In this document: one piece after another, positions 1 to 64,000 of the stretch
Layout: each line of letters begins with the position of its first letter
Numbering within the stretch: the stretch's first letter is position 1
NCBI GenBank assembly: GCA_964585935.1
Contig: CAZPFO010000002.1
Coordinates: 7,465-71,464, forward strand
DNA: 64,000 nucleotides
Direction of reading: 5' to 3'
From: an uncultured Methanosarcinales archaeon
GTDB taxonomy: Archaea > Nanobdellota > Nanobdellia > Woesearchaeales > GW2011-AR4
Translations under genes and position numbers: made by a program
Notes under the pieces: generated by a model
Told to the model about the DNA's origin: nothing
The model's database searches: none
Seen by the model: the letters and a program-made list of their open reading frames with translations, nothing else

Positions 1-486
1 AATTTCGTAAAGGCCCTTATCATCATCTAAATGACCATCCTTTTTAATCCTGCTTTCATCATACAATTGAGGGTTTCTTTTGACTATCATTGGTTCTGCA
101 TACTGATTCTTGTTTTTTGGTTTTATTAACATATCATTAAAAAATAAAAATTTTCTTTTGAAAATTCCTGCTTCCATCAGGCAAATCTCAAGGGCATTCA
201 ACCCCTCGAATATCTCAGGGGGCGTTTCTCTTGAATTTTCAATACCTCCAAACATAGTTGTAAGAAGGAGATTATCATCTTTTAGATCTTCTTCCTTTTG
301 CCAATTTTGTTTTAAGTGCCTGTTATATTGCGGTAAATGTTCGAGAAGATAAGGAATCTCTATTCCAAAATTCTTTTTATGGTAGATTACAACTTTATCT
401 AAACTAGCAGATTTACTATCTTGAGTATTTGCTTGTTCAGTAAATAGACCTAACTGCTTATTAGAGATTTTTTTAGATTTTCTCAT
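1..486 (-). CDS. hypothetical protein, N-terminal part; ORF continues past the window start
   Basis: Hand translation of the reverse complement gives an uninterrupted frame from ATG at 486 to position 1 (MRKSKKISNKQLGLFTEQ...). The six-frame track omits it because there is no stop inside the window. I do not recognise the family. Confidence 0.45.
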   Translation of the reverse strand, partial: MRKSKKISNKQLGLFTEQANTQDSKSASLDKVVIYHKKNFGIEIPYLLEHLPQYNRHLKQNWQKEEDLKDDNLLLTTMFGGIENSRETPPEIFEGLNALEICLMEAGIFKRKFLFFNDMLIKPKNKNQYAEPMIVKRNPQLYDESRIKKDGHLDDDKGLYEI

Positions 487-553
487 GAAAAGGAAGATAG
501 AATTGTTTCTTTTTAAATCTTTCTATTTTTAACCATCGAAAAGTAACAACAAA

Positions 554-934
554 TTAAGAAATCAAAACTGCATTTACAGTCCCGTCCTGGCCTGGCCTTG
601 AAGTGATCTTAGCTTTGCCTTTTTCAGTGTCAACAATACAGCCTTTTGTTATTATGTTACGCCTTACAAAGTGCCTGTTAGCAGGATTCTCCAGTATTGT
701 CTTTATCTTCACCTGCTCGTGTTTTTTTGTTTGAGGATTAAGCAGATTCGCTGTCTCTGCGCTTAAAAGCCTTATCTTGCTGTTGCCGCCCATGGTTCTT
801 ATTTTTGTGGATTTCTTCTTGTCCACTTTTGTTAGGGATGGCAGCCCGCCTAATTCGTGCTTTTTCTTCTTCCTGTAGTCTTTATACAAAGCACCTGTCT
901 GTTTTCTCCTTGACCTTGCCTGTGAAATTGCCAT
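554..934 (-). CDS. rps8e: 30S ribosomal protein S8e
   Basis: N-terminus MAISQARSRRKQTGALYKDYRKKKK and a basic, lysine-rich 126 aa protein are typical of S8e. Confidence 0.85.
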   Translation of the reverse strand: MAISQARSRRKQTGALYKDYRKKKKHELGGLPSLTKVDKKKSTKIRTMGGNSKIRLLSAETANLLNPQTKKHEQVKIKTILENPANRHFVRRNIITKGCIVDTEKGKAKITSRPGQDGTVNAVLIS

Positions 935-1063
935 ATTGAGTGAGAACTATGGGGGATTTATATAGGTTTCTAATTTTTTGGGTTTTCAATAATAATTTTA
1001 GCAACATTTATATATAGGATGGTTATCCTTCAATATGTTTAAATTTTTTTGAGGGGTGCTAAA

Positions 1064-1288
1064 ATGGAAACTTCTAGACCGTTAGATGCCTTGAACAAAG
1101 CAAGAGGCAAAAGAGTAATAGTTGACTTAAAAAACGACAGGCAGTACATAGGCAAGTTGAATGCATTTGACATCCACATCAATGTTGTGCTGGATGATGC
1201 AGAAGAAAGGGAGAATGGAGAAATAAAGAAAAAACTTGGCACTGTCTTTATAAGAGGAGACACAATAACAGTAATCTCACCCGAGTAA
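1064..1288 (+). CDS. Sm-like archaeal protein (SmAP/LSm)
   Basis: Sm1/Sm2 motifs ([33 protein letters not shown] ... [10 protein letters not shown]). A GAGGGGTG Shine-Dalgarno-like motif precedes ATG at 1064. The classic archaeal Sm-L37e gene pair follows. Confidence 0.85.
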
Positions 1289-1298
1289 GAATTCTAAA

Positions 1299-1463
1299 AT
1301 GTCAAAAGGAACTGCATCAATGGGCAAGAAGTCTGGAAAGTTGAATATGACACATTGCAGAAGGTGCGGTAAAAGGACATACCATATGAGGAAAAAGAAG
1401 TGCAGCTCATGCGGTTATGGCAAAAGCTCCAGATTAAGAAGCTATAAGTGGCAGAAGAAGTAG
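1299..1463 (+). CDS. rpl37e: 50S ribosomal protein L37e (zinc ribbon)
   Basis: 54 aa ORF below the track cutoff: [55 protein letters not shown]4 zinc ribbon with the conserved RRCG..SCGY pattern, immediately downstream of the Sm gene. Confidence 0.85.
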
Positions 1464-1678
1464 AGTAATATTTTATATCTTTTAAACATTATTTTCTTGT
1501 GAGTTCTTCATATACATCAGAATTCAATATTATCCATTCACTATATAGGTATATTAACAAGAAGTATGAGAAAGAATTTTTTTAGGACCAGGATAAGTAG
1601 GAAAGAAATTATAGCTAAAAATACAAAAAAATTATATACTTATTAGTATTACATAGTGGTTATAGTTAAGTTGGGGGT

Positions 1679-2029
1679 TTGGATATGGTAGAACATAAAT
1701 TGATATGTGCTTTTGCTGAAACTACAATTTCCCATGAGAAACAATTTGAACTGATTGATTTATTAGTCAATAATACTTCTACGCCTAAAGAATTACACAT
1801 GGTTATTATAGAGGCAATAGTTATGGGAAATTTTCTAGGAGCATCACATAAGGAACGTATAGATGTTTATCCTACAGAAAGTGCGCCTCATGTAAGTATA
1901 AAAACAAATGGCGGATATCATAAAGACTATGCAGTTCTTGAAACAAAACATTATGATTTTTATATCTACAGGAATCCTAAGAAGGGATTATCAATAGAAT
2001 TCTATTATTACAAAAAAATAAACAGTTAA
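1679..2029 (+). CDS. hypothetical protein
   Basis: 116 aa ORF with no recognisable motif. Confidence 0.35.
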   Translation: MDMVEHKLICAFAETTISHEKQFELIDLLVNNTSTPKELHMVIIEAIVMGNFLGASHKERIDVYPTESAPHVSIKTNGGYHKDYAVLETKHYDFYIYRNPKKGLSIEFYYYKKINS

Positions 2030-2063
2030 ATTTTTAAACATCTGCTTATACTCTGAATAATAC

Positions 2064-2206
2064 GCGGGGATGCCGGAGTGGTCAAATTGCTTTAAGCAAG
2101 ACCAGACGGGACAGGCTTAGGCATTTTATGGTGTTCTTTGTGCGATGAAATGAAGACACCTGTTAGCTTAGTGCTTACGTGGGTTCGAATCCTACTCCCC
2201 GCACCA
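2064..2206 (+). tRNA. tRNA-Leu(UAG) with two introns (D-loop and canonical 37/38); CCA encoded
   Basis: Acceptor GCGGGGA / TCCCCGC with discriminator A and CCA. D-stem CCG/CGG, with about 18-20 extra nt (TTGCTTTAAGCAAGACCA hairpin) after GGTCAAA in the D-loop. Anticodon stem ACAGG/CCTGT; loop CUUAGG, then a 36 nt insert, then A. Class-II variable arm AGCTTAGTGCT. T-arm GTGGGTTCGAATCCTAC. Total 143 nt. Confidence 0.6.
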
Positions 2207-2272
2207 TTTTTACTTCTATTCAGTACGGGTATTTTAGAAAACAATAAAAACAGCACCTGATTTCTTAACAAT

Positions 2273-2788
2273 ATGTCAAAGAGATTAGACTTTTATGTGG
2301 GTAGGGACTTTACTGGAGACCCGCAAATTATTAAATCAGTTAAGCCCGGGGAAGTTAATGAGATAAAAAATGGAATACAAACACTTATTTTAAGATATCC
2401 TGAAGGGGTAGATAAGATTCATGCCGGAATAAATGGGATGATCCATTATTGTGGTGCTGTTCGTCGAGAGGCACAAGTTCTTTTTTATGGAACTCCCTTC
2501 GGAAAATTTAATTTCGATAGAAATTATATAGATACATCATGTACATTAACTCCAGAAGCCGAACCTGATAGATTTGGGGGAACAGAAAGTTCAAATTATA
2601 GAGAACTTTCTGAGATTTTAGAAAATGCAAATATCATAGTATTCATTACACAAATTGGCCAAAATCCTGAAATATTTACTCAATTATTCAGTCAAATTAC
2701 AGATTATATTGCAAAATTTAAAACTGCTGTTGATTTAAAGTATGATCGAAGACAAAATATAGTATCTCTACCAATTACTGAACATTGA
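2273..2788 (+). CDS. hypothetical protein
   Basis: 171 aa ORF; no family recognised. Confidence 0.4.
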   Translation: MSKRLDFYVGRDFTGDPQIIKSVKPGEVNEIKNGIQTLILRYPEGVDKIHAGINGMIHYCGAVRREAQVLFYGTPFGKFNFDRNYIDTSCTLTPEAEPDRFGGTESSNYRELSEILENANIIVFITQIGQNPEIFTQLFSQITDYIAKFKTAVDLKYDRRQNIVSLPITEH

Positions 2789-2907
2789 TAGGTTAATCCT
2801 TTGAAATCACATAAAGGCCTAATTCTTACTTATCCTTCTTATTTTTATTTCTGCTCAGTAGAAAATACAACAAAACTTTTATAAAGTTCTGACTATTCCT
2901 TTTTTAT

Positions 2908-3399
2908 ATGGAACCTTCTTATAAAAACCCACCCAGAAACCTTCCTTATATTCTGATTCATGATACAGTTGCTAATGTTAATAATTTTAATATAGCTAAA
3001 GTTTCAACTGCTTTATTTGAAGGTATTGATATTCATGCTTTAGATATAAACAGAACTGTCAATCTTTTAAGCTCAGAAAGACCCATCACAACAATATTTG
3101 GGGTCAGAGTTCCTGATGTTTATGTGGTAGGGCAGAGCTGGAGCAAAACTACATATAAGCCAGAATCTGCCATAGAAGATATCGGATGGATAAAAGAAAA
3201 CCATCCAAAAACTAAGATTATTGCATGGCAGAGGGAAAAAGATTTATTCTTGAAATCAGGTGCAGACAAATTTGTAGAATATAATCTTACTGGAGATGAA
3301 GATGCTTTAATCGAGGCAATTAGAGGATGTATTAAGGATACTAGCTTTGGAGATGAAGGTACTTTAATCGAGGTAATTGGAAAATATGCTAGGCTATAA
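2908..3399 (+). CDS. hypothetical protein
   Basis: 163 aa ORF; no family recognised. Confidence 0.4.
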   Translation: MEPSYKNPPRNLPYILIHDTVANVNNFNIAKVSTALFEGIDIHALDINRTVNLLSSERPITTIFGVRVPDVYVVGQSWSKTTYKPESAIEDIGWIKENHPKTKIIAWQREKDLFLKSGADKFVEYNLTGDEDALIEAIRGCIKDTSFGDEGTLIEVIGKYARL

Positions 3400-3574
3400 G
3401 AGAATTAGCTAAATACAATATCAAATATTGTTTAAAATGAATACTCAATTTATACCTTACCTTATTGGTCTTTTGTTATTGCTTCTTCTTTTATTGCTGT
3501 TTGTTATGAAATATATTTTTAATTTCTTCTGATAAAGTAAAGTTTTTAAATATGGAACATATAATTCTAATAAA

Positions 3575-3931
3575 ATGATAGAATGGGTTGTTTTGATAAT
3601 ACTTATTGTTTTTATAGCTTATCTTCTATTTACTTTAACAACTTACATAGCTCTTGGCGTGAATATTGTTTTGCTGATAGTTCTTGCTATACTGCTCAAG
3701 GGAGACTTAAGGAGAAAGGAAATGACCAGGCATTACCTGATTGCCTTGTTATTGACAGCAATAGTCTTTATTTTCAGCCAATATGGCATCTTTTACACTT
3801 TGCTCAGGATTATGTCAAACAATCTTCTATTGTCTGTTGTTACAGAAGCATTTTTAATGCTTTATGTTTTTGCAAACCTTAGTTTTCTTATTACTAATTC
3901 TGCCAAAGATATTCGCAAAAAGTATAAGTAA
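3575..3931 (+). CDS. hypothetical membrane protein
   Basis: Several hydrophobic helices. An overlapping alternative frame (3583..3882) makes the correct frame uncertain. Confidence 0.3.
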   Translation: MIEWVVLIILIVFIAYLLFTLTTYIALGVNIVLLIVLAILLKGDLRRKEMTRHYLIALLLTAIVFIFSQYGIFYTLLRIMSNNLLLSVVTEAFLMLYVFANLSFLITNSAKDIRKKYK

Positions 3932-4085
3932 TTTTAGCCGGATTTCCAGTCGAAAGCTTTACAAAAAATATATTAGTATACCTTTTTCCTCGACAAAAAC
4001 ACAAAGCTTTTTATACCACCATTCCCATAAGAAAGTTACGTGGGGGTGGATATTTAACCACCATTTTTCTTTATTTTTATTGCAA

Positions 4086-4253
4086 ATGAAACTTAAAATA
4101 CTGGGTTTGGCGTTAGTTGCGGTTATAGTCTCAAACTTAATATTGTATATATTGAAAATAATAAACGGGATAGTATTCTGGAGTGTTCTTATTATTGTTG
4201 CAATAATAGCCTATAAGGTTTTGCCTTACCTTAAAAAGAAAAAAGAAAAATAG
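4086..4253 (+). CDS. small hypothetical membrane protein
   Basis: MKLKILGLALVAVIVSNLILY... has two predicted TM helices and a lysine-rich C-terminus. Confidence 0.25.
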   Translation: MKLKILGLALVAVIVSNLILYILKIINGIVFWSVLIIVAIIAYKVLPYLKKKKEK

Positions 4254-4260
4254 AGGAAAA

Positions 4261-4407
4261 TTAAGCTTTTCCCAGTATTCTGAAGACTTTTGTGCCGCAT
4301 TTACCGCAAACACCCTTCATTGCCTTCATTCCGTTCTTCATAACTACCTCTTTTCCGTCTTTTATTTCAACCTGTTTTTTGCATTTCATACATCTTCCTT
4401 CTACCAT
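4261..4407 (-). CDS. small zinc-ribbon protein (CxxC...CxxC)
   Basis: 48 aa ORF below the track cutoff: MVEGRCMKCKKQVEIKDGKEVVMKNGMKAMKGVCGKCGTKVFRILGKA. Two CxxC pairs. It resembles a widespread small archaeal zinc-ribbon family. Confidence 0.5.
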   Translation of the reverse strand: MVEGRCMKCKKQVEIKDGKEVVMKNGMKAMKGVCGKCGTKVFRILGKA

Positions 4408-4588
4408 TGAAATTCACCTCGAAGTTTGAATATAAGGGTATTCCACCCTAATTTTAGTATGATTTTACCTATAAAGTATATAAATGTTTGGGTAGAGCCG
4501 GGTTTTATCGATTATTTTTGTTTAATTGTTAAGTTATGGTATTCTTAGAAAACAACCATTAAGTTGGTTTTTATTTAAAACTTGACTA

Positions 4589-5248
4589 TTAAATAATCTT
4601 CAAAATCTCCCTTATATCCTTTATAGTGTAGTCTGCTTTTGCTTTTCCAGCAGGATTGCCGTATTTGGCAAAACAAGTCTTAATTCCTGCTTTTTTTGCC
4701 CCTTCTATGTCCCTTTCAGGCCTGTCCCCCACCATGAGGCATTCTTCCGGCTTGATTTTCAGCTTATTGAGCATTATCTTAAATGGCTGCTTATGGGGCT
4801 TTAGCTTTTTAGAGTCTTCTAAGGCAACAACAACATCAAAGAAGTTGCTAAGCTTCATTGACGCTAACCTTAACCATGCCTTGAGTTTTGGAGCGTCTGT
4901 CAATATTCCCAGTTTTATGCCTTTATCTTTTAACTTTAACAGTACATAATCTGTTCCGGGGTAAGCTTCAAGAAGGCCCGCTCTTACTCTTCTATATGCC
5001 ACTATTCCGCTGGCCAGTATCCTATAGTTGATTTTGCCTTCAACTTCCTTCAGGAATTTCTGGAAGATTTTGTTTTCTTCAAGGGTGTACTTGTTGTAAA
5101 GCTCAAAAAGGATCTTCAATGCCTTTTTTCTTTCTATTTTCAGGCCAGAGCCTATCATTGCGTTTATAGCTGCGTCACAGCTGATCATCTTCATTCTCAT
5201 GAAGTCCACTAAGGTGTTGTCTAAATCGAATATAACTGCTTTTATCAT
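4589..5248 (-). CDS. HAD-superfamily hydrolase (phosphatase)
   Basis: Motif I FDLDNTL at the N-terminus, using ATG at 5248 rather than the upstream TTG. Motif IV GDRPERDIEGAKKAGIKT. Confidence 0.7.
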   Translation of the reverse strand: MIKAVIFDLDNTLVDFMRMKMISCDAAINAMIGSGLKIERKKALKILFELYNKYTLEENKIFQKFLKEVEGKINYRILASGIVAYRRVRAGLLEAYPGTDYVLLKLKDKGIKLGILTDAPKLKAWLRLASMKLSNFFDVVVALEDSKKLKPHKQPFKIMLNKLKIKPEECLMVGDRPERDIEGAKKAGIKTCFAKYGNPAGKAKADYTIKDIREILKII

Positions 5249-5453
5249 AGAAAGGGGTATAGGCTGTTTGTTTATATATTTTTTCAATCAAAAACAAACA
5301 ATTCCTCAATCGTTGTCTTTAATGCTTTTGCAACATCATGAGCTAACTGCAAAGAAAACAATATTGATTTTTTACTTAATGCCTTTTGATCCTTCCTAAA
5401 AAACATCGAAAATTATATATACCCCTTATTGAATAATAGAATAAAAGAGGTAA

Positions 5454-5735
5454 ATGCTGATGGCAACTGTTGCATGGGCGATTTTTTCTGCACTTATGTT
5501 TATTTCATTCATATTGATAATATTGATGCAGTATAAAAAAAAGATTGTTAAGAAGCATAATAAGGATCTGTTCTTTTTGCTGACACTTGTATTATTTCTT
5601 TTTACATTATACAGTATTATGAATCTTATAATTGGTTGGGAGTTCGCAATTTTGATAAAGGAAACGTCCGAGACATTAGCTTATATCATTTTCATAATAT
5701 ATGGAATTAACCTTCTCGAAGGAGGGAAAAAATGA
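5454..5735 (+). CDS. hypothetical membrane protein
   Basis: Hydrophobic 93 aa ORF. Confidence 0.3.
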   Translation: MLMATVAWAIFSALMFISFILIILMQYKKKIVKKHNKDLFFLLTLVLFLFTLYSIMNLIIGWEFAILIKETSETLAYIIFIIYGINLLEGGKK

Positions 5736-6007
5736 TTACTGAAATTACAAACCCCATTCAGATAGTACTTGGTGTAACTGCGCTAATAATCCTGATATTG
5801 AAAATTAACAAAGATAAAACCTGGAATGTCTTAAAAGGTGATTTTCATGCTAAGATGTTTATAGTGCTTTTTTTGATGGTTGCGGCAGAGTCGCTTGAGC
5901 ACTCATCTGAACTAATTAAGGCTGTCATTGAGCCATATGTTTCCCGGGTTTATGTTCTTGCCAGTGGTTTTTTACTGTTTTTGCTATTTTCAGAATACAA
6001 GAAATAG
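5732..6007 (+). CDS. hypothetical membrane protein
   Basis: Hydrophobic 91 aa ORF whose start overlaps the previous ORF by ATGA. Confidence 0.3.
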   Translation: MITEITNPIQIVLGVTALIILILKINKDKTWNVLKGDFHAKMFIVLFLMVAAESLEHSSELIKAVIEPYVSRVYVLASGFLLFLLFSEYKK

Positions 6008-6065
6008 TTTGATCTGATATATCAGCCTGTAAATTCTTCTAAAGGGGAAATGGCCATGATTATCT

Positions 6066-6842
6066 TTACGCCGGACACTCTGCTGTTATCTCTGCCTGCT
6101 CTTTAGAGCTTATCTTTTCACTATTAACAGTGTTATTCAAGAGTATTTCATAATCCTTTGCCCCTGCGGAATTTTTTGCATATGCAAAAATTGACATTTT
6201 TTTCTTCGGCGCTTCTTTTAGTTTTGAATTTGCCCTGATCGGGTCTGTCACTTTTTCATAGAACTCATTCTGGATATCATTCAAAATTGATTTTGATATT
6301 TTTAACCTCTTATCAAAGAAGGTTGGAATAATTTTTATAGTTTTTTTACTGTCAATCTTTGAAATTAAATCAATGGTTTTTTTCAGGCCTTTTTGGCCCA
6401 ATACGTCTGTTGAGACTGGAATGTACACTTCATCAGAATAAAACAATGCATTTTTTGTCATAATTCCGAAATGAGGCGGGCAGTCAAAAATTACATAATC
6501 ATACCCCTTACTCTTTTCCATTTTTATGCTTATAACATTATATTTATTTACCTTGTTTGCAAATTCAGAGTCAATCTCATTTAAAGATTCGCTGCTTGCC
6601 ACCAGATCAAGGCCCTTTCCCATGTGGGTTATGCACTCTGCAAGCTCTGCGCCATTAGCCATAAAATGGTACATATTTTTACTTATATCCTCTGCTTCAA
6701 GGCAATTACTGATGCTTGCCTGAGCATCCATATCCATCAAAAGAACTTTCTTTCCTTTCCTTGCAAGGCCTGCTGCAAGGTTAACTGATGTTGTTGTTTT
6801 TCCTACACCGCCTTTTATATTGAATATACATATTTTTCTCAT
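6066..6842 (-). CDS. ParA/MinD-family P-loop ATPase
   Basis: Deviant Walker A KGGVGKTT in MRKICIFNIKGGVGKTTTSVNLAAGLA. Confidence 0.8.
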   Translation of the reverse strand: MRKICIFNIKGGVGKTTTSVNLAAGLARKGKKVLLMDMDAQASISNCLEAEDISKNMYHFMANGAELAECITHMGKGLDLVASSESLNEIDSEFANKVNKYNVISIKMEKSKGYDYVIFDCPPHFGIMTKNALFYSDEVYIPVSTDVLGQKGLKKTIDLISKIDSKKTIKIIPTFFDKRLKISKSILNDIQNEFYEKVTDPIRANSKLKEAPKKKMSIFAYAKNSAGAKDYEILLNNTVNSEKISSKEQAEITAECPA

Positions 6843-6959
6843 ATTTTACACCCCTTACAGTTTTATTAATGTAGTGAAATGTATACTGGTATATAAATGT
6901 TACTGTTTTGGAATTTCATAACCGAAGCATTTATATATTATTACGTATTTTTACGTAAT

Positions 6960-7760
6960 ATGGAAGAATTAATAAGCAAAATAAGCAAAGGAAGCAGGAT
7001 GGACCAGATTTACATTCCAAAGAAAAGGTCAGATTTTCCTATAGGCAGCTATGTGCTTGTAAAGCAGCTGGAAACAGAACCAAAAAAAGAGTTTAAGCCT
7101 TTCTTCTATAACATCAGATATTTAGAGCCTATAAAGGTAGGGATAATAAAAGAGATTTTTAAGAGTACAGCTAATGCAGACAATATTATCATAACAGGGT
7201 CTTTTTTGGACAAAGGATTTAAATTTAATGATATAGACATCATAATGGTCACTGAAAAAAAACAGGATATAGCGCATATAAAGGAAGCGTTAGAGAGGAA
7301 GACTGGCGCAAGAATACACTTCATTAAAATAACTTCCAAGGCATTGGTCAAGGGATTTTCTATAGATCCATTATACAGGGTTATGCTAAACAGGTGTGTA
7401 TCGAAAAGAAGGGTTATATGCAAGCCAAAAAATGAAATAGATTATAAATTGCTTGATTTGCACCTTTTAAAAAGCAAAACATTGATTGATAATTATGATG
7501 TATTAACGGGGGATCAAAAATATGAGATGGTCAGGAACCTGATAGCAATAAATCGGTTTATCAATAAAAAAGAGGTGTCCAAGACAGGCATTGATTCTGC
7601 TATTGATAATGCCTTTGGGCATGATGCAGTAGAAAGATTAAAGAGCAATACATTATCAAAAGGGGGTTTTCTAGAGAAATATAAAAAAATTTATAATATT
7701 GCCAGAAATAATATTTTAGAAGGCATAAAAAATGAGTCAAAACAGAAACAAGTTAATTGA
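6960..7760 (+). CDS. nucleotidyltransferase-domain protein (Pol-beta superfamily)
   Basis: GS..(h)D(h)D(h) signature in ITGSFLDKGFKFNDIDIIMV. N- and C-terminal extensions have unknown function. Confidence 0.5.
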   Translation: MEELISKISKGSRMDQIYIPKKRSDFPIGSYVLVKQLETEPKKEFKPFFYNIRYLEPIKVGIIKEIFKSTANADNIIITGSFLDKGFKFNDIDIIMVTEKKQDIAHIKEALERKTGARIHFIKITSKALVKGFSIDPLYRVMLNRCVSKRRVICKPKNEIDYKLLDLHLLKSKTLIDNYDVLTGDQKYEMVRNLIAINRFINKKEVSKTGIDSAIDNAFGHDAVERLKSNTLSKGGFLEKYKKIYNIARNNILEGIKNESKQKQVN

Positions 7761-8070
7761 ATTATTTATAGGCAATATGTCAAATTCAGCAGTTCATGAG
7801 ATACTTGAAAAAGCAATCAAAGAAGAAAATATCAGGAATCATTACAATAAAGAATTATCAATTAGCCTTGATATTGCAAAGAAGTACAGGAAAAAAATTA
7901 ATCCGGTGAATACGCCTCTTCCTGATAAAGATATTTGCTATATAAAGCAAAAGATAATCAGAAATGTTATGGCTGAACTAAAACTAAGGGTGTCTAAAGG
8001 TTATCAAAACATTGATCTTGGATTAATAGATTCCACTGTTGATAAGCTATTGAGAAAGACCGGTATATGA
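7732..8070 (+). CDS. hypothetical protein
   Basis: 112 aa ORF overlapping the upstream gene end. No clear HEPN R-x4-6-H motif. Confidence 0.3.
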   Translation: MSQNRNKLIELFIGNMSNSAVHEILEKAIKEENIRNHYNKELSISLDIAKKYRKKINPVNTPLPDKDICYIKQKIIRNVMAELKLRVSKGYQNIDLGLIDSTVDKLLRKTGI

Positions 8071-8137
8071 TCAATGGGGATTGAATTCTATTCAAAAATA
8101 GGTTAACTTTATATTAAATCGATAATAATTATTTTCT

Positions 8138-8815
8138 ATGCACCGCGTACAAAAATTATTAAGCAATTTCGGCTATTGCTCAAGGAGAAAAGCAGAAGAG
8201 TTGATAAAGGAAGGAAGGGTTAAAGTAAATGGCGAGGTTATTTCTATCGGGGACAAGGCAGAAGAAAGTGACAAGATTTCAGTTGACGGTAAATTAATCC
8301 AGAGGCAGAATAAAGTATATTTAATGTTTAACAAGCCTGTTGGCTGTGTTACTGCCCTTTCTGATGCAAGATACAAGACTGTTATGGATTATATTGATGT
8401 CAAGGAAAGGGTTTTTCCGATTGGAAGGCTTGATTATAATACTTCTGGCTTATTGCTGCTTACAAATGACGGTGACTTTGCAAATAAAGTCATGCACCCC
8501 AGATACGAAATAAAAAAGACTTACCTGGTTAAACTGAGCAAGGATATATCTGCTAACCAGATCAAGATTATTGAGAAAGGGGTAAAGCTTGATGATGGAA
8601 AAACATCTCCTGCAAAAGTAAGAAAACTTGGCGGGAATGTCCTTGAAATAATAATCCATGAAGGGCGGAATCGGATAATCAGAAGAGTCTTTGAAGAGCT
8701 GGATATCGGTGTTGTTTTTCTGGAAAGAATAAGGATAGGAAATTTAGAACTTGGAAATTTAAAAAAAGGGGAGTATAAGGTGTTAGGGAAAAATATTGAC
8801 AAGGTGTTTAATTAG
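8138..8815 (+). CDS. RsuA/RluB-family pseudouridine synthase with S4 domain
   Basis: N-terminal S4-like segment (VQKLLSNFGYCSRRKAEELIKEGRVKVNG). Catalytic region PIGRLDYNTSGLLLLTNDG with the conserved Asp. Confidence 0.75.
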   Translation: MHRVQKLLSNFGYCSRRKAEELIKEGRVKVNGEVISIGDKAEESDKISVDGKLIQRQNKVYLMFNKPVGCVTALSDARYKTVMDYIDVKERVFPIGRLDYNTSGLLLLTNDGDFANKVMHPRYEIKKTYLVKLSKDISANQIKIIEKGVKLDDGKTSPAKVRKLGGNVLEIIIHEGRNRIIRRVFEELDIGVVFLERIRIGNLELGNLKKGEYKVLGKNIDKVFN

Positions 8816-9455
8816 AAGCTCTTTTTTTAAAAAATCTTTTGGTCCCCAAAACCGCTGCACCACTTATAAAGAGTATTGCACTTAGTGGTTCAGGGACAAT
8901 TGGTGGTTCGGGTTCTTGACAGCCTGTACATTTGTCTACAGGGGGAGAATATTCTTCTATTTGTCTTGAAGGCCCATGCCAATAACCAGGGAAGCCAGAA
9001 CCTATAAAATGGTGAACATACCTAACTCGGTTTTTACCAGACCACTTCGTAGCACCTTGATAAATGGCAGTTTGTGGTGTACTTTCTTTTGTTTCTTCCT
9101 TATCAGCTTTCTTAGTAATCATTTCTTTAGGTTTATAAGGTATTGGTGGCTGCTCTACATCATGTTCAAGCCCTTTAGTCGGTTCTTGCTCATCCTCCCT
9201 AAAAACAGCCTTATTTGAGATTTCTTCAGCTTTTTTTTCCAAAGGACTTGTGGGGACTTGCTTTGGTTTTTCTTTCTTGTCCTTTTTATACGGCAAACTG
9301 ATACTGGATTTGGCATAATGATCTAATCTGATATAATCATTTTTTGAAGTTGGGTATGCTATTAGAGTTATGAAAAGAAAAGCAGAAGTAGCAACAATAA
9401 GTTTCCCATAGTTTGAGGTTGGTTTATAAATCATATCAGATATTGACATATGCAT
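8808..9455 (-). CDS. surface protein with N-terminal signal/anchor and C-terminal PEP-CTERM-like sorting tail
   Basis: N-terminal hydrophobic segment, K/E/P-rich low-complexity body, and C-terminus ...EPEPPIVPEPLSAILFISGAAVLGTKRFFKKRASN (VPEP, then a TM helix, then a basic tail). Confidence 0.5.
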   Translation of the reverse strand: MHMSISDMIYKPTSNYGKLIVATSAFLFITLIAYPTSKNDYIRLDHYAKSSISLPYKKDKKEKPKQVPTSPLEKKAEEISNKAVFREDEQEPTKGLEHDVEQPPIPYKPKEMITKKADKEETKESTPQTAIYQGATKWSGKNRVRYVHHFIGSGFPGYWHGPSRQIEEYSPPVDKCTGCQEPEPPIVPEPLSAILFISGAAVLGTKRFFKKRASN

Positions 9456-9840
9456 ACGCTCCGGTTATTCCGGATAGAAATTGACCTGCAATATATAAAT
9501 CTTTCCTCTGGAGTGGTAACTCTTTTGTGGAGCTTTGTGCATTATTCTTCACGAGAAGAAAAATTTGTTAAGAAAACAAGGATTTAAACCAGTTTATTAT
9601 TTTTGTAAAAAAGTTTTCTTTATGTTCGGGTGTTATAGGACTTAAACCGCTGTTGTGGAGAGTCGGGAAACATTGGCCGTTGTTGGGTGTTAATAGAGTT
9701 AAACACTCCAATAAGGATAATAAATTAAAATAATTTTTTCATTATAAACTCTTTTTTGGTTATATATATAAATGTTTTTAAAAAATTTATTTAATCCTAA
9801 AAACAAAACCATTTTAAACAAATCCTGAACTAAAATTCTC

Positions 9841-10203
9841 ATGAGGATACCAAAAAGATACGGAGAGTCAAAGATTGCTAACTGCCCTTTTTGCGGAAAA
9901 ATAAGTGTAACCAAAAACAATCAGGGAGTTCCTGTCTGTCAAAGCCATAAAGACGGTGAGTTGAAAGACTTAAAATGTGTATGCGGAGAATGGCTTGATA
10001 TTATGTCTGGAAAATGGGGAACATACTTTAGGTGTATGAATTGCGGGAACATAAACTTCAAAAAAGGGGTTGATATGAATCCGCAGTTAAAAGATATTCT
10101 CCCTCAAGTGAAAGGCAATCAAACTCAAGTAAAAAATAATCAAAAAAAGAGCAATCCAAGGGAGATTACAATAACTTCAGACCAGGTTGATATTATTTAC
10201 TAA
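9841..10203 (+). CDS. zinc-ribbon protein (topoisomerase-type C4 zinc finger-like)
   Basis: Two Cys4 clusters: CPFCG...CQSH and CVCG...CMNCG. Confidence 0.45.
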   Translation: MRIPKRYGESKIANCPFCGKISVTKNNQGVPVCQSHKDGELKDLKCVCGEWLDIMSGKWGTYFRCMNCGNINFKKGVDMNPQLKDILPQVKGNQTQVKNNQKKSNPREITITSDQVDIIY

Positions 10204-10209
10204 ATTACT

Positions 10210-10524
10210 ATGAAATGTCATGAATGCGGAGTATGCTGTAAACTTTTCCTGATAAACCTTACGGAAGAAGAGTACCAATCAAGTAGATATAAGACCCAGT
10301 TCGAAAGTTTTGGGATAGAGAATGATTTTAATGAAGCACAAATGAATGCTGCAAATATAATCTCGCAAAAAGATGATGGAAGCTGCATATATCTTAAGGG
10401 GGGCAAATGTTCTATTCATTCAAAAAGGCCTCAATCATGCAGAAAATTCTTTTGTACATCAAAAGAGCAAGGGTTTAAAACAATGATTGATAAGATTAGA
10501 AAAGAGAAAGAAATGAATAACTGA
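10210..10524 (+). CDS. YkgJ-family putative Fe-S/zinc cluster protein
   Basis: CHECGVCC (CxxCxxCC) signature at the N-terminus. Confidence 0.5.
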   Translation: MKCHECGVCCKLFLINLTEEEYQSSRYKTQFESFGIENDFNEAQMNAANIISQKDDGSCIYLKGGKCSIHSKRPQSCRKFFCTSKEQGFKTMIDKIRKEKEMNN

Positions 10525-10545
10525 TTTTTGTGTTTTAGTAGTTTA

Positions 10546-10827
10546 TTACTTCTCAAACTTAGAGATGTTCTTTTCCAGCTCGTTGAATGGAAACGGCCTT
10601 TTGTTTGAAACAAAGGTCATATATCTTAAGAAGATATATATTTGCGTATTCCAGATTTCGCTGAACTCTGCAATTCCTTTGTTTCTTTTGTTTTCAATCA
10701 GAGTAATGATGCAGTTCACTATTACAAGAATATGTATCAATGCCTTCCATATTCCTAAAATAATTCCTGAAACTATCACCACAACAATCCTCATCAAAGC
10801 TTCTTTTCTTTCTGACATTTTTTTCAC
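10546..10827 (-). CDS. hypothetical membrane protein
   Basis: Hydrophobic 93 aa ORF. Confidence 0.3.
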   Translation of the reverse strand: MKKMSERKEALMRIVVVIVSGIILGIWKALIHILVIVNCIITLIENKRNKGIAEFSEIWNTQIYIFLRYMTFVSNKRPFPFNELEKNISKFEK

Positions 10828-10842
10828 CTCAATAATTTTAGG

Positions 10843-11262
10843 TTATATTAACATATTGTACAGCTTGTCAAAATCAACTTCTGTGTTAACACAACCGTCT
10901 TTTGATAATTGGAGGGATTTTGCCTTAATCTTCTTTTTTTTAACCAATTCATTACCTTCCTTTAACTCTGATTGGCAAGCAACTCCAATAACTTCAGGAT
11001 CATCAAAATCTTCAAGGATTTTTTTAACCATTGACCCGCCAGGAACAATAAAAACATTATAGCCTTTTTCTTCTGCTGTTTTCTTAAATGCGCCAATTTT
11101 ACATCTGCCGCAGTTTATACAGTTATACCCATGGCTGGCTAATTTTGCAGGGCACTCTGTGCTTCTAAGGCAATGTGGCAAAAAAATGAGCTTATCCATA
11201 ATTGATGCGTTAATAAAAGCAGTATTAAAAATCTTTTGGTTGTAAAGTAAAAAATGCTGCAT
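10843..11262 (-). CDS. DUF116-like cysteine-rich protein
   Basis: LPHCLRSTECPA...CINCGRC pattern. The true start may be the internal ATG at 11199. Confidence 0.4.
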   Translation of the reverse strand: MQHFLLYNQKIFNTAFINASIMDKLIFLPHCLRSTECPAKLASHGYNCINCGRCKIGAFKKTAEEKGYNVFIVPGGSMVKKILEDFDDPEVIGVACQSELKEGNELVKKKKIKAKSLQLSKDGCVNTEVDFDKLYNMLI

Positions 11263-11321
11263 TTAGCTAGATTAAACCAAAAAAAGATAACTATATATAA
11301 TAAATTAACTTCTCAGATTTT

Positions 11322-11675
11322 ATGATACAATGCTCAAATAAAACACAGAAGTGTATCAATTGCCACGATCATTTCCAGCAGTTAAGGCCTTTGGTCAATG
11401 ATGTTGTTGTTTCTAAGCATTTCAAAAGAGACGCCCCTGATTTTAATATAAATCTTATTCTTGACTGCGAGCATATGCACTTCACAAGATTGCATAAATT
11501 TGAAGAAACAATTGAAGGAAACCATATCTTTAGAGCTTTAAAAGATAAGATGCATATTGTTTATGCAATTGACAAAAACCATAGGCTAATTTTTTTGCGC
11601 GCATTTAACAACTTTGGGTCTTATAAGAAGTTTTTGAATGAAAAGAAAGAGATTATGAATATGATTGAGAATTAA
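11322..11675 (+). CDS. hypothetical protein
   Basis: 117 aa ORF with Cys/His-rich N-terminus (CINCHDHF). Confidence 0.35.
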   Translation: MIQCSNKTQKCINCHDHFQQLRPLVNDVVVSKHFKRDAPDFNINLILDCEHMHFTRLHKFEETIEGNHIFRALKDKMHIVYAIDKNHRLIFLRAFNNFGSYKKFLNEKKEIMNMIEN

Positions 11676-11700
11676 TTTAATTTTTTATTAGGGTTGCCTC

Positions 11701-14700
11701 TTAATCACCAAACTCTTTATAATACTCTTCCAAAGAATTAACAGAAACTTCTCCTTTTGTTAAACTCTGTATGGCTTTTAATGAGGCTTTTGTTCCTGCT
11801 ATTGTTGTTACAATTGGGATTCCTAATTCAATCGCGTTTCTTCTTATTTTATAGCCGTCACTGCCAACTCTTGAGCCTTTGGGTATGATAATTATCAAAT
11901 CAAGCTCTTTGTTTTTCATCATGTTTATTATTTTTGGGTTATCGCGAACTTTAGGCACTGCAAAAGTCTCTATATTATTATCCACCAGATACTTTTGGGT
12001 GCCTTCTGTCGAATAAATTTTAAATCCAAGGGAAGAGAATTCTTTTGCTATTGGCAAAAATGTTTCTTTGTTTTGATCTCTACCAATACTGAATAACAAG
12101 CTTCCTTTAGCTGGCAAATTGTTGTAAGCGGATTCCTGGGCCTTGTAGAAAGCTTTTCCAAAATCATAATCAATGCCCATCACTTCTCCAGTTGACTTCA
12201 TCTCAGGGCTTAAAACCGGATCAACTCCTCCTAATTTCAGGAATGGGAAAACAGCTTCCTTGACAGTCACAAAATTAGGCTCTTTATAACTGCCCAGATT
12301 GAAATCTTTTATTTTTTTGCCAATCATTATTTTTGTTGCAATTTTTGCCAGTGGAATTCCTATTGTTTTGCTTACATAAGGCACGGTTCTTGAAGCTCTA
12401 GGGTTTGCTTCTAAAACATAAACCTCATTGTCTTTAACAGCATACTGGATGTTTATTAAGCCAATAACCTCAAGGGATTTTGCAATCTTTGTTGTATAGT
12501 CAATCACTTTATCTTTTACTTCCTTAGAGATTGTCTGAGGCGGAATAACGCAGGCAGAATCTCCTGAATGGATCCCTGCTTCCTCAATGTGCTCCATTAT
12601 TGCTGCAACAAAGACATCTTCTTTGTCTGAAAGGGCATCTACATCAAGCTCGATTGCATTATCCAGGAATTTGTCAATCAAAACAGGATGTTCCGGGCTT
12701 ACCTTGACTGCCTCTTTCATATATTCAGTTAATTCTTCATCATCATCTACAATCTTCATAGCCCTCCCCCCAATTACATAAGAAGGCCTTACCAAAACAG
12801 GATAAGTTATTTTGTTTGCAATCTCTAAAGCTTTTTCAGTTGACATTGTAGTTCCCCACGGAGCAGACGGAATGCTTAGTTTTTCCAATATAGCGCCAAA
12901 CTTCTTCCTGTCTTCAGCAGTATCAACCATTTCAGGGCTTGTTCCTAAAATTTTAACTCCTGCCTTATGCAAGGGCATTGCTAGGTGTATAGGTGTCTGG
13001 CCTCCAAATTGCAGTATAATACCATAAGGCTTTTCCTTCTCGATAATGTTCATAACATCCTCAAAAGTCAAAGGCTCAAAATATAATTTATCAGAAGTGT
13101 CAAAGTCTGTTGAGACAGTCTCAGGATTGTTGTTTATTATCAAAGCTTCTATGTTTTCTTCTCTTAATGCAAATACTGAATGTACGCAGCAATAATCAAA
13201 CTCTATGCCCTGGCCTATCCTTATCGGGCCTCCGCCTATAATAATCACTTTTTTGTTGTTTGAGGGATTGGATTCGTCTTCTTTTTCATAAGTTGAATAT
13301 AAATAAGGAGTTACAGCTTCAAACTCTGCAGCGCATGTATCAACCATCTTGTATGTAGGCAGGATATTGTTTTTTATCCTGAAGTTTCTTATTTCCTTCT
13401 CTGTTTTTCCTAATTTATGCGCAATCTGCGTGTCTGAGAATCCTGATTTTTTCGCATTTAATATTGATTTTTCATTTAATTCAATTTTATTTCCATCTTC
13501 ATAAATATTCTTTACCTTGTTTAGGAACCATTTGTTTATTCCTGTTAACTCATGTATTTCTTCAAGAGTCATTCCTATTTTAATTGCGTCTCTTATGTAC
13601 ATCATTCTTTTGTGAGTTGCAACTTTAAGGTTTTGGATTATTTCTTCTTTGTTTGCACATGGCTTGTCTTTTTTATCATAACCTAGACCAAATCTTCCAA
13701 CTTCCAATGACCTTATTGCTTTTTGCAGAGCTTCTTCAAAAGTCCTTCCAATAGCCATTGTTTCTCCTGTGGATTTCATTTGAGTTCCAATTTCCTTGTT
13801 AGCAGTCTCAAACTTGTCAAATGGCCATCTAGGAATTTTAACAACAACATAATCTATTGTTGGCTCGAAGCATGCTTTTGTCTCTTTAGTCACGTCATTA
13901 GGTATTTCATCTAATGTCATTCCAATAGCTATTTTTGCAGCTATCCTGGCTATTGGGTAGCCTGTTGCCTTTGAAGCTAAGGCTGAGCTTCTTGAAACTC
14001 TTGGATTTACTTCAATGATCATGTACTTGCCTGTGTTGTAATTAAGCGCAAACTGAATATTGCAGCCTCCTTCTACTTTCAAGGCCCTTATTATTTTGAT
14101 TGCAGAAGTTCTCAGGACCTGGAAATCATGGTCATTTAGAGTTTGTGTAGGAGCTGTTACGATGCTTTCACCTGTATGAATTCCCATAGGGTCAAAGTTT
14201 TCCATTGGGCAGATAATGATGCAGTTATCTTGTTTATCCCTCATTACTTCCATTTCAAATTCTCCCCAGTCTTTTGTCCCTAAAATAGCCTGCTCGAGAA
14301 GTATCTGTTTTATTGGGCTTTGTTGCAGTCCAGATTCAATGAATTTTTTTAGCTCTTCCTGGTTTTTTGCGATTCCGCCGCCTGTTCCACCTAGAGTGTA
14401 GGCAGGCCTTATTACTAATGGCAATCCTACTTTTTTGGCAAAATCTTCTGCTTCTTTCATAGAAGTTACAATTGCGCTTGCTGGCACTGGCTCATTGATG
14501 TTTTTCATCAGCTCTTTGAATTTATTTCTGTCTTCACCAGCTTCAATTGTCTTTATTGATGTGCCTAAAACCTCGACATTTAACTCTTTTAGAATTCCTG
14601 ATTTGTGAAGTTGCTCTGCTAAATTTAATCCAGTTTGCCCGCCCATTGTTGGCAGTAAGCCATCAGGCTTTTCTTTCCTGATTATTTTTTTAAGGATATT

Positions 14701-14922
14701 GAGATTGAGCGGCTCAATATAGATATTATCTGCAACATCAGTATCTGTCATGATGGTTGCAGGGTTTGAATTAACCAAGACTACCTTATAGCCGTCTTCT
14801 CTTAAAGCTTTGCAGGCTTGTGTACCTGAGTAATCGAATTCAGCGGCTTGTCCAATAACAATTGGTCCAGAGCCGATTACCATTATTTTTTTAAGATCGG
14901 TTCTTTTTGGCATTTTTATCAA
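11701..14922 (-). CDS. carB: carbamoyl-phosphate synthase large subunit
   Basis: 1073 aa. Duplicated ATP-grasp halves, glycine-rich loops and MGS-like C-terminal domain, e.g. MVIGSGPIVIGQAAEFDYSGTQA... and ...IIGGGPIRIGQGIEFDYCCVH. Confidence 0.95.
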   Translation of the reverse strand: MIKMPKRTDLKKIMVIGSGPIVIGQAAEFDYSGTQACKALREDGYKVVLVNSNPATIMTDTDVADNIYIEPLNLNILKKIIRKEKPDGLLPTMGGQTGLNLAEQLHKSGILKELNVEVLGTSIKTIEAGEDRNKFKELMKNINEPVPASAIVTSMKEAEDFAKKVGLPLVIRPAYTLGGTGGGIAKNQEELKKFIESGLQQSPIKQILLEQAILGTKDWGEFEMEVMRDKQDNCIIICPMENFDPMGIHTGESIVTAPTQTLNDHDFQVLRTSAIKIIRALKVEGGCNIQFALNYNTGKYMIIEVNPRVSRSSALASKATGYPIARIAAKIAIGMTLDEIPNDVTKETKACFEPTIDYVVVKIPRWPFDKFETANKEIGTQMKSTGETMAIGRTFEEALQKAIRSLEVGRFGLGYDKKDKPCANKEEIIQNLKVATHKRMMYIRDAIKIGMTLEEIHELTGINKWFLNKVKNIYEDGNKIELNEKSILNAKKSGFSDTQIAHKLGKTEKEIRNFRIKNNILPTYKMVDTCAAEFEAVTPYLYSTYEKEDESNPSNNKKVIIIGGGPIRIGQGIEFDYCCVHSVFALREENIEALIINNNPETVSTDFDTSDKLYFEPLTFEDVMNIIEKEKPYGIILQFGGQTPIHLAMPLHKAGVKILGTSPEMVDTAEDRKKFGAILEKLSIPSAPWGTTMSTEKALEIANKITYPVLVRPSYVIGGRAMKIVDDDEELTEYMKEAVKVSPEHPVLIDKFLDNAIELDVDALSDKEDVFVAAIMEHIEEAGIHSGDSACVIPPQTISKEVKDKVIDYTTKIAKSLEVIGLINIQYAVKDNEVYVLEANPRASRTVPYVSKTIGIPLAKIATKIMIGKKIKDFNLGSYKEPNFVTVKEAVFPFLKLGGVDPVLSPEMKSTGEVMGIDYDFGKAFYKAQESAYNNLPAKGSLLFSIGRDQNKETFLPIAKEFSSLGFKIYSTEGTQKYLVDNNIETFAVPKVRDNPKIINMMKNKELDLIIIIPKGSRVGSDGYKIRRNAIELGIPIVTTIAGTKASLKAIQSLTKGEVSVNSLEEYYKEFGD

Positions 14923-14968
14923 TTATTTCTTAGTTTAATTTATCCATTTTAATCATTATTTTTATTGA

Positions 14969-16054
14969 TTATTTCAAATCTTTTACGAACTTATCAAAAA
15001 TATGCTCAATATCCTTGGGCCCTGGGCAACTTTCTGGATGCATCTGAACTGTTTGAATTGGCAATTTCTTATGCTTCACTCCTTCAACTGAATTATCATT
15101 GAGGTTAATGTAGGAAACTTCTAATTCAGTTTCGTCTAAGCTTTTTGCATCAACTGCAAAGCCATGGTTTTGAGAAGTGATGTAAACTTTGTTCTCTTCT
15201 AAATTCTTGACAGGCTGGTTTGTTCCTCTATGACCGAATTTAAGCTTGTATGTTTTTCCGCCTAGAGCCAGAGAAACAATTTGGTGGCCGAGGCAGATTC
15301 CTGCTATTGGCATTTCTGACTGCAATTCTTTAACAAGATTGATTGCATCAACTGCTTTTTCAGGGTCTCCTGGGCCGTTTGTAAGAAACAAGCCGTTTGG
15401 TTCTAGGTCAAGAACTTCTTGTGGCTTTGTATTGTAAGGGAGCTGGATAACGTTTATTTTTCTCTTGAGAAAGTTTCTTATTATTGAGAGCTTAGCTCCC
15501 GTATCTATCAATGCTATTGTTTTTTCGCCATTGCAGTCATGTTTTACTGGCTCTTTTACGCTTACTTTTTCAAGAAAATTAAATTCTGAATAGTTTTTTT
15601 GTTTTTTTGCTAAATTTAAAATTTTTTCGTTGTCAATTGGATCTTTTGAAACAATTAATGAACCATTCATAACACCATGAATTCTTATTTTTTTTGTAAG
15701 AAATCTTGTATCAATCCCATGGATTCCCGGAATATTGAATTCTTTAAGGAATTTATCAAGGCTTTTTACAGCATTTCTGTGTTGATAGAAATCATTATAT
15801 TCTCTTACAATAAAGCCTTCTACCTGAACCTTATTAGATTCAAAGTTTCCCTTTCTCACGCCATAATTGCCTATTAATGGGTAGGTTGAAGTAAGAATCT
15901 GGCCTTTGTAAGAAGGGTCTGTCAGGCTTTCTTCATACCCTACCAGAGATGTGTTGAAAACAACTTCTCCTGCTGCCTCTTTCTCAGCCCCAAAGCCCTT
16001 TCCTTCAAGGACAGTGCCGTCATTAAGAGCTAGTGCTGCATACATAGAATACAC
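14969..16054 (-). CDS. carA: carbamoyl-phosphate synthase small subunit (glutamine amidotransferase)
   Basis: 361 aa with class-I GATase triad region GICLGHQ and a CarA N-domain. Immediately upstream of carB on the same strand. Confidence 0.95.
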   Translation of the reverse strand: MYSMYAALALNDGTVLEGKGFGAEKEAAGEVVFNTSLVGYEESLTDPSYKGQILTSTYPLIGNYGVRKGNFESNKVQVEGFIVREYNDFYQHRNAVKSLDKFLKEFNIPGIHGIDTRFLTKKIRIHGVMNGSLIVSKDPIDNEKILNLAKKQKNYSEFNFLEKVSVKEPVKHDCNGEKTIALIDTGAKLSIIRNFLKRKINVIQLPYNTKPQEVLDLEPNGLFLTNGPGDPEKAVDAINLVKELQSEMPIAGICLGHQIVSLALGGKTYKLKFGHRGTNQPVKNLEENKVYITSQNHGFAVDAKSLDETELEVSYINLNDNSVEGVKHKKLPIQTVQMHPESCPGPKDIEHIFDKFVKDLK

Positions 16055-16231
16055 CCCTTAAATAAGAATGAATAATCCCTCAGAAATATACCTCCTAAAA
16101 AAAATATGAAGTTCATTAAAAAAAAGAGAATGTTGGAACTTATTAATAAAGATTGTTATTGTGGATTATATAATTAGTAAATTTGAGAACTTTAGGAAAA
16201 CTTTATAAAAACCTAAAAAAATATATCTTTA

Positions 16232-16612
16232 ATGAAGGACTGGAAAAAAGAGTTTGCACGTGATACATTAGCCTTAGGCTCTATTCCATTCTATCTTCTT
16301 GTTATGGCGAGGGCTGTTGTCGGAAAATATGCTGTTTTTGTTTATCAATTATTGATTGCTTTGCCAATCTTATTTGTATTATCCAAAATTGTAAAAAATT
16401 CAAACCAGCACATAGCAAGGGCTGTTGTCTTGGTTGTGTTTACAAGCCTGTTTTATAATGACTCATTCTATACCCTGTTTGTATCATTGGTTTTTGTCAT
16501 GCTAATTGTGTTTGCTGCTTATATAAAAATCAAGAAAATCGAGATAGTAAAAGGTGTTTTAGCCGGAGTTATTGCTTCTTTGATTAGTTATTATTTGGCT
16601 TCAATAATTTAA
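16232..16612 (+). CDS. hypothetical membrane protein
   Basis: Four predicted TM helices. It sits between the arg and car gene blocks on the opposite strand. Confidence 0.4.
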   Translation: MKDWKKEFARDTLALGSIPFYLLVMARAVVGKYAVFVYQLLIALPILFVLSKIVKNSNQHIARAVVLVVFTSLFYNDSFYTLFVSLVFVMLIVFAAYIKIKKIEIVKGVLAGVIASLISYYLASII

Positions 16613-17580
16613 CTCAAACCCTCAACTTCATCAAAACCGAGCATTAAGTTCATGTTCTGGACTGCCTGGCCTGATGCTCCTTTTATGAGGTTGTCAAGCG
16701 CTGCAATAACAACCAGCTGGTTGTTTTCGTCTACTTCAAAGCCGCCAATCAAACATTTATTAGTGCCCTGAACAGCATGCACATCCGGAGCTTTGCTTAA
16801 AACGTCAACAAATGGGCAGTCTTTATAGAAATCCTCATATATTTTTTTTATTTTTCCAGCGTCTTCTTTATGCTTTAATAAAATATGGGCAGTTATCATC
16901 ATCCCCTGGAAAGTGTCAATGACATGCGGGGTAAAGCTTAACTTTGTTTTTATGAATTGCTCAACCTCATACTTATGGCGGTGTTTTGTTAGTTTATAGG
17001 CAATTATATTATCCTTTATTACTGAGCCATCTTTAGCATATACTGATTTTTTTCCCGCTCCAGACCATCCTGATTTGCAGTCAAAAACTAAATACTTTGC
17101 TTGTTTTTGCATTGGAAAAGAACTTAAAATCATACCAGTTGCATAGCATCCAGGATTCCCAATTAATTTTGCTTTTTTTATTTTTTCCTTAAAAAGTTCT
17201 GGTAATCCGTAGGTTGCTTTTGTTTTTTTGTCCTTGTGTTTTACTTTGTAAACCTTTTCATAGTCCTGAAGATTTTTAAAACGGTAGTCTGCGCTTAAGT
17301 CAATTATTTTGCAATTTAGTTTTGGAACATATCCCATTGCCTTTGTATGGGGCACGGCTAAAAAAACAACATCCAGCTTCATGTTGTTTATTTTATCAAT
17401 TGAATAATTTGTAAATTTTAAATTTCCATTTGTAAAATCATGATAAAGGCTTTTTACTGTTTTTCCTTTATAGCTCTTGCTATTCAAAACAGCAAGTTCA
17501 ACTTTCTTATGGCTGCTCAGGATTTTTATTAATTCATATCCAGTATATCCAGATGCGCCTATTATTCCGGCTTTATACAT
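16609..17580 (-). CDS. argC: N-acetyl-gamma-glutamyl-phosphate reductase (ArgC; LysY-type cannot be excluded)
   Basis: MYKAGIIGASGYTGYELIKIL Rossmann N-terminus and catalytic Cys region GCYATG. Confidence 0.85.
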   Translation of the reverse strand: MYKAGIIGASGYTGYELIKILSSHKKVELAVLNSKSYKGKTVKSLYHDFTNGNLKFTNYSIDKINNMKLDVVFLAVPHTKAMGYVPKLNCKIIDLSADYRFKNLQDYEKVYKVKHKDKKTKATYGLPELFKEKIKKAKLIGNPGCYATGMILSSFPMQKQAKYLVFDCKSGWSGAGKKSVYAKDGSVIKDNIIAYKLTKHRHKYEVEQFIKTKLSFTPHVIDTFQGMMITAHILLKHKEDAGKIKKIYEDFYKDCPFVDVLSKAPDVHAVQGTNKCLIGGFEVDENNQLVVIAALDNLIKGASGQAVQNMNLMLGFDEVEGLS

Positions 17581-18733
17581 TTGCTAATACCTCTTCAAGT
17601 ATTTTCATTGCCCCATCAACATGCTTTTTATTTGTTATCAAAGACGGCAGAAACCTTATCGTATTCGGAGTTGCGTTATTGATCAGCAAACCTTTTTTCA
17701 GGCACTCTTCAGTAATCTTTTTAGCGTCTCCTTCAATATCAACGCCTATCATAAGGCCGATACCTTTTATTTTTTTTATCGCTTGATTTTTATTTTTTAA
17801 CTCGTTTAATTTTTTCAGGAAATAATCTCCGACTTTAGACGCGTTCTCCATTAGCTTATGCTTTGAAATATAATCAAGAGTTGTATTTGCTGCTGTGCAG
17901 CTTAAGCTATTCCCTCCAAAAGTGCTTGCATGGTCTCCTTTATCAAAATCATATTTTGAAATGCAAACCCCAATAGGAACTCCGTTTGCAAGACCTTTGG
18001 ATAAAGTTACGATATCCGGCAAAATTCCATTATGCTGGTAAGCGAAAAACTTCCCGGTCTTGCCGTTTCCTGACTGAACTTCATCTAAAATCAATAATAC
18101 TTTTTTCTTTTTGCAAATCTCAGCAACTTTTTTCAGATAATCCTTATCCGGAACAATGATTCCTGCTTCCCCTTGTATTGGCTCGAGCATTACTGCTGCT
18201 GTGTTTTCTGTTATTGAGTTCTCAACAGCTTTTGGATCATCATAAGGAACAAAATTAAAGCCCTGTACTAAAGGGTTAAATGGCTTTTTGATGTTTTTTT
18301 TCCAGGTAGCTGCTAAACTAGCGTGTGTGCGGCCGTGAAAAGACTGCTTGCAGACTATAAATTCTGTCTTGCCAGTTACTTTCTTTGCTAATTTTATAGC
18401 TGTCTCATTTGCCTCTGCTCCTGAATTGCAGAAAAAGCACTTTTTCAGCCCAGACAGCCTTGCCAGCTTCTCAGCCAGCACAACCTGCGGCTCAGTATAG
18501 TAAAGATTGCTTACATGGAACAATTTTTTGGACTGTTCGATTATCGCTTTTGCGACTTCCTTATTGGCGTGCCCTATCGGGATGCAGCCGAGGCCTGTAA
18601 TAAAATCCAGGTATTTCTTTCCTTTTTTATCAAATACATAAACACCCTTTCCATGATCTATGACAAGGTCAAACCTATTATAGGTCTGCATTATGTACTT
18701 TTTCTCGTTTTGCTTTACCTTACTTGCTTCCAT
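17573..18733 (-). CDS. argD: acetylornithine aminotransferase (class III PLP)
   Basis: Class-III aminotransferase motifs: SGAEANETAIKLA, the PLP-lysine region DIVTLSKGLANG. Confidence 0.85.
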   Translation of the reverse strand: MEASKVKQNEKKYIMQTYNRFDLVIDHGKGVYVFDKKGKKYLDFITGLGCIPIGHANKEVAKAIIEQSKKLFHVSNLYYTEPQVVLAEKLARLSGLKKCFFCNSGAEANETAIKLAKKVTGKTEFIVCKQSFHGRTHASLAATWKKNIKKPFNPLVQGFNFVPYDDPKAVENSITENTAAVMLEPIQGEAGIIVPDKDYLKKVAEICKKKKVLLILDEVQSGNGKTGKFFAYQHNGILPDIVTLSKGLANGVPIGVCISKYDFDKGDHASTFGGNSLSCTAANTTLDYISKHKLMENASKVGDYFLKKLNELKNKNQAIKKIKGIGLMIGVDIEGDAKKITEECLKKGLLINNATPNTIRFLPSLITNKKHVDGAMKILEEVLANV

Positions 18734-19556
18734 TTTTCACCAGCTCTGTTCCGATACCTTTATCCGTAAAAATCTCAAACAATATTGCGTGAGTTATTGT
18801 TCCATTAATAAGGTGGGCTTTTTTACAGCCGGATTCTATTGCTTCTATGCATGCCTTAACTTTTGGGATCATTCCTTTTGAAATTATTCCTTTTTTGATG
18901 TGTTTATGGGCATCTTTTATTGATAAATGCGCAATCAATTTTCCTTTTTCCATTACACCATCAACATCTGTCAAAATTGTCAGTTTTTCTGCTTTAAGTG
19001 CAGTTGCTATTTTTGTTGCTGCTGTATCAGCATTTATGTTGTATTTTTTTCCATTGCCTATGGCTAATGGCGAAATGATAGGAACGTACCCTTTGTTTAT
19101 TACGCTTAATATCTTCTTTTTGTCTACTTTTGTTATTCTGCCAACCAACCCAAGTCTCTTGTCTTTTTGTTTTGCAATCAGGCATCCGGTTACTGTTTCG
19201 CCCTGCTCCTTGAATTCTTTCAATAACCCCTTGATTTCATTATTTATTTTTTTGAAAACCTTGTCTATTATCTTTATTGTTGAGCCATCAGTAACCCTCA
19301 ATCCATTTACAAACTTAGGCTTTAGATTTGCTTTTTTCATTTCTTTGGTTATTTCAGGGCCTCCGCCATGGACAATAATTGGCTTGATGCCTAATGATTT
19401 AAGGAAAGCTATGTCTTTCATTACTGAGTGCTTGAGCTTGCTGTTTATCATAGCATTTCCGCCATATTTGATTACAAATATTTTGCCTTTAAACTTACGA
19501 ATATATGGAAGCGCTTCTTCAATCAGCATCTTTGCTTTTTTTATCAGTTGTTTCAT
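18720..19556 (-). CDS. argB: acetylglutamate kinase
   Basis: AAK-family motifs: KFKGKIFVIKYGGNAM and HGGGPEI. Start chosen at MKQLIKK (ATG 19556), one nt from the argJ stop. Confidence 0.85.
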   Translation of the reverse strand: MKQLIKKAKMLIEEALPYIRKFKGKIFVIKYGGNAMINSKLKHSVMKDIAFLKSLGIKPIIVHGGGPEITKEMKKANLKPKFVNGLRVTDGSTIKIIDKVFKKINNEIKGLLKEFKEQGETVTGCLIAKQKDKRLGLVGRITKVDKKKILSVINKGYVPIISPLAIGNGKKYNINADTAATKIATALKAEKLTILTDVDGVMEKGKLIAHLSIKDAHKHIKKGIISKGMIPKVKACIEAIESGCKKAHLINGTITHAILFEIFTDKGIGTELVKNGSK

Positions 19557-19557
19557 T

Positions 19558-20718
19558 TTAAGTATGATAATCTGCATTAATTTTTATATAATCTTCAGTC
19601 ATATCGCAGCCATAAGCTGTTGCTTTTTCTTTTCCTTCTTTTAGGTCAACCAGGATTTTTAATTCTTTTTTGCCCATGATTTTTTTTATCTCTTTGCAAT
19701 TGAAATTTATTGATACGCCGTTTTTTACAATTGCTTTGTCTGCAAAATAAACATCAACCTTTGACTCATCAAATTTTGCTCCGGAATTGCCCATTGCTCC
19801 GAAAATACGGCCCCAATTCGGGTCGTTGCCGTAAACTGCGCATTTGAACAAGTTTGAGCTTACAATTGCTTTTGCCAGTTTTTTAGCTGAGTTTTTGTCT
19901 TTAGTGTTTTTTACAATAACTTCAATAAGTTTTGTTGCTCCTTCGCCGTCAGCTGCTATTTTTTTAGCAAGCTCTACACATACAAAATCAAGAGCTTTCT
20001 GGAATTTTGATTCATTAACTTCTCCTGCATAACCATTTGCCATCAAAATGCACATGTCTGAGGTTGAGGTGTCCATGTCAACACTTACCATGTTGAATGA
20101 TTTGTCAACTGATTTCTTTAACATCATGTTTAGCTTATTTGATGGAATGTCTGCATCAGTCTGTATAAAACAAAGCATAGTGGCCATGTTTGGATGTATC
20201 ATTCCAGAGCCTTTTGCAATTGCTCCTATTGTAAAATTGTCTTCTTTAACATAAACTTCTTTTTCTATCAAATCTGTTGTTAATATTGCTTCTGCTGCCT
20301 TGTGTTTTTTTGAAAGCTGTTTTTTTATTCCTTTTACTCCTTTTTTTATCTTGTCCATTGGAAGGTAAGCGCCAATAACTCCTGTTGAAGCAACTAAAAC
20401 ATCTGTTGTTTTGATATTGAGTTCTTTTGCTGCTAGTTTTGCAGTTGTCCCTGCATCTTGGACTCCCTTTTTGCCCGTGCATACGTTTGCGATCCCTGCG
20501 TTTATAACTATCGCTTGCGCTTTCCCATCTTTAAGATGCTCTTTGGTTATAGCTAATGGGGCGCCTTTAACTGCATTTTTAGTATAAACAGCTGCTGCAT
20601 TGCATAATTTATCCGAATATATAACTGCAAAATCAGGCTTGCCTGATTTTTTAACCCCAATAGATTTTCCAAGAGCTTCAAATCCTTTGGGCAGGTGATG
20701 ATTCTTCAGAATTTGCAT
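19558..20718 (-). CDS. argJ: bifunctional ornithine acetyltransferase / N-acetylglutamate synthase
   Basis: ArgJ family including the autoproteolytic ATML site (HPNMATMLCFIQTDA). Confidence 0.9.
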   Translation of the reverse strand: MQILKNHHLPKGFEALGKSIGVKKSGKPDFAVIYSDKLCNAAAVYTKNAVKGAPLAITKEHLKDGKAQAIVINAGIANVCTGKKGVQDAGTTAKLAAKELNIKTTDVLVASTGVIGAYLPMDKIKKGVKGIKKQLSKKHKAAEAILTTDLIEKEVYVKEDNFTIGAIAKGSGMIHPNMATMLCFIQTDADIPSNKLNMMLKKSVDKSFNMVSVDMDTSTSDMCILMANGYAGEVNESKFQKALDFVCVELAKKIAADGEGATKLIEVIVKNTKDKNSAKKLAKAIVSSNLFKCAVYGNDPNWGRIFGAMGNSGAKFDESKVDVYFADKAIVKNGVSINFNCKEIKKIMGKKELKILVDLKEGKEKATAYGCDMTEDYIKINADYHT

Positions 20719-20720
20719 TT

Positions 20721-22070
20721 TTACCCTACCAAACTCCCCAGTTTAGAATTGAATTCAGACTCCTGTTTAGCTGTTTTTGATTTAATCTTGGTTAAGGCTG
20801 AGGCTGCCTTTTCCAGGCCCAGATTTCCTGTTGCTCCTAAGTGTTTTTTTGATTCGATGTTTTTTACAGGGTCTATATCCTTTAGTTTGTCAAGCTCCTT
20901 GGAAACTTTTTGATACGCTTCACGGAAAGGAACTCCTGCTTTAACCAGCTCATTAACCTTATCAGTTGCAAAGATATCTTTGCTTAAACTTTTAATACAA
21001 TTTGCTTTGTTTACTTTCAATCCATTTAATACTAAGTTCATGATACTTATGCTGGCTAATGTTATTTCAAAGCTCTTTATCAATGGTTCTTTTGTAAGCT
21101 GCAAGTCCTTGTTATACCCTGAGGGCATTTTTGAAAGTGAATTGTTTATTTGAAACAAATTGGACTGTAAAATACTTGATTTTGCCCTTATTAATTCTAA
21201 AACATCAGGATTCTTTTTTTGAGGCATTATAGAGCTGCCTGTTGTAAACTCATCAGGCAATGTGAAAAAGCCAAACTCATCCATACTGAACATGATTAAG
21301 TCATTTGAGATTTTAGCCAGGTCTTCCATTATTTTTGAAAGAGCAAAGACAGTAACAGATTCTATCTTTCCGCGGCTGTTCTGGACATAGAGAACATTAT
21401 TTTGCGTTTTTTCGAAGCCCAGCAGATGGGTTGTCAAGGCACGATCAATTTCAAGATTAACGCCGTAGCCTGCAGCGCTGCCTAAAGGATTCTGGTTGTT
21501 TAGTTTATAGGCTGCTTCAAGCAATTCAAAATTGTCCAACAATGATTCTGCATAGGCACCAAATAACAGGCCCACAGAAGAAGGCATAGCCTTCCTTGTA
21601 TGAGTATATCCCGGCATTGGAATTTTTTTGCTCTTTTCAGCAAAATTGATTATGGTTCCGGTTAATTCTGCCAGCGCCTTATTAATTTCGATTAAATTTT
21701 TTTTAGAGTATAGCCGTGTATCGACCAAAACCTGGTCATTCCTTGAGCGGGCAGTATGTATCTTTTTGCCTAAGCTGCCTAATTTTTTTGCCAGGTAATT
21801 TTCAACAGCTGTATGCATATCCTCATCTTCCAGCTTGATCTCAAACTTGTTCTTTTGTTTTAGAATTCCAACTAATTCTTTTTTTAATTTAGTGAATTCA
21901 GTTTTGTTTAAGATTCCAATCTCCTTAAGCATAGTAGCGTGGGCAATGCTGCTATAGATATCGTATTCCAATAGTTTTTTATCTATCAAAAAGTCATTGC
22001 CTACTGTAAACTTTTCAATTTCCTCATTTAGTTTGTAGGTTTTTTGCCAGAGTTTTGTCATTTTAACCAT
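20721..22070 (-). CDS. argH: argininosuccinate lyase
   Basis: Fumarase/aspartase-family signature GSSIMPQKKNPD. Confidence 0.9.
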   Translation of the reverse strand: MVKMTKLWQKTYKLNEEIEKFTVGNDFLIDKKLLEYDIYSSIAHATMLKEIGILNKTEFTKLKKELVGILKQKNKFEIKLEDEDMHTAVENYLAKKLGSLGKKIHTARSRNDQVLVDTRLYSKKNLIEINKALAELTGTIINFAEKSKKIPMPGYTHTRKAMPSSVGLLFGAYAESLLDNFELLEAAYKLNNQNPLGSAAGYGVNLEIDRALTTHLLGFEKTQNNVLYVQNSRGKIESVTVFALSKIMEDLAKISNDLIMFSMDEFGFFTLPDEFTTGSSIMPQKKNPDVLELIRAKSSILQSNLFQINNSLSKMPSGYNKDLQLTKEPLIKSFEITLASISIMNLVLNGLKVNKANCIKSLSKDIFATDKVNELVKAGVPFREAYQKVSKELDKLKDIDPVKNIESKKHLGATGNLGLEKAASALTKIKSKTAKQESEFNSKLGSLVG

Positions 22071-22990
22071 ATCTTTTTCAATAATTTCAATATTATTGCC
22101 TTTTGCATGTGCAGCCTGTTTTCTGCCTGGTCAAAGACAATGCTTTGCTTGCCATCTATGACCTCAGCTGTCTGCTCGTATCCGCGCAAAGCAGGAAGGC
22201 AGTGCATAAACAAAGCGTCTTTTTTTGCAGCCTTCATCAGTTCTTTATTAACCTGAAATGGTTTGAATGTTTTTATCCGGGATTTTTCCTGTTCTTTTGG
22301 AATTTGATAGCTCATCCATGTGTCTGTATACACGATATCAGCCCCTTTAACTGCTTTTTTCGCATCATCCAATATTTCAATTTTTGATCCTGATTTTCCT
22401 GCATTTTTTTCTGCAATATTCACAATCCATGGCTGAGGCGTGTGTTTTTTTGGGCAGCCAACTGAAATGTCCATGCCCATGATTGAACATCCTAAAAGCA
22501 GCGAGTGGGTTATGTTGTTGTTGCCATCTCCCACAAAGCAGAGCTTCAGGCCTTTGAGCTTTTTCTTTTTTTCGGATATTGTCATTAAGTCAGATAATAT
22601 CTGGCATGGATGAAATGTATCTGTTAACCCATTTACTACAGGGACTATTGAGTTATTTGCAAGCTCTTCTATATCATTCTGGCTGAACAACCTTGCAATT
22701 ATAATCTCACAGTACCTGCTGGATGCTTTTGCAGTGTCTGCTACTGACTCTTTTTCTTTGAATGGAGCATTTTTTGATTCAACAAAGATTGCATGGCCCC
22801 CTAACTGAGTCATTGCCACTTCAAATGAAATCCTTGTGCGCAATGAGGGCTTCTCAAATATCATGAGCATTGTCTTGTTTGACAGGCTGTTTGAATATTT
22901 CTCAGGATGTTTTTTTATTTGAGATGCATGGCTGATTAAATCTAGTATGCTTTTTTCGCCCCATTCAGCTAAAGATATTAGGTCTTTCAT
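22058..22990 (-). CDS. argF: ornithine carbamoyltransferase
   Basis: Carbamoyl-phosphate-binding SLRTR, plus HCLP motifs. Confidence 0.9.
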   Translation of the reverse strand: MKDLISLAEWGEKSILDLISHASQIKKHPEKYSNSLSNKTMLMIFEKPSLRTRISFEVAMTQLGGHAIFVESKNAPFKEKESVADTAKASSRYCEIIIARLFSQNDIEELANNSIVPVVNGLTDTFHPCQILSDLMTISEKKKKLKGLKLCFVGDGNNNITHSLLLGCSIMGMDISVGCPKKHTPQPWIVNIAEKNAGKSGSKIEILDDAKKAVKGADIVYTDTWMSYQIPKEQEKSRIKTFKPFQVNKELMKAAKKDALFMHCLPALRGYEQTAEVIDGKQSIVFDQAENRLHMQKAIILKLLKKIWLK

Positions 22991-24168
22991 TTTGACTTTT
23001 TTGATGCTATTTTCTGCTGCATTCCATAAAATTTAATGAATGCCTCTGCTTCTTTTCCTTCCCATGTGCCTCCCTGGGCATAGCTGGCAATTTCTTCGTC
23101 TATTAAAGATTTTTTTGCCTTGATTTCAGCAGGTATTATATTCATTTTATCTATCTTCATCTTTACAGTGCCTGTAACAACTTTTTGGTTCGAATCATTA
23201 AATGCCTGGATATCCTTGACCAAAGGCTCATAAAGCAGCCCATTGTAAGCGAGATCAGCCCATTCATTCCCGAGTATCGCTTTAATTTTCTGCTGTTTTT
23301 TTGTAAGCACTGCTTTTTCCAGGGCTTTATGCGCTTCTATCAGCAGCAATAAGCCAGGGGCTTCAAAAGCCTGTATTCCTTTAATGCCTATGGTCTCGTC
23401 TTCATAATAGATCCCTCTGCCGAAACCATGGGCTCCTGCTATCTTATTAAGCTCTGCCAGTATATCAGAGCCATGCATTTTCTTCCCATTCAATCCAGCA
23501 AGGGATCCTCCCCTAAATTCTATCTCGACATATTCCGGATCATCATTGGAAAGTTTTGTTATCTGCCATGCTTCTTCATCAGGCTCCTTGCCTTCATCAA
23601 TCTCGCTTCCAGAGATAGTTACTCCAAAAATATTTGCATTTATGGTATATTTCTTTACTTTTTTATCTATCTTGAATCCTTTGCTTTCCAAAATTTTTAT
23701 TTCCTCTGGCCGTGTTATCATTAATTCGCGTATTGGAGCAATAATCTTTAGCTCAGGTGCTAATGTATTAAGTGTAACATCTATCCTTACCTGATCATTG
23801 CCAGCCCCTGTACAGCCATGCGAAACAAGCTTTGTATTCTCCTTTTTTGCTATGCTGATAAGATGCTTTGCTATTGCATACCTGTCTGCGCACATATTTG
23901 GGTAAATTCCCTGATACAACCCATTTGCTTTTATCAGGTTGGATATGATCTCATCAAATATCTCCTTTTTAGCATCAACACTGATATGCTTTACCGCGCC
24001 AAGTTCCTTGCTACGCGCTTTAATTTTATTAAGCTCTTCGCCGCTTAATCCCCCTGTATCAATTGTAGCTGTAACTACATCAAACCCTTTTTCTTTCAGG
24101 TAGAGGACACAAAAACTAGTATCCAAGCCTCCTGAAAATGCCAATATAACTTTTTGGTTCATAAGCAT
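22987..24168 (-). CDS. argG: argininosuccinate synthase
   Basis: PP-loop AFSGGLDTS at the N-terminus, with the rest of the length consistent with ArgG. Confidence 0.9.
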   Translation of the reverse strand: MLMNQKVILAFSGGLDTSFCVLYLKEKGFDVVTATIDTGGLSGEELNKIKARSKELGAVKHISVDAKKEIFDEIISNLIKANGLYQGIYPNMCADRYAIAKHLISIAKKENTKLVSHGCTGAGNDQVRIDVTLNTLAPELKIIAPIRELMITRPEEIKILESKGFKIDKKVKKYTINANIFGVTISGSEIDEGKEPDEEAWQITKLSNDDPEYVEIEFRGGSLAGLNGKKMHGSDILAELNKIAGAHGFGRGIYYEDETIGIKGIQAFEAPGLLLLIEAHKALEKAVLTKKQQKIKAILGNEWADLAYNGLLYEPLVKDIQAFNDSNQKVVTGTVKMKIDKMNIIPAEIKAKKSLIDEEIASYAQGGTWEGKEAEAFIKFYGMQQKIASKKSK

Positions 24169-24226
24169 TGAAAGGCGCAGTTTGTTTTTAAACCTATTGC
24201 CCTATTTAGGACAAATCAAACAAAAA

Positions 24227-24254
24227 TGTCTAATATTGGACATTGTCTAATATT
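24227..24254. promoter_or_regulatory. tandem near-palindromic motif TGTCTAATATTGGACA TTGTCTAATATT upstream of argG; candidate operator
   Basis: The 16-mer TGTCTAATATTGGACA is a two-mismatch palindrome, immediately followed by a second half-copy. It lies about 60-85 nt upstream of the argG start, in the divergent intergenic region. Confidence 0.25.
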
Positions 24255-24545
24255 AAGCTTAAATATTCTATACAAAACTATTATGTCCGAAACAAAACAT
24301 TTAAATATAAGTTATGAAATAGTTAATAATGAACGGTGCATCTTTTTGAGAGGGTACTATAATGAACAAGGTGTAAACGTTCCATAAAAAATTTGTAAAT
24401 TGCAGGGAGCCAAAAAGGCTCCTATTTTTCATGTACCAAAAAGACCTTTCAGAGTGGATTGATGTAAGGAAGGTAGAGATAAACCAGAGAGTCTCGCAAT
24501 TGATCAGCAGGCCTTATACTATCATGTATTAAGGGACATCGGGGG

Positions 24546-25184
24546 GTGGAAATGAACATAACAAAGCTTACAGAGGGCTATATAAAAGAGCATCCGTCAG
24601 TAAAAGACTGCCTGAAAAAAGGGCTTATTAATTATTCCTCTTTGACAAGGCAGGTATGTGATGATATGAACCTGGACCTAAAGAAAAACTTTGATGCTGT
24701 TTTGATAGCCTGCAGAAGATACTACAGGAAGATAAAATCTGAACATTCCAATGAAGACCAGGTATTGAGCATATTAAGGCAGAGCAAGGTAGAAGTGAAA
24801 AATAAGATCATAGTTTTGGTCCTGGAGAAAAATATCCATATGCCTAATCTGATTGAAATAGAGAAAAATGCAAAAAAGCAAAATGAAATCTTCCATATAA
24901 TCGAAGGGGTTTCAGCAATTACTGTTATTACATCAGAAGATTTAATTGGCAGTCTAAAAAGCGCTTTTAAAAATAAGATAGTCAAGGAGAATAAAAACCT
25001 GGCAGAAATAACGTTAAAGAGCCCAAAAGATATTGAGACAACTCCCGGCCTGATATCTTACCTTTATTCCCTGCTGGGAGAGAATAACATCAATATCTTT
25101 GAGACAATGTCCTGCTGGACAGACACTATATTTGTTGTAGAAGAGAAGGATATTGCAAGAGTCATGGAACTGGTTAGGTTTTAG
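24546..25184 (+). CDS. hypothetical protein with C-terminal ACT-like domain
   Basis: C-terminal region ...ITVITSEDLIGSLKSAF...NINIFETMSCWTDTIFVVEEKDIARVMELV resembles ACT regulatory domains. A GGGGGGTGG Shine-Dalgarno-like motif precedes the ATG. Confidence 0.4.
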   Translation: MEMNITKLTEGYIKEHPSVKDCLKKGLINYSSLTRQVCDDMNLDLKKNFDAVLIACRRYYRKIKSEHSNEDQVLSILRQSKVEVKNKIIVLVLEKNIHMPNLIEIEKNAKKQNEIFHIIEGVSAITVITSEDLIGSLKSAFKNKIVKENKNLAEITLKSPKDIETTPGLISYLYSLLGENNINIFETMSCWTDTIFVVEEKDIARVMELVRF

Positions 25185-25199
25185 GGTTGATTATTTTAT

Positions 25200-25985
25200 T
25201 CAGCAACTTGGAGTATCATCCCAATTCCAACGGAGATTATGAAGTGGTGGTAGAGATAGTAAGAAATAAAATTCTTCAGGAGTGAGTAGAATATTTTCAT
25301 CATCTGTGATGTAGCCTTCTTCATCAAATAATTTCTTTCTTAATTTTTCAAATTCCCTTCGTAATGAGGGTTTTAAAAAATTATACTTCCCTCTTAACCC
25401 CTTGATTTCTGTCCTTTCCTCAATTTCTCCATTTATCCATGAAATCTCATTACTAATTTCATCATCAGTTATTGGCAATCTCGAAACAAACTCTAATCTT
25501 CCATCATAAAGTCCCTTTTGGGGCGATGTAGGTGAAATAACCTTTACGTTAGGTTCAGAAGAAATTGGAAATCCATAACTCATCAATAAAGGCATGCCTT
25601 TTTTATGCCTTAGTTTAGGCTTAAATGTGGTTATTGGTGCTGCTTTGCCATCTTTCTCGAAGAATAGCTTCTCTGCATATGAGGTATAAACTCCTCCTAG
25701 AAATTTACAGCCCTCTTTTATTTGGTCATAATCTACTCTAAATATCTTTTTTTTGGGAATTCTCTCCTCCAATGATCCTATATCTTTCTCTTCAGGAGGT
25801 GCTACTATAGTTTGGATTCCATCGGACAAATTAAAGATAACATCTAATGTTCTAGATTCATATTCTATAACACTGGTAAGGGTGCGACAGCTACCTTTAC
25901 AACAGTCTCCTCCACTATAATTACTTTCAACAGGAATGATTTCAATAGTGGCCTTGTTCCATTGAATGGGCATATATTTTGCCAT
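25200..25985 (-). CDS. hypothetical protein
   Basis: 261 aa ORF; no family recognised. Confidence 0.4.
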   Translation of the reverse strand: MAKYMPIQWNKATIEIIPVESNYSGGDCCKGSCRTLTSVIEYESRTLDVIFNLSDGIQTIVAPPEEKDIGSLEERIPKKKIFRVDYDQIKEGCKFLGGVYTSYAEKLFFEKDGKAAPITTFKPKLRHKKGMPLLMSYGFPISSEPNVKVISPTSPQKGLYDGRLEFVSRLPITDDEISNEISWINGEIEERTEIKGLRGKYNFLKPSLRREFEKLRKKLFDEEGYITDDENILLTPEEFYFLLSLPPLHNLRWNWDDTPSC

Positions 25986-26020
25986 TTATTCCCCCAACAT
26001 TAATAATTTAAAAAATGAAT

Positions 26021-26608
26021 TCACTCAACAACTCCCTTACCCTCCAAATAATGCCCTAATTTATCTTTTTTTGTTTTCAGGTATTTTTCAGATTCCTTTG
26101 TTGGATTAATGATCAAAGGTATTCTTTCAACAATCTTAATGCCGTATTTCTCTAAACCTTCTATTTTCTTAGGGTTGTTTGTCAAAAGCCTGATATTCTT
26201 TACACCCAGATCTGCAAGGATCTTAACTCCTATTGTGTAATCTCTGGCGTCTGCCTTGAAGCCAAGCTTTTCATTTGCTTCTACAGTGTCCATGCCCTGC
26301 TCCTGAAGAGCATAAGCCTTGACTTTGTTTGTCAATCCTATGCCCCGGCCTTCCTGCCTCAGATAAAGCAAAACACCGCCTTCTTTGCCAATAATCTCCA
26401 ATGCCTTTTCTAATTGCTGTTTGCAGTCGCATTTCTTGGAATGGAAAACTTCTCCTGTCATGCATTCAGAATGGACTCTTACCAGAACAGTTTTATCTTT
26501 GATGTTATTAACCAAAGCTATATGCTGCAGCTTATTATGGTCTTCGTAAACTATTAATTTAAAGTTGCCATATTCTGTTGGTAAATTAGACTCTGCTTTT
26601 TTCTCCAT
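26021..26608 (-). CDS. ribA: GTP cyclohydrolase II
   Basis: Zinc-binding CxC in [24 protein letters not shown] and [10 protein letters not shown] catalytic region. Confidence 0.8.
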
Positions 26609-26710
26609 TGTAAAAAGAAATAATGCAAGTTAGTTTTTAAAGTTATTGTTAAGAAAAGTTTATCTTTTGAAAAACATAGAGATGTCTCTTAGAAAAAAAG
26701 TTATTTTTGC

Positions 26711-26905
26711 TTACTCTCCCTTTTCCTCTTCTTCGCCTTCTTTTCCTTCTTCTTCGCCTTCCTCTTTCTCCTCTTCGTCTGCTTCTTCATAGCCCTTCAT
26801 AAAGCCTGCTTCTTCAGGGCTTATTTCACCGTCGTCTACCAGCTCTTCCCTGCCTTCTTCATCATAGATTGTTTCTTTATCGCTTTTTTCTTCATCTTCT
26901 GCCAT
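26711..26905 (-). CDS. small highly acidic protein (E/D/K low complexity)
   Basis: MAEDEEKSDKETIYDEEGREELVDDGEISPEEAGFMKGYEEADEEEKEEGEEEG... It could be a compositional artefact of a GAA-rich tract. Confidence 0.25.
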   Translation of the reverse strand: MAEDEEKSDKETIYDEEGREELVDDGEISPEEAGFMKGYEEADEEEKEEGEEEGKEGEEEEKGE

Positions 26906-27001
26906 GTTGCATCAAAAACAAACTCTGAAACAACTTATTTAAAAAGATTTCTGTTTTACAGGACAACATTGGATAGAGAAAACAAGGAAAGATTTAAATA
27001 G

Positions 27002-27184
27002 ATGAATTGGTTTGTAGAAGTTATGGATAATACAATGTGGATCGGGGTTTATGCACTAATCGGGGTTTATATTTTTTACAGGCTGTTCTTTAAAAAAAAT
27101 AAATTTGATTTAGAGTATGAAAGAAGGTATAATAAGGTCCTGAATTCTGATGAATATAAGGTAAAAGGGCAGTATGAGAGATAA
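27002..27184 (+). CDS. small hypothetical membrane protein
   Basis: One TM helix; 60 aa. Confidence 0.25.
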   Translation: MNWFVEVMDNTMWIGVYALIGVYIFYRLFFKKNKFDLEYERRYNKVLNSDEYKVKGQYER

Positions 27185-27267
27185 TTCTAAAATATTTTCT
27201 AGAAGGAATCAGCCAAAACATAAAATATTTAAATCAATTCAATCATTAATAACAAAAAAGAGGGATA

Positions 27268-28299
27268 TTGATGAAAAAACCATACTTATTAATGCTTTTT
27301 TTAATTTTTTTAGTCAGCTTGTTTTCTTCCTCTGCTTTATTGACATGTGATATTAAGGGTGTTTGTGATAGTGGAGAAGTAGAGATGCTGGAATTAACTG
27401 CTACTCCAAATGCTCATGTTGCTGACCCTAGTTTTGATTCTTACCCTTATAGCATTTGTTGTTCCGGAGTCCCTGGTTTAGGTACAGACAATAGTGGCGA
27501 AACATTTCTTAGGTTGAGCGGCCCTAATAATGCGCATGTGGAAATTAGCACTAACAACAATTATCCAGTATTAGTGAATATTTCGCCATCTCAGGTATCA
27601 TGCAATTACCGGTCTGGCAGCTGTGCAAGCGATTATACATGCCTGGCCTCGATTTCCAGCTCTACTAATGCTGTTGTTGGGGAGTGTGACCCTGGTCCTT
27701 TTGATTACGATACTCAGGTCTGTTGCAAGTGCGATGCAACAATAAAAGGTTATGTCAGTGATGAAGAAGGTTTTCTAGATGGTGTAAAAGTGGAATTATT
27801 TTATGGCTTAAACATGATAGCAGAGTATCCCTCTACAGCAGCAGGGGGTTATTATGAAATGGATGTGCCATGCGGAACATACTCATTAGTGGCATCTAAA
27901 GAAGATTATGTTGTTAGTACAGTGACTGATGTGTCTCTGGGCTTAACAGCTGAAACAGAAATAAATATTACCATGACGTATGGCCTTGTGTGCGAAGCAG
28001 ACTGCACTTATTTGCTGGACGACAGGTGCCATGAAGAGTGTGATGGATTTACTGATGGAGGAGATAGCTGCCAGTTTTATGATAACATTGCCAAAACAAA
28101 ATGCGATCTGGCACAAAGTGGATGGCAGGTAGAGTATGATTCAGACAATATTGTTAGATGCTGTGAGGGTACGCCTGGTGCAGTGACTCAAATAGACACC
28201 GTCATTAACTGTCCTTATAAAAATTTAGTTAAATTTTACAGGATAGTCACTTATCAAGGAAAACCAATAAAAATGGTGACTGTTGTTTGCGGTGATTAA
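27268..28299 (+). CDS. secreted cysteine-rich protein (Sec signal peptide)
   Basis: N-terminal MMKKPYLLMLFLIFLVSLFSSSA signal. About 25 Cys spread in CC/CxC patterns. First gene of the pilus island. Confidence 0.55.
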   Translation: MMKKPYLLMLFLIFLVSLFSSSALLTCDIKGVCDSGEVEMLELTATPNAHVADPSFDSYPYSICCSGVPGLGTDNSGETFLRLSGPNNAHVEISTNNNYPVLVNISPSQVSCNYRSGSCASDYTCLASISSSTNAVVGECDPGPFDYDTQVCCKCDATIKGYVSDEEGFLDGVKVELFYGLNMIAEYPSTAAGGYYEMDVPCGTYSLVASKEDYVVSTVTDVSLGLTAETEINITMTYGLVCEADCTYLLDDRCHEECDGFTDGGDSCQFYDNIAKTKCDLAQSGWQVEYDSDNIVRCCEGTPGAVTQIDTVINCPYKNLVKFYRIVTYQGKPIKMVTVVCGD

Positions 28300-28690
28300 A
28301 ATTAAAGCACAGGCTTGGTCTATGGATGTGGCTTTGGCAGTCGTCATTTTCATAATAGCATTTTTTATCGTATACAGCATAGTTACAAACAAAACATCAG
28401 GAGATGTTTCTGATTTGTATGAGGAGGCAGAAAGAATCTCAAAAGAAGCGGTTTTGCAAAATTCCACTATCAGTCTGGTAAACGGCGAAAGCTTGAATGA
28501 AACAAAAATTAAAAACGTTTTAGGCCAAGATTATTCCGAATTAAAGCGAAAGCTAAGGGTAAACAATGAATTCTGCATTTATTTTGAAGATGAAAATGGA
28601 AATTTGATAGTGTTCCAGAACTCCTCAGATGACAATGCTTCTGGCATAGGCTCGCAGAGCATCAATATCAGCGGGATTGTGTGCAGTTAA
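28292..28690 (+). CDS. pilin-like protein with class-III signal peptide (GTG start)
   Basis: Using GTG at 28292: MIKIKAQAWSMDVALAVVIFIIAFFIVYSIV. This fits the KAQ...hydrophobic pattern shared by the downstream pilins. It overlaps the upstream stop. Confidence 0.45.
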   Translation: MIKIKAQAWSMDVALAVVIFIIAFFIVYSIVTNKTSGDVSDLYEEAERISKEAVLQNSTISLVNGESLNETKIKNVLGQDYSELKRKLRVNNEFCIYFEDENGNLIVFQNSSDDNASGIGSQSINISGIVCS

Positions 28691-28792
28691 TTGTCCTGAG
28701 CTAATGATCTGATAAAGGGGAATCAATGATTGAAAATTTAACCAATAAAAATTAACCTAAAATCAATAAAAAGGACTAGAAAAAAGAGGCAG

Positions 28793-29917
28793 ATGAACCA
28801 TAAAGCTCAGGCAGCATTGGAATTTGTTACTACCTACGGCTGGGCAATAATAATTGTGCTGGTAATGGTGAGTGCTATGGCTTACTTCGGGGTTTTTGAT
28901 TTGTTTAAATTCACACCAGATGTGTGCACTTTTGGCTCTAAATTGGACTGCAAGAGCTCCAGCTTGGTTAGTGATGGGATGAAGCTAAGGCTAATGAACA
29001 ATCTGGGAGAGAATGTTGTGATTAACAATGTGATTGTATCAAGCAAAGGAACTGAGCTAGACTGTACTTCTCCTATGGCTGGAGAGTCATGGTCCAAAAA
29101 AACCATAAAAAACATCGATGTTAGATGTGATTTTAGCAGCTTAGGGTTTGTGGAAGGGGATAAGAAGAAGCTGGAGCTGAAAATCAACTATACAGGGGCT
29201 TTTAACCGCATTGTTGAAGGTGAGATATCTGCAGTAGTTCAGAGCGGAGAGATTGGTTTAAGCGATATTGAGTACTTGAAAAGTATGGATGGCTTGATTT
29301 CATGGTATAGAATGAATGATGATCCTAGCGATGGAATTGATGATGAGATGAATAGAAATCCTGGAACTTGTACAAATTGTCCAGCATTAACAACAGATAA
29401 TTGGGGGAATGCAAATCAGGCTTATGAATTTGACGGTATTAATGATGAAATTAATCTTGGAAATAATCCTTCTATTGCAAATCTAAATGCTAATATAACT
29501 ATCTTAGCTTGGATTAATTTTACAAATACTCCTACAATTAGCGATACAATCATTGGTAAGCCAAATTGGAATTGGCACTTCCAACTTGTGAGCAATAACA
29601 AAATAACTTTTAGGAGATGGAATCCTTATATGAGTACTAGTAGTAATATGGCTTTAATACAAAATAAATGGCATCATATTAGTACAACACTTTCTTCTAA
29701 CCCAATTAATAACAACAAAATGTATATTGATGGAACACTTGATAATACAGGCACAATCACAACACCTTTAGGAGGTACTGGCGGCATCACAGAGATATCT
29801 GGGTATGTTCAAAGCGACATAGATTGGTTTGATGGCTTAATAGACGAAGTAATGATATTTAACAGAAGCTTAACAGCTTCGGAGATAGATACAATCTATG
29901 GATTGGATTTGAGTTAA
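28793..29917 (+). CDS. type IV pilin-like protein with C-terminal LamG (concanavalin-like lectin) domain
   Basis: MNHKAQAALEFVTTYGWAIIIVLVMVSAMAYFGVF class-III signal (cleavage predicted after KA, mature QAALEF.. with Glu+5). C-terminal region AYEFDGINDEINLG...WHHISTT...MYIDGTL...FDGLIDEVMIFNRSLTASEI matches LamG_3-type motifs. Confidence 0.7.
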   Translation: MNHKAQAALEFVTTYGWAIIIVLVMVSAMAYFGVFDLFKFTPDVCTFGSKLDCKSSSLVSDGMKLRLMNNLGENVVINNVIVSSKGTELDCTSPMAGESWSKKTIKNIDVRCDFSSLGFVEGDKKKLELKINYTGAFNRIVEGEISAVVQSGEIGLSDIEYLKSMDGLISWYRMNDDPSDGIDDEMNRNPGTCTNCPALTTDNWGNANQAYEFDGINDEINLGNNPSIANLNANITILAWINFTNTPTISDTIIGKPNWNWHFQLVSNNKITFRRWNPYMSTSSNMALIQNKWHHISTTLSSNPINNNKMYIDGTLDNTGTITTPLGGTGGITEISGYVQSDIDWFDGLIDEVMIFNRSLTASEIDTIYGLDLS

Positions 29918-30125
29918 GCTTATTATTAAAATTTAACCAATAAAAATTAAACCAAAATCAAAAAAAGAAACCATTAAAAAGTTTAATAATAAAAAATAAA
30001 ACAAAAAATCAATAAAAAGAACTAGAAAAAAATAAAACAGAAAAAAAGATAAGCTATTCAAAGGTTAATTGGCCAGCAGGGAAAATTTAAGTTGGTCAGA
30101 ACTTGCCGGCAATATTCAAGTCAAG

Positions 30126-30680
30126 ATGATTAAAATCGGTCAAAAAAGAAGATGGGGGGCAAACAAAAGGGGTTATTTTTTTGTTTTGGATGCTTTGCTT
30201 GCCCTTGGGGTCCTGGTTATGGGAGTTAGCCTTCTCCTAGCTGCTTATACGAGAACGCCGGAAAAAGGGCAGACAACAAATCTGGCAGAAGATGTACTGG
30301 ACTTTTTTGCAAAAACAAAAATAGAGGATTTCAACAACCCTTATTTTGGGCCTTCAGGCACTTTGGTGCGGGAAGGGTATATCAAGGATGAAAAAAAGAC
30401 ACTGCTGCAGCAACTAGGGGAGTTCTATGTTAATGGTGACCTTGATACTGCGGAAAAACTAATAACAAACGTGACTGAAAATCTAATCCAGGTCCAGTAC
30501 AAATATGAATTTTCGATTGAAGGTATAAGAGTATACCCTCAAAGCCCTTCTCAGGAGTTTTTAACATCAAAAAACAATGCAAAAGTTTTGTTTCCATCAA
30601 AAAAATTCAGTTTTGGGACAATAAACAATACCCTGGATTTATTTGGACCTTATGAGGTAGAGGTTTTAGTATGGCAGTAA
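30126..30680 (+). CDS. pilin/pseudopilin-like protein
   Basis: From ATG 30126: MIKIGQKRRWGANKRGYFFVLDALLALGVLVMGVSLLLAAY. A basic stretch is followed by a hydrophobic helix with an acidic residue near +5/+6. Confidence 0.45.
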   Translation: MIKIGQKRRWGANKRGYFFVLDALLALGVLVMGVSLLLAAYTRTPEKGQTTNLAEDVLDFFAKTKIEDFNNPYFGPSGTLVREGYIKDEKKTLLQQLGEFYVNGDLDTAEKLITNVTENLIQVQYKYEFSIEGIRVYPQSPSQEFLTSKNNAKVLFPSKKFSFGTINNTLDLFGPYEVEVLVWQ

Positions 30681-31654
30681 GACATAATAAAAAAGGAGTA
30701 TTTTTTACCTTCATAGCTATCCTTCTGGTAATGGTTCTTATGATGGTCTTTAATCCACAAACAGAGACGAGCTTTGATAAAGATTTTCCAAGCTTAAAAA
30801 CAAGAGTATCAAAAATTGACAATTTTATAACAGAGTTTGAAGCAGTATATCTTGAAAGAATATTGCAGAGTGCAACATATAAGGCCCTAATATCATTAAC
30901 TTATTATATGGACCAAAGGGATAGTTTTCTCACAGATTTGCAAGGGGATTTTAAGGAGGTTGTATTGTTTGGGACTATAGAAGGAGGCACAAAAATTGAC
31001 GACATTACCGGAGAAGATATCATGAAGAACAGTACGCTTCTGAACTGGACTGACAAAATAAAAGCGATTGCAAAAGACAATCTGAATATAGACATGAACA
31101 TTACAGTAACAGATGTTTCTATTAACCAATCAACACCATGGTTGGTTGATGTAATGCTCAGCCTGGACTATACGGTTTCGTCGGAAACAGCATTCTGGAG
31201 AAGGGAAAATGTCCTGATAAAGACAAAGTTAGGCACAGGCAATCTTTACGATCCTTTGTATTATGTAAACACAGACGGGGTTTATGAAAAGAAAGTTGTG
31301 CAGACTAATATAAGATTAGGGGAATGGAATGCAACAGCCTTAAAACAATTCATAAGAAATGACACATATTTCCGATGGCAGGGCACTAATGCCTCGAGCT
31401 TTTTAATGAGATTCACAAACACCTTTGAACCTTCACAGTGTTGCGGCATTGAATCTGTTGTTAACCCGAATAATATAGCTCCTTCTGACGTGATTGAAAG
31501 CTATGTTGATTATCACTTCTGGAATGATACTTACGAAGACCAGTGTGAAAAACTATACAATATAACGGAAATCTGGGATGAATTTGATGGATTTAAGTTA
31601 GATTTTGATTATACTATAAAATATAATGTAACAGGCGGGGAACGAACCTGTTAA
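30671..31654 (+). CDS. pilin-like protein (large, class-III-like N-terminus)
   Basis: MAVRHNKKGVFFTFIAILLVMVLMMVF... Many N-x-T/S sequons in the body, consistent with an archaeal surface glycoprotein. Confidence 0.45.
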   Translation: MAVRHNKKGVFFTFIAILLVMVLMMVFNPQTETSFDKDFPSLKTRVSKIDNFITEFEAVYLERILQSATYKALISLTYYMDQRDSFLTDLQGDFKEVVLFGTIEGGTKIDDITGEDIMKNSTLLNWTDKIKAIAKDNLNIDMNITVTDVSINQSTPWLVDVMLSLDYTVSSETAFWRRENVLIKTKLGTGNLYDPLYYVNTDGVYEKKVVQTNIRLGEWNATALKQFIRNDTYFRWQGTNASSFLMRFTNTFEPSQCCGIESVVNPNNIAPSDVIESYVDYHFWNDTYEDQCEKLYNITEIWDEFDGFKLDFDYTIKYNVTGGERTC

Positions 31655-31714
31655 ATGATACCACTCTTGAAAAATAACTAAAGTTTTTATATAGATTGCC
31701 TCTTTAGATGAGAC

Positions 31715-32167
31715 ATGGTTACAAAGAGCACTATCCTACAGACCGCGGCAGACCAATTAGTTGATTTTGTCATGAGCAAAGAAAAAGTCACGATAGAAGA
31801 GACAGCAAAAAGATTGAAGATACCCACAAAAACGGTTCAGGCATTGGTTGATTTTTTGGTTGAAGAAAAGGTGCTGGGCATAGAATATAAATTTACAACG
31901 CCTTATATTTATTTAAGCAAAAAAGACTCAAAAGAGCATTCCTTAACAAGAAAAAAAGAAGCGCCGGTTTTGATTTCAAAAGAGGAATTTTATGAAAAAT
32001 CAAAATCAAGAGATATATCCTACCAAAAGATAGGAGGCTTATGGAAAAAATACCTTGAAAAGCAGTTAGGGGGTGTGAGGGAGCAATTTTTTGAAAGAGC
32101 AAAAGAAAAAAAAATACATCCTGAAAAAATAGAAGGGTTATGGCAGAAATACCTCACTTATCTATGA
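31715..32167 (+). CDS. hypothetical protein, possible N-terminal winged-helix, internal KIxGLWxKYL repeat
   Basis: N-terminus IEETAKRLKIPTKTVQALVDFLVEEKVLGIEY is wHTH-like. KIGGLWKKYLEKQL and KIEGLWQKYLTYL are repeated. Confidence 0.35.
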   Translation: MVTKSTILQTAADQLVDFVMSKEKVTIEETAKRLKIPTKTVQALVDFLVEEKVLGIEYKFTTPYIYLSKKDSKEHSLTRKKEAPVLISKEEFYEKSKSRDISYQKIGGLWKKYLEKQLGGVREQFFERAKEKKIHPEKIEGLWQKYLTYL

Positions 32168-32183
32168 GGATAGAGCAACTAAA

Positions 32184-33236
32184 ATGGACATAGACGAATT
32201 TTTGGATAAAGAGGAAGGTTCGCTTACAGGAAAGGAACCTGTAGAAGATAAAAAAACTGCAGAAGAAGGGCAGGAGATAGAAGAGCCTGTTATAGATGAG
32301 GAAGTATCTCCGATAATTGTTAAAGGGTACAAGGGCATTTTGGAAGAGATAAGCAAGTGTATTGAAAAAAATGATTTAATACAGGCAGAAAAGCTTTATT
32401 CTAAGCTTTGGCTTAAAATAACTGAGGATAAATTTACCTGGCAACAAGGAATGTATGATGACTTAATCCATATAAGCAACAGGCTAAAGGGCTCTGTAAA
32501 CAACCTGCAAAGCGAAACAACAGCAAAAATAGACACTATTCGCAGTTTGATAGTGGGTGTGAGGAAGAGCCTGAAAGAAGGGAAAGCTGAATCTGCTTTA
32601 ATTGCTTACTCAGAGATGATAGATGTTTACAACAAGATTCACTCCCAATTCTCTATGGAAAAAAAAGTGATTTATATAAATGAGATATTGCCATTATACT
32701 GGGAACTAAAGGACAGGGTGGAGAAGGTATTCTCCCAGAATTTCAATTTTGAGCTATCCCGCATTAATAATCTTATTCAGTCAACTAAAATAGCATTGCA
32801 AAAACATAAAGTTGAAAAATCAGCACAACTTTACAAAAACTGCTTCGATGGGTATAATGCACTGCCAGGTGGCTTTTTTCTTGAAAAAATAGAATTAGGC
32901 GCTAAGATTCTGGAACTTTACAAAGAGATGACAATTGTTCTTGAAATAGGGGATTTGAAATCCAGACTTAGGCTTGGGATGGGAGATGCTGGCAAAAGAA
33001 AGTATAGCACAAATATTCCTGCAAGGAGTGCAGTAGTACCGGGGAGACCGCCACTGCCTAAAATAGCCGGAGCACCACCTCTGCCAAACAATCTCAAAAG
33101 GTCTATTTCCCCTGAAATGCCAAATGTGGCTGCAGAAAGCGCTTCAAAAAAAAATTTAAAAGGGGAATTGATAAAAAGAAAAATAGGGAGCCTGTTGTCC
33201 AAGCGCAATAAAAGCCACATAAAAGAAGGCAATTAA
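32184..33236 (+). CDS. hypothetical alpha-helical protein with proline-rich C-terminus
   Basis: Acidic N-terminus, a long helical body, and C-terminal PGRPPLPKIAGAPPLP. It sits directly upstream of the secretion ATPase. Confidence 0.35.
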   Translation: MDIDEFLDKEEGSLTGKEPVEDKKTAEEGQEIEEPVIDEEVSPIIVKGYKGILEEISKCIEKNDLIQAEKLYSKLWLKITEDKFTWQQGMYDDLIHISNRLKGSVNNLQSETTAKIDTIRSLIVGVRKSLKEGKAESALIAYSEMIDVYNKIHSQFSMEKKVIYINEILPLYWELKDRVEKVFSQNFNFELSRINNLIQSTKIALQKHKVEKSAQLYKNCFDGYNALPGGFFLEKIELGAKILELYKEMTIVLEIGDLKSRLRLGMGDAGKRKYSTNIPARSAVVPGRPPLPKIAGAPPLPNNLKRSISPEMPNVAAESASKKNLKGELIKRKIGSLLSKRNKSHIKEGN

Positions 33237-33333
33237 GATCTATAGTATAATTTAAGAAGAGTTCGTTATTTTTGATGTTCGAGTTTATACATGCGCTGAG
33301 TGGAGGGCATTCTCAACAAAAAGGGTGTATTGA

Positions 33334-34809
33334 TTGCAGGAAAAAATCATAGAATCTTATGAACTTTTGGTCAATGATATAATTGTAGATGTCGTGATTA
33401 AATATGTCGAGGGGGAGGCTGTGCCCTTATACACTATTTCTATTACAAACATCACTGATACGACTAAAATAGTCCTGGAGAAGATTAGGGAGGAATTTGT
33501 AGCAGAAGAAACAAAAGATCTTGCAGTAGGCCCTGAAGGCCTTATTGTTAAGGATATCCAAGAGCAGTTTAGAAAAAAAATATTAAAACTTTTAAAAAAA
33601 TATTTCCCTAATGCGGATAAAAAAACAATGGATATGCTTGTTAATTATGTCCTGCAGCAGAATATAGGATTGGGCAATATCGAGATATTATTAAAGGACA
33701 TAAACCTTGAGGAGATTGTGATAAACAGCGCTACAGAACCGCTATGGGTTTACCATAGAAGATATGGATGGCTAAAAACAAATGTTAAAGTGCCGAATGA
33801 GGCCAGAATCAGGCACTATTCCTCAATCATTGGAAGGGATGTTGGGAAGGAGATAACAGTCCTGAACCCATTAATGGATGCTCATTTGAAAACAGGAGAC
33901 AGGGTAAATGCAACCTTGCTTCCTATTTCATCAAAAGGCAATACAATAACCATAAGAAAATTTTCAGTAAGGCCCTGGACAATTACTGATTTTATTAAAG
34001 ACAATGTTGTGTCATACGAGGCTGCTGCCTTGCTTTGGATGGCTGTGCAGAACGAGCTGTCAGTTCTAATCACGGGAGGTACAGCTTCTGGTAAAACTTC
34101 TATGCTTAATGTAATCTCAAATTTCTTTCCCCCTAACCAGAGAATTCTCAGCATAGAGGACACAAGAGAGCTTCAATTGCCCAGCATACTGCACTGGGTT
34201 CCTTTGGAAACAAGGCTGCCCAACCCGGAAGGGAAAGGGGGAGTGAGTATGCTTGATTTGATTGTCAACTCATTAAGAATGAGGCCTGACAGAATAATAG
34301 TTGGAGAAATCAGGCGTAAAAGGGAGGCGGAGGTCCTGTTTGAAGCAATGCATACAGGCCATTCTGTGTATGGAACTTTGCATGCGAATAATGCAAGGGA
34401 AACAGTAATAAGGCTTACAACTCCCCCTATTGACCTGCCAAAAGCAATACTTTCTGCATTATCCTTAATTGTTGTTCAAAATCTCAACAGAAGAACAGGG
34501 AAGAGGAGAATGTTGCAGATAGCGGAAGTTTTACCAAATGGCGACCCCAACGTTCTAATGCAGTTAAATGCCCATAAAGGGCGTTTGGAGAAGGTTAATG
34601 AACCCAAGGCCATAATGGAAACCTTAAATCTTTACACAGGCTTTTCAAAAGAGGAAATAAATAAGGATTTAAAAGGAAAGGAAAAGATACTTCATTGGAT
34701 GGTGAGAAAAAACATTAATGATATCAATAAAGTAGGCCTTATTATGTCAAAGTATTATCTCGATAAGCCATTTTTAAAAGAAAAAGGGGTGGAAAAATCG
34801 CAGATATAG
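33334..34809 (+). CDS. type II/IV secretion ATPase (FlaI/ArlI/VirB11/TadA family), pilus assembly ATPase
   Basis: Walker A GGTASGKTS, Walker B/Asp box RPDRIIVGEIR, His box MHTGHSVYGTLHANNA. The track start is TTG at 33334. Confidence 0.85.
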   Translation: MQEKIIESYELLVNDIIVDVVIKYVEGEAVPLYTISITNITDTTKIVLEKIREEFVAEETKDLAVGPEGLIVKDIQEQFRKKILKLLKKYFPNADKKTMDMLVNYVLQQNIGLGNIEILLKDINLEEIVINSATEPLWVYHRRYGWLKTNVKVPNEARIRHYSSIIGRDVGKEITVLNPLMDAHLKTGDRVNATLLPISSKGNTITIRKFSVRPWTITDFIKDNVVSYEAAALLWMAVQNELSVLITGGTASGKTSMLNVISNFFPPNQRILSIEDTRELQLPSILHWVPLETRLPNPEGKGGVSMLDLIVNSLRMRPDRIIVGEIRRKREAEVLFEAMHTGHSVYGTLHANNARETVIRLTTPPIDLPKAILSALSLIVVQNLNRRTGKRRMLQIAEVLPNGDPNVLMQLNAHKGRLEKVNEPKAIMETLNLYTGFSKEEINKDLKGKEKILHWMVRKNINDINKVGLIMSKYYLDKPFLKEKGVEKSQI

Positions 34810-34856
34810 CTCATTGGCTGGCTCATCTGTATCCTAACTTAAAAAAAGACCTTAGG

Positions 34857-35609
34857 ATGGCTCATATAAAAGAAGCCCCAGATGTGTTTATGGGCGGGAA
34901 CCTAAAAAAATCTTTGCTTTTTGCTTTCCTATCCACAGTTCTTTTTTTTTTCTTGCTCGACAAGGCAGGGGCGCCTAAATTTCTGCTTATAGTGGTTTTT
35001 GCAGTTATGTTTTTTGTCTTTTTCAACTTCTCTCTTCTAACTATACAGGGCAAAATAAAGAAGAGGGAAAGGGAGATAAACCAGGAAATCTTATTTGTAG
35101 GCCAGTATTTACTGGTAAAACTATATTCTGGAAAGCCAATCATGAATGCGTTGATGGAGACTGCCCAGAGCAGGGGCATAACAGCCAAATCTATCAAGGA
35201 GATAGTGGATGATATTGACACAGGGTCTCCTGTAGAGGTGGCGCTTGAAAATGCCGCAAACTATTCCCCTTCTGAAAAATTCAGGAAAATCCTCTTCCAG
35301 ATTAATAACGCACTGAAACTAGGCATAGACGTCAGTACCCCCCTGGAATCAGTGATAAGTGAGATAGAAGATGAACAAGAGATAGAAATAAAAAAATACA
35401 GCAAAAAACTCAACAGCATTGTAGTTTTTTATATGCTTGGAGCAATAGTCATCCCGTCTATAGGGATGGTAATGTTTATTGTTTTTGCAAGTTTCATAAA
35501 TTTTGCAATTGACAATGTTGTGTTTTTTGTTGTTTTATTTTTTATCGCGTTAATACAAGTGGTATTTATTTCATTGTTTAAATCAATAAAACCAATGGTG
35601 GAGCTATAG
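34857..35609 (+). CDS. T2SS-F domain membrane protein (FlaJ/TadB-like platform, part 1)
   Basis: TM helices flanking a cytoplasmic helical domain (LFVGQYLLVKLYSGKPIMNALMETAQ...). Confidence 0.55.
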   Translation: MAHIKEAPDVFMGGNLKKSLLFAFLSTVLFFFLLDKAGAPKFLLIVVFAVMFFVFFNFSLLTIQGKIKKREREINQEILFVGQYLLVKLYSGKPIMNALMETAQSRGITAKSIKEIVDDIDTGSPVEVALENAANYSPSEKFRKILFQINNALKLGIDVSTPLESVISEIEDEQEIEIKKYSKKLNSIVVFYMLGAIVIPSIGMVMFIVFASFINFAIDNVVFFVVLFFIALIQVVFISLFKSIKPMVEL

Positions 35610-35619
35610 GTGTTTTTTT

Positions 35620-36651
35620 ATGCCGCTTAAGTTAGTATTTTTAGACGAGTTTGGAAAAGCATTTGTCCCTAAGAAGGCTGTGCCTTATCTTAGGAAATAC
35701 CTGCTAAAAGCGAATATTTCTCCAGTGCCCTACAAATTTTTTGGAGCCTTGTTCTACCTTACAGCCTTGATTACAGCAATAATTTATATATTGTTTATCT
35801 ATCCGTTTTTAACACAATATCCTCCACTGGCCTTGCTCCTACTTTCTTTTTCATCCTGGTTTGTTACTCAATTCTTCTTTGCAGCTTTATTCATCATGCT
35901 TATTTATTTCTACCTTGATTTGAAAATTTACCGCAGGACAAAGCATCTGGAGGAGATGCTTCCTGATTTCCTGCAAGTAGTATCCTCAAATTTAAAGGGG
36001 GGAATGTCTTTTGAGAACTCATTATGGGCTGCAATAAAACCCAGGTTCTCTATCCTGGCAAACGAGATGGCAGAAGTGTCAAAAAAAGTTATGACTGGTT
36101 ACGATGTTGACAAGGCTTTGATAGAGTTATCAGAAAAGTACAACTCCACTACCCTAAAGCGCGCTGTTGACCTTATAATAAGCGAGTTAGAAAGCGGGGG
36201 CAATATAGCAGAATTGATTGATAAGGTTGTCGAAAATATGAAAAGGACTAAAAATTTAAAAGCTGATATGGTTGCATCCGCTACTTCCTATATAATCTTT
36301 ATTGGGGTGATAGTAGTTCTGATAGCTCCATTGCTTTTTTCTCTTTCATATACTTTATTGATTGTTGTGTCTGGCTTTATGTCAAAGATTTCAAGCGCTA
36401 CACAAAATGCCCCCAATATACCATTTTCATTCGGCCAGGTATCGGTTGACCTGGAAAGTTTCAAGATATTCTCATATTTAGCAGTTTCTGTCATCGCGCT
36501 TTTTTCTTCAATGATAGTAGCTATAGTTGAGAAAAATGATATCAGGGGGGGCATTAAATACATACCCATGTTTTTGGCTGGCTCTCTGATTTTTTATACT
36601 ATATTCATGAATGTGCTGTCACTTTTATTTTCGGGTTTAGCTCCCGCTTAA
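35620..36651 (+). CDS. T2SS-F domain membrane protein (FlaJ/TadC-like platform, part 2)
   Basis: LEEMLPDFLQVVSSNLKGGMSFENSLWAAI...ALIELSEKYNSTTLKRAVDLIISELESGGNIAELI is a classic GspF/TadC cytoplasmic domain, flanked by TM helices. Confidence 0.7.
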   Translation: MPLKLVFLDEFGKAFVPKKAVPYLRKYLLKANISPVPYKFFGALFYLTALITAIIYILFIYPFLTQYPPLALLLLSFSSWFVTQFFFAALFIMLIYFYLDLKIYRRTKHLEEMLPDFLQVVSSNLKGGMSFENSLWAAIKPRFSILANEMAEVSKKVMTGYDVDKALIELSEKYNSTTLKRAVDLIISELESGGNIAELIDKVVENMKRTKNLKADMVASATSYIIFIGVIVVLIAPLLFSLSYTLLIVVSGFMSKISSATQNAPNIPFSFGQVSVDLESFKIFSYLAVSVIALFSSMIVAIVEKNDIRGGIKYIPMFLAGSLIFYTIFMNVLSLLFSGLAPA

Positions 36652-36666
36652 ACGAAACATTTAAAT

Positions 36667-36942
36667 ATGATCCAGATAGAGAATAATGTAAAAAGAGGTA
36701 AGAAAAAAATGGAGCACCATCGTCATAAGCTTTTTATGGGGATTACGTCTATAGTTATATTGATTTTAGGCCTGATCTTCGGCGTTTTCTTGGTTTCAAA
36801 TAATAACGGCCTTATCAGCATAGACGGCATAAACTTCGCTTTATTGCTGACTACAATAATACTGCTCCTTATGAACGGGGGCTTGATTTTAGAAATGAGG
36901 GATATTTTAACTGAAAAAACAAAAAAATCCAAACGCAAATGA
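36667..36942 (+). CDS. small hypothetical membrane protein
   Basis: Two TM helices with basic termini. ATGA overlap with the next pilin gene. Confidence 0.35.
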   Translation: MIQIENNVKRGKKKMEHHRHKLFMGITSIVILILGLIFGVFLVSNNNGLISIDGINFALLLTTIILLLMNGGLILEMRDILTEKTKKSKRK

Positions 36943-37442
36943 TATTGACGATTAAAAGCAGGGGTAAAGGCCAGATAGCATTGGAATTCCTGACTACATA
37001 CGGCTGGGCATTTCTGGTCATTATAATAATGATATCTGCTTTGGCTTATTTTGGAATCTTAGACCCGAGCAAATTATTGCCTGACAGGTGCAACTTCGGC
37101 ACTGAGATCGGGTGTGCGGATCATCTGCTTGATGCAAGCGGCGATAATTTCAGGTTGAGATTGAAGAATAATGTTGGCGAGATTATAACAGTTTCCGGTA
37201 TTTCCTTAAGCAGTCAAACAGCTACATCATTTACCTGTAGTTCGTTCGATTCCGGAAATCCTTCAAATTGGAAAAGCGGGAATATAGAAGACCTCTCATG
37301 GAGCGGCTGCACCTGGAGTTCGGCGGGATTCGAGCCCGGCAGCAAAGCCAAAATAGAGGTAAAAATAACATATAACAAGGTCAAAAGTGGAGCAAGCTAC
37401 CCCCATGATGTCCATGGCGAGGTTTTAGCAACAGTAGGCTAA
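36939..37442 (+). CDS. type IV pilin-like protein (class-III signal peptide, QxxLE[FY] type)
   Basis: MILTIKSRGKGQIALEFLTTYGWAFLVIIIMISALAYFGIL: KG then QIALEF with Glu+5. Confidence 0.7.
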   Translation: MILTIKSRGKGQIALEFLTTYGWAFLVIIIMISALAYFGILDPSKLLPDRCNFGTEIGCADHLLDASGDNFRLRLKNNVGEIITVSGISLSSQTATSFTCSSFDSGNPSNWKSGNIEDLSWSGCTWSSAGFEPGSKAKIEVKITYNKVKSGASYPHDVHGEVLATVG

Positions 37443-37624
37443 TTTTACTTTTTCTGTGTTGATAAGGTGAAAAAGGGAAAGAGTTAAATAGAATAAAAGA
37501 AAAAATTAAGATTATCAATAATAAAAATAATCAAGATTTAATAAAATTATTAGTAAGAATTAAACAATAAATAAAAATTATCAATAAGAAATTATCACTA
37601 ATAAAAATAATCAATAAAAAACAA

Positions 37625-37860
37625 ACCAATGAGTGCACAAACAGTGATTCCTTGGTTGTGAGTGTTTATGTGCGGTCGTTTTTTTATTTTAAAATCCTAA
37701 AAAATCAAAGATTTTTGGGACACCAAAAATTCTGAAGGAATTTTTTAGTGTTTTAAAACAATTGAAAAAATAAATAAAAAACGCTGCTGGAAAACGAGCA
37801 AATAATTGTGAATGTGGAACATGAATAATGATTAAATATTTAAATGATAGAAATTGATTA
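37625..37860 (+). repeat. conserved upstream module, copy 1 (blocks A, B, C), preceded by ATCAATAAAAA-type repeats from about 37500
   Basis: Block A CCAATGAGTGCACAAACAGTG..GTTGTGAGTGTTTATGTGCGGTCG plus T-run at 37625-37690. Block B AAAAACGCTGCTGGAAAACGAGCAAATAATTGTGAATGTGGAACATGAATAATG at 37776-37830. Block C ATTTAAATGATAGAAATTGATTAA follows. ATG of the pilin gene is at 37888. Confidence 0.7.
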
Positions 37861-37887
37861 AAATACTGATTAAAAAAGAGGTACAAA

Positions 37888-38370
37888 ATGGGCAATAGAA
37901 AAGCTCAGGCAGCGCTGGAATTTCTTACTACATACGGCTGGGCAATTCTGGTTATATTGATTACGATAAGCGCGCTTTATTACTTCGGAATCTTTGATTT
38001 TACCAAATATCTTCCTCAGGAATGTAATTTCCCGCCGCAATTCAAGTGTATTGACTTTAGCATGATAGATGAAGGAGGAACTCAGGAGATAAGATTCCTG
38101 CTTTTGAATAATATTGGGGAGGAGGTTTATGTAGAGGGATTCGATATAACGAATAATGCAGATCCGCCTCTGGAATGTACAGGGCCAACAAACACTCCTG
38201 AGTGGGTGAGTGGTGAAGAGAAGGATTTTGTATTTACCAACTGCCAATATGGAGTGTTTATAGAGGGAGAAAGAATTGAAGCCAAAATAAATTTTACATA
38301 CTATGCTCCTCTTACGCCTTCTCAACCAAGACATACTGTAAGAGGAAAAATAACAGGCACAGTAGGATGA
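37888..38370 (+). CDS. type IV pilin-like protein (class-III signal peptide)
   Basis: MGNRKAQAALEFLTTYGWAILVILITISALYYFGIF. Confidence 0.75.
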   Translation: MGNRKAQAALEFLTTYGWAILVILITISALYYFGIFDFTKYLPQECNFPPQFKCIDFSMIDEGGTQEIRFLLLNNIGEEVYVEGFDITNNADPPLECTGPTNTPEWVSGEEKDFVFTNCQYGVFIEGERIEAKINFTYYAPLTPSQPRHTVRGKITGTVG

Positions 38371-38816
38371 AAGCACAATCTGCCTTGGAATATCTGATGG
38401 TCGTAGCACTGACGCTAATGATAATTGTACCTACAACTTACTTGTTTTATAGCTATTCAAAACAATCGACAGACCAGCTGATTTATCCCCAGATAAATGG
38501 TATAGGAAGAGAAATTATAAGCACTGCAGAATCGGTTTATTATTCTGGCGAGCATTCAAGAATTGTCATGGACATCAACATGCCTGAGAAAGTCAATGAT
38601 GTTTATATCCTTGACGAGAGGGAGCTTGTTTTTGAGATTGAGGGTGAATCAGGAAACAATGAAATGGTTTTTTTCTCAGATGTCAACATAACCTCTGATT
38701 CAGATTCGTGCACTACAGTAAAATGCTATGTAAATATATCGTCTTCTGGAATAAAAAAAGTAAAGATAGAGTCTATCAACCAAGGCAGAGAGGTTTTGAT
38801 TAATAAAACAGGATGA
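38367..38816 (+). CDS. pilin-like protein (class-III signal peptide)
   Basis: MKAQSALEYLMVVALTLMIIVPTTYLF; ATGA overlap with the upstream pilin. Confidence 0.6.
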   Translation: MKAQSALEYLMVVALTLMIIVPTTYLFYSYSKQSTDQLIYPQINGIGREIISTAESVYYSGEHSRIVMDINMPEKVNDVYILDERELVFEIEGESGNNEMVFFSDVNITSDSDSCTTVKCYVNISSSGIKKVKIESINQGREVLINKTG

Positions 38817-39814
38817 TCAAACCATACAAAAAAGCCCAGTTTGGAATAGAATTCGTCATACTAATCACTTTTATGCTCATAGTATTTCTTGGGTTTTTTG
38901 GCATAATCACATACAAATTGGCTGATCTGGAAGAAGAGGGAAAGCAGCAGGCAGCAGCAAATATAGCTTTATTGGTGGATAATGAAGTAAAGCTGGCTAA
39001 ATCCTCTAATAATGGCTATGAAAGGGTTTTTGAAATTCCTAGTAAAATAGAAGGCAGTGATTATAACATAAGCATTATTGGTAATAGGGAGGTTGTTGTT
39101 GCTTACCCTGGGTATGAGCATATTTTGTTTCTGCCTCCGGGTGTTGAAGGAAATGTAAGCAGCGGCCTTAATAATATTACAAAAACAGAAGGCATTGTAT
39201 ATCTTCAGGGTATTACTCCGGAATGTAACAATGGAGAGGATGATGATGGCGATACTTACTTAGATTCGGCTGATCCAGGCTGTTATATTAATTGTGATTA
39301 TGTAGATGCTGGTAATTTTAGAAGGTATAGGCATGAAGCAGATAGCTGCAGTTGCAGCTCTGTAGGGCAGTGCTGCTCAGGCGCGGGCTTTGGATCTTAT
39401 TATGGCTATTTTGATGGTGATTGTGGCGGAGGCCAGTGCTGGTCAGCATGCTCTATTGGTGAAAATGTGTTGTTGATAATGAGGAACCTTATTTCAAATG
39501 TTATCAGGTTTGAAAATGATGGGGATGTTATATTGAAAGGGCAATTTCAGGATGATGATCCTAACCCTCCTGTTTCAGATGATGATGAATTCATATTTAA
39601 GGATAGAAATGGAATTACTGTTGCAGTGATCAATTTAGGGTCTGGAGATATGTTCATAAATGGAAGCAAATATGAAAACCAGCCAGCATTAACGCCTTCT
39701 CCAACAAGCAATGATTTCATTGTAAAAGACTCTAGTGGAGAGGTGATGTATTACATTGATGAGACTGGAAATCTTTATTTAAAAGGGACTTTAACAGACA
39801 ATGGAAATCCTTGA
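38813..39814 (+). CDS. pilin-like protein with Cys-rich C-terminal domain
   Basis: MIKPYKKAQFGIEFVILITFMLIVFLGFFGIITY, plus a C-terminal cluster of about 14 Cys (CNNGEDDDGDTYLDSADPGCYINCDY...CSCSS..CCSG...CGGGQCWSAC). Confidence 0.6.
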   Translation: MIKPYKKAQFGIEFVILITFMLIVFLGFFGIITYKLADLEEEGKQQAAANIALLVDNEVKLAKSSNNGYERVFEIPSKIEGSDYNISIIGNREVVVAYPGYEHILFLPPGVEGNVSSGLNNITKTEGIVYLQGITPECNNGEDDDGDTYLDSADPGCYINCDYVDAGNFRRYRHEADSCSCSSVGQCCSGAGFGSYYGYFDGDCGGGQCWSACSIGENVLLIMRNLISNVIRFENDGDVILKGQFQDDDPNPPVSDDDEFIFKDRNGITVAVINLGSGDMFINGSKYENQPALTPSPTSNDFIVKDSSGEVMYYIDETGNLYLKGTLTDNGNP

Positions 39815-39952
39815 ATAGAAAAATAAACAATTGAAAAAAAAGCCAATGATAAAAATCAATGAAAAATTCAATATTTAATAAAATTATCAATGAAAAAATA
39901 ACCAATAAGAAAAAAATTCAATAAAAAAATACCAATGAAAATTAAAAAAATA

Positions 39953-40140
39953 ACCAAGGAGTGCACAAACACTGCTTCCTCAATGGTGAGCGTGTATCTG
40001 CAGTCATTTTTTAATTTTTGAAAATTTAAACAATTTAAAAATAAATAAAAAAACTCAGATGATGAAAGCGCAAACAATTGTGCATGTGGAACATAAATAA
40101 TGGCGGAAAATTTAAATGGTAAAAATTGATAATAAAAATT
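39953..40140 (+). repeat. conserved upstream module, copy 2
   Basis: Block A GGAGTGCACAAACACTGCTTCC..GGTGAGCGTGTATCTGCAGTC plus T-run. Block B AAAAACTCAGATGATGAAAGCGCAAACAATTGTGCATGTGGAACATAAATAATG at 40047-40105. Block C AATTTAAATGGTAAAAATTGATAA. ATG at 40188. Confidence 0.7.
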
Positions 40141-40187
40141 TAAAAAATTGATTAAAAAATAATTTAAAATAAATATTGAGGTGAAAA

Positions 40188-41693
40188 ATGAATAAAACAA
40201 AAATAAAGAGAAGATATGGTAAAAAATGCATGGGTGTTTTAAATAAAAAAACTGCATTGAATTCTTTTTTTGCCTCATTTTTAAAGTTCAGCATAGCGGT
40301 AGCTCTGTTGTTTGTAATTGCCTTGTTTGTTACTGCAGGAGATGTTATAATCGAGAACGGCAAACTGAATGTAAACAACAGCTTTTATGTTGATGGTGAT
40401 GGGAATGTAGGGATTGGAACATCGCCGGGTTCAAAATTACATATAAGACAGAGTGTTGATAGTAATGTGGGTGGGTTTATGATACAAGATGTTGGTGGGG
40501 CTAATTTTAGGATTTGGAAAGATTCTGGAAACACTTATTTTTATAGAGGGCCAACACTTAATTTAATGACTTTTAATGATGCAACAGGTAATGTTGGCAT
40601 TGGGACGACGAGTCCTACTAAAAAATTACAGATTCAAGGCGGCAATGATAACGGTATTTTGATTACTGATGCAAGTGATAATAATAGGGTTATTTTAGCT
40701 CCTGATGGTGATGGTGATGGGGAAATTTCTTTGTATGATCAATCAACAGTATTAAAAGTATTAATTAGAGCTAGTGGAGATTCTTTTTTAGATGGGGGCA
40801 ACGTCGGAATTGGGACGGCGAGTCCTGGGGCACCCCTTCATATTAAAAGAGATAGTAGTTTGAGTGCCACGCAACATCTAATAATTTCAAATACAGATCC
40901 AACAAATGGCAATGCCGCATATATAAAGTTTCTTGGTTCAAGTGTGGTTAATTATGGTGATATAGGTACAGAATTTGTAGATCGCACAAGCGGTTCAGAG
41001 GACGGAAGTCTTATTTTTAGTACACGTGTTAATGGGGCGATGGCAGAGGGGATGCGAATTCATAACGGCAACGTCGGCATTGGGACGGCAAACCCTCAAG
41101 AAACGCTCCATGTTCGTGGCTGGATTATGACAGAGACAGCAGCCGCAAATCCGAGCGTGCATTTTAAAGACTCTACTTCTGGTCAAGTCTATACTCTACA
41201 GATAGACAGCAGCAACAATAATTTTCAGTTATATGACAATACTGCAGGCCAATCGCGTATTGTTGTAAAAACCGATGGCAATGTCGGCATCGGAACAACT
41301 AACCCAGATCATGACCTGGAGATTGGCACTGGAACCTATTCAGAGATTGACGCAGGTGAAGCACAATTCACCACAGGTTCGTCTAAAGAGTACAAAGAAA
41401 ACATTCGGCCGATAGCAGTACAAAAGATACTTGATAAAATCTCTACTATTCCTGTAACTACTTATGATTTCAGAGAAGAATATTGTGATAGTGCAGATGA
41501 TAAATGCAAAAATAAGCTGGGCCTGATAGCAGAAGATTTTCATGTGATCTTCAAAAGAGGTTCTGATAAGGAGATTAATGGACAAGAAGTGCAAATGGCT
41601 TTATGGCTTGCTGTTCAGGAGTTAACCAAAGAAAACCAACAACTAAAATCAATCATCTGCCTTGATTATAAAGATGCTGAGATTTGCACTTAA
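40188..41693 (+). CDS. tail-fibre-like repeat protein with C-terminal peptidase S74 (intramolecular chaperone) domain; N-terminal signal/anchor
   Basis: Five repeats of the G-N-V-G-I-G-T-(T/A)-(S/N)-P type (DGDGNVGIGTSPGSKLHI, TGNVGIGTTSPTKKLQI, GGNVGIGTASPGAPLHI, NGNVGIGTANPQETLHV, DGNVGIGTTNPDHDLEI). The C-terminus SSKEYKENIRPI...IPVTTYDF...LGLIAEDFHVIF...ALWLAVQELTKENQQLK matches the S74 SDxRxKxNI / coiled-tail pattern. Confidence 0.7.
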   Translation: MNKTKIKRRYGKKCMGVLNKKTALNSFFASFLKFSIAVALLFVIALFVTAGDVIIENGKLNVNNSFYVDGDGNVGIGTSPGSKLHIRQSVDSNVGGFMIQDVGGANFRIWKDSGNTYFYRGPTLNLMTFNDATGNVGIGTTSPTKKLQIQGGNDNGILITDASDNNRVILAPDGDGDGEISLYDQSTVLKVLIRASGDSFLDGGNVGIGTASPGAPLHIKRDSSLSATQHLIISNTDPTNGNAAYIKFLGSSVVNYGDIGTEFVDRTSGSEDGSLIFSTRVNGAMAEGMRIHNGNVGIGTANPQETLHVRGWIMTETAAANPSVHFKDSTSGQVYTLQIDSSNNNFQLYDNTAGQSRIVVKTDGNVGIGTTNPDHDLEIGTGTYSEIDAGEAQFTTGSSKEYKENIRPIAVQKILDKISTIPVTTYDFREEYCDSADDKCKNKLGLIAEDFHVIFKRGSDKEINGQEVQMALWLAVQELTKENQQLKSIICLDYKDAEICT

Positions 41694-41709
41694 ATTAAAG
41701 AAAATTCCA

Positions 41710-43617
41710 TCAAACATAAGGTATATCGTGGTGGAATTTAATTCCGTAAACATAAACATAATTCCAGAACAGGCCTTGTTTTCTTGTTACAAAAACACTG
41801 AAGCCGCATTCCCTGAATATCTTGGATATTTCCTGATCAGAGCTTAGCCATGCAACATTAGGTATTAGCTTGAAAAAGTCAACATAGTCGACAAAAACAA
41901 TTTTTCCTCCATAAGGCAGCAATTCCCTCATCTCTCTTAAAACTTTCTTAACATCCTGCAGATAGCCCATCATGCCCATGCTCACGATTGAGTCTACATG
42001 GGGGATGTCAGGATGGACTCTGTTAATCTGGTGCTTATCATGGATGATAATGACATGCATATGCCCTTCTTTGACGAGCCTTTTCTTTGCTATAATCAGG
42101 TCATTTTCTGACAAGTCAGTTGCATAAATCCTGCCTTGCGGCTTAACTTTTTCTGCAAGCTGGAGAGTTAAAGTGCCAACAGAACACCCAAACTCAAGGA
42201 TTGTTTTGTTTCTTACGTCCCCCAATAACTTAAGAATTTCGTCCCTTACCCCCTTTGGCAGGATCATTTTTTCTGTCAACAGCGTTAAATATGCCAGAGA
42301 ATTGTTTACTCTTACTATTGCATCAGGATTGTAATAGAGGACCAGCAAAAGGTAAATTGGTATGCCTACAAATATAAAAGATATCGCCAGCACCAGAATA
42401 TTAAATGCGCCCTCTACCTGAAGAAGCCACACTGCAACTAAAGAAAGCATAAACAAAGTGATAAGCAGGGAGCCGGCTTTTCCAAAAGGGGCTTTAAATG
42501 GCCTTATTATATGGGGTTTTTTTAACCTTAAAATCCAGACAGCCAAAATTGTAAATATATACATCACTATCCCTAATGGCAGCAGAAGGCTCAGCAAAGT
42601 TTTGTAATTTCCAAAAGCCATTGCAAAAACAATTAATGATACTATTGCCTGGAATATTATTGCCTTGTGAGGTGTATGGAATTTTGGATGTATGCTGCTT
42701 AGCTGCGCTATAAATAATTTGTCTCTTGATAAGGCAAGGATAAGCCTAGGCAAAGCAACTATACCTCCTGCTGCAGAGCCTACAAGGGCAAAGAAAACGC
42801 CAAAATTGATAATTTTAGTGGCTGCCTCGCCAAAGATAACGCCAAAAACAGAGGACAAAGGAGTGTTTAATCCTATTAAAATACTCCAGGGTATTATCCC
42901 TAGTGAGACTATGACTATTGAAATCCCTAAGATGCCTGTTAAAATGGTTCCAAGAACCAAAGCAAGGGGTATAGTCTTTTCAGGATTCTTGATCTCTTCA
43001 GCAAGATATGTAGCTGATTCCCAGCCGAAAAAACTTTCTGCAATAAAAAATATTGTAACAAAGACAGGCAAATAACCATGAGTAAAAAACGGCGTTAGAT
43101 TGCTAATATCCATGTAAAAGACTCCTGGCAGAATAATCGATAATAAGATAGTTATTGATACTCCTGCAAGCAACACTAGAATAAATCCGCTGGCTTCTAT
43201 TCCGACGTAGGCTACAAAGTTTAATGCCAAAATAAGCAATATGCTTATCCCAATTTTCAATAATATCTGGGAGGGGTCTGGAATCAAATAATTAACAGCA
43301 GCTACAACAAGCAATGCCACTGTCAAATTCCCCACTAACCACGCAACCCAGCCAACCATAAATGAAGTAAACCTTGAATATGTTTGTTTGCTGTATTCAT
43401 AGACGCCGCCTGCACTTGGAAACATAGACACTAACTCGCCAAAAAACGTGCTTATGTAAACAGCAAAAACTGTTAATATGACCCAGGAGAGTATTGAAGA
43501 ATTGCCGGAATAAGAAGCGCCTATAGCAGAGCCAAAAAACATGCCAGTACCCATTATAGTGGCGACTGCCAAAGCCAATACAGTCCAAAATCCCAGAACC
43601 CTCTTTAACTCAGCCAT
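41710..43617 (-). CDS. fusion protein: APC-family amino-acid permease (N) + class-I SAM-dependent methyltransferase (C)
   Basis: N-terminal roughly 440 aa has about 12 TM helices with APC-like composition. The C-terminal roughly 190 aa has MTase motif I ILEFGCSVGTLTL and downstream motifs (IYATDLSENDL...VDSIVSMGMMGYL...GGKIVFVDY). Confidence 0.7.
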   Translation of the reverse strand: MAELKRVLGFWTVLALAVATIMGTGMFFGSAIGASYSGNSSILSWVILTVFAVYISTFFGELVSMFPSAGGVYEYSKQTYSRFTSFMVGWVAWLVGNLTVALLVVAAVNYLIPDPSQILLKIGISILLILALNFVAYVGIEASGFILVLLAGVSITILLSIILPGVFYMDISNLTPFFTHGYLPVFVTIFFIAESFFGWESATYLAEEIKNPEKTIPLALVLGTILTGILGISIVIVSLGIIPWSILIGLNTPLSSVFGVIFGEAATKIINFGVFFALVGSAAGGIVALPRLILALSRDKLFIAQLSSIHPKFHTPHKAIIFQAIVSLIVFAMAFGNYKTLLSLLLPLGIVMYIFTILAVWILRLKKPHIIRPFKAPFGKAGSLLITLFMLSLVAVWLLQVEGAFNILVLAISFIFVGIPIYLLLVLYYNPDAIVRVNNSLAYLTLLTEKMILPKGVRDEILKLLGDVRNKTILEFGCSVGTLTLQLAEKVKPQGRIYATDLSENDLIIAKKRLVKEGHMHVIIIHDKHQINRVHPDIPHVDSIVSMGMMGYLQDVKKVLREMRELLPYGGKIVFVDYVDFFKLIPNVAWLSSDQEISKIFRECGFSVFVTRKQGLFWNYVYVYGIKFHHDIPYV

Positions 43618-43769
43618 TATTTAAAAAATTGGAACTGTAGTATAAAAATAATTGTTTGTACTGCGGTGTGGTGAAAGAGTTTTTAATCAAATTATCAAGT
43701 AGGCCAACAAACACTGCTGACCTTATAAAATCAATAAGATTAAAAATAAAACAGAATAACTAACAGTAT

Positions 43770-44426
43770 ATGAAAACATTATTTATTGAATCAAAATATA
43801 TGGGAAACGCAGAATTGGATAAAATCAAAGCAGAAAAGCTGCCAAAAAACATAGGATTAGTTGCTACAATACAATTTACAGGCCAGTTAGATAAAATAAA
43901 AGATTATCTGGCTGATAAAAACAAAAAAGTATATGTTGCAAAAGGCAACCAGAAATATCCTGGACAGATTCTTGGATGCGATGCATCTTCTGGTGAAAAG
44001 ATAAAGAGCAAGGTTGATGCTTTTCTTTATATCGGAGACGGGAGGTTCCATCCTTTAGGCTTAGCGATGAGCACAAATAAAGAGGTTTTCTGTTTTAATC
44101 CTGCTAATGGTTATTTTTCTGAAATTGATAATAAAGAAATTGAGGAGTATAAAAAATCATTAAAAGTAAAAAAAATAAGATTCTTGAGCGCGGAAAATGT
44201 AGGCATTTTGGTTTCGACAAAACCAGGCCAAAATAATTCCAAAAAAGCGTCTGAAATAAAAAAGAAACTTGAAAAAGAAGGCAAAAAGTGCTATACTTTT
44301 GTGTTTGATACATTAAGCTTAAATGAGCTGGAAAACTTCCCATTTGTAGACTTCTGGGTCAATACAGCGTGCCCGAGGATAGAAGGAGATAGTAAGGAGG
44401 TTGTTAATGTAAGGGATGTTGAATAA
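43770..44426 (+). CDS. dph2: Dph2-like 2-(3-amino-3-carboxypropyl)histidine synthase lacking the N-terminal domain
   Basis: KYPGQILGCDAS, FLYIGDGRFHPLGLAMST and NTACPRIE match the conserved Cys-containing motifs of Dph2 domains 2 and 3. There is no ORF for domain 1 upstream. Confidence 0.6.
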   Translation: MKTLFIESKYMGNAELDKIKAEKLPKNIGLVATIQFTGQLDKIKDYLADKNKKVYVAKGNQKYPGQILGCDASSGEKIKSKVDAFLYIGDGRFHPLGLAMSTNKEVFCFNPANGYFSEIDNKEIEEYKKSLKVKKIRFLSAENVGILVSTKPGQNNSKKASEIKKKLEKEGKKCYTFVFDTLSLNELENFPFVDFWVNTACPRIEGDSKEVVNVRDVE

Positions 44427-44555
44427 AAAATAAATAAGATGAATTCGTTATAAATTAATTAAACTATTATCAATAAAAAAGAAATCAATAAATAAAGTTA
44501 CCAATAAAAAACCAAAAAGAAAAAAATCAATAAAATAATAAAAAATTAATTAAAA

Positions 44556-45395
44556 TTACTTATTTTTTCCTTTTGCCGTTTCCTTGATCCACACATCCCT
44601 TTGAGGGAAAGGTATTGTAATTCCGTTCTTGTCAAACTCTTCTTTTATTTTCTTGATTGTGTCAAAGTAAACTCCCCAATAATCCTCTTTTTTTATAGAA
44701 GGCCTTACAGCGATGTTGACAGAACTATCTCCCAAGCTTTTGACAACTATCTGATGCTCAGGGTCTTTTAAAACACGCTTGTCTTTTTTCAGGATATTGT
44801 CTATGATTCTTATTGCCTTGTCTATATTTGAGTCGTAGCTGATGCCAATTTCAAGGTTATAAAGCTTCCTTGTAGAGTTTCCATGGAAATTTTGTATTAC
44901 ACCCCCCCATATCTTGCTGTTAGGGATGGTTATTTTTACATTATCCGGGCTTTTTAGTACGCAGGCCGCTATTCCAATGTGCTCTACACCCCCTACAACT
45001 CCCCCTACTTTTATCCAGTCATGCACCCTGAATGGCCTATGGAAAAGGATGAAGACTCCGGATGCTAAATTGCCTAAAGTGTCTTTCAAGGCAAAGCCAA
45101 CTATGAAGCCCATTATCCCCAGGCCTGCAATAAGGCCGGAGACATTAATGCCTAAATTGCTGAGGATGATTATGAGGAGTATGAACCATAAAATCACTTT
45201 TAATGCATTTTCTATAAATGTTTCTACAGACCTTTCAAAATCAACTTTGTCAAAGAACTTCTCTATTAATTTAACAAGAATTTTCACTACTATATAGCCT
45301 ATAACCACAATTACAATTGTGCCTATTATTTTAGGCGTATAAGCATTCAAGGAAGTTATCCAATCCTGCATTACCTTGTTTATATCTATCGCCAT
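44556..45395 (-). CDS. small-conductance mechanosensitive channel (MscS family)
   Basis: Three TM helices, then the MscS beta-domain signature (FRVHDWIKVGGVVGGVEHIGIAACVLKSPDNVKITIPNSKI). Confidence 0.8.
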   Translation of the reverse strand: MAIDINKVMQDWITSLNAYTPKIIGTIVIVVIGYIVVKILVKLIEKFFDKVDFERSVETFIENALKVILWFILLIIILSNLGINVSGLIAGLGIMGFIVGFALKDTLGNLASGVFILFHRPFRVHDWIKVGGVVGGVEHIGIAACVLKSPDNVKITIPNSKIWGGVIQNFHGNSTRKLYNLEIGISYDSNIDKAIRIIDNILKKDKRVLKDPEHQIVVKSLGDSSVNIAVRPSIKKEDYWGVYFDTIKKIKEEFDKNGITIPFPQRDVWIKETAKGKNK

Positions 45396-45514
45396 CTTTT
45401 TTAATAAATGATAATATTCTTTTATTTAAAGGTTTCTATTAGGAAAAAGATAAAGTTAGTTTAATGATTTAAATTCGGAACAACAATTGCTGTTGCCTAT
45501 CAGAAATTATAATC

Positions 45515-46384
45515 TTATTTTAAATGTTCAGCAATCAAATCAGAAACGTCAATCTTAGATGTTCTGTTGGGTATTGTATTTGTGGTTATGACCCTGGCTC
45601 CTGCTTTTTCCAGTTTCTTTAGAGAGTCCTCGACCAGGATTCCATGGGCAGCAAAGCATGTCACTTTTTTGGCGCCTAATTTTCTCATTGCCTTTATTGC
45701 CCCGATTAAGGTGCGCCCTGTAGATATCATATCATCTATAAATATCAGGTTTTTAGAGCCTACATCAACTTTTTTATTTAGGGTTACTTTAACTTTTCTT
45801 GCAGAATACCTCTCTTTTTGCATTATCGCAAAATCACATCCGATTCTTTCAGCAACTCTTTGCGCCCATTTGTAGCTCTCCCAGTCAGGGCCTATTATTA
45901 TTGGACTTTTTATATTTTTTTTGATATATTCTGCAATTAAGGAGTTAGCGGTTAATTTATGCGCTTTTGTTTTGAATATATGGCTGAGTGTTTTTTCCCT
46001 ATGAAGATGAGGATCAATTATATATACTTCATCAAAGTCTTCGTCTATGTTTTTGGCAATTGTCCTAAGGCTTATACATTCGCCTGGATTAAATCTTTTA
46101 TCCTGCCTCATGTAAGGGAAGAATGGAGCAATTAAAATAACTTTTTTAGCCCCTAAATCAGCTGCTGTCTCTGCCGCAAATAATGTTTCAATTACACAAT
46201 CATTGACACTTTTGTAAAATGACTGTACCAGGACTACAACCTTTTTTTTTATGTTTATGTTAAACTTTAATTTTATCTCAGAGTCAGGGAAATGGGTAAC
46301 CTCCAGCCCAGAATAAGGTTTTTTTAGCTTACTTGCTATTTTTTTAGCCAAATGCTTTCCGTGCGAGCAGCCAATTATTATCAT
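45515..46384 (-). CDS. prs: ribose-phosphate pyrophosphokinase
   Basis: PRPP-binding motif IFIDDMISTGRTL and the Prs N-domain. Confidence 0.9.
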   Translation of the reverse strand: MIIIGCSHGKHLAKKIASKLKKPYSGLEVTHFPDSEIKLKFNINIKKKVVVLVQSFYKSVNDCVIETLFAAETAADLGAKKVILIAPFFPYMRQDKRFNPGECISLRTIAKNIDEDFDEVYIIDPHLHREKTLSHIFKTKAHKLTANSLIAEYIKKNIKSPIIIGPDWESYKWAQRVAERIGCDFAIMQKERYSARKVKVTLNKKVDVGSKNLIFIDDMISTGRTLIGAIKAMRKLGAKKVTCFAAHGILVEDSLKKLEKAGARVITTNTIPNRTSKIDVSDLIAEHLK

Positions 46385-46474
46385 CTCAACCTCTTTATCA
46401 AATTTTTAATCAATTTTTAAATTTTTATTTATCAATCAATCATTATTTTTTAATCATTTTTAAAACAAAATAGG

Positions 46475-46690
46475 AAATTTTCTTGATTCTCAACGAGATT
46501 GAAAATTTCGTCTTCTTCTGCTCCTTTCACCAATGGTGTAAAGGAACCCAATCAGTTGATTTTCACCATTACGTTAAGTATAAAGTGAAAATCCTATTTA
46601 TTTTTTGTTGTAAACGTTATAGTTAACTAAGGTCAATGCAAAATTATTTACAACTAGTTGTGCAGTGTTTGTGTACTCATTGGTTATTTT
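46475..46690 (-). repeat. reverse-orientation copy of the conserved upstream module (upstream of prs)
   Basis: Core CAACTAGTTGTGCAGTGTTTGTGTACTCATTGG at 46651-46685 is the reverse complement of the CCAATGAGTGCACAAACACTGC..ACTAGTTG core. The extended region at 46475-46650 aligns with 58695-58900. Confidence 0.55.
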
Positions 46691-46735
46691 TTTAATTTAT
46701 TTTAACATTGATTGATTTTTTATTGATTTTATTGT

Positions 46736-47314
46736 TTATTTATTTAATGATTTTATAAACTTTTTCAAATCCTGGTTTAATTCTAGGGCTATTGATAATG
46801 AGCTTTGCTCTGCTGATTTTCTTGAGGAAGCGAAAGTTGCGATCAGAATATCCTTGTTTTTGAAATCATAGCGATGCTCCAGCTCTGAAAAGTCTTCCCT
46901 GCATTCAAAGTCAGGCATTTTGAGCTTTTGGTCAAAAACCAAAATCATAGCAGCTTCTGCGCCGTTCTTGATTGCTATGTCCCTCAGCTGAGTTGTTTTT
47001 TCTATCTTATCCTTGTTTTTTATGACTATTCCTTTGGCTTTCAGGTTTTTATGAGGTTTGTAGCTGATTTTATTTAACACTTCAATCTCTCTTTTTATAT
47101 TGCCTATTGCCTTTGTTCCTTTTTCACTCAAAGAATGGCCTTTTTTTGTTGATTCAATAAGGCTGTTGTCTTTCAAAATGTCCAGGATGGTCCTTATAGT
47201 GCCTTCTCCTAATTCCAATTTATCAACCAATTCAGCCCTGCTCGTGCTCTCACCTATATATAGGAAGCATCTTAAAATGTCAATATCTGTAAAATTAGCT
47301 ATGTTGCCTACCAT
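46736..47314 (-). CDS. hypothetical protein with N-terminal winged-helix (putative regulator)
   Basis: ILRCFLYIGESTSRAELVDKLELGEGTIRTILDILKDNSLIE. Confidence 0.4.
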   Translation of the reverse strand: MVGNIANFTDIDILRCFLYIGESTSRAELVDKLELGEGTIRTILDILKDNSLIESTKKGHSLSEKGTKAIGNIKREIEVLNKISYKPHKNLKAKGIVIKNKDKIEKTTQLRDIAIKNGAEAAMILVFDQKLKMPDFECREDFSELEHRYDFKNKDILIATFASSRKSAEQSSLSIALELNQDLKKFIKSLNK

Positions 47315-47442
47315 AATGCCTTATTTTGAGGATTATTTTTATAGTTTTCTATATGGAGCTCATGACTGTTTACTATTGTAAAATAGCAAAAACTTTAAAT
47401 ATGAGTAGTGTATTTCTAACCTTTAAGGTGGTAAAAATAAAT

Positions 47443-48510
47443 ATGAACAAACTAATTTTGGGAATGATTTTTCTAATGATGATAGTTGTGCCAATGGCAT
47501 ATGCTAAACCTGGGCAACTGTTGGTAGATAAGCTGGATGTTAAGGTTGATGAAAAGTGGGACAGGAGAATTACTGACGGGGACACAATAACAAGAGAAGC
47601 TGAACCTGGTTCTACAGTTGATTTTAAGATTGAGCTCAAGAATAATTATACAGACGCTGAGGATTTAAGAATTGAGGATATAACAGTTACTGTCACAATT
47701 GAAGGGATTGATGATGGAGAAGATATTGACGAGGAATCTAACGAGTTTGATATAAGGGAAGATGATGACAAGACTGTAACCATCAAATTCAAGCTGCCTA
47801 TCGAGATTGAAGAAGATACTTATAATGTATTAATTGAAGCAGAAGGTAAAGATGAGAATGGGACAGACCAAATGGTTGTATTGAATGTCGATCTAGAAGT
47901 TGAAAAAGAAGAGCAGGAGCTGAGGATTTACAGAAAGACATTGTCACCTTCAGAAGTGAAATGTGGCGGAATTGCAAGCTTAAACTTCGGCCTTATCAAC
48001 ACTGGCAGTGAAGACCAAGAAGATGTTGAGCTTATAATCTCAAATAACGATTTAGAGTATAATAATGTCGTTACAATAAGCGACATAACAGCAGATCCTT
48101 ACGAAGATGACAGCAAGTACCTTAAAACATACAGAATAGAGATTCCAGAAACTGCTGAACCTGGTATTTATCCACTGGATATAACAGTTAATTACGACAA
48201 TGGAGATGAAATCATTGAAGAGATTGTTGATATAACAGTCAGTGAGTGTGAAGTGGTGGTGGAAGAACCAGAAGAGGTTGTTGATGAAGAAACAGGTGGA
48301 GATGAGGATGTTGTTGTTGTAACACAGCCTCCAGCTGATACTGCTCCTGTTGTAACACAGCCAATAATAACAGGGCTAGCAACCGCAACTGAGGAGAAAT
48401 CTTTCTTTGAGAGTGGAACATTCATTGCATTACTGTTTGGAGCAGAAGCAATTATAGTAGTGATTGCAATATTGCTGGTAATGATGATTGTTAGAAAGAG
48501 AAAGCAATAA
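47443..48510 (+). CDS. acidic cell-surface protein with signal peptide and C-terminal TM-plus-basic anchor (possible archaeosortase-type sorting signal)
   Basis: AAGGTGGT Shine-Dalgarno-like motif then MNKLILGMIFLMMIVVPMAYA signal. D/E-rich beta-rich body. C-terminal ...TGLATATEE...GTFIALLFGAEAIIVVIAILLVMMIVRKRKQ. Confidence 0.5.
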   Translation: MNKLILGMIFLMMIVVPMAYAKPGQLLVDKLDVKVDEKWDRRITDGDTITREAEPGSTVDFKIELKNNYTDAEDLRIEDITVTVTIEGIDDGEDIDEESNEFDIREDDDKTVTIKFKLPIEIEEDTYNVLIEAEGKDENGTDQMVVLNVDLEVEKEEQELRIYRKTLSPSEVKCGGIASLNFGLINTGSEDQEDVELIISNNDLEYNNVVTISDITADPYEDDSKYLKTYRIEIPETAEPGIYPLDITVNYDNGDEIIEEIVDITVSECEVVVEEPEEVVDEETGGDEDVVVVTQPPADTAPVVTQPIITGLATATEEKSFFESGTFIALLFGAEAIIVVIAILLVMMIVRKRKQ

Positions 48511-48642
48511 ACTTTCTTTTTTACTTTTTTTATTTTCATTTACTTTATCTAGAAAAAAAGAGTTGTGAACTATTAATATGTCCTTACTTAGAAGTAACAA
48601 AAACAGAAAGGTTTAAAAAGGGGCAAGGTATACTATAATAAA

Positions 48643-49419
48643 ATGTTAGCACAAAAAAACTTTTTAGATGAATTAAAAAAGAACTTCAAGCTTAATATTT
48701 ATGAGGTTAAGGTATGGACTGCCTTGTTAAGCAGGGGGATAGCTGCTGCTGGCGAATTGGCTGATATTTCTGGGGTGCCAAGGTCAAGATGCTATGATGT
48801 CCTGGAAAGCCTTGAGAAAAAAGGATTTATTATAATGAAGATTGGGAAGCCAATAAAGTACATAGCTGTCCAGCCAGATGCCATTGTTGAAAGAGTCAAG
48901 AGAGATACAGAAGATAAGGCTGAAATGCAGACAGAGTTTATTGAAAATATAAGGCAGACAAACACTTTCAAGGAACTGGATCTTTTGCACAAGACAGGTG
49001 TAAAGCATATTGATATTACTGAATTATCAACCGCTATAACAGGCAGAGACAACCTAAACAGGTTTATCAAAAGCATGGTTGAAAAATCAAAGAAGAATGT
49101 CAAGATCATAACCACAAAAGACGGCTTCAAGAGAAAAGCAAAGGTTTTAAAAAATATTTTAGGAGATCTTGGAAAAAAGAAAGTCAATGTGGAGATTTTC
49201 AGCGAGATTGACAGTGAAACTGCTAAAAAGCTGCCTAAAAGCGTTAAATTAAATGAGTACAAGACAGACTCAAGATTCATAATGGTTGATAATGAGGAAT
49301 TATTATTCATGAGTTCTGATAAAGATTTAGATCCTGAATATGATTCAGGAGTGTGGGTGAAGAGCAAATTCTTTGTAGATGCCTTAAATGGAATGTTTGA
49401 AGATGGGTTAAAGGGATAA
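48643..49419 (+). CDS. TrmB-family transcriptional regulator
   Basis: N-terminal HTH LNIYEVKVWTALLSRGIAAAGELADISGVPRSRCYDVLESLEKKGFI, followed by a TrmB-like C-terminal domain. Confidence 0.7.
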   Translation: MLAQKNFLDELKKNFKLNIYEVKVWTALLSRGIAAAGELADISGVPRSRCYDVLESLEKKGFIIMKIGKPIKYIAVQPDAIVERVKRDTEDKAEMQTEFIENIRQTNTFKELDLLHKTGVKHIDITELSTAITGRDNLNRFIKSMVEKSKKNVKIITTKDGFKRKAKVLKNILGDLGKKKVNVEIFSEIDSETAKKLPKSVKLNEYKTDSRFIMVDNEELLFMSSDKDLDPEYDSGVWVKSKFFVDALNGMFEDGLKG

Positions 49420-49491
49420 ACAACTGCCTATTTTTTAAACAGAAAAGTTTAAAAGTGATTTATTATTGATTTTTTATAATAAAGGATTAAA

Positions 49492-49740
49492 ATGAAATTT
49501 ATGAAACCAAAACCAGTGGAAATTGATCGTACACATCCCAGTGATTTGGGTATTGAGGGGGAGGTACTAAAGCCAGATGTTAAACAAGTGTCAAAGGATA
49601 TAAGTGCCCTATTCCAACTTACTCATAAAAAAGTTGATTTAGCACGACCTGTACAAGGAGAAGATATACCTCAAAGCGAGTCTTCATCTTTATATGATGG
49701 GGGAGAAGCAAGTGTAAAAGAGGATTATAACCAAAAATAA
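49492..49740 (+). CDS. hypothetical protein
   Basis: 82 aa ORF; no family recognised. Confidence 0.3.
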   Translation: MKFMKPKPVEIDRTHPSDLGIEGEVLKPDVKQVSKDISALFQLTHKKVDLARPVQGEDIPQSESSSLYDGGEASVKEDYNQK

Positions 49741-49826
49741 TAATTTTATAAAATATTATTAAATTCCGATACATTTAAATATAACCTATACATTAACAAA
49801 AACATAAGAGTTCTTAAGGATTAAAG

Positions 49827-50465
49827 ATGATAGATGGAGAATTAAAAACCGGCACAACAACGGTAGGACTAGTATGTAAAGATGGTGTTATATTGGCAGC
49901 AGATAAGAGAGCAACTTCTGGTAATTTAATATCTTACAAAAAGTTTGAAAAAATAATGCCAATAACTGACAATATTGCTGTTACTGTTGCAGGTACTGTC
50001 TCTGATGTGCAGCTATTGACAAAGTACATAAAGGCTGAATTGAGACTAAAAGACATAAGAACAGGAAGAACGAGCAGTGTCAAGGAGGCAGCCAATTTAC
50101 TCGCAAGTATGGTTTATAATAACATAAGGAAGCTAAGCTTAATACCCGGGATTTCACATTTTTTAATTGGCGGTACAGATGATTCAGGATTGTACCTTTA
50201 TGACTTGGCTCCTGATGGGAGCATTGTGGAAGTGGATGATTTTGTGTCATCAGGCTCTGGCAGCGTCATGGCATATGGTGTTTTAGAAACTTTATATAAG
50301 GAGAATAGTTCAATTGAGGAAGGCACTAAGTTAGCTGTAAAGTGCATTAATGCGGCCTTGCAAAGAGACTCAGCATCAGGTGATGGCATTGATGTTATTG
50401 CAATAACAAAAGAAGGCGTAAAAAAAGTCATGACAAAAAAAGTCGAGTATAGAATCGAGGCTTAA
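49827..50465 (+). CDS. psmB: proteasome subunit beta
   Basis: Short propeptide, then the GTTTVGLVCKDGVILAADKRAT active-site Thr region. Confidence 0.9.
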   Translation: MIDGELKTGTTTVGLVCKDGVILAADKRATSGNLISYKKFEKIMPITDNIAVTVAGTVSDVQLLTKYIKAELRLKDIRTGRTSSVKEAANLLASMVYNNIRKLSLIPGISHFLIGGTDDSGLYLYDLAPDGSIVEVDDFVSSGSGSVMAYGVLETLYKENSSIEEGTKLAVKCINAALQRDSASGDGIDVIAITKEGVKKVMTKKVEYRIEA

Positions 50466-50511
50466 AAAAGTTGTTCTAAAAATCAATAAAAAATTATCAA
50501 TAGTATAATTT

Positions 50512-50680
50512 ATCATTAGGTGCACAAACACTGCACAATAAGTTGTGAGCGTGTATGTGCAGTCATTTTTTTATTTTAAATATTTAATAACAAATAAAAA
50601 AACTCAGATAATGAAAGCACAAATAATTGTGACTGTAGAACATAAACAATGATTAGAAATTCAAATGATAAATTAAAATA
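50512..50680 (+). repeat. conserved upstream module, copy 3
   Basis: Block A TAGGTGCACAAACACTGCACAATAAGTTGTGAGCGTGTATGTGCAGTC plus T-run. Block B AAAAACTCAGATAATGAAAGCACAAATAATTGTGACTGTAGAACATAAACAATG at 50596-50650. Block C ATTCAAATGATAAATTAAAATAATAAAATTGATTAA. ATG at 50721. Confidence 0.7.
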
Positions 50681-50720
50681 ATAAAATTGATTAATAAATT
50701 AAATTCTAAATTAAAGTAAA

Positions 50721-52613
50721 ATGAGCGAAATAATCAAGGAAATTATGCAGAATCTTCCAAGGGAGAAAATATCTGCAGCGAATTTTGAAGGTGCTAATAT
50801 TGTTCTTTATACAAAGGACAAGGATTTTTTTCTCAACAACAACGGCATGATCAAGGAAGTAGTTGACAGGATAAAGAAAAGGGTGGAGTTAAGGCCGGAT
50901 CCTGCAATAACAATGGATATGGAAAAGGCAGAAAAAGAGATTAAAAAGATAATCCCTGAAGAAGCAGGAATTGATGAAGTCATATTTGACCCTCAGAGAA
51001 GCAGAGTTATCATAGAGTCTGAAAAACCTGGATTGGCCATAGGAAAGCAGGGAGCAATTTTGAGAGATATAAGGGCAAAGACATTATGGGTGCCTTTAAT
51101 CAGGAGAAAGCCCGCTATAAAGTCAAAGATTATTGAGAATATAAGGGCTGTCCTTTATCAGAATTCTGAGTATAGGAGAAAGTTCCTTGATAAAGTAGGC
51201 CATAGGATTTATGATGGGTGGGTGAGGGAAAAGAAAAATGAGTGGATTAGAGTTTCGTATCTTGGCGGAGGAAGGCAGGTTGGAAGAAGCTGCTTGTTTT
51301 TACAGACACCTGAATCAAGAGTCCTGCTTGATTGCGGGATTAATGTGGCTAGTGATGACAAGGCTTACCCTTATTTAGAAGCGCCTGAATTTGATATAAA
51401 CCAGCTGGATGCTGTTATTGTGAGCCATAGCCATCTGGATCATAGCGGATTTGTGCCTTACCTGTTCAAGTTTGGGTACAGAGGCCCTGTCTACTGCACC
51501 GAGCCAACAAGGGATGTAATGGCCCTTTTAGCTCTAGATTTTATCAAGATACAGCGTTCAGAGGGAAAAGACCCTGTTTATGATGCTGAAGATATTAAAG
51601 AGATGGTAAAGCATACAATAACCCTGGATTATGATGAAGTAAGTGATGTAACGCCTGACGTAAGAATCACCTTGTATAATGCAGGCCATATTTTGGGAAG
51701 CTCTATGGTGCATCTTCATATAGGCAACGGGCTGCATAATCTTCTTTATACCGGAGATATGAAATACGGCAAGACAATGCTGCTGGAGCCTGCTATAACG
51801 CATTTCCCAAGGCTTGAAACATTGATGATAGAGGCTACATATGGCGCCAAAGAAAACGTTTTGCCTCCGCGGCACAAGCCTGAAGAGGAATGCAAGCAGA
51901 TAATCCAGGAAACTATCAAAAGAGGAGGCAAGGTTTTAATTCCTGTTCTTGGAACAGGAAGAGCACAGGAAGTCATGGTCCTGATAGAGAGCATGGTAAG
52001 AAGGGGGCTGATTGATAATATCCCTGTCTATATTGACGGCCTGGTGTGGGACATAACTGCAATACATACTGCTTATCCAGAGTACCTGAACAACATGGTA
52101 AGAAAATTAATATTCCATAAAGACCAGAATCCTTTTTTATCTGAGATTTTCAAAAGGGTCGGCAGCCAGAAAGAGAGGAAGGAGATCATTGAAGAAGGAG
52201 GACCTTGTGTTGTGATTGCAACATCAGGGATGCTGGTTGGCGGGCCTTCAGTTGAATATTTGAAAAATTTTGCAGACAATCCAAAAAATTCAATGATGTT
52301 TGTCTGTTATCAGGGTGAGGGCAGCCTTGGAAGAAGAATACAGAGAGGCGAAAAGGAATTTAATTTAGGAAGCGTAGCAAAGCCTGAGATGCTGAATATT
52401 AAGCTTGATGTCCATACAATAGAGGGCTTTACAGGACATTCGGGAAGAAATGAGCTGATGAATTTTGTTTCGAGATGCGAACCAAGGCCTAAAAAAATTA
52501 TTATAAACCACGGAGAAAACTCCAAATGTCTGGATTTGGCCAGTTCTTTGCATAAAAGCTACAGGGTTGAAACGAATGCTCCAAGGTGTTTGGAGACTGT
52601 AAGGATAAAATAA
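50721..52613 (+). CDS. archaeal CPSF1 / FttA (KH domains + metallo-beta-lactamase + beta-CASP)
   Basis: N-terminal KH repeats, HSHLDHSG zinc motif, and beta-CASP region; 630 aa, typical aCPSF1 length. Confidence 0.9.
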   Translation: MSEIIKEIMQNLPREKISAANFEGANIVLYTKDKDFFLNNNGMIKEVVDRIKKRVELRPDPAITMDMEKAEKEIKKIIPEEAGIDEVIFDPQRSRVIIESEKPGLAIGKQGAILRDIRAKTLWVPLIRRKPAIKSKIIENIRAVLYQNSEYRRKFLDKVGHRIYDGWVREKKNEWIRVSYLGGGRQVGRSCLFLQTPESRVLLDCGINVASDDKAYPYLEAPEFDINQLDAVIVSHSHLDHSGFVPYLFKFGYRGPVYCTEPTRDVMALLALDFIKIQRSEGKDPVYDAEDIKEMVKHTITLDYDEVSDVTPDVRITLYNAGHILGSSMVHLHIGNGLHNLLYTGDMKYGKTMLLEPAITHFPRLETLMIEATYGAKENVLPPRHKPEEECKQIIQETIKRGGKVLIPVLGTGRAQEVMVLIESMVRRGLIDNIPVYIDGLVWDITAIHTAYPEYLNNMVRKLIFHKDQNPFLSEIFKRVGSQKERKEIIEEGGPCVVIATSGMLVGGPSVEYLKNFADNPKNSMMFVCYQGEGSLGRRIQRGEKEFNLGSVAKPEMLNIKLDVHTIEGFTGHSGRNELMNFVSRCEPRPKKIIINHGENSKCLDLASSLHKSYRVETNAPRCLETVRIK

Positions 52614-52651
52614 TCAAAATCTTTTTATTCTATTTAATCAAAAATACTTAA

Positions 52652-53377
52652 ATGGCCGGTAAAAAGAGTGTGAAATTTTTTTCTTCAAAAGAAGAAAGGA
52701 GAACTGCATTACAGGTTCTGGTTTTAATTGCTGCATTTTTTGCTTTATTGGCTATATTGAGTTATCCTCTTCTGCCTTTATTCAAAGATGCAGTCAGATT
52801 GAGAGCTATAGTACAGGGCTTTGGCTTTTTTGGGCCTGCTTTCTTTATTTTACTGCAGGTCTTGCAGGTGTTAATAGCGCCAGTCCCTGGGCAGGCAGCT
52901 GGCTTTGTCAGCGGCTACATATTCGGGGTTTTCCCGGGAACTGTTTATACCATGATTGGCACCACCATTGGATCATATATCGCCTTTATTTTGGCAAGAA
53001 AATTTGGAAGGCCGTTTGTTGAAAAAGCCATCAGCAAGAGTTTATTGAAAAAATTTGACTATGTATCAAAAAGCAAAGGCGTATTTGCGCTTTTTTTGAT
53101 ATTTCTACTTCCAGCACTGCCTGATGATGCGATTTGTTTTATAGCCGGCTTGACAAAAATAAGGATAAGGGTTCTGGTTTTGATTGCTTTCCTTGGAAGG
53201 CTGCCTGGATTTTTTATATTGAATCTAGTTGGCAATGGGATGGCGCTTTCGCAATGGGAAACATCAGTTATAATATTCAGTTTGATGATTTTTGTTTCTT
53301 TGATTATATTTTTGTTCAGGAAACAGTTAGAAGATCATACAAATAATATTATTAAAAATAATTTTAAGGGAAAATAA
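52652..53377 (+). CDS. DedA/TVP38 (SNARE-associated) family membrane protein
   Basis: VPGQAAGFVSGYIFGVFPGTVYTMIGTTIGSYIAFILARKFGR signature. Confidence 0.75.
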   Translation: MAGKKSVKFFSSKEERRTALQVLVLIAAFFALLAILSYPLLPLFKDAVRLRAIVQGFGFFGPAFFILLQVLQVLIAPVPGQAAGFVSGYIFGVFPGTVYTMIGTTIGSYIAFILARKFGRPFVEKAISKSLLKKFDYVSKSKGVFALFLIFLLPALPDDAICFIAGLTKIRIRVLVLIAFLGRLPGFFILNLVGNGMALSQWETSVIIFSLMIFVSLIIFLFRKQLEDHTNNIIKNNFKGK

Positions 53378-53448
53378 AAAAATCAATCAATGTTAAAATA
53401 ATCAATAAAAAAAGAAATCAGGATAATCAATAAAAAACAAAAAAATTA

Positions 53449-53630
53449 ACCAATGGGTGCACAAACACTGCTTCACTAGTTGTGAGCGCGGATATGCAGT
53501 CGTTTTTTGATTTAATTTTTTTAAAACAAATAAAAATCGATAAAAAACGCAGATGATGAAAGCGCAAATAATTGTGCGTGTGGAACATTACCATTGATTG
53601 GATAATTATTGATAAAAAATCTAATTTTAT
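53449..53630 (+). repeat. conserved upstream module, copy 4
   Basis: Block A CCAATGGGTGCACAAACACTGCTTCACTAGTTGTGAGCGCGGATATGCAGTCG plus T-run. Block B AAAAACGCAGATGATGAAAGCGCAAATAATTGTGCGTGTGGAACATTACCATTG at 53543-53600. ATG at 53668. Confidence 0.7.
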
Positions 53631-53667
53631 CCAAATATTTAAATAAAAATCCTGTTTCTGCTTTTTC

Positions 53668-54561
53668 ATGGAAGAAGAAGTCAAAAATAAGTATATCAAA
53701 GCAGGGAAGATAGCTGCCCAGGTTTTAGAGTACGGCAAGGGGTTGATTAAAAAAGGCAATTCTTTATTGGATGTTGCTGAGAAAACTGAAAATAAGATAT
53801 TTGAGTTAGGGGCAAAGCCTGCTTTTCCTGTCCAGATGTCCATGAATCATGTTGCTGCCCATTCCTGCCCTGAAGAGGATGATAAGACTATGTTTGATGA
53901 GCAGGTTGTTTGCCTGGATGTAGGGGTTCATATTGGCGGTTATATAGGAGATAATGCATGCACAGTTGACTTATCAGGAAATTATGGGGATTTAGTTAAA
54001 GCGTCAGGAGAAGCGTTAGATGAGGCAATTAAGGTTGTCAAGGAGGGAATTACTTTGGGGGAGATAGGCAGGGCCATACATGACACTATTGTAAAATACG
54101 GCTTCAGCCCTGTGAGGAATTTATCAGGGCATGGCTTAGATGAATTCAAGCAGCATACAAAGCCTTCTATACCTAATTTTGATACCCAGGATAAGACTAA
54201 AATTGAGAAAGGGATGGTATTTGCGATTGAGCCTTTTGCTTCCACAGGCTCTGGAATTGTGCAAGACTCAGGCACGGGGAGTGTTTATGCTCTTGTGAAT
54301 ATGAAGCCTGTAAGAAGCCAAATAACAAGGGATGTTTTAAAGGAAATTAATGGTTATGATGGATTGCCGTTTGCAAAAAGGTGGCTGACAAAAAAGTTTG
54401 GTGTTAAGGCAAATTTTGCATTAAGGGAATTGCTGCAGAGAAATATCATCAGGGATTACAAGCCTTTGGCAGACAGCGCAAAAGGGATTGTTTCACAGGC
54501 TGAACATTCTCTGATGATTGATGATGATGGAAAAGTTATAATAACAACAAAACCAGATTAA
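53668..54561 (+). CDS. map: methionine aminopeptidase, type 2
   Basis: Pita-bread fold metal ligands in ...VCLDVGVHIGGYIGDNACTV... and the HGLDEF region; 297 aa. Confidence 0.9.
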   Translation: MEEEVKNKYIKAGKIAAQVLEYGKGLIKKGNSLLDVAEKTENKIFELGAKPAFPVQMSMNHVAAHSCPEEDDKTMFDEQVVCLDVGVHIGGYIGDNACTVDLSGNYGDLVKASGEALDEAIKVVKEGITLGEIGRAIHDTIVKYGFSPVRNLSGHGLDEFKQHTKPSIPNFDTQDKTKIEKGMVFAIEPFASTGSGIVQDSGTGSVYALVNMKPVRSQITRDVLKEINGYDGLPFAKRWLTKKFGVKANFALRELLQRNIIRDYKPLADSAKGIVSQAEHSLMIDDDGKVIITTKPD

Positions 54562-54592
54562 TTTTTAAATAAAAAATAATGCTTGATTAAAA

Positions 54593-54904
54593 ATGACAGA
54601 AAAAATATATGAAACCGCATCACAGTTATTTGAAATATTAGTAAAATCAAAAGATAGGGTTAATTTATCAGTAAATGAACGCAATTTTTTACTGAAGTCT
54701 ATTTACGGATTAAATGATTGTATAAAAAGCTCAGAACTGATTGATGTGTCTAGGATTGAAACAATAATAGGATTAATTAAAAATGGATCTTCTTCGCATA
54801 TGGGTGATGTAAAATACACCAATAGTGAAAAACAGAGTTACTATCGGCAATTATATAATGCATGTTGCGTTGTTCAAGAAAGTATTGATAATCAAAGGAC
54901 CTAA
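54593..54904 (+). CDS. hypothetical protein
   Basis: 103 aa ORF; no family recognised. Confidence 0.35.
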   Translation: MTEKIYETASQLFEILVKSKDRVNLSVNERNFLLKSIYGLNDCIKSSELIDVSRIETIIGLIKNGSSSHMGDVKYTNSEKQSYYRQLYNACCVVQESIDNQRT

Positions 54905-56172
54905 GGAATATTCTCTTTAATCTCAGCAGCAGTTAAAAGCTTTTCTTCTCCTGTTTTCATATTTTTCAATTTAACTTTGCCTTGTTTTAATTCCTCTTCA
55001 CCTATAAACAGAACGTAAGGAATGTTCAGGGAATTAGCATACTTTAAATTCTTGCTTGGGCCCTTGCCAGCCAGGTCAATATCAACATTAACGCCTTCTC
55101 TTCTCAGCTCTTCTGCTATCTTCATGCTTTCATCGAATGTGTTTATGGGTATGATATAAACCTGAGTTACTGTTTTTTTCTCTTCCTTGTTTTTTTCAAG
55201 ATAAGCATCATAAATCCTGTCCAGACCAAACGAAATTCCAACAGCAGGATAATCTCCCCTGCCTAAAAAGTCGCCAATCATCTTATCATATCTACCGCCT
55301 GCACAGACTGCGCTTTTTACTTTGGAGTTTTTCAGGAAGACTTCAATTACTGTTTCTGTATAATAACTTAATCCTCTTGCAAGAGAAGCATCAAATTCAA
55401 CATCAATATTTAACGATTTAAGAGAATTTAATAACCGCTCTATTTCATCTAAACTCTCAGAGTTTTTTATTATTTTTTTTAATTTTTTAATTTTTTCGTT
55501 ATTGGAACCTTTTATACTGATTGTTTTTAATATTTGATTGGTTGTTTTTTCATTGATCTTTTTCTCTTTTAATTCTTTTTTAACTGATTCTAAACCAAAT
55601 TTTTCGAGTTTGTCTATTGATAGAATTGTCTCTTCGATTTTGCTCTTATCAACTTTACAGTATTTCAAGATGTCATTCAATAATTTCCTGTTGTTGATCT
55701 TGATGGTGAAATCAAAACTCAGTTTTTTGAATACTAAATCTGTTAAGGACACTAGCTCAGCTTCTGCTGTCATTTCCTTACACCCTATAATGTCTACATC
55801 GCATTGAGTAAATTGTCTGTATCTTGCAGATTCAACTGGACCATCACGGAAAACTTTCCCAATTTGGTATCTTTTAAAGGGCAATTTTAAATTTGGATTA
55901 GAACCAACAAATCTTGCTAAGGGTACTGTTAAGTCATACCTTAAACCAAGATCCCTATTTCCCTGATCTTTAAGCTTGAATGTTTCTTTAAGAATTTCTG
56001 CTCCTCCGGCATACTTTGAAGCTAAGATATCATACCTTTCAGAGGTAGGGGTTTCCAAAGGAGGGTAGCCGTAAAGCTCAAAAGTGCTTTTTAGAGTATC
56101 AACTATCTTATTCCTCATTATCATCTCCTCGGGATTGAAATCCCGCGTTCCTTTTGGTAATTGGAGTTTCAT
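54901..56172 (-). CDS. hisS: histidyl-tRNA synthetase
   Basis: MKLQLPKGTRDFNPEEM N-terminus with class-II aaRS motifs; 423 aa. Confidence 0.9.
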   Translation of the reverse strand: MKLQLPKGTRDFNPEEMIMRNKIVDTLKSTFELYGYPPLETPTSERYDILASKYAGGAEILKETFKLKDQGNRDLGLRYDLTVPLARFVGSNPNLKLPFKRYQIGKVFRDGPVESARYRQFTQCDVDIIGCKEMTAEAELVSLTDLVFKKLSFDFTIKINNRKLLNDILKYCKVDKSKIEETILSIDKLEKFGLESVKKELKEKKINEKTTNQILKTISIKGSNNEKIKKLKKIIKNSESLDEIERLLNSLKSLNIDVEFDASLARGLSYYTETVIEVFLKNSKVKSAVCAGGRYDKMIGDFLGRGDYPAVGISFGLDRIYDAYLEKNKEEKKTVTQVYIIPINTFDESMKIAEELRREGVNVDIDLAGKGPSKNLKYANSLNIPYVLFIGEEELKQGKVKLKNMKTGEEKLLTAAEIKENIP

Positions 56173-56243
56173 TTTAACATTCTCTTATTTAGCTGGTTTA
56201 TAAAATTTGTGATGATTATACTCCTCTAAGCATCAATATAGAA

Positions 56244-57239
56244 CTATTTTATTATTTGGGAAGGATCTAATCTCACAATATCATCTGCGCCATGTCTTTT
56301 AAGTCCATAAGCTATATTCAACCATTTTGATTTTAGAATTTCAATACCTATTTGCAAATAGTTTCCTTCGTTAGCTGTGATAGTTGGTTCTTTTGTATAT
56401 AATTTTTCTCTTCTTAAATATTTCAACATCTGCTCTTTTTTCTTGTTAGGTATATTAAAAACAATATAATCAGTTTTTCTTGCTTTTACAACACCATCAA
56501 GCATTGTTTTTATAAAATCAATTTTTTTATTTTTCCAAGGATCTCTTAAAGCCTCTTCTGTGGTATAAAGTACTGCACTTGATTCTATTAAAGTATCAAT
56601 TGCTTTTAAGTTATTCTCATCTAAGGTTTTACCAGAAGATGAGCATTCTACAATAAAATCCGCTGATTGTTTGGGATTAACAGCTGATTCTGTAGCACCA
56701 TAAGAATCATTTATTATTAATCTTGTATTTTTACCTATTTTTCCAAATTTGGATACGATCATTGGTTTTCCTTGATTGAATAGTTCTCGATATTTCTTAT
56801 TTTTATAGATTTTATCTTGAGTTATAAAAGGGTATTCTGTATCACATCTCACAATATTTTTTTTTGATACTCTTTTAAGATATGAATTTAAATTTCTGAC
56901 ATTTAAGGTATCTGGTACTGCTACTACCAGATTTGCATATCCATATTCTAAATCAGATATCTTATCCAGTCCAAACCCTGCTAATCTCCACTCTTCTGCT
57001 ATATCCTGCCCTAATATAGCTAAATCAAAAACTCCATCTCGCAGTTCTCTAGGCATATTTTGGGGCCTGTCAACAATTACTTCTAATTCTGGATCATTTT
57101 TTATTTCGGGGGAATAAGATCTAGAAGAAGGGGAATAACCTCTAATATCAAAGCCTGCTTGTTTTAATAAAGCTTCAGTACTCCATCTATCTTTATCATT
57201 TAAGCTTCCTTTTGGTAATGCAAATCTAAGTTTCCCCAT
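56244..57239 (-). CDS. hisG: ATP phosphoribosyltransferase (long form)
   Basis: MGKLRFALPKGSL N-terminus, DLAILGQD, and the PRPP-loop region IVECSSSGKTLDENNLKAIDTLIESSAVL. Confidence 0.7.
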   Translation of the reverse strand: MGKLRFALPKGSLNDKDRWSTEALLKQAGFDIRGYSPSSRSYSPEIKNDPELEVIVDRPQNMPRELRDGVFDLAILGQDIAEEWRLAGFGLDKISDLEYGYANLVVAVPDTLNVRNLNSYLKRVSKKNIVRCDTEYPFITQDKIYKNKKYRELFNQGKPMIVSKFGKIGKNTRLIINDSYGATESAVNPKQSADFIVECSSSGKTLDENNLKAIDTLIESSAVLYTTEEALRDPWKNKKIDFIKTMLDGVVKARKTDYIVFNIPNKKKEQMLKYLRREKLYTKEPTITANEGNYLQIGIEILKSKWLNIAYGLKRHGADDIVRLDPSQIIK

Positions 57240-57305
57240 TTCACTAATCTTAATTTGTTCCTATTTATAAATCTTTTGGTTTTGTAACCACTAATAAGTA
57301 AAGAA

Positions 57306-58016
57306 TTAGAATAATTCTGCCAAATCACTAAAATCCCCAATCTTCAAGTCTCCGTTCATCTTATAGCCTATGAAGAACATACCTGCGTTTTTTGCTGCTC
57401 CTTTGTCGTTTATTGTGTCTCCGACCAAGACTGCTTCCCGGGGCTCTATATTTAATCTTTTGCACGCCTCTAATAAAGAATCAGGCTGCGGTTTTCCTTG
57501 ATCTACTTCATTTCCTCCAATAATAGCGTTAAATAAGCTTTTTATCTTATGGTGCTCTAATATTTCGGATGTTGGTTTTTTGTAGCTGTTTGTCACTATG
57601 CCCAGTTTAATATTTTTCTTTTTTAACTTTTCCAGTGTTTCTTTAACATCCGGGTTTAATTTTGTATCTGCCTTAAACTTGCCCATGTTTGAATAGTAAT
57701 GTTTGCTTATTTCTTCTACTGTTTTTCCTTTAAAGTACTGCATGGCATCCTTTTTTATTGAGCCGCCCCATACTTTTTCCATGAATTCTTTTTTTGTTAT
57801 TTTTTGGAGCTTATAGTGCTGCCTTGTATTATTAAAAACATTTAACCATGCATCCAATGAATCAATTATAACCCCGTCTAAATCAAAGATGACTGCCTTT
57901 AATTTATTGGGCTTATGATGCCTCATCATTTTATTATAAGTCCACTGGCCTACGACTACCCAGTAAATTGCCAGGATTGCAGTTATTGACAAAACAAAAA
58001 GCAGAATATCATTCAT
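57306..58016 (-). CDS. HAD-superfamily hydrolase (beta-phosphoglucomutase-like phosphatase)
   Basis: VIFDLDGVIIDS motif I, GDTINDKGAAKNAG motif IV, and a possible N-terminal TM anchor. Confidence 0.7.
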   Translation of the reverse strand: MNDILLFVLSITAILAIYWVVVGQWTYNKMMRHHKPNKLKAVIFDLDGVIIDSLDAWLNVFNNTRQHYKLQKITKKEFMEKVWGGSIKKDAMQYFKGKTVEEISKHYYSNMGKFKADTKLNPDVKETLEKLKKKNIKLGIVTNSYKKPTSEILEHHKIKSLFNAIIGGNEVDQGKPQPDSLLEACKRLNIEPREAVLVGDTINDKGAAKNAGMFFIGYKMNGDLKIGDFSDLAELF

Positions 58017-58609
58017 TTTTTACCTTTATAACGCCCTCTTTTTTCCACTTTCTCCAGTCTTTTTATTATTTCTTCTGAATTTGATGCTTTCTTTTTATAG
58101 CTTTGAAGGATATTTCTAAAAGAGTTCTCCCAGATTTTATAATGCTTGCTTTCCAGAGCTTCCTTTAATAGATGAAGATCAACTGCTTTGTCTTCTGTTT
58201 TATGGGAAAATGAGCTTAAGCCAAAATCAATAAAATAAATTTCTTTGTTCAATATCATATTTGAAGTCGTCAGGTCCCCATGAATGATGTTGTTGTTATG
58301 CAGGAGAGCAATCTTTTCTCCGATCTCTTTTGATAGGTTTTCAAGGTCTTTTTCCAATATATCTTTTATCAGCGGTCCGGGAATGTTCTCCATGGTTATT
58401 TTTTCTTTTTTGTCTGTTTTGATCAGTTCCGGGGAGGGGAAATTGATCAATGATAATTTTTCAAGTATTTTTGATTCCCGTTTTGTTCTTGATTTTCTCA
58501 GTCTTTCATCTATTTCTTTAATCCTGTATTTTTTTGGGAAACGGTCTTTGACTATTTCGTTATCTTTCAGAAATAATTTAGATTCTGCTCCTTGCGCTAT
58601 TAGTTTCAT
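58013..58609 (-). CDS. bud32: Kae1-associated kinase Bud32 (RIO-like)
   Basis: IIHGDLTTSNMIL catalytic loop and DFGLS; 198 aa, typical for archaeal Bud32. Confidence 0.8.
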   Translation of the reverse strand: MKLIAQGAESKLFLKDNEIVKDRFPKKYRIKEIDERLRKSRTKRESKILEKLSLINFPSPELIKTDKKEKITMENIPGPLIKDILEKDLENLSKEIGEKIALLHNNNIIHGDLTTSNMILNKEIYFIDFGLSSFSHKTEDKAVDLHLLKEALESKHYKIWENSFRNILQSYKKKASNSEEIIKRLEKVEKRGRYKGKK

Positions 58610-58694
58610 TTTTTATCATTAATTTTTGATCATTAGGGAATATTACACCCTCACAATTATTTGTGTATTTTCTTGTTAATTTTCTAAATTATAT

Positions 58695-58935
58695 TATTTG
58701 TTTTGAAAATTTAAAATAAAAAGGAAAATTCCTTGTTTCCACACGTTATAGGAATTTTCAACTTCTTCTGTTGCATTAAAGTTCACATAAAACAATATCA
58801 CTGGCTGATTTTCGTAATTAGCTATGAAATAAAACGAAAATCCTATTTAATTTTTGTTGAATACCTGATAGTTAGCTTAAGGCAATACAAAACTAATTAC
58901 AACTAATTGTGTACTGTTTGTGCACCTAATGGTTT
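58695..58935 (-). repeat. reverse-orientation copy of the conserved upstream module (upstream of bud32)
   Basis: Core CAACTAATTGTGTACTGTTTGTGCACCTAATGG at 58901-58933. About 200 nt at 58695-58900 align with 46475-46650 (shared GAAAATCCTATTTATTTTTGTTG, TTAAGGCAATRCAAAA). Confidence 0.55.
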
Positions 58936-58960
58936 AATTTACTGATTAATTGAATTTTAA

Positions 58961-59099
58961 TAGCCCTGCCAGGACTTTCGAGCCATAAATTGCTGCGCAA
59001 TTTAACAGCGTTCGAACCTGGGTCAAAAGGCCCAGAACCTCTTATGCCTAGTCTTCTTAAAGCGTTCTTCAAGAATTTGACCACTACACCACAGGGCTA
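58961..59099 (-). tRNA. probable tRNA-Gln(CUG) with two introns (D-region and T-loop)
   Basis: Minus-strand read: AGCCCTG TG GTGT AGTGGTCAAA [TTCTTGAAGA..] ..AGAGG UUCUGGG CCTTT TGAC CCAGG TTCGAA [36 nt] T CCTGG CAGGGCT A. The acceptor pairs perfectly and the D-arm is classic. Anticodon loop UUCUGGG gives CUG. T-stem CCAGG/CCTGG is interrupted after TTCGAA. No CCA is encoded. The intron placement in the D region is ambiguous. Confidence 0.5.
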
Positions 59100-59219
59100 T
59101 AAGATTGAAGTTATTTAATTTGATTTAAAAACTTAACTCTTTTGTTCCAAAACACGGCAAAACTTTTTAAATAAATAAGCATTAGCGACTAAATGTTAAT
59201 GCTTAATGGAGGTATCTGA

Positions 59220-59540
59220 ATGCCTGATATTCATGCAACATACAATGGAGACAGGGTAGATGGTAATTATAGACTCCCCCAGGGACAAAAAGATTCGATA
59301 TCCAGCATAAAACAGTCTACAGGGAAATTAAATCTTGATCTTGGGTCAGCAGTCAATCAGATGGTCAGCGCAATAGGGGAGTTGGAGAAAGGGGATGCTA
59401 CTATTGCAAGAGTATTGGCGCAGAGAGGCATATACGGCCTTGATTTAAAATATAAAGATGCTCAGTTAACTGCTGTCCATAATGTCAATGGCAATCTTCT
59501 CAGAATTTGTGTTTCTCCATCATTTAAGGGTGGAGATTAA
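59220..59540 (+). CDS. hypothetical protein
   Basis: 106 aa ORF; no family recognised. Confidence 0.35.
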   Translation: MPDIHATYNGDRVDGNYRLPQGQKDSISSIKQSTGKLNLDLGSAVNQMVSAIGELEKGDATIARVLAQRGIYGLDLKYKDAQLTAVHNVNGNLLRICVSPSFKGGD

Positions 59541-59543
59541 TAA

Positions 59544-60290
59544 TTAAGCAGGATTATCAATTAAAACTGGTTTTCCTTCTTTAACATCATTTTCCTTCTT
59601 TTCTTCAGTTTTCTCGGCTGGTTTTTCCTCTTTTTTAGCTTCAGCAGGCTTTTCTTCAATCTCTTTCTTTTCTTCTTTTACTTCTGCTTCCTTTGATTCA
59701 GAAGGCTTTTTTTCCTTTTCCAGCCTCATTGATTTTATTTCGAATTTCCTCAAAGGGTATATCTTTTTTAAATACGCTGATGCAGAGCTTTGTAGCTTAT
59801 AGCTGATTATATCGGTAACTAAATTATCAAAGGTCACTTTCTTTACTGCCCTTGTCAAATATTCTACTGCTGTATTGCATAATTTGGCGTTGACAGAGCC
59901 TTTTGTTGCAGACCTTGTAAAAAGCAATGGCTTAAGCCTAATTTTCCTGTTGTCTGATGTTTCGCAGACAAAAGATGGCTCTATTTTTTGGCTTCTTCTT
60001 CTTGTCAGCCTCTTGATGGATCCTGGCACCATATCATAACCAATAAGGCTTGTGTAGGCTTTATTTCCATCTACCTTATCAACTATAAATTTTATATTGA
60101 CATTCTGCCTTTTGACATCACTGGTAAGATTCATCAAGTTTTGAGTAATCGGCTTGTTTAATGCCAGCTTAGACTCGGTTAGCAATGTTTCTCCTAAAAC
60201 AACATTCCTGAATAGTTTTGGAGCTATTATAGAATACCAGTTCTTTTTCTTTATCTTGGTGGTTTTTTCTTGTTTTTTTGCTTCTGCCAT
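59544..60290 (-). CDS. rps3ae: 30S ribosomal protein S3Ae (S1e) with K/E-rich C-terminal extension
   Basis: From ATG 60290: MAEAKKQEKTTKIKKKNWYSIIAPKLFRNVVLGETLL... matches the S3Ae KKKxWYxIxAPxxF signature. The track ORF extends upstream from an unlikely start. Confidence 0.85.
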   Translation of the reverse strand: MAEAKKQEKTTKIKKKNWYSIIAPKLFRNVVLGETLLTESKLALNKPITQNLMNLTSDVKRQNVNIKFIVDKVDGNKAYTSLIGYDMVPGSIKRLTRRRSQKIEPSFVCETSDNRKIRLKPLLFTRSATKGSVNAKLCNTAVEYLTRAVKKVTFDNLVTDIISYKLQSSASAYLKKIYPLRKFEIKSMRLEKEKKPSESKEAEVKEEKKEIEEKPAEAKKEEKPAEKTEEKKENDVKEGKPVLIDNPA

Positions 60291-60410
60291 TCTAATTTGT
60301 TTATAATGTAAATATTGTATTTTGGGAAAAGAATTCGCTTTATAAAGCTTATGGTTTAAGTAAGTGAGAGGAGTAAAATATGAATTTAACAATAATAATG
60401 ATTGGTTAAG

Positions 60411-60530
60411 TTGGAAAAACCACCAACAATATTGGCAGGAGACGGTCAAATTGCTATGCAATTTGCCCTACCGACCACCCCGTAAGGGACATCCCCGGGT
60501 CGGTCTCCGCCAATGTTGGTGGTTTTTCTC
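60411..60530. ncRNA. candidate structured RNA / regulatory element (GC-rich nested inverted repeats), strand undetermined
   Basis: AAAAACCACCAACAATATTGGC-A-GGAGA pairs with TCTCC-GCCAATGTTGGTGGTTTTT (about 27 bp helix). Inside are a perfect 8-bp hairpin CAAATTGC-TAT-GCAATTTG, a CCGACC/GGTCGG helix, and CCC-GTAA-GGG / GGG-ACAT-CCC alternatives. The GC-rich island sits in AT-rich intergenic DNA between rps3ae and folC. Confidence 0.35.
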
Positions 60531-60604
60531 GCCATGGCTGGATTTTTTACCTATAAGTTCAATCAACAAATACCTTTATTAATAAGTAAATATTTGCGGT
60601 TTCT

Positions 60605-61813
60605 ATGAATTATGATGAAGTAATAAAATACCTGTATTCTTTAGAGAGGGCAAAAGGCAGCAAACTAGGGCTTGGAAATATCAATAGGCTGTTGAAAAAA
60701 ACAGGCAATCCTGAAAAAAAACTTCGATGCGTGCATGTTGCAGGAACTAATGGCAAGGGCTCTGTCTGTGTGATGATCTCAGCTGTTTTGCAGGAAGCTG
60801 GCTATAAGGTTGGGATGTACACAAGCCCCCATTTAAAGGATTTCAGGGACAGATTTCTGGTGAATAATAAAAAAATCTCAGAGAAGGATATAATTAAATA
60901 TTTTCTAAAAGTTAAAAGCTTTATTACTGGGCAGACTTTCTTCGAGGTTATAACTGCCATGGCTTTTCTTTATTTTAAGGAACAAAAGGTTGATTTTTTG
61001 GTTTTGGAAGTTGGTTTAGGTGGAAGGCTGGATGCGACAAATGTTGTAAAGCCTTTGGTTAGTGTGATAACAAATGTGGATATTGAGCATACTGATTTTT
61101 TAGGCGAGAGTATAGAAAAGATTGCTTATGAGAAAGGGGGAGTTATCAAAGAAGAGGTTCCGGTTGTTACAGGAGCTTCAGGTAAAGCATTAACAGTTAT
61201 TAAGAAAATTTCCAATAAAAACAATTCAAAGTTATTTATCAATAAAAAATATAAAAAGGCTAATGGTGAGTTTGAAATAAATAATTATAAAAATTTAAAA
61301 TTGAATTTAAAAGGTGATTTTCAGCTTGTGAATTCGTCAATAGCTATAGCTGCAATAGATGTTTTAAACCAATATTACAAATTAGACATAAATAAGAATA
61401 ATATAAAAAATGGCCTGAAAAATGTAGAATGGCATGGCAGGTTTGACTTTATCCGGAAAAATGTTTTAGTTGATTGCGCGCATAATCCTTCTTCTTTCAA
61501 GGTTTTAATTGACGAACTAAGAAGAATAAAAAACTGCTATGGAAAAATAATCTTGGTTATTGGGATTCTGGATGATAAGGATATAAAGAAAATGGTTAAA
61601 ATGATTGAACCATTAACTGATAAAATAATAGTAACTAAAGCAAAAACTCCAAGAGCTGAAGAACCGATTAATATTAAAAAATTCATTAAAAAGAAAATAA
61701 AAATAATAAAAAACGTCAAAAAGGCTGTAAAATATGCTGAAAAAACAGCTGGAAAAGGGGATTTGGTCTTAGTAACAGGAAGCTGTTTTGTTGTTGGTGA
61801 AGCTTTAAAATAA
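60605..61813 (+). CDS. folC: folylpolyglutamate synthase / dihydrofolate synthase (FolC, Mur-ligase family)
   Basis: VHVAGTNGKGSV P-loop, the FolC Mur-ligase catalytic domain, and C-terminal domain; 402 aa. Confidence 0.8.
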   Translation: MNYDEVIKYLYSLERAKGSKLGLGNINRLLKKTGNPEKKLRCVHVAGTNGKGSVCVMISAVLQEAGYKVGMYTSPHLKDFRDRFLVNNKKISEKDIIKYFLKVKSFITGQTFFEVITAMAFLYFKEQKVDFLVLEVGLGGRLDATNVVKPLVSVITNVDIEHTDFLGESIEKIAYEKGGVIKEEVPVVTGASGKALTVIKKISNKNNSKLFINKKYKKANGEFEINNYKNLKLNLKGDFQLVNSSIAIAAIDVLNQYYKLDINKNNIKNGLKNVEWHGRFDFIRKNVLVDCAHNPSSFKVLIDELRRIKNCYGKIILVIGILDDKDIKKMVKMIEPLTDKIIVTKAKTPRAEEPINIKKFIKKKIKIIKNVKKAVKYAEKTAGKGDLVLVTGSCFVVGEALK

Positions 61814-61887
61814 CCAAAAGTATACTCACTGCGTTCGTAGGTTTCGTAAAACGAAACCTTTAAAAATAACTATATCTCTACTATTAT

Positions 61888-62955
61888 ATGTTGCTTGTAA
61901 TAAATTTTGATAAGTTCTTAGATTTTGATAAAACATACCTACGAAATCGCTTTTCAGTTCTTGATTTTAATCGGAATGAAGTTTTTCCAGAAAAATGTAA
62001 TTTTATGAAAAATTCAAATAAAATAAAGAACATTGAAAAATTTGAGTTCTCTAAGTTAAATTTACCTAAGAATCTAAGTAACCGAGCTTTTGCTCAGATC
62101 AAAAGAAGGGTAAAGGAATATGAAAATAAAAAGAAGGCGTATAAATTCGAAAGCGATTATATTAAATATTTTCTTAAAGAAATTTTACCTTCTGATATTG
62201 ATAATTCAGAGTTAAAAAAATATACCTTACCCTTAATAGCTTCATTCATCGTCACTGACGGACATACAACTCTCAGAAAGAAAAAAGAGTTAGATACTTG
62301 GGAGTTAGGATTCAGCAATAAAAATACTGAATTGATTGATGCATTTAACGATTTAATATTCTTATCATTCAATGAGATTCCAAGTAGCGTAGATCATTCT
62401 CCAGATTTAAAAAGAACAAGGTATGTTGGTTCTTGGCATAAGTCTATGATAGAAGAAATCAGAGAATATTGTTACAAGAACAACCAAAAAGATATAAAAA
62501 ATCTATTAAATTCCAATAAAAAGATTTTATTTGAATGTTTTAGAATTGCAATGTCTTGTGACGGATTTGTTACATTCCACATTGCAAAAGAAAAGTATGG
62601 TTTCAAAGGAAAACAATATTATAATCGGATAAGAGCTTCTATTGACTTGGGCTGTAAACCCTTAAGTTTAAGAGAAGATTGGAAAAAATTAACAGACAAA
62701 TTAGAATTAAAGTTCAGTATTAAAAAAGATAGAATTAAATGCACTCTTCACAAATCTTTAGAAGATTTTTTAAACATCGGTGGATTTATTCCAAAAACTA
62801 TGATAGGGGACGACAGTAAATATTTTAGAAATTTAGATAAAAATCAAGCATTAGAAACTTTAATAAGGATTAAAAATAATAAGTCGAATAACATCATTTC
62901 AAATGATAAGGAACAAAAAATATTAATAAAGAGAGTGATGGGTGGGTTAAAATGA
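61888..62955 (+). CDS. hypothetical protein with two weak LAGLIDADG-like motifs (possible free-standing homing endonuclease-like protein)
   Basis: PLIASFIVTDGHTTL and FRIAMSCDGFVTFHIAK lie about 100 aa apart, resembling the duplicated LAGLIDADG helices. Very K/N-rich. The stop overlaps the guaA start. Confidence 0.3.
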   Translation: MLLVINFDKFLDFDKTYLRNRFSVLDFNRNEVFPEKCNFMKNSNKIKNIEKFEFSKLNLPKNLSNRAFAQIKRRVKEYENKKKAYKFESDYIKYFLKEILPSDIDNSELKKYTLPLIASFIVTDGHTTLRKKKELDTWELGFSNKNTELIDAFNDLIFLSFNEIPSSVDHSPDLKRTRYVGSWHKSMIEEIREYCYKNNQKDIKNLLNSNKKILFECFRIAMSCDGFVTFHIAKEKYGFKGKQYYNRIRASIDLGCKPLSLREDWKKLTDKLELKFSIKKDRIKCTLHKSLEDFLNIGGFIPKTMIGDDSKYFRNLDKNQALETLIRIKNNKSNNIISNDKEQKILIKRVMGGLK

Positions 62956-64000
62956 GTCAAATAATTATTATAAACTTTGGCGGACAACTGACGCATATGA
63001 TAGCAAGGCGTGTTAGAGACCTTGGTGTTTATTCTGAAATCAAGCCTTATGATATAACTGCTGCTGAGATCAAGAATCTTAATCCAAAAGGCATAATACT
63101 ATCAGGAGGGCCTAGCTCTGTTAACAGCAAAAATGCTCCTTTGCCTGACAGAAGAATATTTGAGCTTGGGATTCCTGTTTTAGGCATCTGTTATGGCCAG
63201 CAGCTGATAGGGAAATATTATGGGGAGATTCTGCCTGGAAAATTGAAGGAATACGGCAAGAAAAATCTATTCATCAAAAATAACGGGATTCTGTTAAAAA
63301 AACTGGGTAAGAAGGAGCAGGTCTGGATGTCACATGGTGATTTAGTCAGTAAATTGCCTAATGATTTTAGTGTGTTGGCGAAAACAGATTCTTGTTCAAT
63401 AGCTGCTTTTGAAAATAAAGAAAAAAAGCTGTATGGTGTGCAGTTCCATCCAGAGGTTGCGCATACTCCAAAAGGTAATGAGATTTTGAAGAATTTTGTT
63501 TTTGATATCTGCAAAGCAAAAAAGGACTGGAATATCGGCAGCTTGAAAGATAAGTTAATTAAGGAAATTAAAGATGAAGTTAATGATGATTACGTGATAA
63601 TGGGGGCTTCTGGTGGGGTTGATAGCACAGTTGCTTCTGTTCTGATGCATGGGGCAATTAAGGATAGAATTTATTGTGTTTTTATTGACCATGGGCTTAT
63701 AAGGAAAAATGAGGCTGAGGAGGTCAGGGATGCTTTTAAGAAATTCGAATTTAAGCATTTTTATATGATTGATGCAAGCAGATTATTTCTGAAAAGGCTG
63801 AGGAGGGTTGTAGATCCTGAAAAGAAGAGAAAGATAATTGCTAAGACTTTTATTGAGGTTTTTGAGAAGAAGGTCAAGGAGCTGGAGAGGAAAAACCCTG
63901 CGATTAAGTTTTTAGGCCAGGGCACAATCTACCCTGACAGGATTGAAAGTGCGCAGCCTTCAAAACAGGCTGACAAGATCAAAAGCCATCATAATGTTAT
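62952..64000 (+). CDS. guaA: GMP synthase (glutamine-hydrolysing), partial at window end
   Basis: N-terminal class-I GATase (GICYGQQL) and the ATP-PPase PP-loop GGVDSTVASVLMHGA. No stop before the window end. Confidence 0.9.
   Translation, partial: MSQIIIINFGGQLTHMIARRVRDLGVYSEIKPYDITAAEIKNLNPKGIILSGGPSSVNSKNAPLPDRRIFELGIPVLGICYGQQLIGKYYGEILPGKLKEYGKKNLFIKNNGILLKKLGKKEQVWMSHGDLVSKLPNDFSVLAKTDSCSIAAFENKEKKLYGVQFHPEVAHTPKGNEILKNFVFDICKAKKDWNIGSLKDKLIKEIKDEVNDDYVIMGASGGVDSTVASVLMHGAIKDRIYCVFIDHGLIRKNEAEEVRDAFKKFEFKHFYMIDASRLFLKRLRRVVDPEKKRKIIAKTFIEVFEKKVKELERKNPAIKFLGQGTIYPDRIESAQPSKQADKIKSHHNV

What the first reader, a model, noticed from the sequence alone, without database searches (positions are those of the whole stretch)
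27268..41693. Archaeal type IV pilus-like island with many class-III-signal pilins, split T2SS-F platform, FlaI-type ATPase and no visible prepilin peptidase
At least eight ORFs start with K-(A/G)-Q-x-x-L-E-[FY]-hydrophobic N-termini (28292, 28793, 30126, 30671, 36939, 37888, 38367, 38813). Glu at +5 is the pattern of methanococcal EpdE-type (DUF361) pilins and bacterial T4P. They flank a VirB11/FlaI ATPase (33334-34809) and a two-gene T2SS-F platform (34857-36651). Two unknown soluble proteins sit upstream of the ATPase: one with a wHTH-like N-terminus and an internal KIxGLWxKYL repeat, the other with a polyproline tail. They may be novel assembly or regulatory components. Such a pilin-rich locus in a likely host-associated small-celled archaeon suggests an attachment organelle.
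Basis: partly seen in the sequence, partly recalled or inferred. Interest (0 to 1): 0.6.

Follow-up and report, generated by a model that had tools for sequence, protein, structure and literature searches.

The report
Woesearchaeal type IV pilus gene cluster
This is the gene cluster for a type IV pilus (a thin adhesive surface filament) in a tiny DPANN archaeon. It is an ordinary kind of machine, except that it carries a conserved pair of undescribed cytoplasmic helper proteins, and its signal-cutting enzyme is encoded elsewhere in the genome.

Summary
The observation mostly holds. Window 27268-39814 (+ strand) encodes a complete archaeal type IV filament assembly set. It has one T2SSE/VirB11-family ATPase, two paralogous single-domain T2SSF platform proteins and eight proteins with class-III-like signals. 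Only five of the eight fit the stated K-[AG]-Q-x-x-x-E-[FY] motif; the other three carry different conserved variants. The five strict matches are the only ones in 64 kb (0 in 100 shuffles).

The cluster is not a foreign island. The same gene order recurs in about 80 Woesearchaeota/Nanoarchaeota genomes. Two platform genes are a published feature of the Epd-like "System 1" pili reported in methanogens and DPANN, though not unique to it. The ATPase is not FlaI; its nearest solved relative is Archaeoglobus GspE.

No A24 prepilin peptidase lies in the window or beside 79 of 80 related loci. Relatives do have a large (nine predicted TM segments) A24+Arc_PepC peptidase: once next to the locus, and once on another contig of a genome assembly that also carries the locus.

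The two "unknown soluble proteins" are real and conserved. A winged-helix domain sits directly upstream of the ATPase in 60 loci, either alone or fused to the helical-repeat protein.

Verdict: a known kind of system with a lineage-specific accessory module. Interest is modest.

The parts
27268..28299 (+). Secreted Cys-rich protein with a CarboxypepD_reg (Ig-like) domain and a Sec-type signal. It overlaps the next gene by 17 nt. Probable surface or adhesin accessory.
   Evidence: Pfam PF13620 1.8e-08. tblastn match in 11 related loci, mostly upstream of the minor pilin genes.
28283..28690 (+). Minor-pilin-like protein, 135 aa. Variant class-III-like signal IKAQ|AWSMD with the acidic residue at +6.
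   Evidence: Sequence. Family of 28 ORFs in 22 loci. Same QxW[ST][MI][DE] motif in L050 and L036. Weak DUF7287 hit, E 0.026.
28793..29917 (+). Pilin-adhesin fusion. The N-terminus KAQ|AALEFVTTYGWA is paralogous to the 36939 and 37888 pilins. A C-terminal concanavalin-A-like lectin (Laminin_G_3) domain occupies residues 215-365.
   Evidence: Pfam PF13385 2.1e-23. Nucleotide repeat D1 links 28802-28902 to 36966-37066 and 37900-38000 at 67-75% identity.
30126..30680 (+). Minor-pilin-like protein with signal NKRG|YFFVLDALLAL. The ORF opens at 30069, but homologues start just before the KKRG motif, so ATG 30126 is the likely start.
   Evidence: Family in 34 loci. L016 MKKRGAYFFVLDA, L002 KKRGYFFVLDA, L036 HKKGYFFIIDA.
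30671..31654 (+). Minor-pilin-like protein, 327 aa, with signal NKKG|VFFTFIAIL and no acidic residue. It overlaps the previous gene.
   Evidence: Family in 38 loci, always after the 30126 family.
31715..32167 (+). Cytoplasmic 150-aa accessory protein. It has an N-terminal winged-helix domain (residues about 10-68) and two helical F..K..I..LW.KYL repeats.
   Evidence: 501 homologues, none with a precomputed Pfam domain among the 120 listed. 21 invariant residues in 54 sequences. AF2 pLDDT 65.8. Foldseek finds PCI/AspA/MarR winged helices at E about 1e-2. 683 clusters at 50% identity.
32184..33236 (+). Cytoplasmic all-helical repeat protein, 350 aa. It has an invariant N-terminal peptide MDIDEFLDKE, a confident helical core (residues 45-266), a disordered Pro-rich linker and a basic C-terminal helix.
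   Evidence: AF2 core pLDDT 85-95. Only weak TPR/14-3-3/Rap-like fold matches, E>=0.035 and TM<=0.19. TPR Pfam domains on 3 homologues.
33334..34809 (+). Assembly ATPase of the T2SSE/VirB11 (GspE/FlaI/TadA) family, 491 aa. By eye, Walker A (GGTASGKTS), Asp box (IEDTRE), Walker B (DRIIVGEIR) and His box (HTGHSVYGTLHA) motifs are intact.
   Evidence: Pfam T2SSE 1.6e-39. NCBIfam FlaI 249 bits, below the 550 cutoff. PDB 2oap afGspE 2.6e-68. 55-78% identity to the 80 fetched relatives, which were the best of 578 confirmed.
34857..35609 (+). Platform protein 1, with one T2SSF domain (TadB/EpdJ-like half).
   Evidence: Pfam T2SSF 1.1e-11. Collinear 20%-identity alignment with platform 2, E 0.001. Present in 79 of 81 loci.
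35620..36651 (+). Platform protein 2, with one T2SSF domain (TadC/EpdK-like half).
   Evidence: Pfam T2SSF 2.3e-12. Present in 74 of 81 loci.
36667..36942 (+). Small membrane ORF (91 aa; two hydrophobic segments by eye) overlapping the start of the next pilin gene. Whether it is a real gene is uncertain.
   Evidence: Detected by tblastn in only one other locus, L011.
36939..37442 (+). Pilin, 167 aa (KGQ|IALEFLTTYGWA). Candidate filament subunit.
   Evidence: Strict motif. Family of 71 ORFs in 40 loci. Weak Class_IIIsignal hit, 11.7 bits.
37596..37690 (+). Terminator-like hairpin plus T-run, one copy of a genome-specific intergenic repeat. It probably separates the upstream operon from the 37888-39814 pilin operon.
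   Evidence: Hairpin fold z-score -2.2.
37888..38370 (+). Pilin, 160 aa (KAQ|AALEFLTTYGWA). Candidate major filament subunit and first gene of a three-gene overlapping operon.
   Evidence: Strict motif. Paralogue of the 36939 pilin. No PDB sequence relative.
38367..38816 (+). Minor pilin, 149 aa (MKAQ|SALEYLMVV).
   Evidence: Strict motif. Family in 20 loci.
38813..39814 (+). Pilin, 333 aa (KKAQ|FGIEFVIL), with a Cys-rich and acidic C-terminal region. Candidate adhesive minor pilin.
   Evidence: Strict motif. NCBIfam acidic double-disulfide repeat 4e-06, below cutoff. Weak DUF7266 hit.
40188..41693 (+). Neighbouring surface protein. It has a signal anchor, GNVGIGT repeats and a C-terminal Peptidase_S74 intramolecular-chaperone domain. 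Membership of the pilus system is doubtful.
   Evidence: Pfam PF13884 3e-07. Found in only 1 of 81 related loci. Preceded by its own copy of the intergenic repeat.

Best explanation
Window 27268-39814 is the chromosomal gene cluster for an Epd/Tad-like archaeal type IV pilus (type IV filament, TFF) of a Woesearchaeota-type DPANN archaeon.

Shown here:
- One secretion ATPase with motifs that look intact by eye.
- Two paralogous one-domain T2SSF platform proteins.
- Eight proteins whose N-termini carry a basic residue, then Gly/Ala, then a hydrophobic helix. Five of them have Q at +1 and E at +5.
- Adhesin-type domains fused to or adjacent to pilins (LamG lectin, Cys-rich repeat, Ig-like CarboxypepD_reg).
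- Two cytoplasmic accessory proteins conserved immediately upstream of the ATPase.

Inferred from characterised Epd, Aap, haloarchaeal Pil and bacterial Tad systems:
- The prepilins are inserted into the membrane.
- An A24 aspartic prepilin peptidase, encoded outside this window and probably a large EppA-like form as in relatives, removes the short basic leader after [KR][AG].
- The hexameric ATPase docks on the platform heterodimer. It uses ATP hydrolysis to lift mature pilins out of the bilayer and stack them through their N-terminal helices, with E+5 neutralising the N-terminus of a neighbouring subunit.
- The 160- and 167-aa paralogues are the most likely filament subunits.
- The three variant-signal proteins upstream and the 149-aa protein act as minor or priming pilins.
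- The LamG-bearing and Cys-rich pilins decorate the fibre for adhesion.

The winged-helix protein and the helical-repeat protein are one fused gene in about half of the related loci. They most likely form a cytoplasmic scaffold or regulator bound to the ATPase-platform complex. A role as transcriptional regulator of the operon is the second possibility.
For: - Domains: T2SSE, T2SSF twice, Laminin_G_3, CarboxypepD_reg.
- ATPase relatives: afGspE, FlaI and CpaF.
- Motif: five strict matches, all inside the cluster, with 0 in shuffles.
- A logo from 93 ORFs in 37 sequences (the window plus 36 related loci) gives [KR][AG]|QAA[LM]EFLxTYGWA.
- Synteny across 81 loci: ATPase 81, platform proteins 79 and 74, winged-helix protein 57, pilins about 40, minor pilins about 38 (clusters).
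- A winged-helix domain was detected in 61 ORFs. 60 of them lie immediately upstream of the ATPase: 28 as a free ~150-aa protein and 32 as the N-terminus of 265-1142-aa helical proteins. No T2SSE fusion was seen.
- Two platform genes are a published feature of System 1/Epd loci and of some DPANN 4A loci (10.64898/2026.04.22.720090). They are also reported in clade 1 and many clade 2 loci (PMC4858521).
- Peptidase in relatives: L036:4678-5814(-) is an A24+Arc_PepC protein with nine predicted TM segments, next to the pilus locus. It has 107 homologues, several named prepilin peptidase in Woesearchaeota. P0126 lies on contig 21 of assembly JAFGRO01, and the pilus locus L076 lies on contig 76 of the same assembly.
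Against: - No peptidase could be shown for this particular genome. The source contig beyond the window was not retrievable.
- The only Woesearchaeal A24 subfamily found sits in a conserved HxsD/radical-SAM operon. It may therefore serve another substrate.
- Pfam Class_IIIsignal is not reached. No pilin structure could be modelled with a deep alignment, and no PDB relative exists.
- The ATPase was not placed on a reference tree. System 1, clade 2 and 4A therefore remain unresolved; its best solved relative is afGspE, whose clade was not determined here.
- No short (about 70 aa) EpdE/Flp-type major pilin is present in the window.
- Filament formation, adhesion and any host association are untested.
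Confidence: 0.85

Rival explanations
1. The cluster builds a short membrane-anchored pseudopilus or bindosome-like platform for secretion or substrate capture, not an extended adhesive pilus.
For: The same core machinery drives bindosomes and T2SS pseudopili. The 2026 preprint proposes functionalised TFF machines. There are many large 'pilins' carrying extra domains, and no obvious short major pilin was found.
Against: No substrate-binding protein or ABC transporter carrying a class III signal is encoded in the cluster. Two paralogous 160-167-aa pilins with a highly conserved N-terminal helix form the most duplicated family, with 71 ORFs in 40 loci. That is what would be expected of filament subunits.
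Confidence: 0.08
2. The pilus is mainly a DNA-uptake or cell-cell exchange organelle rather than an adhesin, as proposed for the pili of other ultra-small cells.
For: Type IV pili of ultra-small CPR/DPANN cells have been linked in the literature to eDNA uptake and cell-cell contact (PMC9938205).
Against: No ComEC/DprA-like or nuclease genes were recognised in the cluster. The lectin and Cys-rich domains on pilins point to adhesion.
Confidence: 0.1
3. It is an archaellum (motility) locus.
For: The top NCBIfam hit of the ATPase is FlaI at 7.6e-74.
Against: The score of 249 bits is far below the FlaI cutoff of 550. No ArlH/KaiC-like, ArlF/G or archaellin genes were seen in the cluster. Relative L036 carries, downstream of its pilus locus, a separate gene run that by eye looks like ArlH (KaiC-like Walker motif), ArlI (544 aa) and ArlJ (556 aa) (not tested with profiles). 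This suggests the two systems are distinct.
Confidence: 0.02
4. The conserved N-termini are ordinary Sec signals or membrane anchors that no prepilin peptidase cleaves, so the proteins are simply anchored surface proteins encoded next to a secretion ATPase.
For: No A24 peptidase lies in the window or beside 79 of 80 related loci. Pfam Class_IIIsignal is below threshold. Makarova et al. noted two nanoarchaea with a secretion ATPase but no A24 peptidase (PMC4858521).
Against: The invariant Q+1/E+5 spacing after [KR][AG] is conserved in 93 ORFs. It has the same register as the methanococcal EppA substrates, for which Q at +1 is described in the Pfam DUF361 entry (from memory). A24 peptidases exist in the lineage and co-occur with the locus in assembly JAFGRO01 and in L036.
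Confidence: 0.04

Closest known systems
Epd pilus of Methanococcus maripaludis / archaeal TFF 'System 1' (Makarova clade 1)
   Same: One ATPase plus two separate platform (TadC-like) genes. Many pilin genes with Q at +1 and E at +5. Pilins or accessory proteins with adhesin-type domains. A large A24 peptidase with nine predicted TM segments (EppA-like size) is present in relatives. System 1 is already reported in DPANN.
   Different: The peptidase is not in the locus. No FleN/MinD ATPase, DUF2341 giant proteins or transglutaminase-like peptidase were recognised in the cluster. No short EpdE-type pilin is in the window. Pfam DUF361 is not reached. The locus has a winged-helix and helical-repeat cytoplasmic pair that is not mentioned for System 1. 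The clade of the ATPase was not determined.
Bacterial Tad/Flp pilus (CpaF/TadA, TadB, TadC, TadE/F pseudopilins, TadV/CpaA peptidase)
   Same: The ATPase is a homologue (CpaF 171 bits). The platform is split into two one-domain proteins. The pilin signal has the acidic/aromatic pair at +5/+6. Relatives' peptidases are labelled CpaA-like by JGI. Tad is thought to derive from an Epd-like archaeal system (stated in 10.64898/2026.04.22.720090).
   Different: No secretin (RcpA), TadZ/CpaE, TadD or TadG. The pilins are 150-370 aa with globular domains rather than about 50-aa Flp. The host is an archaeon without an outer membrane.
Euryarchaeal clade 2 pili (Haloferax PilB3/PilC3 with PilA pilins; Archaeoglobus GspE)
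   Same: The best solved relative of the ATPase is A. fulgidus GspE. There is a weak PilB3_C hit at the C-terminus (E 0.022). Many clade 2 loci also have two tadC genes, and a few nanoarchaea fall in clade 2 (PMC4858521).
   Different: The PilA-type pilin N-terminus is not seen. The 2026 preprint describes System 2 as having a single platform gene and extended ATPases.
Archaellum (ArlI/ArlJ/ArlH with archaellins)
   Same: Homologous ATPase and platform families, and class III signals.
   Different: The FlaI cutoff is not met. No ArlH, ArlF/G, ArlCDE/X or archaellins were seen. The platform is split. Relative L036 appears to have a separate archaellum-like gene run (by eye).

Membership tests
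Type IV filament (TFF) superfamily | Secretion ATPase of the T2SSE/VirB11 family | tested here: met
   PF00437 1.6e-39, 136 bits against a cutoff of 24.9. PDB relatives are afGspE, FlaI and CpaF.
Type IV filament (TFF) superfamily | Polytopic platform protein with T2SSF domain(s) | tested here: met
   PF00482 in 34857-35609 (45.2 bits) and in 35620-36651 (47.4 bits), against a cutoff of 25.2.
Type IV filament (TFF) superfamily | Filament subunits with a class III signal: short basic leader, G/A at -1, hydrophobic N-terminal helix | tested here: met
   Eight ORFs show the pattern and five have Q+1/E+5. The signal is enriched against shuffles and conserved in orthologues. Actual cleavage is not testable here.
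Type IV filament (TFF) superfamily | A24-family prepilin peptidase in the genome | not testable with these tools
   Absent from the 64-kb window. The rest of the genome could not be retrieved. It is present in relatives: L036 next to the locus, and assembly JAFGRO01 on another contig.
Epd-like / archaeal TFF System 1 | Platform encoded by two genes | tested here: met
   Present in 74-79 of 81 related loci. The criterion comes from 10.64898/2026.04.22.720090; it is also met by some clade 2 and 4A loci.
Epd-like / archaeal TFF System 1 | Pilins of the DUF361/Class_IIIsignal type (Q at +1, QxSxE motif) | tested here: inconclusive
   Q+1 and E+5 are present in five ORFs. PF04021 scores only 11.7 bits against a cutoff of 23.7, and for one protein only.
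Epd-like / archaeal TFF System 1 | Dedicated 9-TM EppA-type peptidase (arCOG02300) | not testable with these tools
   Only seen in relatives. L036 encodes a 378-aa protein with nine predicted hydrophobic segments, Arc_PepC at 8.3e-09 and Peptidase_A24 at 24.0 bits, below the 26.5 cutoff. Orthology to EppA was not tested.
Epd-like / archaeal TFF System 1 | ATPase branches in Makarova clade 1 | not tested
   No reference EpdL or clade sequences were obtainable. The best solved relative is afGspE, whose clade was not determined here.
Archaellum | ArlI/FlaI equivalog plus ArlH, ArlF/G and archaellins in the locus | tested here: not met
   The NCBIfam FlaI model scores 249 bits against a cutoff of 550. 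No KaiC-like ArlH or archaellin domain was found in the cluster.
Bacterial Tad pilus | Secretin RcpA, TadZ/CpaE and short Flp pilin alongside TadA/B/C | tested here: not met
   Only the TadA/B/C-equivalent parts are present. No short pilin was found, and no secretin or TadZ domain appears in the Pfam scans.

The most novel reading that the evidence does not exclude
The winged-helix protein (31715-32167) and the helical-repeat protein (32184-33236) could be a previously undescribed, obligatory cytoplasmic subunit of the DPANN pilus motor. They are one fused polypeptide in about half of the related loci. The subunit would dock on the ATPase or platform and act as a scaffold, positioning factor or on/off switch. 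In role, though not in ancestry, this would parallel ArlH/ArlCDE of the archaellum or TadZ/PilM of bacterial systems. The acidic, invariant 'recognition' helix (D46, F47, E50) and the invariant wing (EYKFT) fit protein binding rather than DNA binding.
Probability: 0.3. Interest if true: 0.5.

Novelty: new variant of a known kind. Interest (0 to 1): 0.33.

Why it matters
DPANN archaea such as Woesearchaeota are thought to live attached to other cells. Their pili are prime candidates for host recognition, yet none has been studied experimentally.

This work shows that the locus is a lineage-wide, vertically conserved Epd/Tad-like machine. It defines the pilin signal logo ([KR][AG]|QAAxEFLxTYGWA). 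It identifies which proteins carry adhesin domains. It also singles out an unannotated protein family that is almost always glued to the ATPase gene: 683 clusters at 50% identity, with no Pfam model among the listed hits.

These are concrete targets for structure prediction of complexes, heterologous expression and cryo-ET. The work also removes the apparent paradox of a pilus system without a peptidase, because the enzyme is simply unlinked in this lineage.

Tried and rejected
- **First A24 screen was too strict.** The regexes G.[GASC]D.K and G.[GA]D gave no true hit and missed the real peptidase in L036, whose motif is SAGDAKL. A listing of multi-TM ORFs found it. phmmer and a 100-sequence DPANN A24 profile then confirmed that the window and the other loci lack it.
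- **Extending beyond the window failed.** Four exact-protein look-ups found nothing or only 1-2.6-kb metagenome contigs. Cluster look-up gave no accession numbers.
- **Same-sample peptidase check failed.** Two peptidase hits on short NCBI contigs came from unrelated assemblies.
- **Shared repeat ancestry rejected.** Profile-profile comparison of the 150-aa and 350-aa accessory families gave probability 0.2%.
- **No solved relatives by sequence.** PDB sequence searches with a pilin, platform 2 and the L036 peptidase found nothing.
- **Fold search of the 350-aa protein.** It gave only generic helical-repeat matches.
- **Rfam.** No family was found in the window, so the intergenic repeat remains unclassified.
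- **TafC.** The weak NCBIfam TafC hit of the LamG pilin (30.5 bits against a cutoff of 410) most likely reflects a shared beta-rich/lectin-like region with a haloarchaeal Tat-fimbria subunit. It is not membership.
- **'Horizontally acquired island' rejected.** Composition is uniform and synteny is conserved.

Full report
**What is there**

All genes discussed lie on the + strand, and most are separated by overlaps or gaps of under about 150 nt. In order they are:

- a secreted Cys-rich protein with a CarboxypepD_reg domain (27268-28299);
- a 135-aa protein starting IKAQAWSMD (28283-28690);
- a 374-aa protein starting HKAQAALEF and ending in a Laminin_G_3 lectin domain (28793-29917);
- a protein starting NKRGYFFVLDA (30126-30680);
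- a protein starting NKKGVFFTF (30671-31654);
- two soluble proteins (31715-32167 and 32184-33236);
- a T2SSE ATPase (33334-34809);
- two T2SSF proteins (34857-35609 and 35620-36651);
- a doubtful 91-aa membrane ORF (36667-36942);
- four more pilin-like genes (36939-37442, 37888-38370, 38367-38816, 38813-39814).

Domain assignments come from Pfam and NCBIfam. GC content is uniform across the window.

**Is the motif real?**

I searched all six reading frames of the window for [KR][GA]Q...E[FYLIVM] followed by 16 hydrophobic residues. This gives five hits, all inside the cluster. There were none in 100 shuffles and none in the reversed sequence.

The same search in the window plus 81 fetched loci gave 93 ORFs in 37 sequences. 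Their logo is [KR][AG]|Q-A-A-[LM]-E-F-L-x-T-Y-G-W-A.

Three proteins have other N-termini: KAQ|AWSMD, KRG|YFFVLDA and KKG|VFFTF. Those variants are themselves conserved in their orthologue families, so all eight are best read as class-III-signal proteins of four or five families.

Pfam's Class_IIIsignal (DUF361) model is not reached. The only hit is 11.7 bits against a cutoff of 23.7.

**Whose genome, and is it an island?**

The ATPase protein is found identically on a small NCBI metagenome contig. Its relatives at 55-78% identity lie on contigs mostly titled Candidatus Woesearchaeota, Nanoarchaeota or Nanoarchaeia; 578 relatives were confirmed and 80 were fetched.

tblastn of the window's 16 proteins against the 81 loci shows a conserved order: minor pilins, winged-helix protein, helical-repeat protein, ATPase, platform 1, platform 2, pilins. 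All-against-all clustering of ORFs gives the same families.

In L016 the pilins are followed directly by ORFs that by eye match the window's psmB and aCPSF1 genes, which here lie about 10 kb further downstream. This is a vertically inherited chromosomal cluster, not a foreign island.

**Comparison with published systems**

Makarova et al. 2016 (PMC4858521) describe clade 1, the Epd pilus of methanococci. It has an ATPase, two TadC-like genes, many pilins and a dedicated 9-TM A24 peptidase, EppA. They note that many clade 2 loci also have two tadC genes, and that two nanoarchaea had a secretion ATPase but no A24 peptidase.

The 2026 preprint of Sivabalasarma and Albers (10.64898/2026.04.22.720090) screened 16,694 archaeal genomes. 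It states that System 1 occurs in methanogens, Thermococcales and DPANN and is characterised by two platform genes. It adds that some DPANN 4A loci also have two.

The split platform is therefore an expected feature. The two window proteins align collinearly at 20% identity, as paralogous halves should.

The ATPase is not an archaellum motor. The FlaI model scores 249 bits against a cutoff of 550, and the closest solved structure is A. fulgidus GspE (234 bits) ahead of FlaI (173) and CpaF (171). I could not place it on a reference tree, so System 1 versus clade 2 versus 4A is left open.

**The peptidase question**

Four lines of evidence agree that the window has no A24 peptidase:

- Pfam scans of every plausible membrane protein in the window;
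- a phmmer search with a Woesearchaeal A24 peptidase;
- a profile built from about 100 DPANN A24 peptidases (best window hit E=0.22);
- the same searches across the related loci, where 79 of 80 also lack it in their 10-kb flanks.

The exception is L036. A 378-aa protein with nine predicted TM segments lies about 130 nt from the first pilin gene, on the opposite strand. It matches Arc_PepC (8.3e-09) and Peptidase_A24 (24.0 bits, just below cutoff) and carries the motifs YEDIKYNRIRN and SAGDAKL.

It has 107 homologues of 340-400 aa, several named prepilin peptidase in Woesearchaeota. One of them, P0126, lies on contig JAFGRO010000021. The same assembly carries the pilus locus L076 on JAFGRO010000076, with a pilin starting KKSQVAMES.

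So the lineage does have A24 peptidases of EppA-like size, normally unlinked to the pilus genes. Whether this particular genome has one could not be tested.

One caution applies. In five genomes this peptidase gene is followed by HxsD, a 75-85-aa ORF and a radical-SAM gene. It may therefore have another, or an additional, substrate.

**The two soluble proteins**

The 150-aa protein has 501 homologues in the 5.8-billion-protein collection. None of the 120 listed has a precomputed Pfam domain, and source names are 'hypothetical' or stray HTH labels. A profile search finds 683 clusters at 50% identity.

An alignment of 54 members shows 21 invariant residues. They include the wing E57-Y58-K59-F60-T61 and the two repeats W110..Y113 and W143..Y146. 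The AlphaFold model (pLDDT 65.8) has a winged helix at residues 11-67 and four C-terminal helices. Foldseek matches only winged-helix domains (PCI, AspA, MarR) at E about 1e-2.

The 350-aa protein diverges fast; only five sequences were found, three of them with TPR hits. It has an invariant MDIDEFLDKE N-terminus, a confidently predicted helical core (residues 45-266, pLDDT 85-95), a disordered Pro-rich linker and a conserved basic C-terminal helix. It has no significant fold match.

The key comparative result concerns position. A profile of the winged-helix domain detects 61 ORFs in the fetched loci, and 60 of them lie immediately upstream of the ATPase. Of these, 28 are the free ~150-aa form. 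The other 32 are the N-terminus of 265-1142-aa helical proteins, some with C-terminal TPRs, that occupy the position of both window genes.

This fusion pattern argues that the two window proteins work together and with the ATPase. The acidic, invariant third helix (D46, F47, E50) fits protein binding better than DNA binding, but this is inference. Neither paper read here mentions such a component.

**How it most likely works**

By homology with Epd, Aap, haloarchaeal Pil and bacterial Tad systems, I infer the following steps; none is shown here:

1. The prepilins are membrane-inserted.
2. An A24 peptidase trims them before Q+1.
3. The ATPase, docked on the two-protein platform, polymerises them.

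The 160- and 167-aa paralogues belong to the most duplicated family and are the likeliest fibre subunits. The three variant-signal proteins encoded upstream may form a priming or minor-pilin complex. The LamG-bearing and Cys-rich pilins and the secreted Ig-like protein would provide adhesion. There is only one ATPase, so no dedicated retraction motor is evident.

A hairpin plus T-run at 37596-37690 probably separates the upstream operon from the 37888-39814 pilin operon.

**Verdict**

What is new is modest. The cluster is a conserved Woesearchaeal variant defined by an unannotated winged-helix and helical-repeat accessory module, and its peptidase is unlinked. Interest is 0.33.

Noticed in passing
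window 37596-37890, 39924-40190, 50483-50725, 53420-53670 (+) and 46440-46713 (-): A genome-specific intergenic repeat is present in five copies. Its core is GAGTGCACAAACASTG (0.06 matches expected by chance). Each copy lies 50-190 nt downstream of a co-oriented gene. It forms a hairpin of about 55 nt followed by a T-run. In four copies a second conserved module of about 110 nt follows and runs up to the next gene's start codon (pilin 37888, S74 protein 40188, aCPSF1 50721, MetAP 53668). It is absent from the 91 loci held at the time of the search and has no Rfam match. It could be a terminator-promoter cassette, a small RNA or a MITE-like element.
   Followed up: partly
L036:2400-5814(-), L085:6001-9345, L087:6001-8466, L089:6001-9262, L091:691-3672 (outside the window): In five Woesearchaeota-type genomes the A24+Arc_PepC peptidase gene is immediately followed by HxsD, and in four of them also by a 75-85-aa ORF and then a gene annotated radical SAM in three. 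L036 has HxsD and a 471-aa ORF not scanned here, plus a 77-aa ORF ending SHTHHVSHGSHTSY (His-Xaa-Ser repeats). HXS was recently described as a bacterial anti-phage system whose effector HxsA undergoes non-canonical N-terminal cleavage (PMC13128918). That paper does not mention a peptidase. An archaeal HXS-like operon with its own A24 peptidase may be worth a separate look.
   Followed up: partly
window 40188-41693 (+): A 501-aa signal-anchored protein has repeated GNVGIGT(T/A)SP motifs and a C-terminal Peptidase_S74 intramolecular-chaperone domain of the phage tail-fibre/endosialidase type. It is encoded just after the pilin operon and found in only one related locus (L010).
   Followed up: partly
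window 41710-43617 (-): A 635-aa protein fuses an amino-acid permease (12 predicted TM segments) to a C-terminal SAM-dependent methyltransferase domain. It is conserved beside the pilus cluster in five sequences (the window and four related loci).
   Followed up: no
window 8808-9455 (-): A 215-aa protein has an N-terminal anchor and a C-terminus (VPEPLSAILFISGAAVLGTKRFFKKR) resembling a PEP-CTERM sorting signal (Pfam E 0.06, below cutoff). This hints at an exosortase/archaeosortase substrate.
   Followed up: no
window 11701-24168 (-): A contiguous run of genes reads by eye like carB, carA, argC, argD, argB, argJ, argH, argF and argG. That would be a complete arginine pathway, notable for a DPANN-type genome usually described as metabolically reduced. 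It was not tested with profiles.
   Followed up: no
L036:14314-19398 (outside the window): Relative L036 carries, directly downstream of its pilus locus, what looks by eye like an archaellum operon. It has two small archaellin/ArlF/G-like ORFs, a KaiC-like ArlH, a 544-aa ArlI-like ATPase and a 556-aa ArlJ-like membrane protein. Some Woesearchaeota may therefore have both systems side by side.
   Followed up: no

What the first reader, a model, noticed from the sequence alone, without database searches (positions are those of the whole stretch)
37450..53640. Conserved multi-block upstream module (A-B-C) repeated in front of unrelated genes
The same roughly 250 nt architecture occurs four times in direct orientation, ending 40-70 nt before the start codons of a pilin gene (37888), the tail-fibre-like gene (40188), aCPSF1 (50721) and map (53668). 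Each copy has an (A/T)ATCAATAAAAA tract, then block A (CCAATGRGTGCACAAACACTGC-N8-GTTGTGAGCGTGTATGTGCAGTC plus a T-run and TTTATTTTAAA), then block B (AAAAACNCAGATGATGAAAGCGCAAATAATTGTGNNTGTGGAACATAAATAATG), then block C (AATTTAAATGATAAAAATTGATTAA, TATA-like). A degenerate block-A core (GCCAACAAACACTGCTGACC) also sits about 70 nt upstream of dph2 at 43698-43717. Block A ending in a T-run followed by a TATA-like sequence could mean a small RNA is transcribed or terminated there. Alternatively the whole module could be a shared cis-regulatory cassette (a regulon), or a promoter-carrying mobile element. Nothing comparable is known to me for archaeal intergenic regions.
Basis: seen in the sequence. 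Interest (0 to 1): 0.75.

Follow-up and report, generated by a model that had tools for sequence, protein, structure and literature searches.

The report
Repeated terminator-promoter cassette in a Woesearchaeote
A 250-350 nt non-coding cassette (hairpin plus T-run, a second conserved box, then an AT-rich promoter-like stretch) sits, nearly always pointing at the next gene, in front of more than twenty unrelated genes of an uncultured DPANN archaeon; it most likely marks transcription-unit boundaries, and no such element has been described in this group.

Summary
The window holds the four + strand copies, two overlooked - strand copies (before prs and bud32) and one remnant before dph2. About 16 further loci occur in metagenome contigs that also hold pieces of this window. 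The organism is a Candidatus Woesearchaeota archaeon.

Each copy has this order: an array of YCAATAAAAA units; block A (near-invariant GTGCACAAACACTG, invariant AGTTGTG, a variable GU-rich 3' arm, T5-7); an A-rich spacer; block B (GCGCAAACAATTGTGAnTGTGGAACAT); and TGATTAAAAA units up to the start codon.

Of 19 copies whose downstream side can be read, 17 point at the next gene. The downstream genes share no function. The sense strand carries essentially one T-run, at the end of A. The antisense strand carries 3-15.

Conservation is patchy: 96% in the 5' arm against 62-72% in the loop and 3' arm. This argues for constraint rather than plain recent copying. Syntenic relatives (82-92% aCPSF1 identity) lack the module or keep only diverged parts.

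Best reading: a polar, propagated terminator-plus-promoter/leader cassette. This meets the published "putative mobile promoter" definition. No transcription start is known, so a small-RNA role for A is not excluded. In the two - strand copies, a ~200-nt structure with compensatory changes follows the A 5' arm in place of the 3' arm.

The parts
37512..37622 (+). c37: array of YCAATAAAAA 'U-units' upstream of block A
   Evidence: Sequence read; repeat families D3 and D5; motif counts per intergenic region.
37622..37688 (+). c37 block A: conserved 5' arm, AGTTGTG, GU-rich 3' arm, T7
   Evidence: nhmmer E 6.5e-19. Folds at -16.8 kcal/mol, z -2.2.
37689..37750 (+). c37: nested ~60-nt palindromic insert between A and B, also present in L023
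   Evidence: nhmmer match to L023 at E 2.7e-11.
37771..37837 (+). c37 block B (variant 5' part)
   Evidence: nhmmer E 1.1e-15.
37838..37887 (+). c37 block C: TATTTAAATGAT box, TGATTAAAA units and a GAGGT Shine-Dalgarno-like site before the pilin-like gene at 37888
39833..39948 (+). c40: array of U-units
   Evidence: 5 YCAATRA on the + strand, 0 on the - strand.
39949..40016 (+). c40 block A
   Evidence: nhmmer E 4e-19. Folds at -18 kcal/mol.
40042..40108 (+). c40 block B
   Evidence: nhmmer E 1.6e-17.
40109..40187 (+). c40 block C: TATA-like boxes and TGATTAAAAA units before the tail-fibre-like gene at 40188
   Evidence: Hits of the genome's own promoter matrix at 49 nt and 154 nt before the ATG.
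43689..43718 (+). Probable remnant of the block A 5' half before a shortened dph2
   Evidence: and family D17. Not significant on its own.
46689..46745 (-). c46m: array of U-units
46650..46688 (-). c46m: block A 5' half only
   Evidence: nhmmer E 4.9e-10.
46441..46649 (-). c46m long form: ~200-nt structured segment that follows the A 5' arm in place of the 3' arm and ends in hairpin + UAUUUUGUUUU
   Evidence: Folds with z -4.4. In the three-sequence alignment 63 pairs are 92.6% paired and 10 show compensatory changes, 0 of 500 shuffles.
46385..46440 (-). c46m block C: TGATTAAAAA units, a TATA-like box and GAGGT before prs. No block B.
   Evidence: Promoter-matrix hit 37 nt before the ATG.
50481..50507 (+). 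c50: U-units
50509..50575 (+). c50 block A. Its T7 is the first T-run of 5 or more after the proteasome gene, 101 nt past the stop codon.
50591..50657 (+). c50 block B
   Evidence: nhmmer E 4.8e-15.
50658..50720 (+). c50 block C before aCPSF1
53377..53444 (+). c53: U-units
53445..53512 (+). c53 block A
   Evidence: nhmmer E 1e-20.
53536..53603 (+). c53 block B
   Evidence: nhmmer E 1.1e-19.
53604..53667 (+). c53: degenerate block C, then map's own promoter (CAAATATTTAAATAAA, 30 nt before the ATG), which is conserved in relatives
58899..58935 (-). c58m: block A 5' half, directly downstream of an intron-bearing tRNA-like gene
   Evidence: nhmmer E 8.6e-10; sequence.
58713..58898 (-). c58m long-form structured segment, ending in hairpin + UUUUUAUUUU
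58610..58670 (-). c58m: B-like core (ACACAAATAATTGTGAGGGTGTAATAT, compare the L031 variant) and a short block C before bud32
   Evidence: Read by eye and compared. Below the nhmmer threshold.
44460..44555 (+). U-unit array without A or B, in a convergent intergenic region
28720..28792 (+). U-units placed directly before a gene. The AATAAAAA box starts 28 nt before the ATG at 28793, which is the genome's usual TATA-to-ATG distance.

Best explanation
The module is a polar, propagated 'transcription-unit boundary' cassette of one Woesearchaeota lineage.

Proposed mechanism:
- Block A acts at the RNA level as a terminator. It is an imperfect hairpin followed by T5-7. It would end whatever is transcribed into it, whether read-through from the upstream gene or tRNA, or transcripts started at the BRE/TATA-like YCAATAAAAA units.
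- The A-rich spacer, block B and the TGATTAAAAA/TATA-like stretch then supply the promoter region and/or the 5' leader of the downstream gene.
- On the antisense strand the many A-runs read as T-runs, so antisense transcription would be stopped repeatedly.
- The cassette has been copied or converted between intergenic regions.
- Its invariant boxes (GTGCACAAACACTG, AGTTGTG, GCGCAAACAATTGTGA, TGTGGAACAT) are kept by selection, presumably because a protein or the transcription machinery reads them.

What is shown: the anatomy, copy number, polarity, strand asymmetry, patchy conservation, unrelated downstream genes and variable presence in relatives.

What is inferred: termination at A, promoter or leader function of B and C, and the way the cassette spreads.
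For: Copy number and polarity
- There are 23 distinct A copies and 18 distinct B copies across the window and contigs of one metagenome.
- 17 of 19 copies with a readable downstream side are co-oriented with the next gene. No copy in a tandem intergenic region is reversed.
- Downstream genes are functionally unrelated and sit at operon starts.

Strand asymmetry and termination
- The sense strand has 3-15 A-runs of 5 or more per module. Its 0-3 T-runs of 5 or more lie at the end of A, just after it, or in nested inserts.
- In c40, c50 and c53 the T-run of A is the first T5+ after the upstream stop codon, at 193, 101 and 126 nt.
- By eye, tRNA genes lie 40-60 nt upstream of A in L021, L023 and c58m, with no T-run of 5 or more of their own.
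- The A hairpin is 76.9% paired against 24-53% when the partners are slid. Single copies fold at -16.6 to -18 kcal/mol.

Conservation
- Among paralogues the 5' arm is 95.6% identical and AGTTGTGA 92%, against 62% for the loop and 72% for the 3' arm.

Promoter features
- The genome's own promoter consensus is GAAACC-TTTATAAA, about 30 nt before the ATG.
- A GRAAAATTYAAATGAT box lies exactly 16 nt after GGAACAT of B.
- A TATA-like hit lies 22-23 nt before the start of B in 13 of 18 copies.
- U-units occupy the TATA position of gene 28793.

Fit to a published class
- The module meets the operational definition of putative mobile promoters: at least 50 nt at 80% identity or more, upstream of non-homologous genes (PMC3488235).
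Against: - No transcription start or 3' end is known. Three different TATA-like positions are compatible with the sequence: before A, before B and after B.
- The positional consistency of the promoter-matrix hits is not independent evidence, because the copies are homologous.
- Half of the block C regions score poorly against the genome's own promoter matrix: c37, c50 and c58m have no hit of 8 bits or more near the gene.
- From general knowledge, archaeal RNA polymerase terminates at oligo-T without needing a hairpin. The hairpin and the invariant 5' arm are therefore not explained by termination alone.
- Substitutions in the 3' arm often break pairs without compensation. Covariation is weak: 4 pairs changed on both sides, matched by 64 of 500 shuffles.
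- The gene upstream of c37 has its own T5 7 nt after its stop codon.
- Modules also sit in divergent intergenic regions, where there is no upstream transcript to terminate (L012, L018, L035).
- No mechanism of spread was found.
Confidence: 0.45

Rival explanations
1. Block A and its long variant are genes for small non-coding RNAs with their own promoter (the U-units) and terminator: a ~55-nt hairpin RNA, or a ~220-nt structured RNA. They merely lie upstream of protein genes. The invariant GUGCACAAACACUG would be a shared 5' tag or seed. B and C would be the neighbouring gene's promoter.
For: - The long form has 63 predicted pairs that are 92.6% paired. Ten pairs show compensatory changes against 3.7 expected (0 of 500 shuffles), and slid controls give 0-2. 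Several one-sided changes keep the pair as G-U, which fits RNA of the sense strand.
- c46m folds with z -4.4.
- A-only copies exist (L046, L054).
- One full module (L047, 3283) is followed only by ~60 nt and a hairpin plus T-run, with no ORF.
- TATA-like hits lie 25-30 nt before GTGCAC in about 5 copies.
- U-units look like the genome's BRE/TATA.
Against: - In the long form, the well-supported helices start after the 5' arm. The invariant arm may therefore be promoter DNA rather than RNA.
- The short hairpin shows almost no compensatory change.
- No Rfam family matches.
- No complementary target sites were found in the window beyond chance.
- The strict co-orientation with the next gene is not explained by independent RNA genes.
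- Only three long-form sequences were available, and the structure was predicted on the same alignment that was then tested.
Confidence: 0.2
2. Blocks A and B are binding sites of a lineage-specific DNA-binding protein, with half-sites GCRCAAACA and TTGTGA. They would act as an upstream activating or architectural sequence that places many operons under one global control.
For: - The most conserved segments are short boxes rather than the pairing partners.
- A and B share the same order of motifs: AATAAAA - ATGA - GCRCAAA - TTGTGA - TGTG. The local alignment scores 27 against 18.2 +/- 2.9 for shuffles, reached by 22 of 2000.
- B has no RNA structure beyond a 5-bp hairpin.
- By eye, the core of B lies some 20-45 nt upstream of a TATA-like box, where archaeal activator sites usually lie (general knowledge).
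Against: - The downstream genes have no common theme.
- The spacing from B to the proven native TATA of map differs from the spacing in other copies.
- No candidate regulator is specific to this lineage. The neighbouring TrmB-family and DUF4443 genes are also present in relatives that lack the module.
- The changes seen in the 5' arm of the B hairpin are mostly wobble-compatible, which suggests RNA.
Confidence: 0.12
3. The module is a selfish, non-autonomous mosaic repeat of the MITE, REP/BIME or BOX kind, with no host function. The orientation bias exists only because wrongly oriented insertions are harmful and are purged.
For: - Presence and absence vary at syntenic sites among relatives with 82-92% aCPSF1 identity. 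Intergenic lengths are 255 nt with the module against 49-131 nt without it.
- Composition is mosaic: A only, B-like only, A plus insert plus B.
- Other hairpin repeats are nested inside modules.
- Repeats coincide with contig ends in the assemblies.
- Near-identical copies stand before different genes (L014 and L045).
Against: - No consistent terminal inverted repeats. Only one weak 37-nt pair at 70% complementarity, in c50.
- No recognisable target-site duplication in the AT-rich flanks.
- No transposase near any copy, and no Y1 transposase homologue in any held sequence of this lineage.
- No similarity to viral contigs, phages or plasmids beyond chance.
- Divergence is very uneven along the element. 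This is not expected for neutral decay, unless the conserved boxes are recognition sites of a mobilising enzyme.
Confidence: 0.15

Closest known systems
Putative mobile promoters (PMPs; Matus-Garcia, Nijveen and van Passel 2012, PMC3488235)
   Same: Highly similar non-coding stretches lie immediately upstream of non-homologous genes within one genome. Copy number differs between close relatives. The class is proposed to rewire or supply promoters.
   Different: PMPs are an operational class of 50-100 nt with no defined anatomy. This module is 250-350 nt, has several ordered blocks, includes a terminator-like hairpin at its upstream end, and hosts nested elements. It comes from a DPANN archaeon.
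Bacterial interspersed mosaic elements and REP sequences (BIME/REP) of enterobacteria and pseudomonads (from my own knowledge)
   Same: Intergenic position, mosaic combinations of short conserved motifs that include an imperfect palindrome, ability to act as terminators or mRNA stabilisers, many copies per genome.
   Different: REPs are GC-rich 20-40 nt palindromes found mainly after genes, in alternating orientation, and are mobilised by RAYT (Y1) transposases. Here the palindrome is imperfect with one invariant arm, the element points at the next gene, and no RAYT was found.
BOX elements of Streptococcus pneumoniae (boxA-boxB-boxC) (from my own knowledge)
   Same: Modular A-B-C architecture with variable module content, intergenic location often close to gene starts, predicted stable secondary structure, reported effects on neighbouring gene expression.
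   Different: The sequences are unrelated and BOX elements are bacterial. boxA and boxC pair with each other, whereas here the two ends show no significant complementarity. BOX elements are not strictly oriented.
Correia elements (CREE/NEMIS) of Neisseria (from my own knowledge)
   Same: Small intergenic repeats that carry promoter-like and terminator-like functions and change expression of adjacent genes.
   Different: Correia elements have clear terminal inverted repeats, a TA target duplication and an IHF site. None of these is seen here.
Intrinsic (hairpin plus U-tract) terminators and archaeal oligo-T terminators (from my own knowledge)
   Same: Block A ends in a hairpin followed by T5-7, and this is the only sense-strand T-run of the cassette.
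   Different: Ordinary terminators are not sequence-conserved between genes. Here one arm is about 96% identical among more than 20 loci, and the element also occurs in divergent intergenic regions where nothing needs terminating.

Membership tests
Putative mobile promoter (PMC3488235) | At least 50 nt aligned at 80% identity or more between copies | tested here: met
   The first ~47 nt of B in c40 and c53 differ at 3 positions by my count from the alignment. L014 and L045 look near-identical over ~300 nt. A paralogues average 79.5% identity, range 64-100%.
Putative mobile promoter (PMC3488235) | [quoted passage not shown] | tested here: met
   The core of B lies 50-145 nt before the start codon. 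Modules precede first genes of operons.
Putative mobile promoter (PMC3488235) | Downstream coding sequences are not homologous | tested here: met
   Downstream genes are aCPSF1, map, prs, bud32, pilin-like, tail-fibre-like, PTH2, HIT, RNase P p30, a phosphoribosyltransferase-domain gene, U32 peptidase, FTR beta chain and a nucleotidyltransferase.
Putative mobile promoter (PMC3488235) | Actually has promoter activity | not testable with these tools
   Only TATA-like matches are available. There are no transcript data.
MITE | Terminal inverted repeats | tested here: not met
   Only one weak pair in c50 (37 nt, 70% complementary, AT-rich). None was found in the other copies. The ends of the segment shared by L014 and L045 are direct A-tract units, not inverted ones.
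MITE | Target-site duplication and clean empty sites | tested here: inconclusive
   Syntenic intergenic regions with and without the module cannot be aligned base by base in AT-rich sequence.
REP/BIME | Short GC-rich palindrome with an associated RAYT (Y1) transposase | tested here: not met
   The hairpin is AT/GU-rich and imperfect. tblastn with a Y1 transposase from relative L060 finds nothing in the window or in the other contigs held. Only part of the genome could be searched.
Intrinsic-type terminator | Stable hairpin immediately followed by a U-run on the transcribed strand | tested here: met
   Folding energy -16.6 to -18 kcal/mol, 76.9% paired, T5-7 directly after the stem. The simple terminator scan does not call it, because the stem is interrupted and the loop is long. 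Function was not tested.
Any Rfam family (riboswitch, ribozyme, sRNA) | Covariance-model match | tested here: not met
   No match at gathering score in the window. Nothing at E up to 5 in 37400-54000 overlaps a module. Nothing in eight module-bearing contigs except tRNAs.
C/D box sRNA | C box RUGAUGA together with D box CUGA, both conserved | tested here: not met
   AUGAUGA is present in only some B copies. It is replaced by GCUGGAA or CUAACAA in others, and there is no D box.
Leader peptide / upstream ORF | Conserved short ORF | tested here: not met
   The 13-codon ORF in B (MMKAQIIVHVEHK) has an early stop in L018 and lacks an ATG in c37, L023, L027, L036 and L016.
Integron attC site | R''/R' core sites (RYYYAAC ... 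GTTRRRY) at the 3' end of mobile cassettes | tested here: not met
   Reading the alignment shows no such cores (GTTGTGA does not fit GTTRRRY). The flanking genes are housekeeping genes in conserved synteny. The attC definition is from my own knowledge.

The most novel reading that the evidence does not exclude
In this DPANN lineage the host has adopted a sequence-defined boundary system. Every cassette would make, from the invariant GTGCACAAACACTG/AGTTGTG region, a promoter-upstream small RNA. This would be the short hairpin form or the ~200-nt structured form. Cassettes that carry block B would also give the downstream mRNA a conserved 5' leader beginning at B. Both would be read by one dedicated trans-acting factor. 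Termination, initiation and perhaps RNA stability of dozens of unrelated operons would then be coupled through a single RNA/protein recognition code. Such a system has not been described in archaea.
Probability: 0.15. Interest if true: 0.75.

Novelty: new variant of a known kind. Interest (0 to 1): 0.5.

Why it matters
DPANN archaea have tiny genomes, few recognisable regulators and no genetic systems. How they delimit and drive transcription units is essentially unknown.

This cassette is sequence-conserved and strictly polar. It combines a terminator-like hairpin with a promoter-like or leader-like region in front of more than 20 unrelated operons. That gives a concrete, testable handle on three things: where transcripts end and start, which boxes are read, and by what. 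It is also an example of promoter propagation in a reduced archaeal genome.

The long variant and the nested hairpin repeats add candidate structured RNAs for a group in which almost none are known.

If the element proves to be merely selfish DNA, it still documents an active repeat family in a streamlined symbiont-type genome. It also explains why such genomes assemble into fragments.

Tried and rejected
- **Genome collection scan.** The block A pattern gave only 4 chance bacterial hits, so the source species is not among the GTDB representatives.
- **Viral contigs, phages and plasmids.** Only chance or AT-rich matches.
- **Rfam.** Nothing at gathering or permissive thresholds.
- **Leader peptide in block B.** Rejected, because the ORF is not conserved.
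- **C/D box sRNA.** Rejected: no D box, and the C box is not conserved.
- **Metabolite riboswitch for the long form.** Unlikely. It precedes prs, bud32 and a nucleotidyltransferase, which share no pathway.
- **Integron attC.** Rejected on the core motifs and on conserved housekeeping synteny.
- **REP/RAYT.** A Y1 transposase occurs in relative L060. Its flanks do not resemble A, and no homologue exists in the held sequence of this lineage.
- **Simple terminator scan.** It does not flag block A.
- **Exact-protein look-ups for strain variants.** map gave nothing, and prs gave only a 1.2-kb contig.
- **'Paralogues far more alike than orthologues' (concerted evolution).** I first thought this held. 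Measurement gave 77% for c50 against its paralogues and 71% against its orthologue in L054. The claim is dropped.
- **Resemblance to a eukaryotic poly(A) signal.** The layout is AAUAAA, then CA, then a GU/U-rich tract. Archaea lack the factors that read that hexamer, and AATAAA is expected by chance in A-rich DNA. I treat it as coincidence.
- **Literature.** Searches found no description of such a module in Woesearchaeota or DPANN.

Full report
**Observation.** The repeat is real. The repeat finder recovers two overlapping four-copy families at 37.6, 39.9, 50.5 and 53.4 kb, and the four regions align over about 250 nt. The block A core occurs 9 times with up to 3 mismatches against 1.0 expected. 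The block B 25-mer occurs 3 times against 0 expected, and the A 3' arm 4 times against 0 expected. They lie at 46385-46745 before prs and at 58610-58960 before bud32. In both, the first ~35 nt of block A are followed by a different ~200-nt segment instead of the 3' arm and T-run. The 'degenerate core' before dph2 (43689-43718) looks like a truncated A 5' half but is not significant alone. No copy lies in window 1-37000.

**Organism and further copies.** The genes are archaeal: aCPSF1, type II methionine aminopeptidase, Dph2, Bud32. The closest named aCPSF1 relatives are Candidatus Woesearchaeota. A pattern scan of species-representative genomes found only chance hits. The metagenome scan returned 43 loci. 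Of these, 26 are true copies on VAPA/VAPB/VAPC contigs with 32-38% G+C. Four of the 26 are pieces of this window. After removing duplicates there are 23 distinct block A copies and 18 distinct block B copies.

**Anatomy.** Read 5' to 3' on the strand of the downstream gene, a module contains the following parts.
- **(i) U-units.** One to eight YCAATAAAAA units, 12-16 nt apart by eye.
- **(ii) Block A.** AACCAATGAG/ATTAGG, then GTGCACAAACACTG, a 7-nt variable stretch, AGTTGTGAG, a GU-rich 3' arm, GTC and T5-7.
- **(iii) Spacer.** An A-rich spacer (ATTTTAAAA ... AAATAAATAAAAAAC).
- **(iv) Block B.** TCAGATGATGAAAGCGCAAACAATTGTGAnTGTGGAACATnAnnATTGAT.
- **(v) Block C.** Exactly 16 nt after GGAACAT comes a GRAAAATTYAAATGAT box. 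A variable number of TGATTAAAAA units follow, up to the start codon. The core of B therefore lies 50-145 nt before the ATG.

Conservation is very uneven among paralogues. The 5' arm is 95.6% identical and AGTTGTGA 92%. The loop is 62% and the 3' arm 72%.

A and B share the same order of motifs: AATAAAA, ATGA, GCRCAAA, TTGTGA, TGTG. Only 22 of 2000 shuffles reach the observed alignment score. They may therefore be diverged duplicates of one unit.

The sense strand is 41-53% A. It carries 3-15 A-runs of 5 or more per module, but only 0-3 T-runs of that length. These sit at the end of A, just after it, or in nested inserts.

**Context.**
- Of 19 copies whose downstream side can be read, 17 point at the next gene. 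The exceptions are an A-only copy (L046) and one full module followed by ~60 nt, a hairpin plus T-run and a convergent gene (L047).
- Upstream neighbours are tandem genes with A 20-70 nt after the stop codon in most cases, tRNA genes (L021, L023, c58m) or divergent genes (L012, L018, L035).
- Downstream genes share no function.
- In c40, c50 and c53 the T-run of A is the first T5+ after the upstream stop codon.
- The genome's ordinary promoters read GAAACC-TTTATAAA with the TATA box starting about 30 nt before the ATG. Most mRNAs are therefore probably leaderless.
- map keeps such a promoter, and it is conserved in relatives. The module sits just upstream of it.

**Evolution.** Seven syntenic contigs from relatives with 82-92% aCPSF1 identity were fetched.

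| Locus | Window | Relatives |
|---|---|---|
| proteasome-aCPSF1 spacer | 255 nt, full module | L054: 211 nt with a diverged A only. L056: 253 nt with only a B-like ATTGTGATTGTG. L053, L058, L059, L060: 131, 113, 124 and 49 nt, no module |
| Before prs | long form (351 nt) | L056: short A-like plus B-like element. L053: 30-nt spacer |

The window also has an extra VTT-domain gene plus module c53 between aCPSF1 and map. These two genes are adjacent in three relatives. The family is therefore older than this species, evolves fast, and is gained or lost locally. c50 is 71% identical to its orthologue in L054 and 77% on average to its paralogues. This gives no strong case for concerted evolution.

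**RNA or DNA?**
- The A hairpin is real as complementarity. It is 76.9% paired against 24-53% for slid partners, and single copies fold at -16.6 to -18 kcal/mol. Compensatory change is weak, and many 3' arm substitutions break pairs.
- RNAalifold instead pairs the two invariant boxes, CACAA with UUGUG.
- B has only a 5-bp hairpin, with one-sided, wobble-compatible changes.
- The long form (c46m, c58m, L036) is different. It has 63 pairs that are 92.6% paired. Ten pairs show changes on both sides against 3.7 expected (0 of 500 shuffles), and slid controls give 0-2. Several one-sided changes keep the pair as G-U, which fits sense-strand RNA.
- The well-supported helices of the long form begin after the conserved 5' arm. 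Caveats: only three sequences were available, and the structure was derived from the same alignment.

**Excluded.** Known RNA families; a conserved peptide in B; C/D box sRNA; attC sites; terminal inverted repeats; nearby transposases; and viral contig, phage or plasmid origin.

**Interpretation.** Four facts are firm: the polarity, the one-sided distribution of T-runs, the unrelated target genes and the box-like conservation. Together they say that the module has direction-dependent transcriptional activity and that parts of it are read in a sequence-specific way.

The simplest model is a boundary cassette. A ends incoming sense transcription, and B and C provide the promoter and/or leader for the next operon. 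The A-runs stop antisense transcription. The cassette has spread between intergenic regions, so it fits the published operational class of putative mobile promoters.

Three things remain unknown: where transcription starts, since TATA-like boxes exist before A, before B and after B; whether the A hairpin or the long form are functional RNAs; and how copies arise. I put the boundary-cassette reading at 0.45, independent small-RNA genes at 0.20, a selfish mosaic repeat at 0.15 and a transcription-factor regulon at 0.12. These readings overlap in part.

**Comparison and novelty.** In behaviour the module resembles putative mobile promoters and bacterial mosaic repeats (BIME/REP, BOX, Correia). 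It fails the defining tests for MITEs (inverted ends) and for REP/RAYT. It is not sequence-related to any held library. Literature searches found no description for Woesearchaeota or DPANN. I rate it a new variant of a known kind, of moderate interest. It is a good entry point into DPANN transcription, but not a new principle on present evidence.

Noticed in passing
window 58965-59096 (-): A tRNA-like gene, probably tRNA-Gln with anticodon UUG. The anticodon stem-loop reads CTGGG-CCTTTTGA-CCCAG. It has extra inserted segments in the D and T regions. ARAGORN and Rfam both miss it. A tRNA-Gln lies at the syntenic place in relative L056.
   Followed up: partly
L035 2415-2588; L046 1535-1703 and 1-151; L047 3319-3414; ends of L021 and L026: A second repeat family ('ins-ii'): a ~165-nt element with a 16-bp stem (UGUCAGAAAUUUUCCA / UGGAAAAUUUCUGAGCA) and a second hairpin domain. 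It is found between A and B or just upstream of A. Contigs end inside it. No Rfam match.
   Followed up: partly
window 37689-37750; L023 703-762; L036 around 1780-1846: Small (~50-60 nt) palindromic inserts are nested in modules. One splits block B in L036 and has termini TGTCATG...TGACATG. These inserts, ins-ii and the long form all use GAAAATTTTC-type stems. This suggests one hairpin-repeat superfamily.
   Followed up: partly
window 43770-44426 (+): The dph2 ORF is 218 aa and matches only positions 73-279 of the 308-position Dph2 model. About 70 N-terminal residues appear to be missing. The 152-nt spacer upstream holds the block A remnant.
   Followed up: no
window 26609-27267: A 659-nt divergent intergenic region coincides with the minimum of cumulative GC skew and a switch of gene orientation from mostly - to mostly +. 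It may be a replication origin.
   Followed up: no
window 52652-53377 (+): A VTT-domain membrane protein gene lies between aCPSF1 and map. These two genes are adjacent in relatives L053, L054 and L056. L058 has other genes inserted at the same spot, so this is a variable site.
   Followed up: partly
window 50463-50485 and the same place in L053, L054, L056, L058, L059: The sequence AAAAA(G)GTTGTTCTAAA directly after the proteasome subunit stop codon is conserved in five syntenic relatives, although the rest of the spacer is not.
   Followed up: no
window 28755-28785 and 30005-30035: Two neighbouring genes share the upstream sequence AAAATCAATAAAAAGRACTAGAAAAAA. In the first, the AATAAAAA box lies at the usual TATA distance from the ATG.
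   Followed up: no
window 40587-41114 (+), inside the tail-fibre-like gene: Three in-frame 48-nt repeats (GGCAACGTCGGCATTGGGACG...) lie 210 and 270 nt apart. The protein ends in a Peptidase_S74 (endosialidase chaperone) domain.
   Followed up: no
L060 5196-5741 (-): A relative with 82% aCPSF1 identity carries an IS200/IS605-type Y1 transposase gene near aCPSF1. Its flanks do not resemble block A.
   Followed up: partly

Follow-up and report, generated by a model that had tools for sequence, protein, structure and literature searches.

Why a protein of phage-tail-fibre type should be encoded directly behind the pilin genes of an archaeon is the question raised by one gene in the 64,000-nucleotide stretch of DNA analyzed here (hereafter the window): does the gene specify a part of the pilus, the leftover of a virus, or a surface fibre in its own right? 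The window is chromosome of a Woesearchaeota (DPANN) member, a tiny archaeon of symbiotic type; archaeal markers are present, and its aCPSF1 shares 87% identity with a protein from Candidatus Woesearchaeota. The open reading frames scanned have pilus and housekeeping functions, or are without a family match, and a scan of the window with Rfam models at gathering thresholds gave no hit. We consider it fairly probable that the product of the gene is a homotrimeric fibre that stands alone on the cell surface and is of the phage-tail-fibre or Bdellovibrio MAT type, and it would best be read as a trimeric, autoprocessed surface adhesin carried as accessory cargo. The features on which the argument draws are as follows.

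27268–39814 (+): archaeal type IV pilus locus, from Pfam matches, with gene order kept in homologous loci
39815–40187 (+): intergenic upstream module, one copy of a dispersed repeat, 76% identical to 37443–37887
39960–40012 (+): conserved hairpin GTGCACAAACAC...GTGTATCTGCAG followed by T6; matched three times at up to 3 mismatches, where chance would give none
40071–40094 (+): conserved box CAAACAATTGTGCATGTGGAACAT, common to all copies of the module; it occurs five times in the window, where chance would give none
40178–40184 (+): GAGGTGA ribosome-binding (Shine-Dalgarno-like) motif, read directly from the sequence
40188–41693 (+): fibre gene, ATG start, 501 amino acids plus stop codon
40188–40265 (+): lysine/arginine-rich N-terminal tail MNKTKIKRRYGKKCMGVLNKKTALNS, residues 1–26, from the sequence
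40266–40334 (+): hydrophobic helix, residues 27–49, read as a signal-anchor from Kyte-Doolittle maxima and the model helix
40335–41378 (+): fibre shaft of five modules, residues 50–397, each headed by GNVGIGT-x(1-2)-P-x3-L
41379–41690 (+): Peptidase_S74 intramolecular-chaperone domain (Pfam PF13884), residues 398–501, at the very end of the protein after the fifth module
41379–41396 (+): predicted autoproteolysis site S398-S-K-E-Y-K403, a conserved dyad with S-x4-K spacing
41710–43617 (-): amino-acid permease fused to a methyltransferase (Pfam), convergent; conserved right boundary of the variable slot

Architecture of the fibre protein

The annotated start at 40188 is favoured because the GAGGTGA motif lies just ahead of that ATG, which makes Met15 the less likely start. 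The product, identical to a protein (P0001) on an NCBI record located on an 86.6-kb contig, consists of a basic N-terminal tail, one hydrophobic helix, five modules headed by GNVGIGT, and a C-terminal Peptidase_S74 domain; the GC and GC3 of its gene are host-like. The initial annotation had described this reading frame as a tail-fibre-type protein with an S74 chaperone domain, and had named HMM searches and the Ser/Lys catalytic pair as checks on that assignment. Both agree with it: Pfam PF13884 matches residues 398–455 over profile positions 1–53 of 58 (E = 3e-7, 31 bits, above the Peptidase_S74 cut-off of 22 bits), PHROG tail-fibre families match as well (phrog_9942 at 5.6e-24, phrog_18345 at 6.6e-16), and S398 and K403 are invariant among the 79 homologues of our alignment (A2). 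An NCBIfam search with the protein returned no model, and a phmmer search of its C-terminal 140 residues against PDB sequences found no match, even at E = 10.

The S74 domain is the most conserved part of the fibre family. It was modelled at a pLDDT of 87–96, and includes a terminal pair of cysteines (C-L-D-x6-C) and a long helix at residues 465–493 (nucleotides 41580–41666, AlphaFold2 model), the latter being consistent with an earlier remark that the C-terminus resembles a coiled coil. In Foldseek, the domain model matches the ICA domain of MyRF (7dc3) with a probability of 1.0 and a TM score of 0.58–0.60. Self-cleavage of MyRF depends on trimerization, and the same is predicted here; MyRF is, however, a eukaryotic membrane-bound transcription factor, whose cleavage frees a cytosolic domain. 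The domain of the fibre protein begins with SSKEYKENI at residue 398, in which Ser398 is predicted to act as the nucleophile and Lys403 as the base, the scissile bond being expected to join Gly397 to Ser398. The S-x4-K spacing is that of the SDxxxK motif (PMC10769870), here with Ser in place of Asp directly after the catalytic Ser (S-S-K-E-Y-K), in contrast to the phage S74 proteins K1F endosialidase (3GW6) and T5 L-shaped tail fibre pb1 (4UW8). These two proteins likewise carry a PF13884 domain with a Ser/Lys dyad directly after a trimeric fibre or beta-helix, whereas the fibre protein is not found in a virus and has no virion-attachment N-terminus.

Turning to the shaft, GNVGIGT occurs exactly five times in the protein, at residues 72, 134, 204, 294 and 364 (encoded at 40401, 40587, 40797, 41067 and 41277), compared to 2e-5 occurrences expected from composition alone. 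The copies stand 62–90 residues apart, each heading a module of ~45–95 residues, and do not form a short-period tandem repeat. Five repeats of the form GNVGIGT-(T/A)-x-P had been noted previously; the count of five holds, and the T/A-x-P continuation is seen in four of the five, the first copy (GNVGIGTSPG) being one residue shorter. Shaft modules of this kind are very common, with 44,828 cluster representatives, the family to which the protein belongs comprises 10,107 cluster representatives at E ≤ 1e-10, and modules are swapped among relatives, making this a mosaic family. The N-terminal half of the monomer model is of low confidence (pLDDT 40–60).

N-terminus and proposed display at the cell surface

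An N-terminal hydrophobic anchor had also been proposed, and the segment itself is real: the best Kyte-Doolittle windows cover residues 30–55, in agreement with a helix at residues 23–47 of the AlphaFold2 model. By the positive-inside rule, the tail of residues 1–26 is predicted to be cytoplasmic. We propose that this tail stays inside the cell while the helix at residues 27–49 would anchor the chain in the membrane, leaving the remainder outside. By analogy with the rest of the family, the C-terminal S74 domain would then register three chains and nucleate the folding of the intertwined shaft, after which the Ser398/Lys403 dyad would cut the Gly397–Ser398 bond, freeing the 104-residue chaperone. 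Residues 50–397 would be the mature ectodomain after this autocleavage, a stable remnant of ~350 residues that would measure roughly 13–15 nm by analogy with a Bd2133 fragment, and the variable modules between the GNVGIGT loops may bind a ligand, most likely a surface glycan or surface protein belonging to a host or partner cell, or else a substrate. A fibre of ~14 nm anchored in the membrane might not extend past an S-layer, should the archaeon have one that encloses a wide pseudo-periplasm.

The helix could instead be a cleaved Sec signal peptide, since V-T-A(49)|G-D fits the -3/-1 rule of signal peptidase, in which case the fibre would be secreted and the released trimer would either rebind the S-layer or pilus or act at a distance. 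In line with such a signal, K33 splits the hydrophobic stretch and leaves a core of ~15 residues, and classical signal peptides are found in the close homologue P0002 and in most bacterial homologues. The n-region would, however, be unusually long (~33 residues with 9 Lys/Arg), the model shows a continuous helix of 25 residues, the corresponding hydrophobic stretches of the homologues P0003 and P0005 span 17–22 residues without an obvious cleavage motif, and a released fibre would have no evident retention domain comparable to the N-terminal domain of the Bdellovibrio proteins. Taking both sides into account, we regard secretion as unlikely and retain the membrane-anchored fibre as the preferred reading.

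The pilus locus and the variable slot at its 3' end

The pilus locus upstream encodes a T2SSE ATPase (33334–34809, Pfam T2SSE 1.6e-39) and two T2SSF membrane proteins within 34857–36651 (Pfam T2SSF 1e-11 and 2e-12), together with pilin-like genes at 28283, 28793, 36939, 37888, 38367 and 38813 that carry a K-A/G|Q...E class III signal; genes 30069 and 30671 have signals of the K-R/K-G type. The fibre gene begins 373 bp past the last pilin-like gene (38813–39814) on the same strand, and its placement directly after the pilin genes, as originally described, is thus correct.

The gap between the two is filled by the upstream module, which is composed of AT-rich AATCAATAAAAA-type repeats, the hairpin with its T-run, and the conserved box. 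The copy at 37443–37887 precedes pilin gene 37888, and more copies lie at 50478–50722 and 53334–53618, where the module stands ahead of aCPSF1 (50721) and of a gene for an M24 peptidase (53668). The conserved module that the initial annotation placed ahead of the fibre gene does therefore exist, but it is not specific to the pilus locus; as it also stands ahead of housekeeping genes, we rejected it as a pilus-specific regulatory element, and it is no evidence for co-regulation with the pilins. A fourth copy of the hairpin, upstream of 37888, is seen only in our alignment of the module copies (A3), and RNAalifold gives 19 pairs with almost no covariation. The hairpin and T6 at 39960–40012 look like a terminator of the preceding pilin gene, and the box CAAACAATTGTGCATGTGGAACAT may be a promoter-proximal element.

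Both flanks are shared by the two nearest loci (L062 and L069), including the same 635-residue permease gene next to the pilus operon, and in these loci the slot between the last pilin gene and the permease is occupied by other, unrelated genes. The fibre gene is accessory cargo, placed in a variable slot where the pilus operon ends on its 3' side, and does not specify a pilus component. Three further loci with 87–92% aCPSF1 identity (L058–L060) are syntenic with the window only from 45515 onward, on the right of its PRPP synthase gene, and are thus uninformative on the pilus and fibre region.

The initial annotation also offered a pilus-tip adhesin as one option; such a fibre would either be a built-in part of the upstream type IV pilus or dock on its tip. 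Beyond the immediate adjacency of the fibre gene and the pilin genes on one strand, points in its favour are the homologue P0003, whose gene in L002 also stands behind those for a T2SSE ATPase and a pilin-like protein, two proteins (in L086 and P0242) in which a homologue of the 38367 minor pilin is fused to a fibre-like segment (GNIGVGT in L086), and the possibility of interplay between fibres and type IV pili raised by the authors of the Bdellovibrio study. However, at least six genes of the locus encode a K-A/G|Q...E signal (KA|QAALEF, KG|QIALEF, KA|QSALEY, KA|QFGIEF), whereas the fibre protein, with its N-terminus KKTALNSFFASF lacking both Q+1 and E+5, has neither a class III prepilin signal nor a pilin N-terminal domain. 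Searching by tblastn and HMM, we found no S74 domain in the 83 loci used for comparison, of which 80 are homologous pilus loci and 26 extend at least 6.5 kb downstream of the ATPase. The pilus, moreover, already has adhesin-bearing pilins (the 28793 product with Laminin_G_3, by Pfam, and the 38813 product with a C-terminal extension), the hairpin and T-run sit between the operon and the fibre gene, and the slot itself is variable in L062 and L069. A role at the pilus tip is therefore quite improbable, and this part of the annotation is not supported.

Exchange of tips is seen in the neighbouring minor-pilin family of the 38367 product, whose relatives carry fibre-like, VWA, dockerin-like or Cys-rich modules, much as in the R64 PilV shufflon proteins (minor pilins with exchangeable tips); the S74 fibre itself differs from PilV in being without a pilin N-terminus. 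Fibre-like genes without S74 lie near four related pilus operons, and one such gene is fused to a minor pilin; a fibre-like neighbour in L066 matches Pfam Shufflon_N at 7e-10.

Relatives of the fibre and possible partner recognition

The nearest relatives of the fibre protein are cellular (37–56% identical). Its closest homologues, P0002 and P0003, lie at a locus that recurs on a MAG contig from Woesearchaeota (L054), and P0003 has the same N-terminus of basic tail plus helix. Among 54 genome loci of fibre homologues, most of them bacterial, no pilus ATPase was found nearby. We rejected the "Methanosarcinales" label of one locus (L010) as a link to a methanogen host, because the same sequence (32% GC) is binned as Patescibacteria in L011.

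The phage origin put forward earlier can be upheld in part. By tblastn, 41 phage records match the protein, and the tail fibres of cyanophages and pelagiphages (e.g. Synechococcus phages S-B28, S-TIM54 and S-CRES2; E-values from 2e-17 to 1e-9) have homologous GNVGIGT-type modules, some of them ending in S74, and align over up to 84% of its length. Homology to phage tail fibres exists, but it is distant (25–31% identity, to virion components of bacterial viruses), and a scan of IMG/VR with subfamily motifs gave 51 pattern matches and no relative. That the gene belongs to, or is a relic of, an integrated archaeal virus or a tailocin or eCIS, with no role for the cell, is the least credible explanation and very improbable: it would fit the PHROG matches, the long alignments to phage fibres and the variable slot, but the search for prophage remnants recommended earlier turned up, in the ORFs of the window that were scanned, no gene for a capsid, portal, terminase, sheath, baseplate or integrase protein, ARAGORN found no tRNA gene in the window, the flanks are syntenic with L062 and L069, the reading frame is intact with a conserved dyad and host-like composition, the transmembrane anchor is not a virion-attachment domain, and the IMG/VR scan yielded no relative.

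Among solved and characterized relatives, the Bdellovibrio MAT (mosaic adhesive trimeric) fibres come closest; they are surface-displayed adhesins, and S74 self-cleavage was demonstrated for Bd3182 (PMC10769870). The S74 subgroup of B. bacteriovorus MAT proteins (Bd3182, also Bd2133; PMC10769870) resembles our protein in being a cellular, nonviral, phage-like fibre, with homologous shaft modules bearing V-G-x-G...P-x3-L capping-loop motifs, an S74 domain at the C-terminus whose dyad has S-x4-K spacing, and modules swapped among the relatives of a mosaic family. The fibre described here differs in belonging to an archaeon with a single membrane, in its length (501 residues, whereas MATs typically have ~1,000 and the shortest 626–843), in the one residue by which most of its motif copies exceed the published consensus, in its single copy in the window (compared to 21 in the B. 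bacteriovorus genome), and in its position at the edge of a type IV pilus operon. In place of the signal peptide and conserved beta-rich anchoring domain of ~130 residues of the MATs, it has a basic tail and a transmembrane helix, and the anchoring domain is probably absent, because only ~22 residues separate the helix from the first GNVGIGT. The cell-surface fibre or adhesin of the initial annotation is our best reading because the protein is of the S74 tail-fibre type, has an anchor, and finds its closest characterized relatives in these adhesin fibres.

The fibre protein is an ordinary member of a very large known family, and its biochemistry is predictable from known S74 fibres, which makes it a useful lead and no surprise. 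It is a sound candidate for a fibre of cell contact, and we hypothesize that it may touch a host cell, as the note on this gene had also envisaged. More tentatively, Woesearchaeota, and perhaps other DPANN and CPR episymbionts, may possibly maintain a mosaic, phage-tail-fibre-like repertoire for partner recognition, kept at the edges of pilus operons and diversified by recombination at the GNVGIGT-coding motifs, with forms that have S74-terminated or other tips and that are membrane-anchored, secreted, or fused to minor pilins. If true, the Bdellovibrio MAT system would have a counterpart in archaea, with the protein in the window as its self-cleaving, membrane-anchored form. The comparison of loci also shows that the adhesin diversity of the lineage sits where the pilus operon is variable, at its end, and in minor pilins, whose C-termini are exchangeable. 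We know of no cultured representative of the Woesearchaeota. Little is known of how DPANN archaea find and hold partner cells, and the fibre offers a concrete, expressible protein with which to approach this problem; a short, self-processing, phage-like fibre of this kind could serve as a labelled probe for its binding partner in environmental samples.

An S74 fibre and its relatives

The ORF at 40188–41693 (+), whose ATG follows a GAGGTGA motif by 4–10 nt, is genuine and encodes a 501 aa protein (the fibre), and we confirmed the features that the initial annotation had reported for it, namely five GNVGIGT repeats, a hydrophobic N-terminus and a Peptidase_S74 (S74) intramolecular-chaperone end. 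The repeats begin at aa 72, 134, 204, 294 and 364 (2e-5 occurrences expected from composition alone), with four of the five continuing as T/A-x-P and the first copy being one residue shorter, and their spacing of 62–90 aa indicates that each copy heads a module rather than belonging to a short tandem repeat. After MNKTKIKRRYGKK...NKK at the N-terminus, residues 27–49 are hydrophobic, and the AlphaFold2 model has a helix at aa 23–47. The variable modules (aa 80–360) are the least conserved part of the protein, and the low confidence of the shaft in the monomer model is expected for an obligate trimer.

At the C-terminus, which starts with SSKEYKENI at aa 398, Pfam Peptidase_S74 matches aa 398–455 (E = 3e-7, 31 bits against a curated cut-off of 22), and only five columns are invariant in the alignment of the fibre with 78 homologues, including Ser398 and Lys403, which make up the S-x4-K dyad known from S74 domains and described there as an SDxxxK motif (PMC10769870). 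The proposed tail-fibre kinship likewise held, with PHROG tail-fibre families matching the shaft (phrog_9942, best at 5.6e-24; phrog_18345, 6.6e-16). Among solved structures, every method returned the same relatives, the mosaic adhesive trimeric (MAT) fibres of Bdellovibrio bacteriovorus: Bd2133 (8ond) matches in sequence (6.7e-10) and profile (2.9e-18) searches, and Foldseek with the fibre model finds Bd2133 (5e-7) and Bd3182 (3e-5). The fibre adds a new member, from a DPANN archaeon, to this known S74/MAT-like kind, and our literature search found no paper describing such fibres in DPANN archaea. We note that a subset of the S74 subfamily (the fibre at aa 488–501, nt 41649–41690; P0008; and ORFs in contigs L011 and L056) ends in a Cys pair, C-L-D-x6-C, which may give the released chaperone a terminal disulfide loop.

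The window is archaeal chromosome, carrying the archaeal markers aCPSF1/FttA (87% identical to a protein assigned by NCBI to Candidatus Woesearchaeota) and a diphthamide-synthesis gene. Since the GC (38.6%) and GC3 (29.7%) of the fibre gene are within the range of its neighbours, the other window ORFs scanned have pilus, biosynthetic or translation functions or no family match, with none viral-looking, and the window has no tRNA gene, we rejected a prophage context; the prophage remnants that were to be looked for did not appear among these ORFs. The suggested phage origin stands only as distant homology: tail fibres of cyanophages and pelagiphages align with as much as 84% of the protein, at 25–31% identity. 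The nearest relatives (37–56%) lie in cellular contigs, and scanning IMG/VR for the C-terminal motifs of the subfamily returned no relative.

The shaft module itself is extremely common: it matches 44,828 cluster representatives at a threshold of E ≤ 1e-3, of which 10,107 remain at ≤ 1e-10, and many of those with the top scores are 2,000–7,700 aa long with dozens of matched stretches. Giant proteins of this length (P0250–P0391), with 10–37 matched stretches of the same module, make up most of the best-scoring shaft relatives. Bacteria account for most of the relatives in species-representative genomes (Thermoanaerobaculia/Acidobacteriota, Patescibacteria, Planctomycetes and Bacteroidia), alongside a few archaeal MAGs (Woesearchaeota, Aenigmatarchaeota and, nominally, Methanosarcinales). 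The last label is unreliable, because the same S74-encoding sequence (32% GC) turns up in two MAGs, one labelled Methanosarcinales (L010) and the other Patescibacteria (L011), at least one of which is mis-binned.

The pilus locus, the variable slot and the upstream repeat

A complete archaeal type IV pilus locus (T2SSE ATPase and two T2SSF proteins) lies upstream of the fibre gene, with at least six pilin-like genes sharing a K-A/G|Q-x-x-x-E class III signal. We compared it with 80 metagenomic loci whose ATPase is 53–78% identical to that of the window, 26 of them reaching at least 6.5 kb past the ATPase. Homologous loci keep the gene order (by window start coordinate) 30069-30671-31715-32184-ATPase-T2SSF-T2SSF-pilins-38367-38813, and no ORF of the 80 loci and three other Woesearchaeota contigs (883 kb; tblastn and an HMM built from the fibre alignment) has an S74 domain. 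L062 and L069, the nearest of the loci that are informative here, have the same boundaries as the window around the region following the pilins: gene 38813 or its homologue to the left and, to the right, a convergent 635-aa permease-methyltransferase gene and then Dph2. The window copy of this convergent gene (41710–43617, −) encodes an amino-acid permease with a fused C-terminal SAM-methyltransferase domain, and is conserved at the corresponding place in both L062 and L069.

Content of the slot between these boundaries
Window: S74 fibre
L062: CarboxypepD_reg protein, and a secreted protein of 243 aa that has a single GNVGIGT motif and is Cys-rich at its end
L069: pair of small minus-strand ORFs, which from their sequence look like a PIN/AbrB-type toxin-antitoxin pair

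As this slot is variable and the fibre lacks the prepilin signature of the pilus locus, the fibre is accessory cargo and not a pilus subunit; these two observations, and the lack of S74 domains in the 80 pilus loci, speak against the pilus-tip role first suggested as one option for it.

The upstream module described in the initial annotation is real, the 373-bp spacer before the fibre gene being 76% identical to that before pilin gene 37888, but it is not pilus-specific. It is a dispersed intergenic repeat, found directly 5′ of four plus-strand genes that are unrelated to one another:

Copies of the repeat in the window
37500–37887: before a + strand pilin gene
39840–40187: before the + strand fibre gene
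50478–50720: before the + strand aCPSF1 gene
53334–53667: before the + strand M24 peptidase gene
58640–58663 (−): partial copy

The copies comprise AT-rich repeats (AATCAATAAAAA), an invariant hairpin followed by T6, and a box, CAAATAATTGTGnnTGTGGAACAT; hairpin plus T-run and box are both far commoner than chance, and covariation in the hairpin is almost nil (four copies). Rfam gave no match to the module, and blastn did not find it in related contigs. We read it as a dispersed terminator/promoter-type cassette and rejected a pilus regulon mark, as copies also precede the aCPSF1 and M24 peptidase genes. Overall, the initial interpretation is partly supported.

Exchangeable modules and candidate adhesins

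Four related pilus clusters (L062, L066, L069 and L086) have, no more than 3 kb away, genes for non-S74 fibre-like proteins that belong to the shaft superfamily of the fibre (by PHROG families and shaft HMM), and this proximity is suggestive of a looser link to the pilus. A 398-aa fibre-like protein beside a related pilus operon (L066:2693–3889, −) matches Pfam Shufflon_N (7e-10, aa 232–307), which covers the constant part of PilV, the pilus adhesin of R64. A 'GSSGLCIGxDCRTxWPS' segment is common to this protein and the 243-aa protein of the L062 slot.

In L086:8227–9114, a protein homologous to minor pilin 38367 (over aa 1–148, with 41% identity and E = 3e-31) is fused to a C-terminal segment with the GNIGVGTTEPDSKL motif; P0242 is the same fusion, and other family members have VWA, dockerin-like or Cys-rich C-termini. 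Across the family (window 38367–38816, L086:8227–9114 and P0242–P0247), a conserved pilin part of ~150 aa carries exchangeable C-terminal modules: none, fibre-like GNIGVGT, VWA with MopE repeats, dockerin-like repeats or Cys-rich repeats. The family looks like a tip-adhesin scaffold. The 38813 product (38813–39814) has 333 aa, compared with 128–134 aa in L062 and L069, and includes a Cys/Asp-rich C-terminal extension of ~200 aa, and the pilin-like 28793 product (28793–29917) contains Laminin_G_3 (E = 2e-23); as a pilus-borne adhesin, either of these products is a better candidate than the S74 fibre.

The closest full-length relative of the fibre, P0003 (L002:8001–9701), has the same basic tail and helix and is encoded directly after a T2SSE ATPase and a pilin-like gene. 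The locus of P0003 is also present in Woesearchaeota MAG contig L054. P0003 and P0002 (L001:4104–6194), from two Woesearchaeota strains, are almost the same between one GNVGIGT motif and the C-terminus and unrelated before that motif, one having a Sec signal and extra modules and the other a basic tail and transmembrane helix, and their upstream genes also differ. Modules are thus swapped at these motifs, with the recombination breakpoint at the motif. L002 and L054, the Woesearchaeota contigs with the closest fibre homologues, also encode a 1,630-aa GyrB with two intein insertions (Intein_splicing and LAGLIDADG matches; L002:13701–17701 and L054:4999–9891).

A possible mechanism for the fibre

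What we observe here is a parts list, and every step that follows is an inference from the literature on S74 and MAT proteins. The helix would sit in the membrane with the N-terminus inside; alternatively, it may be a signal peptide that is cleaved off, so that the fibre is secreted, or the fibre may be docked non-covalently on the pilus. The S74 domain would nucleate trimerisation, after which Ser398/Lys403 would cleave between Gly397 and Ser398, freeing the chaperone. This would leave a stable fibre of ~350 aa, roughly 13–15 nm long, whose variable modules (aa 80–360) would bind a ligand carried by a partner cell or surface.
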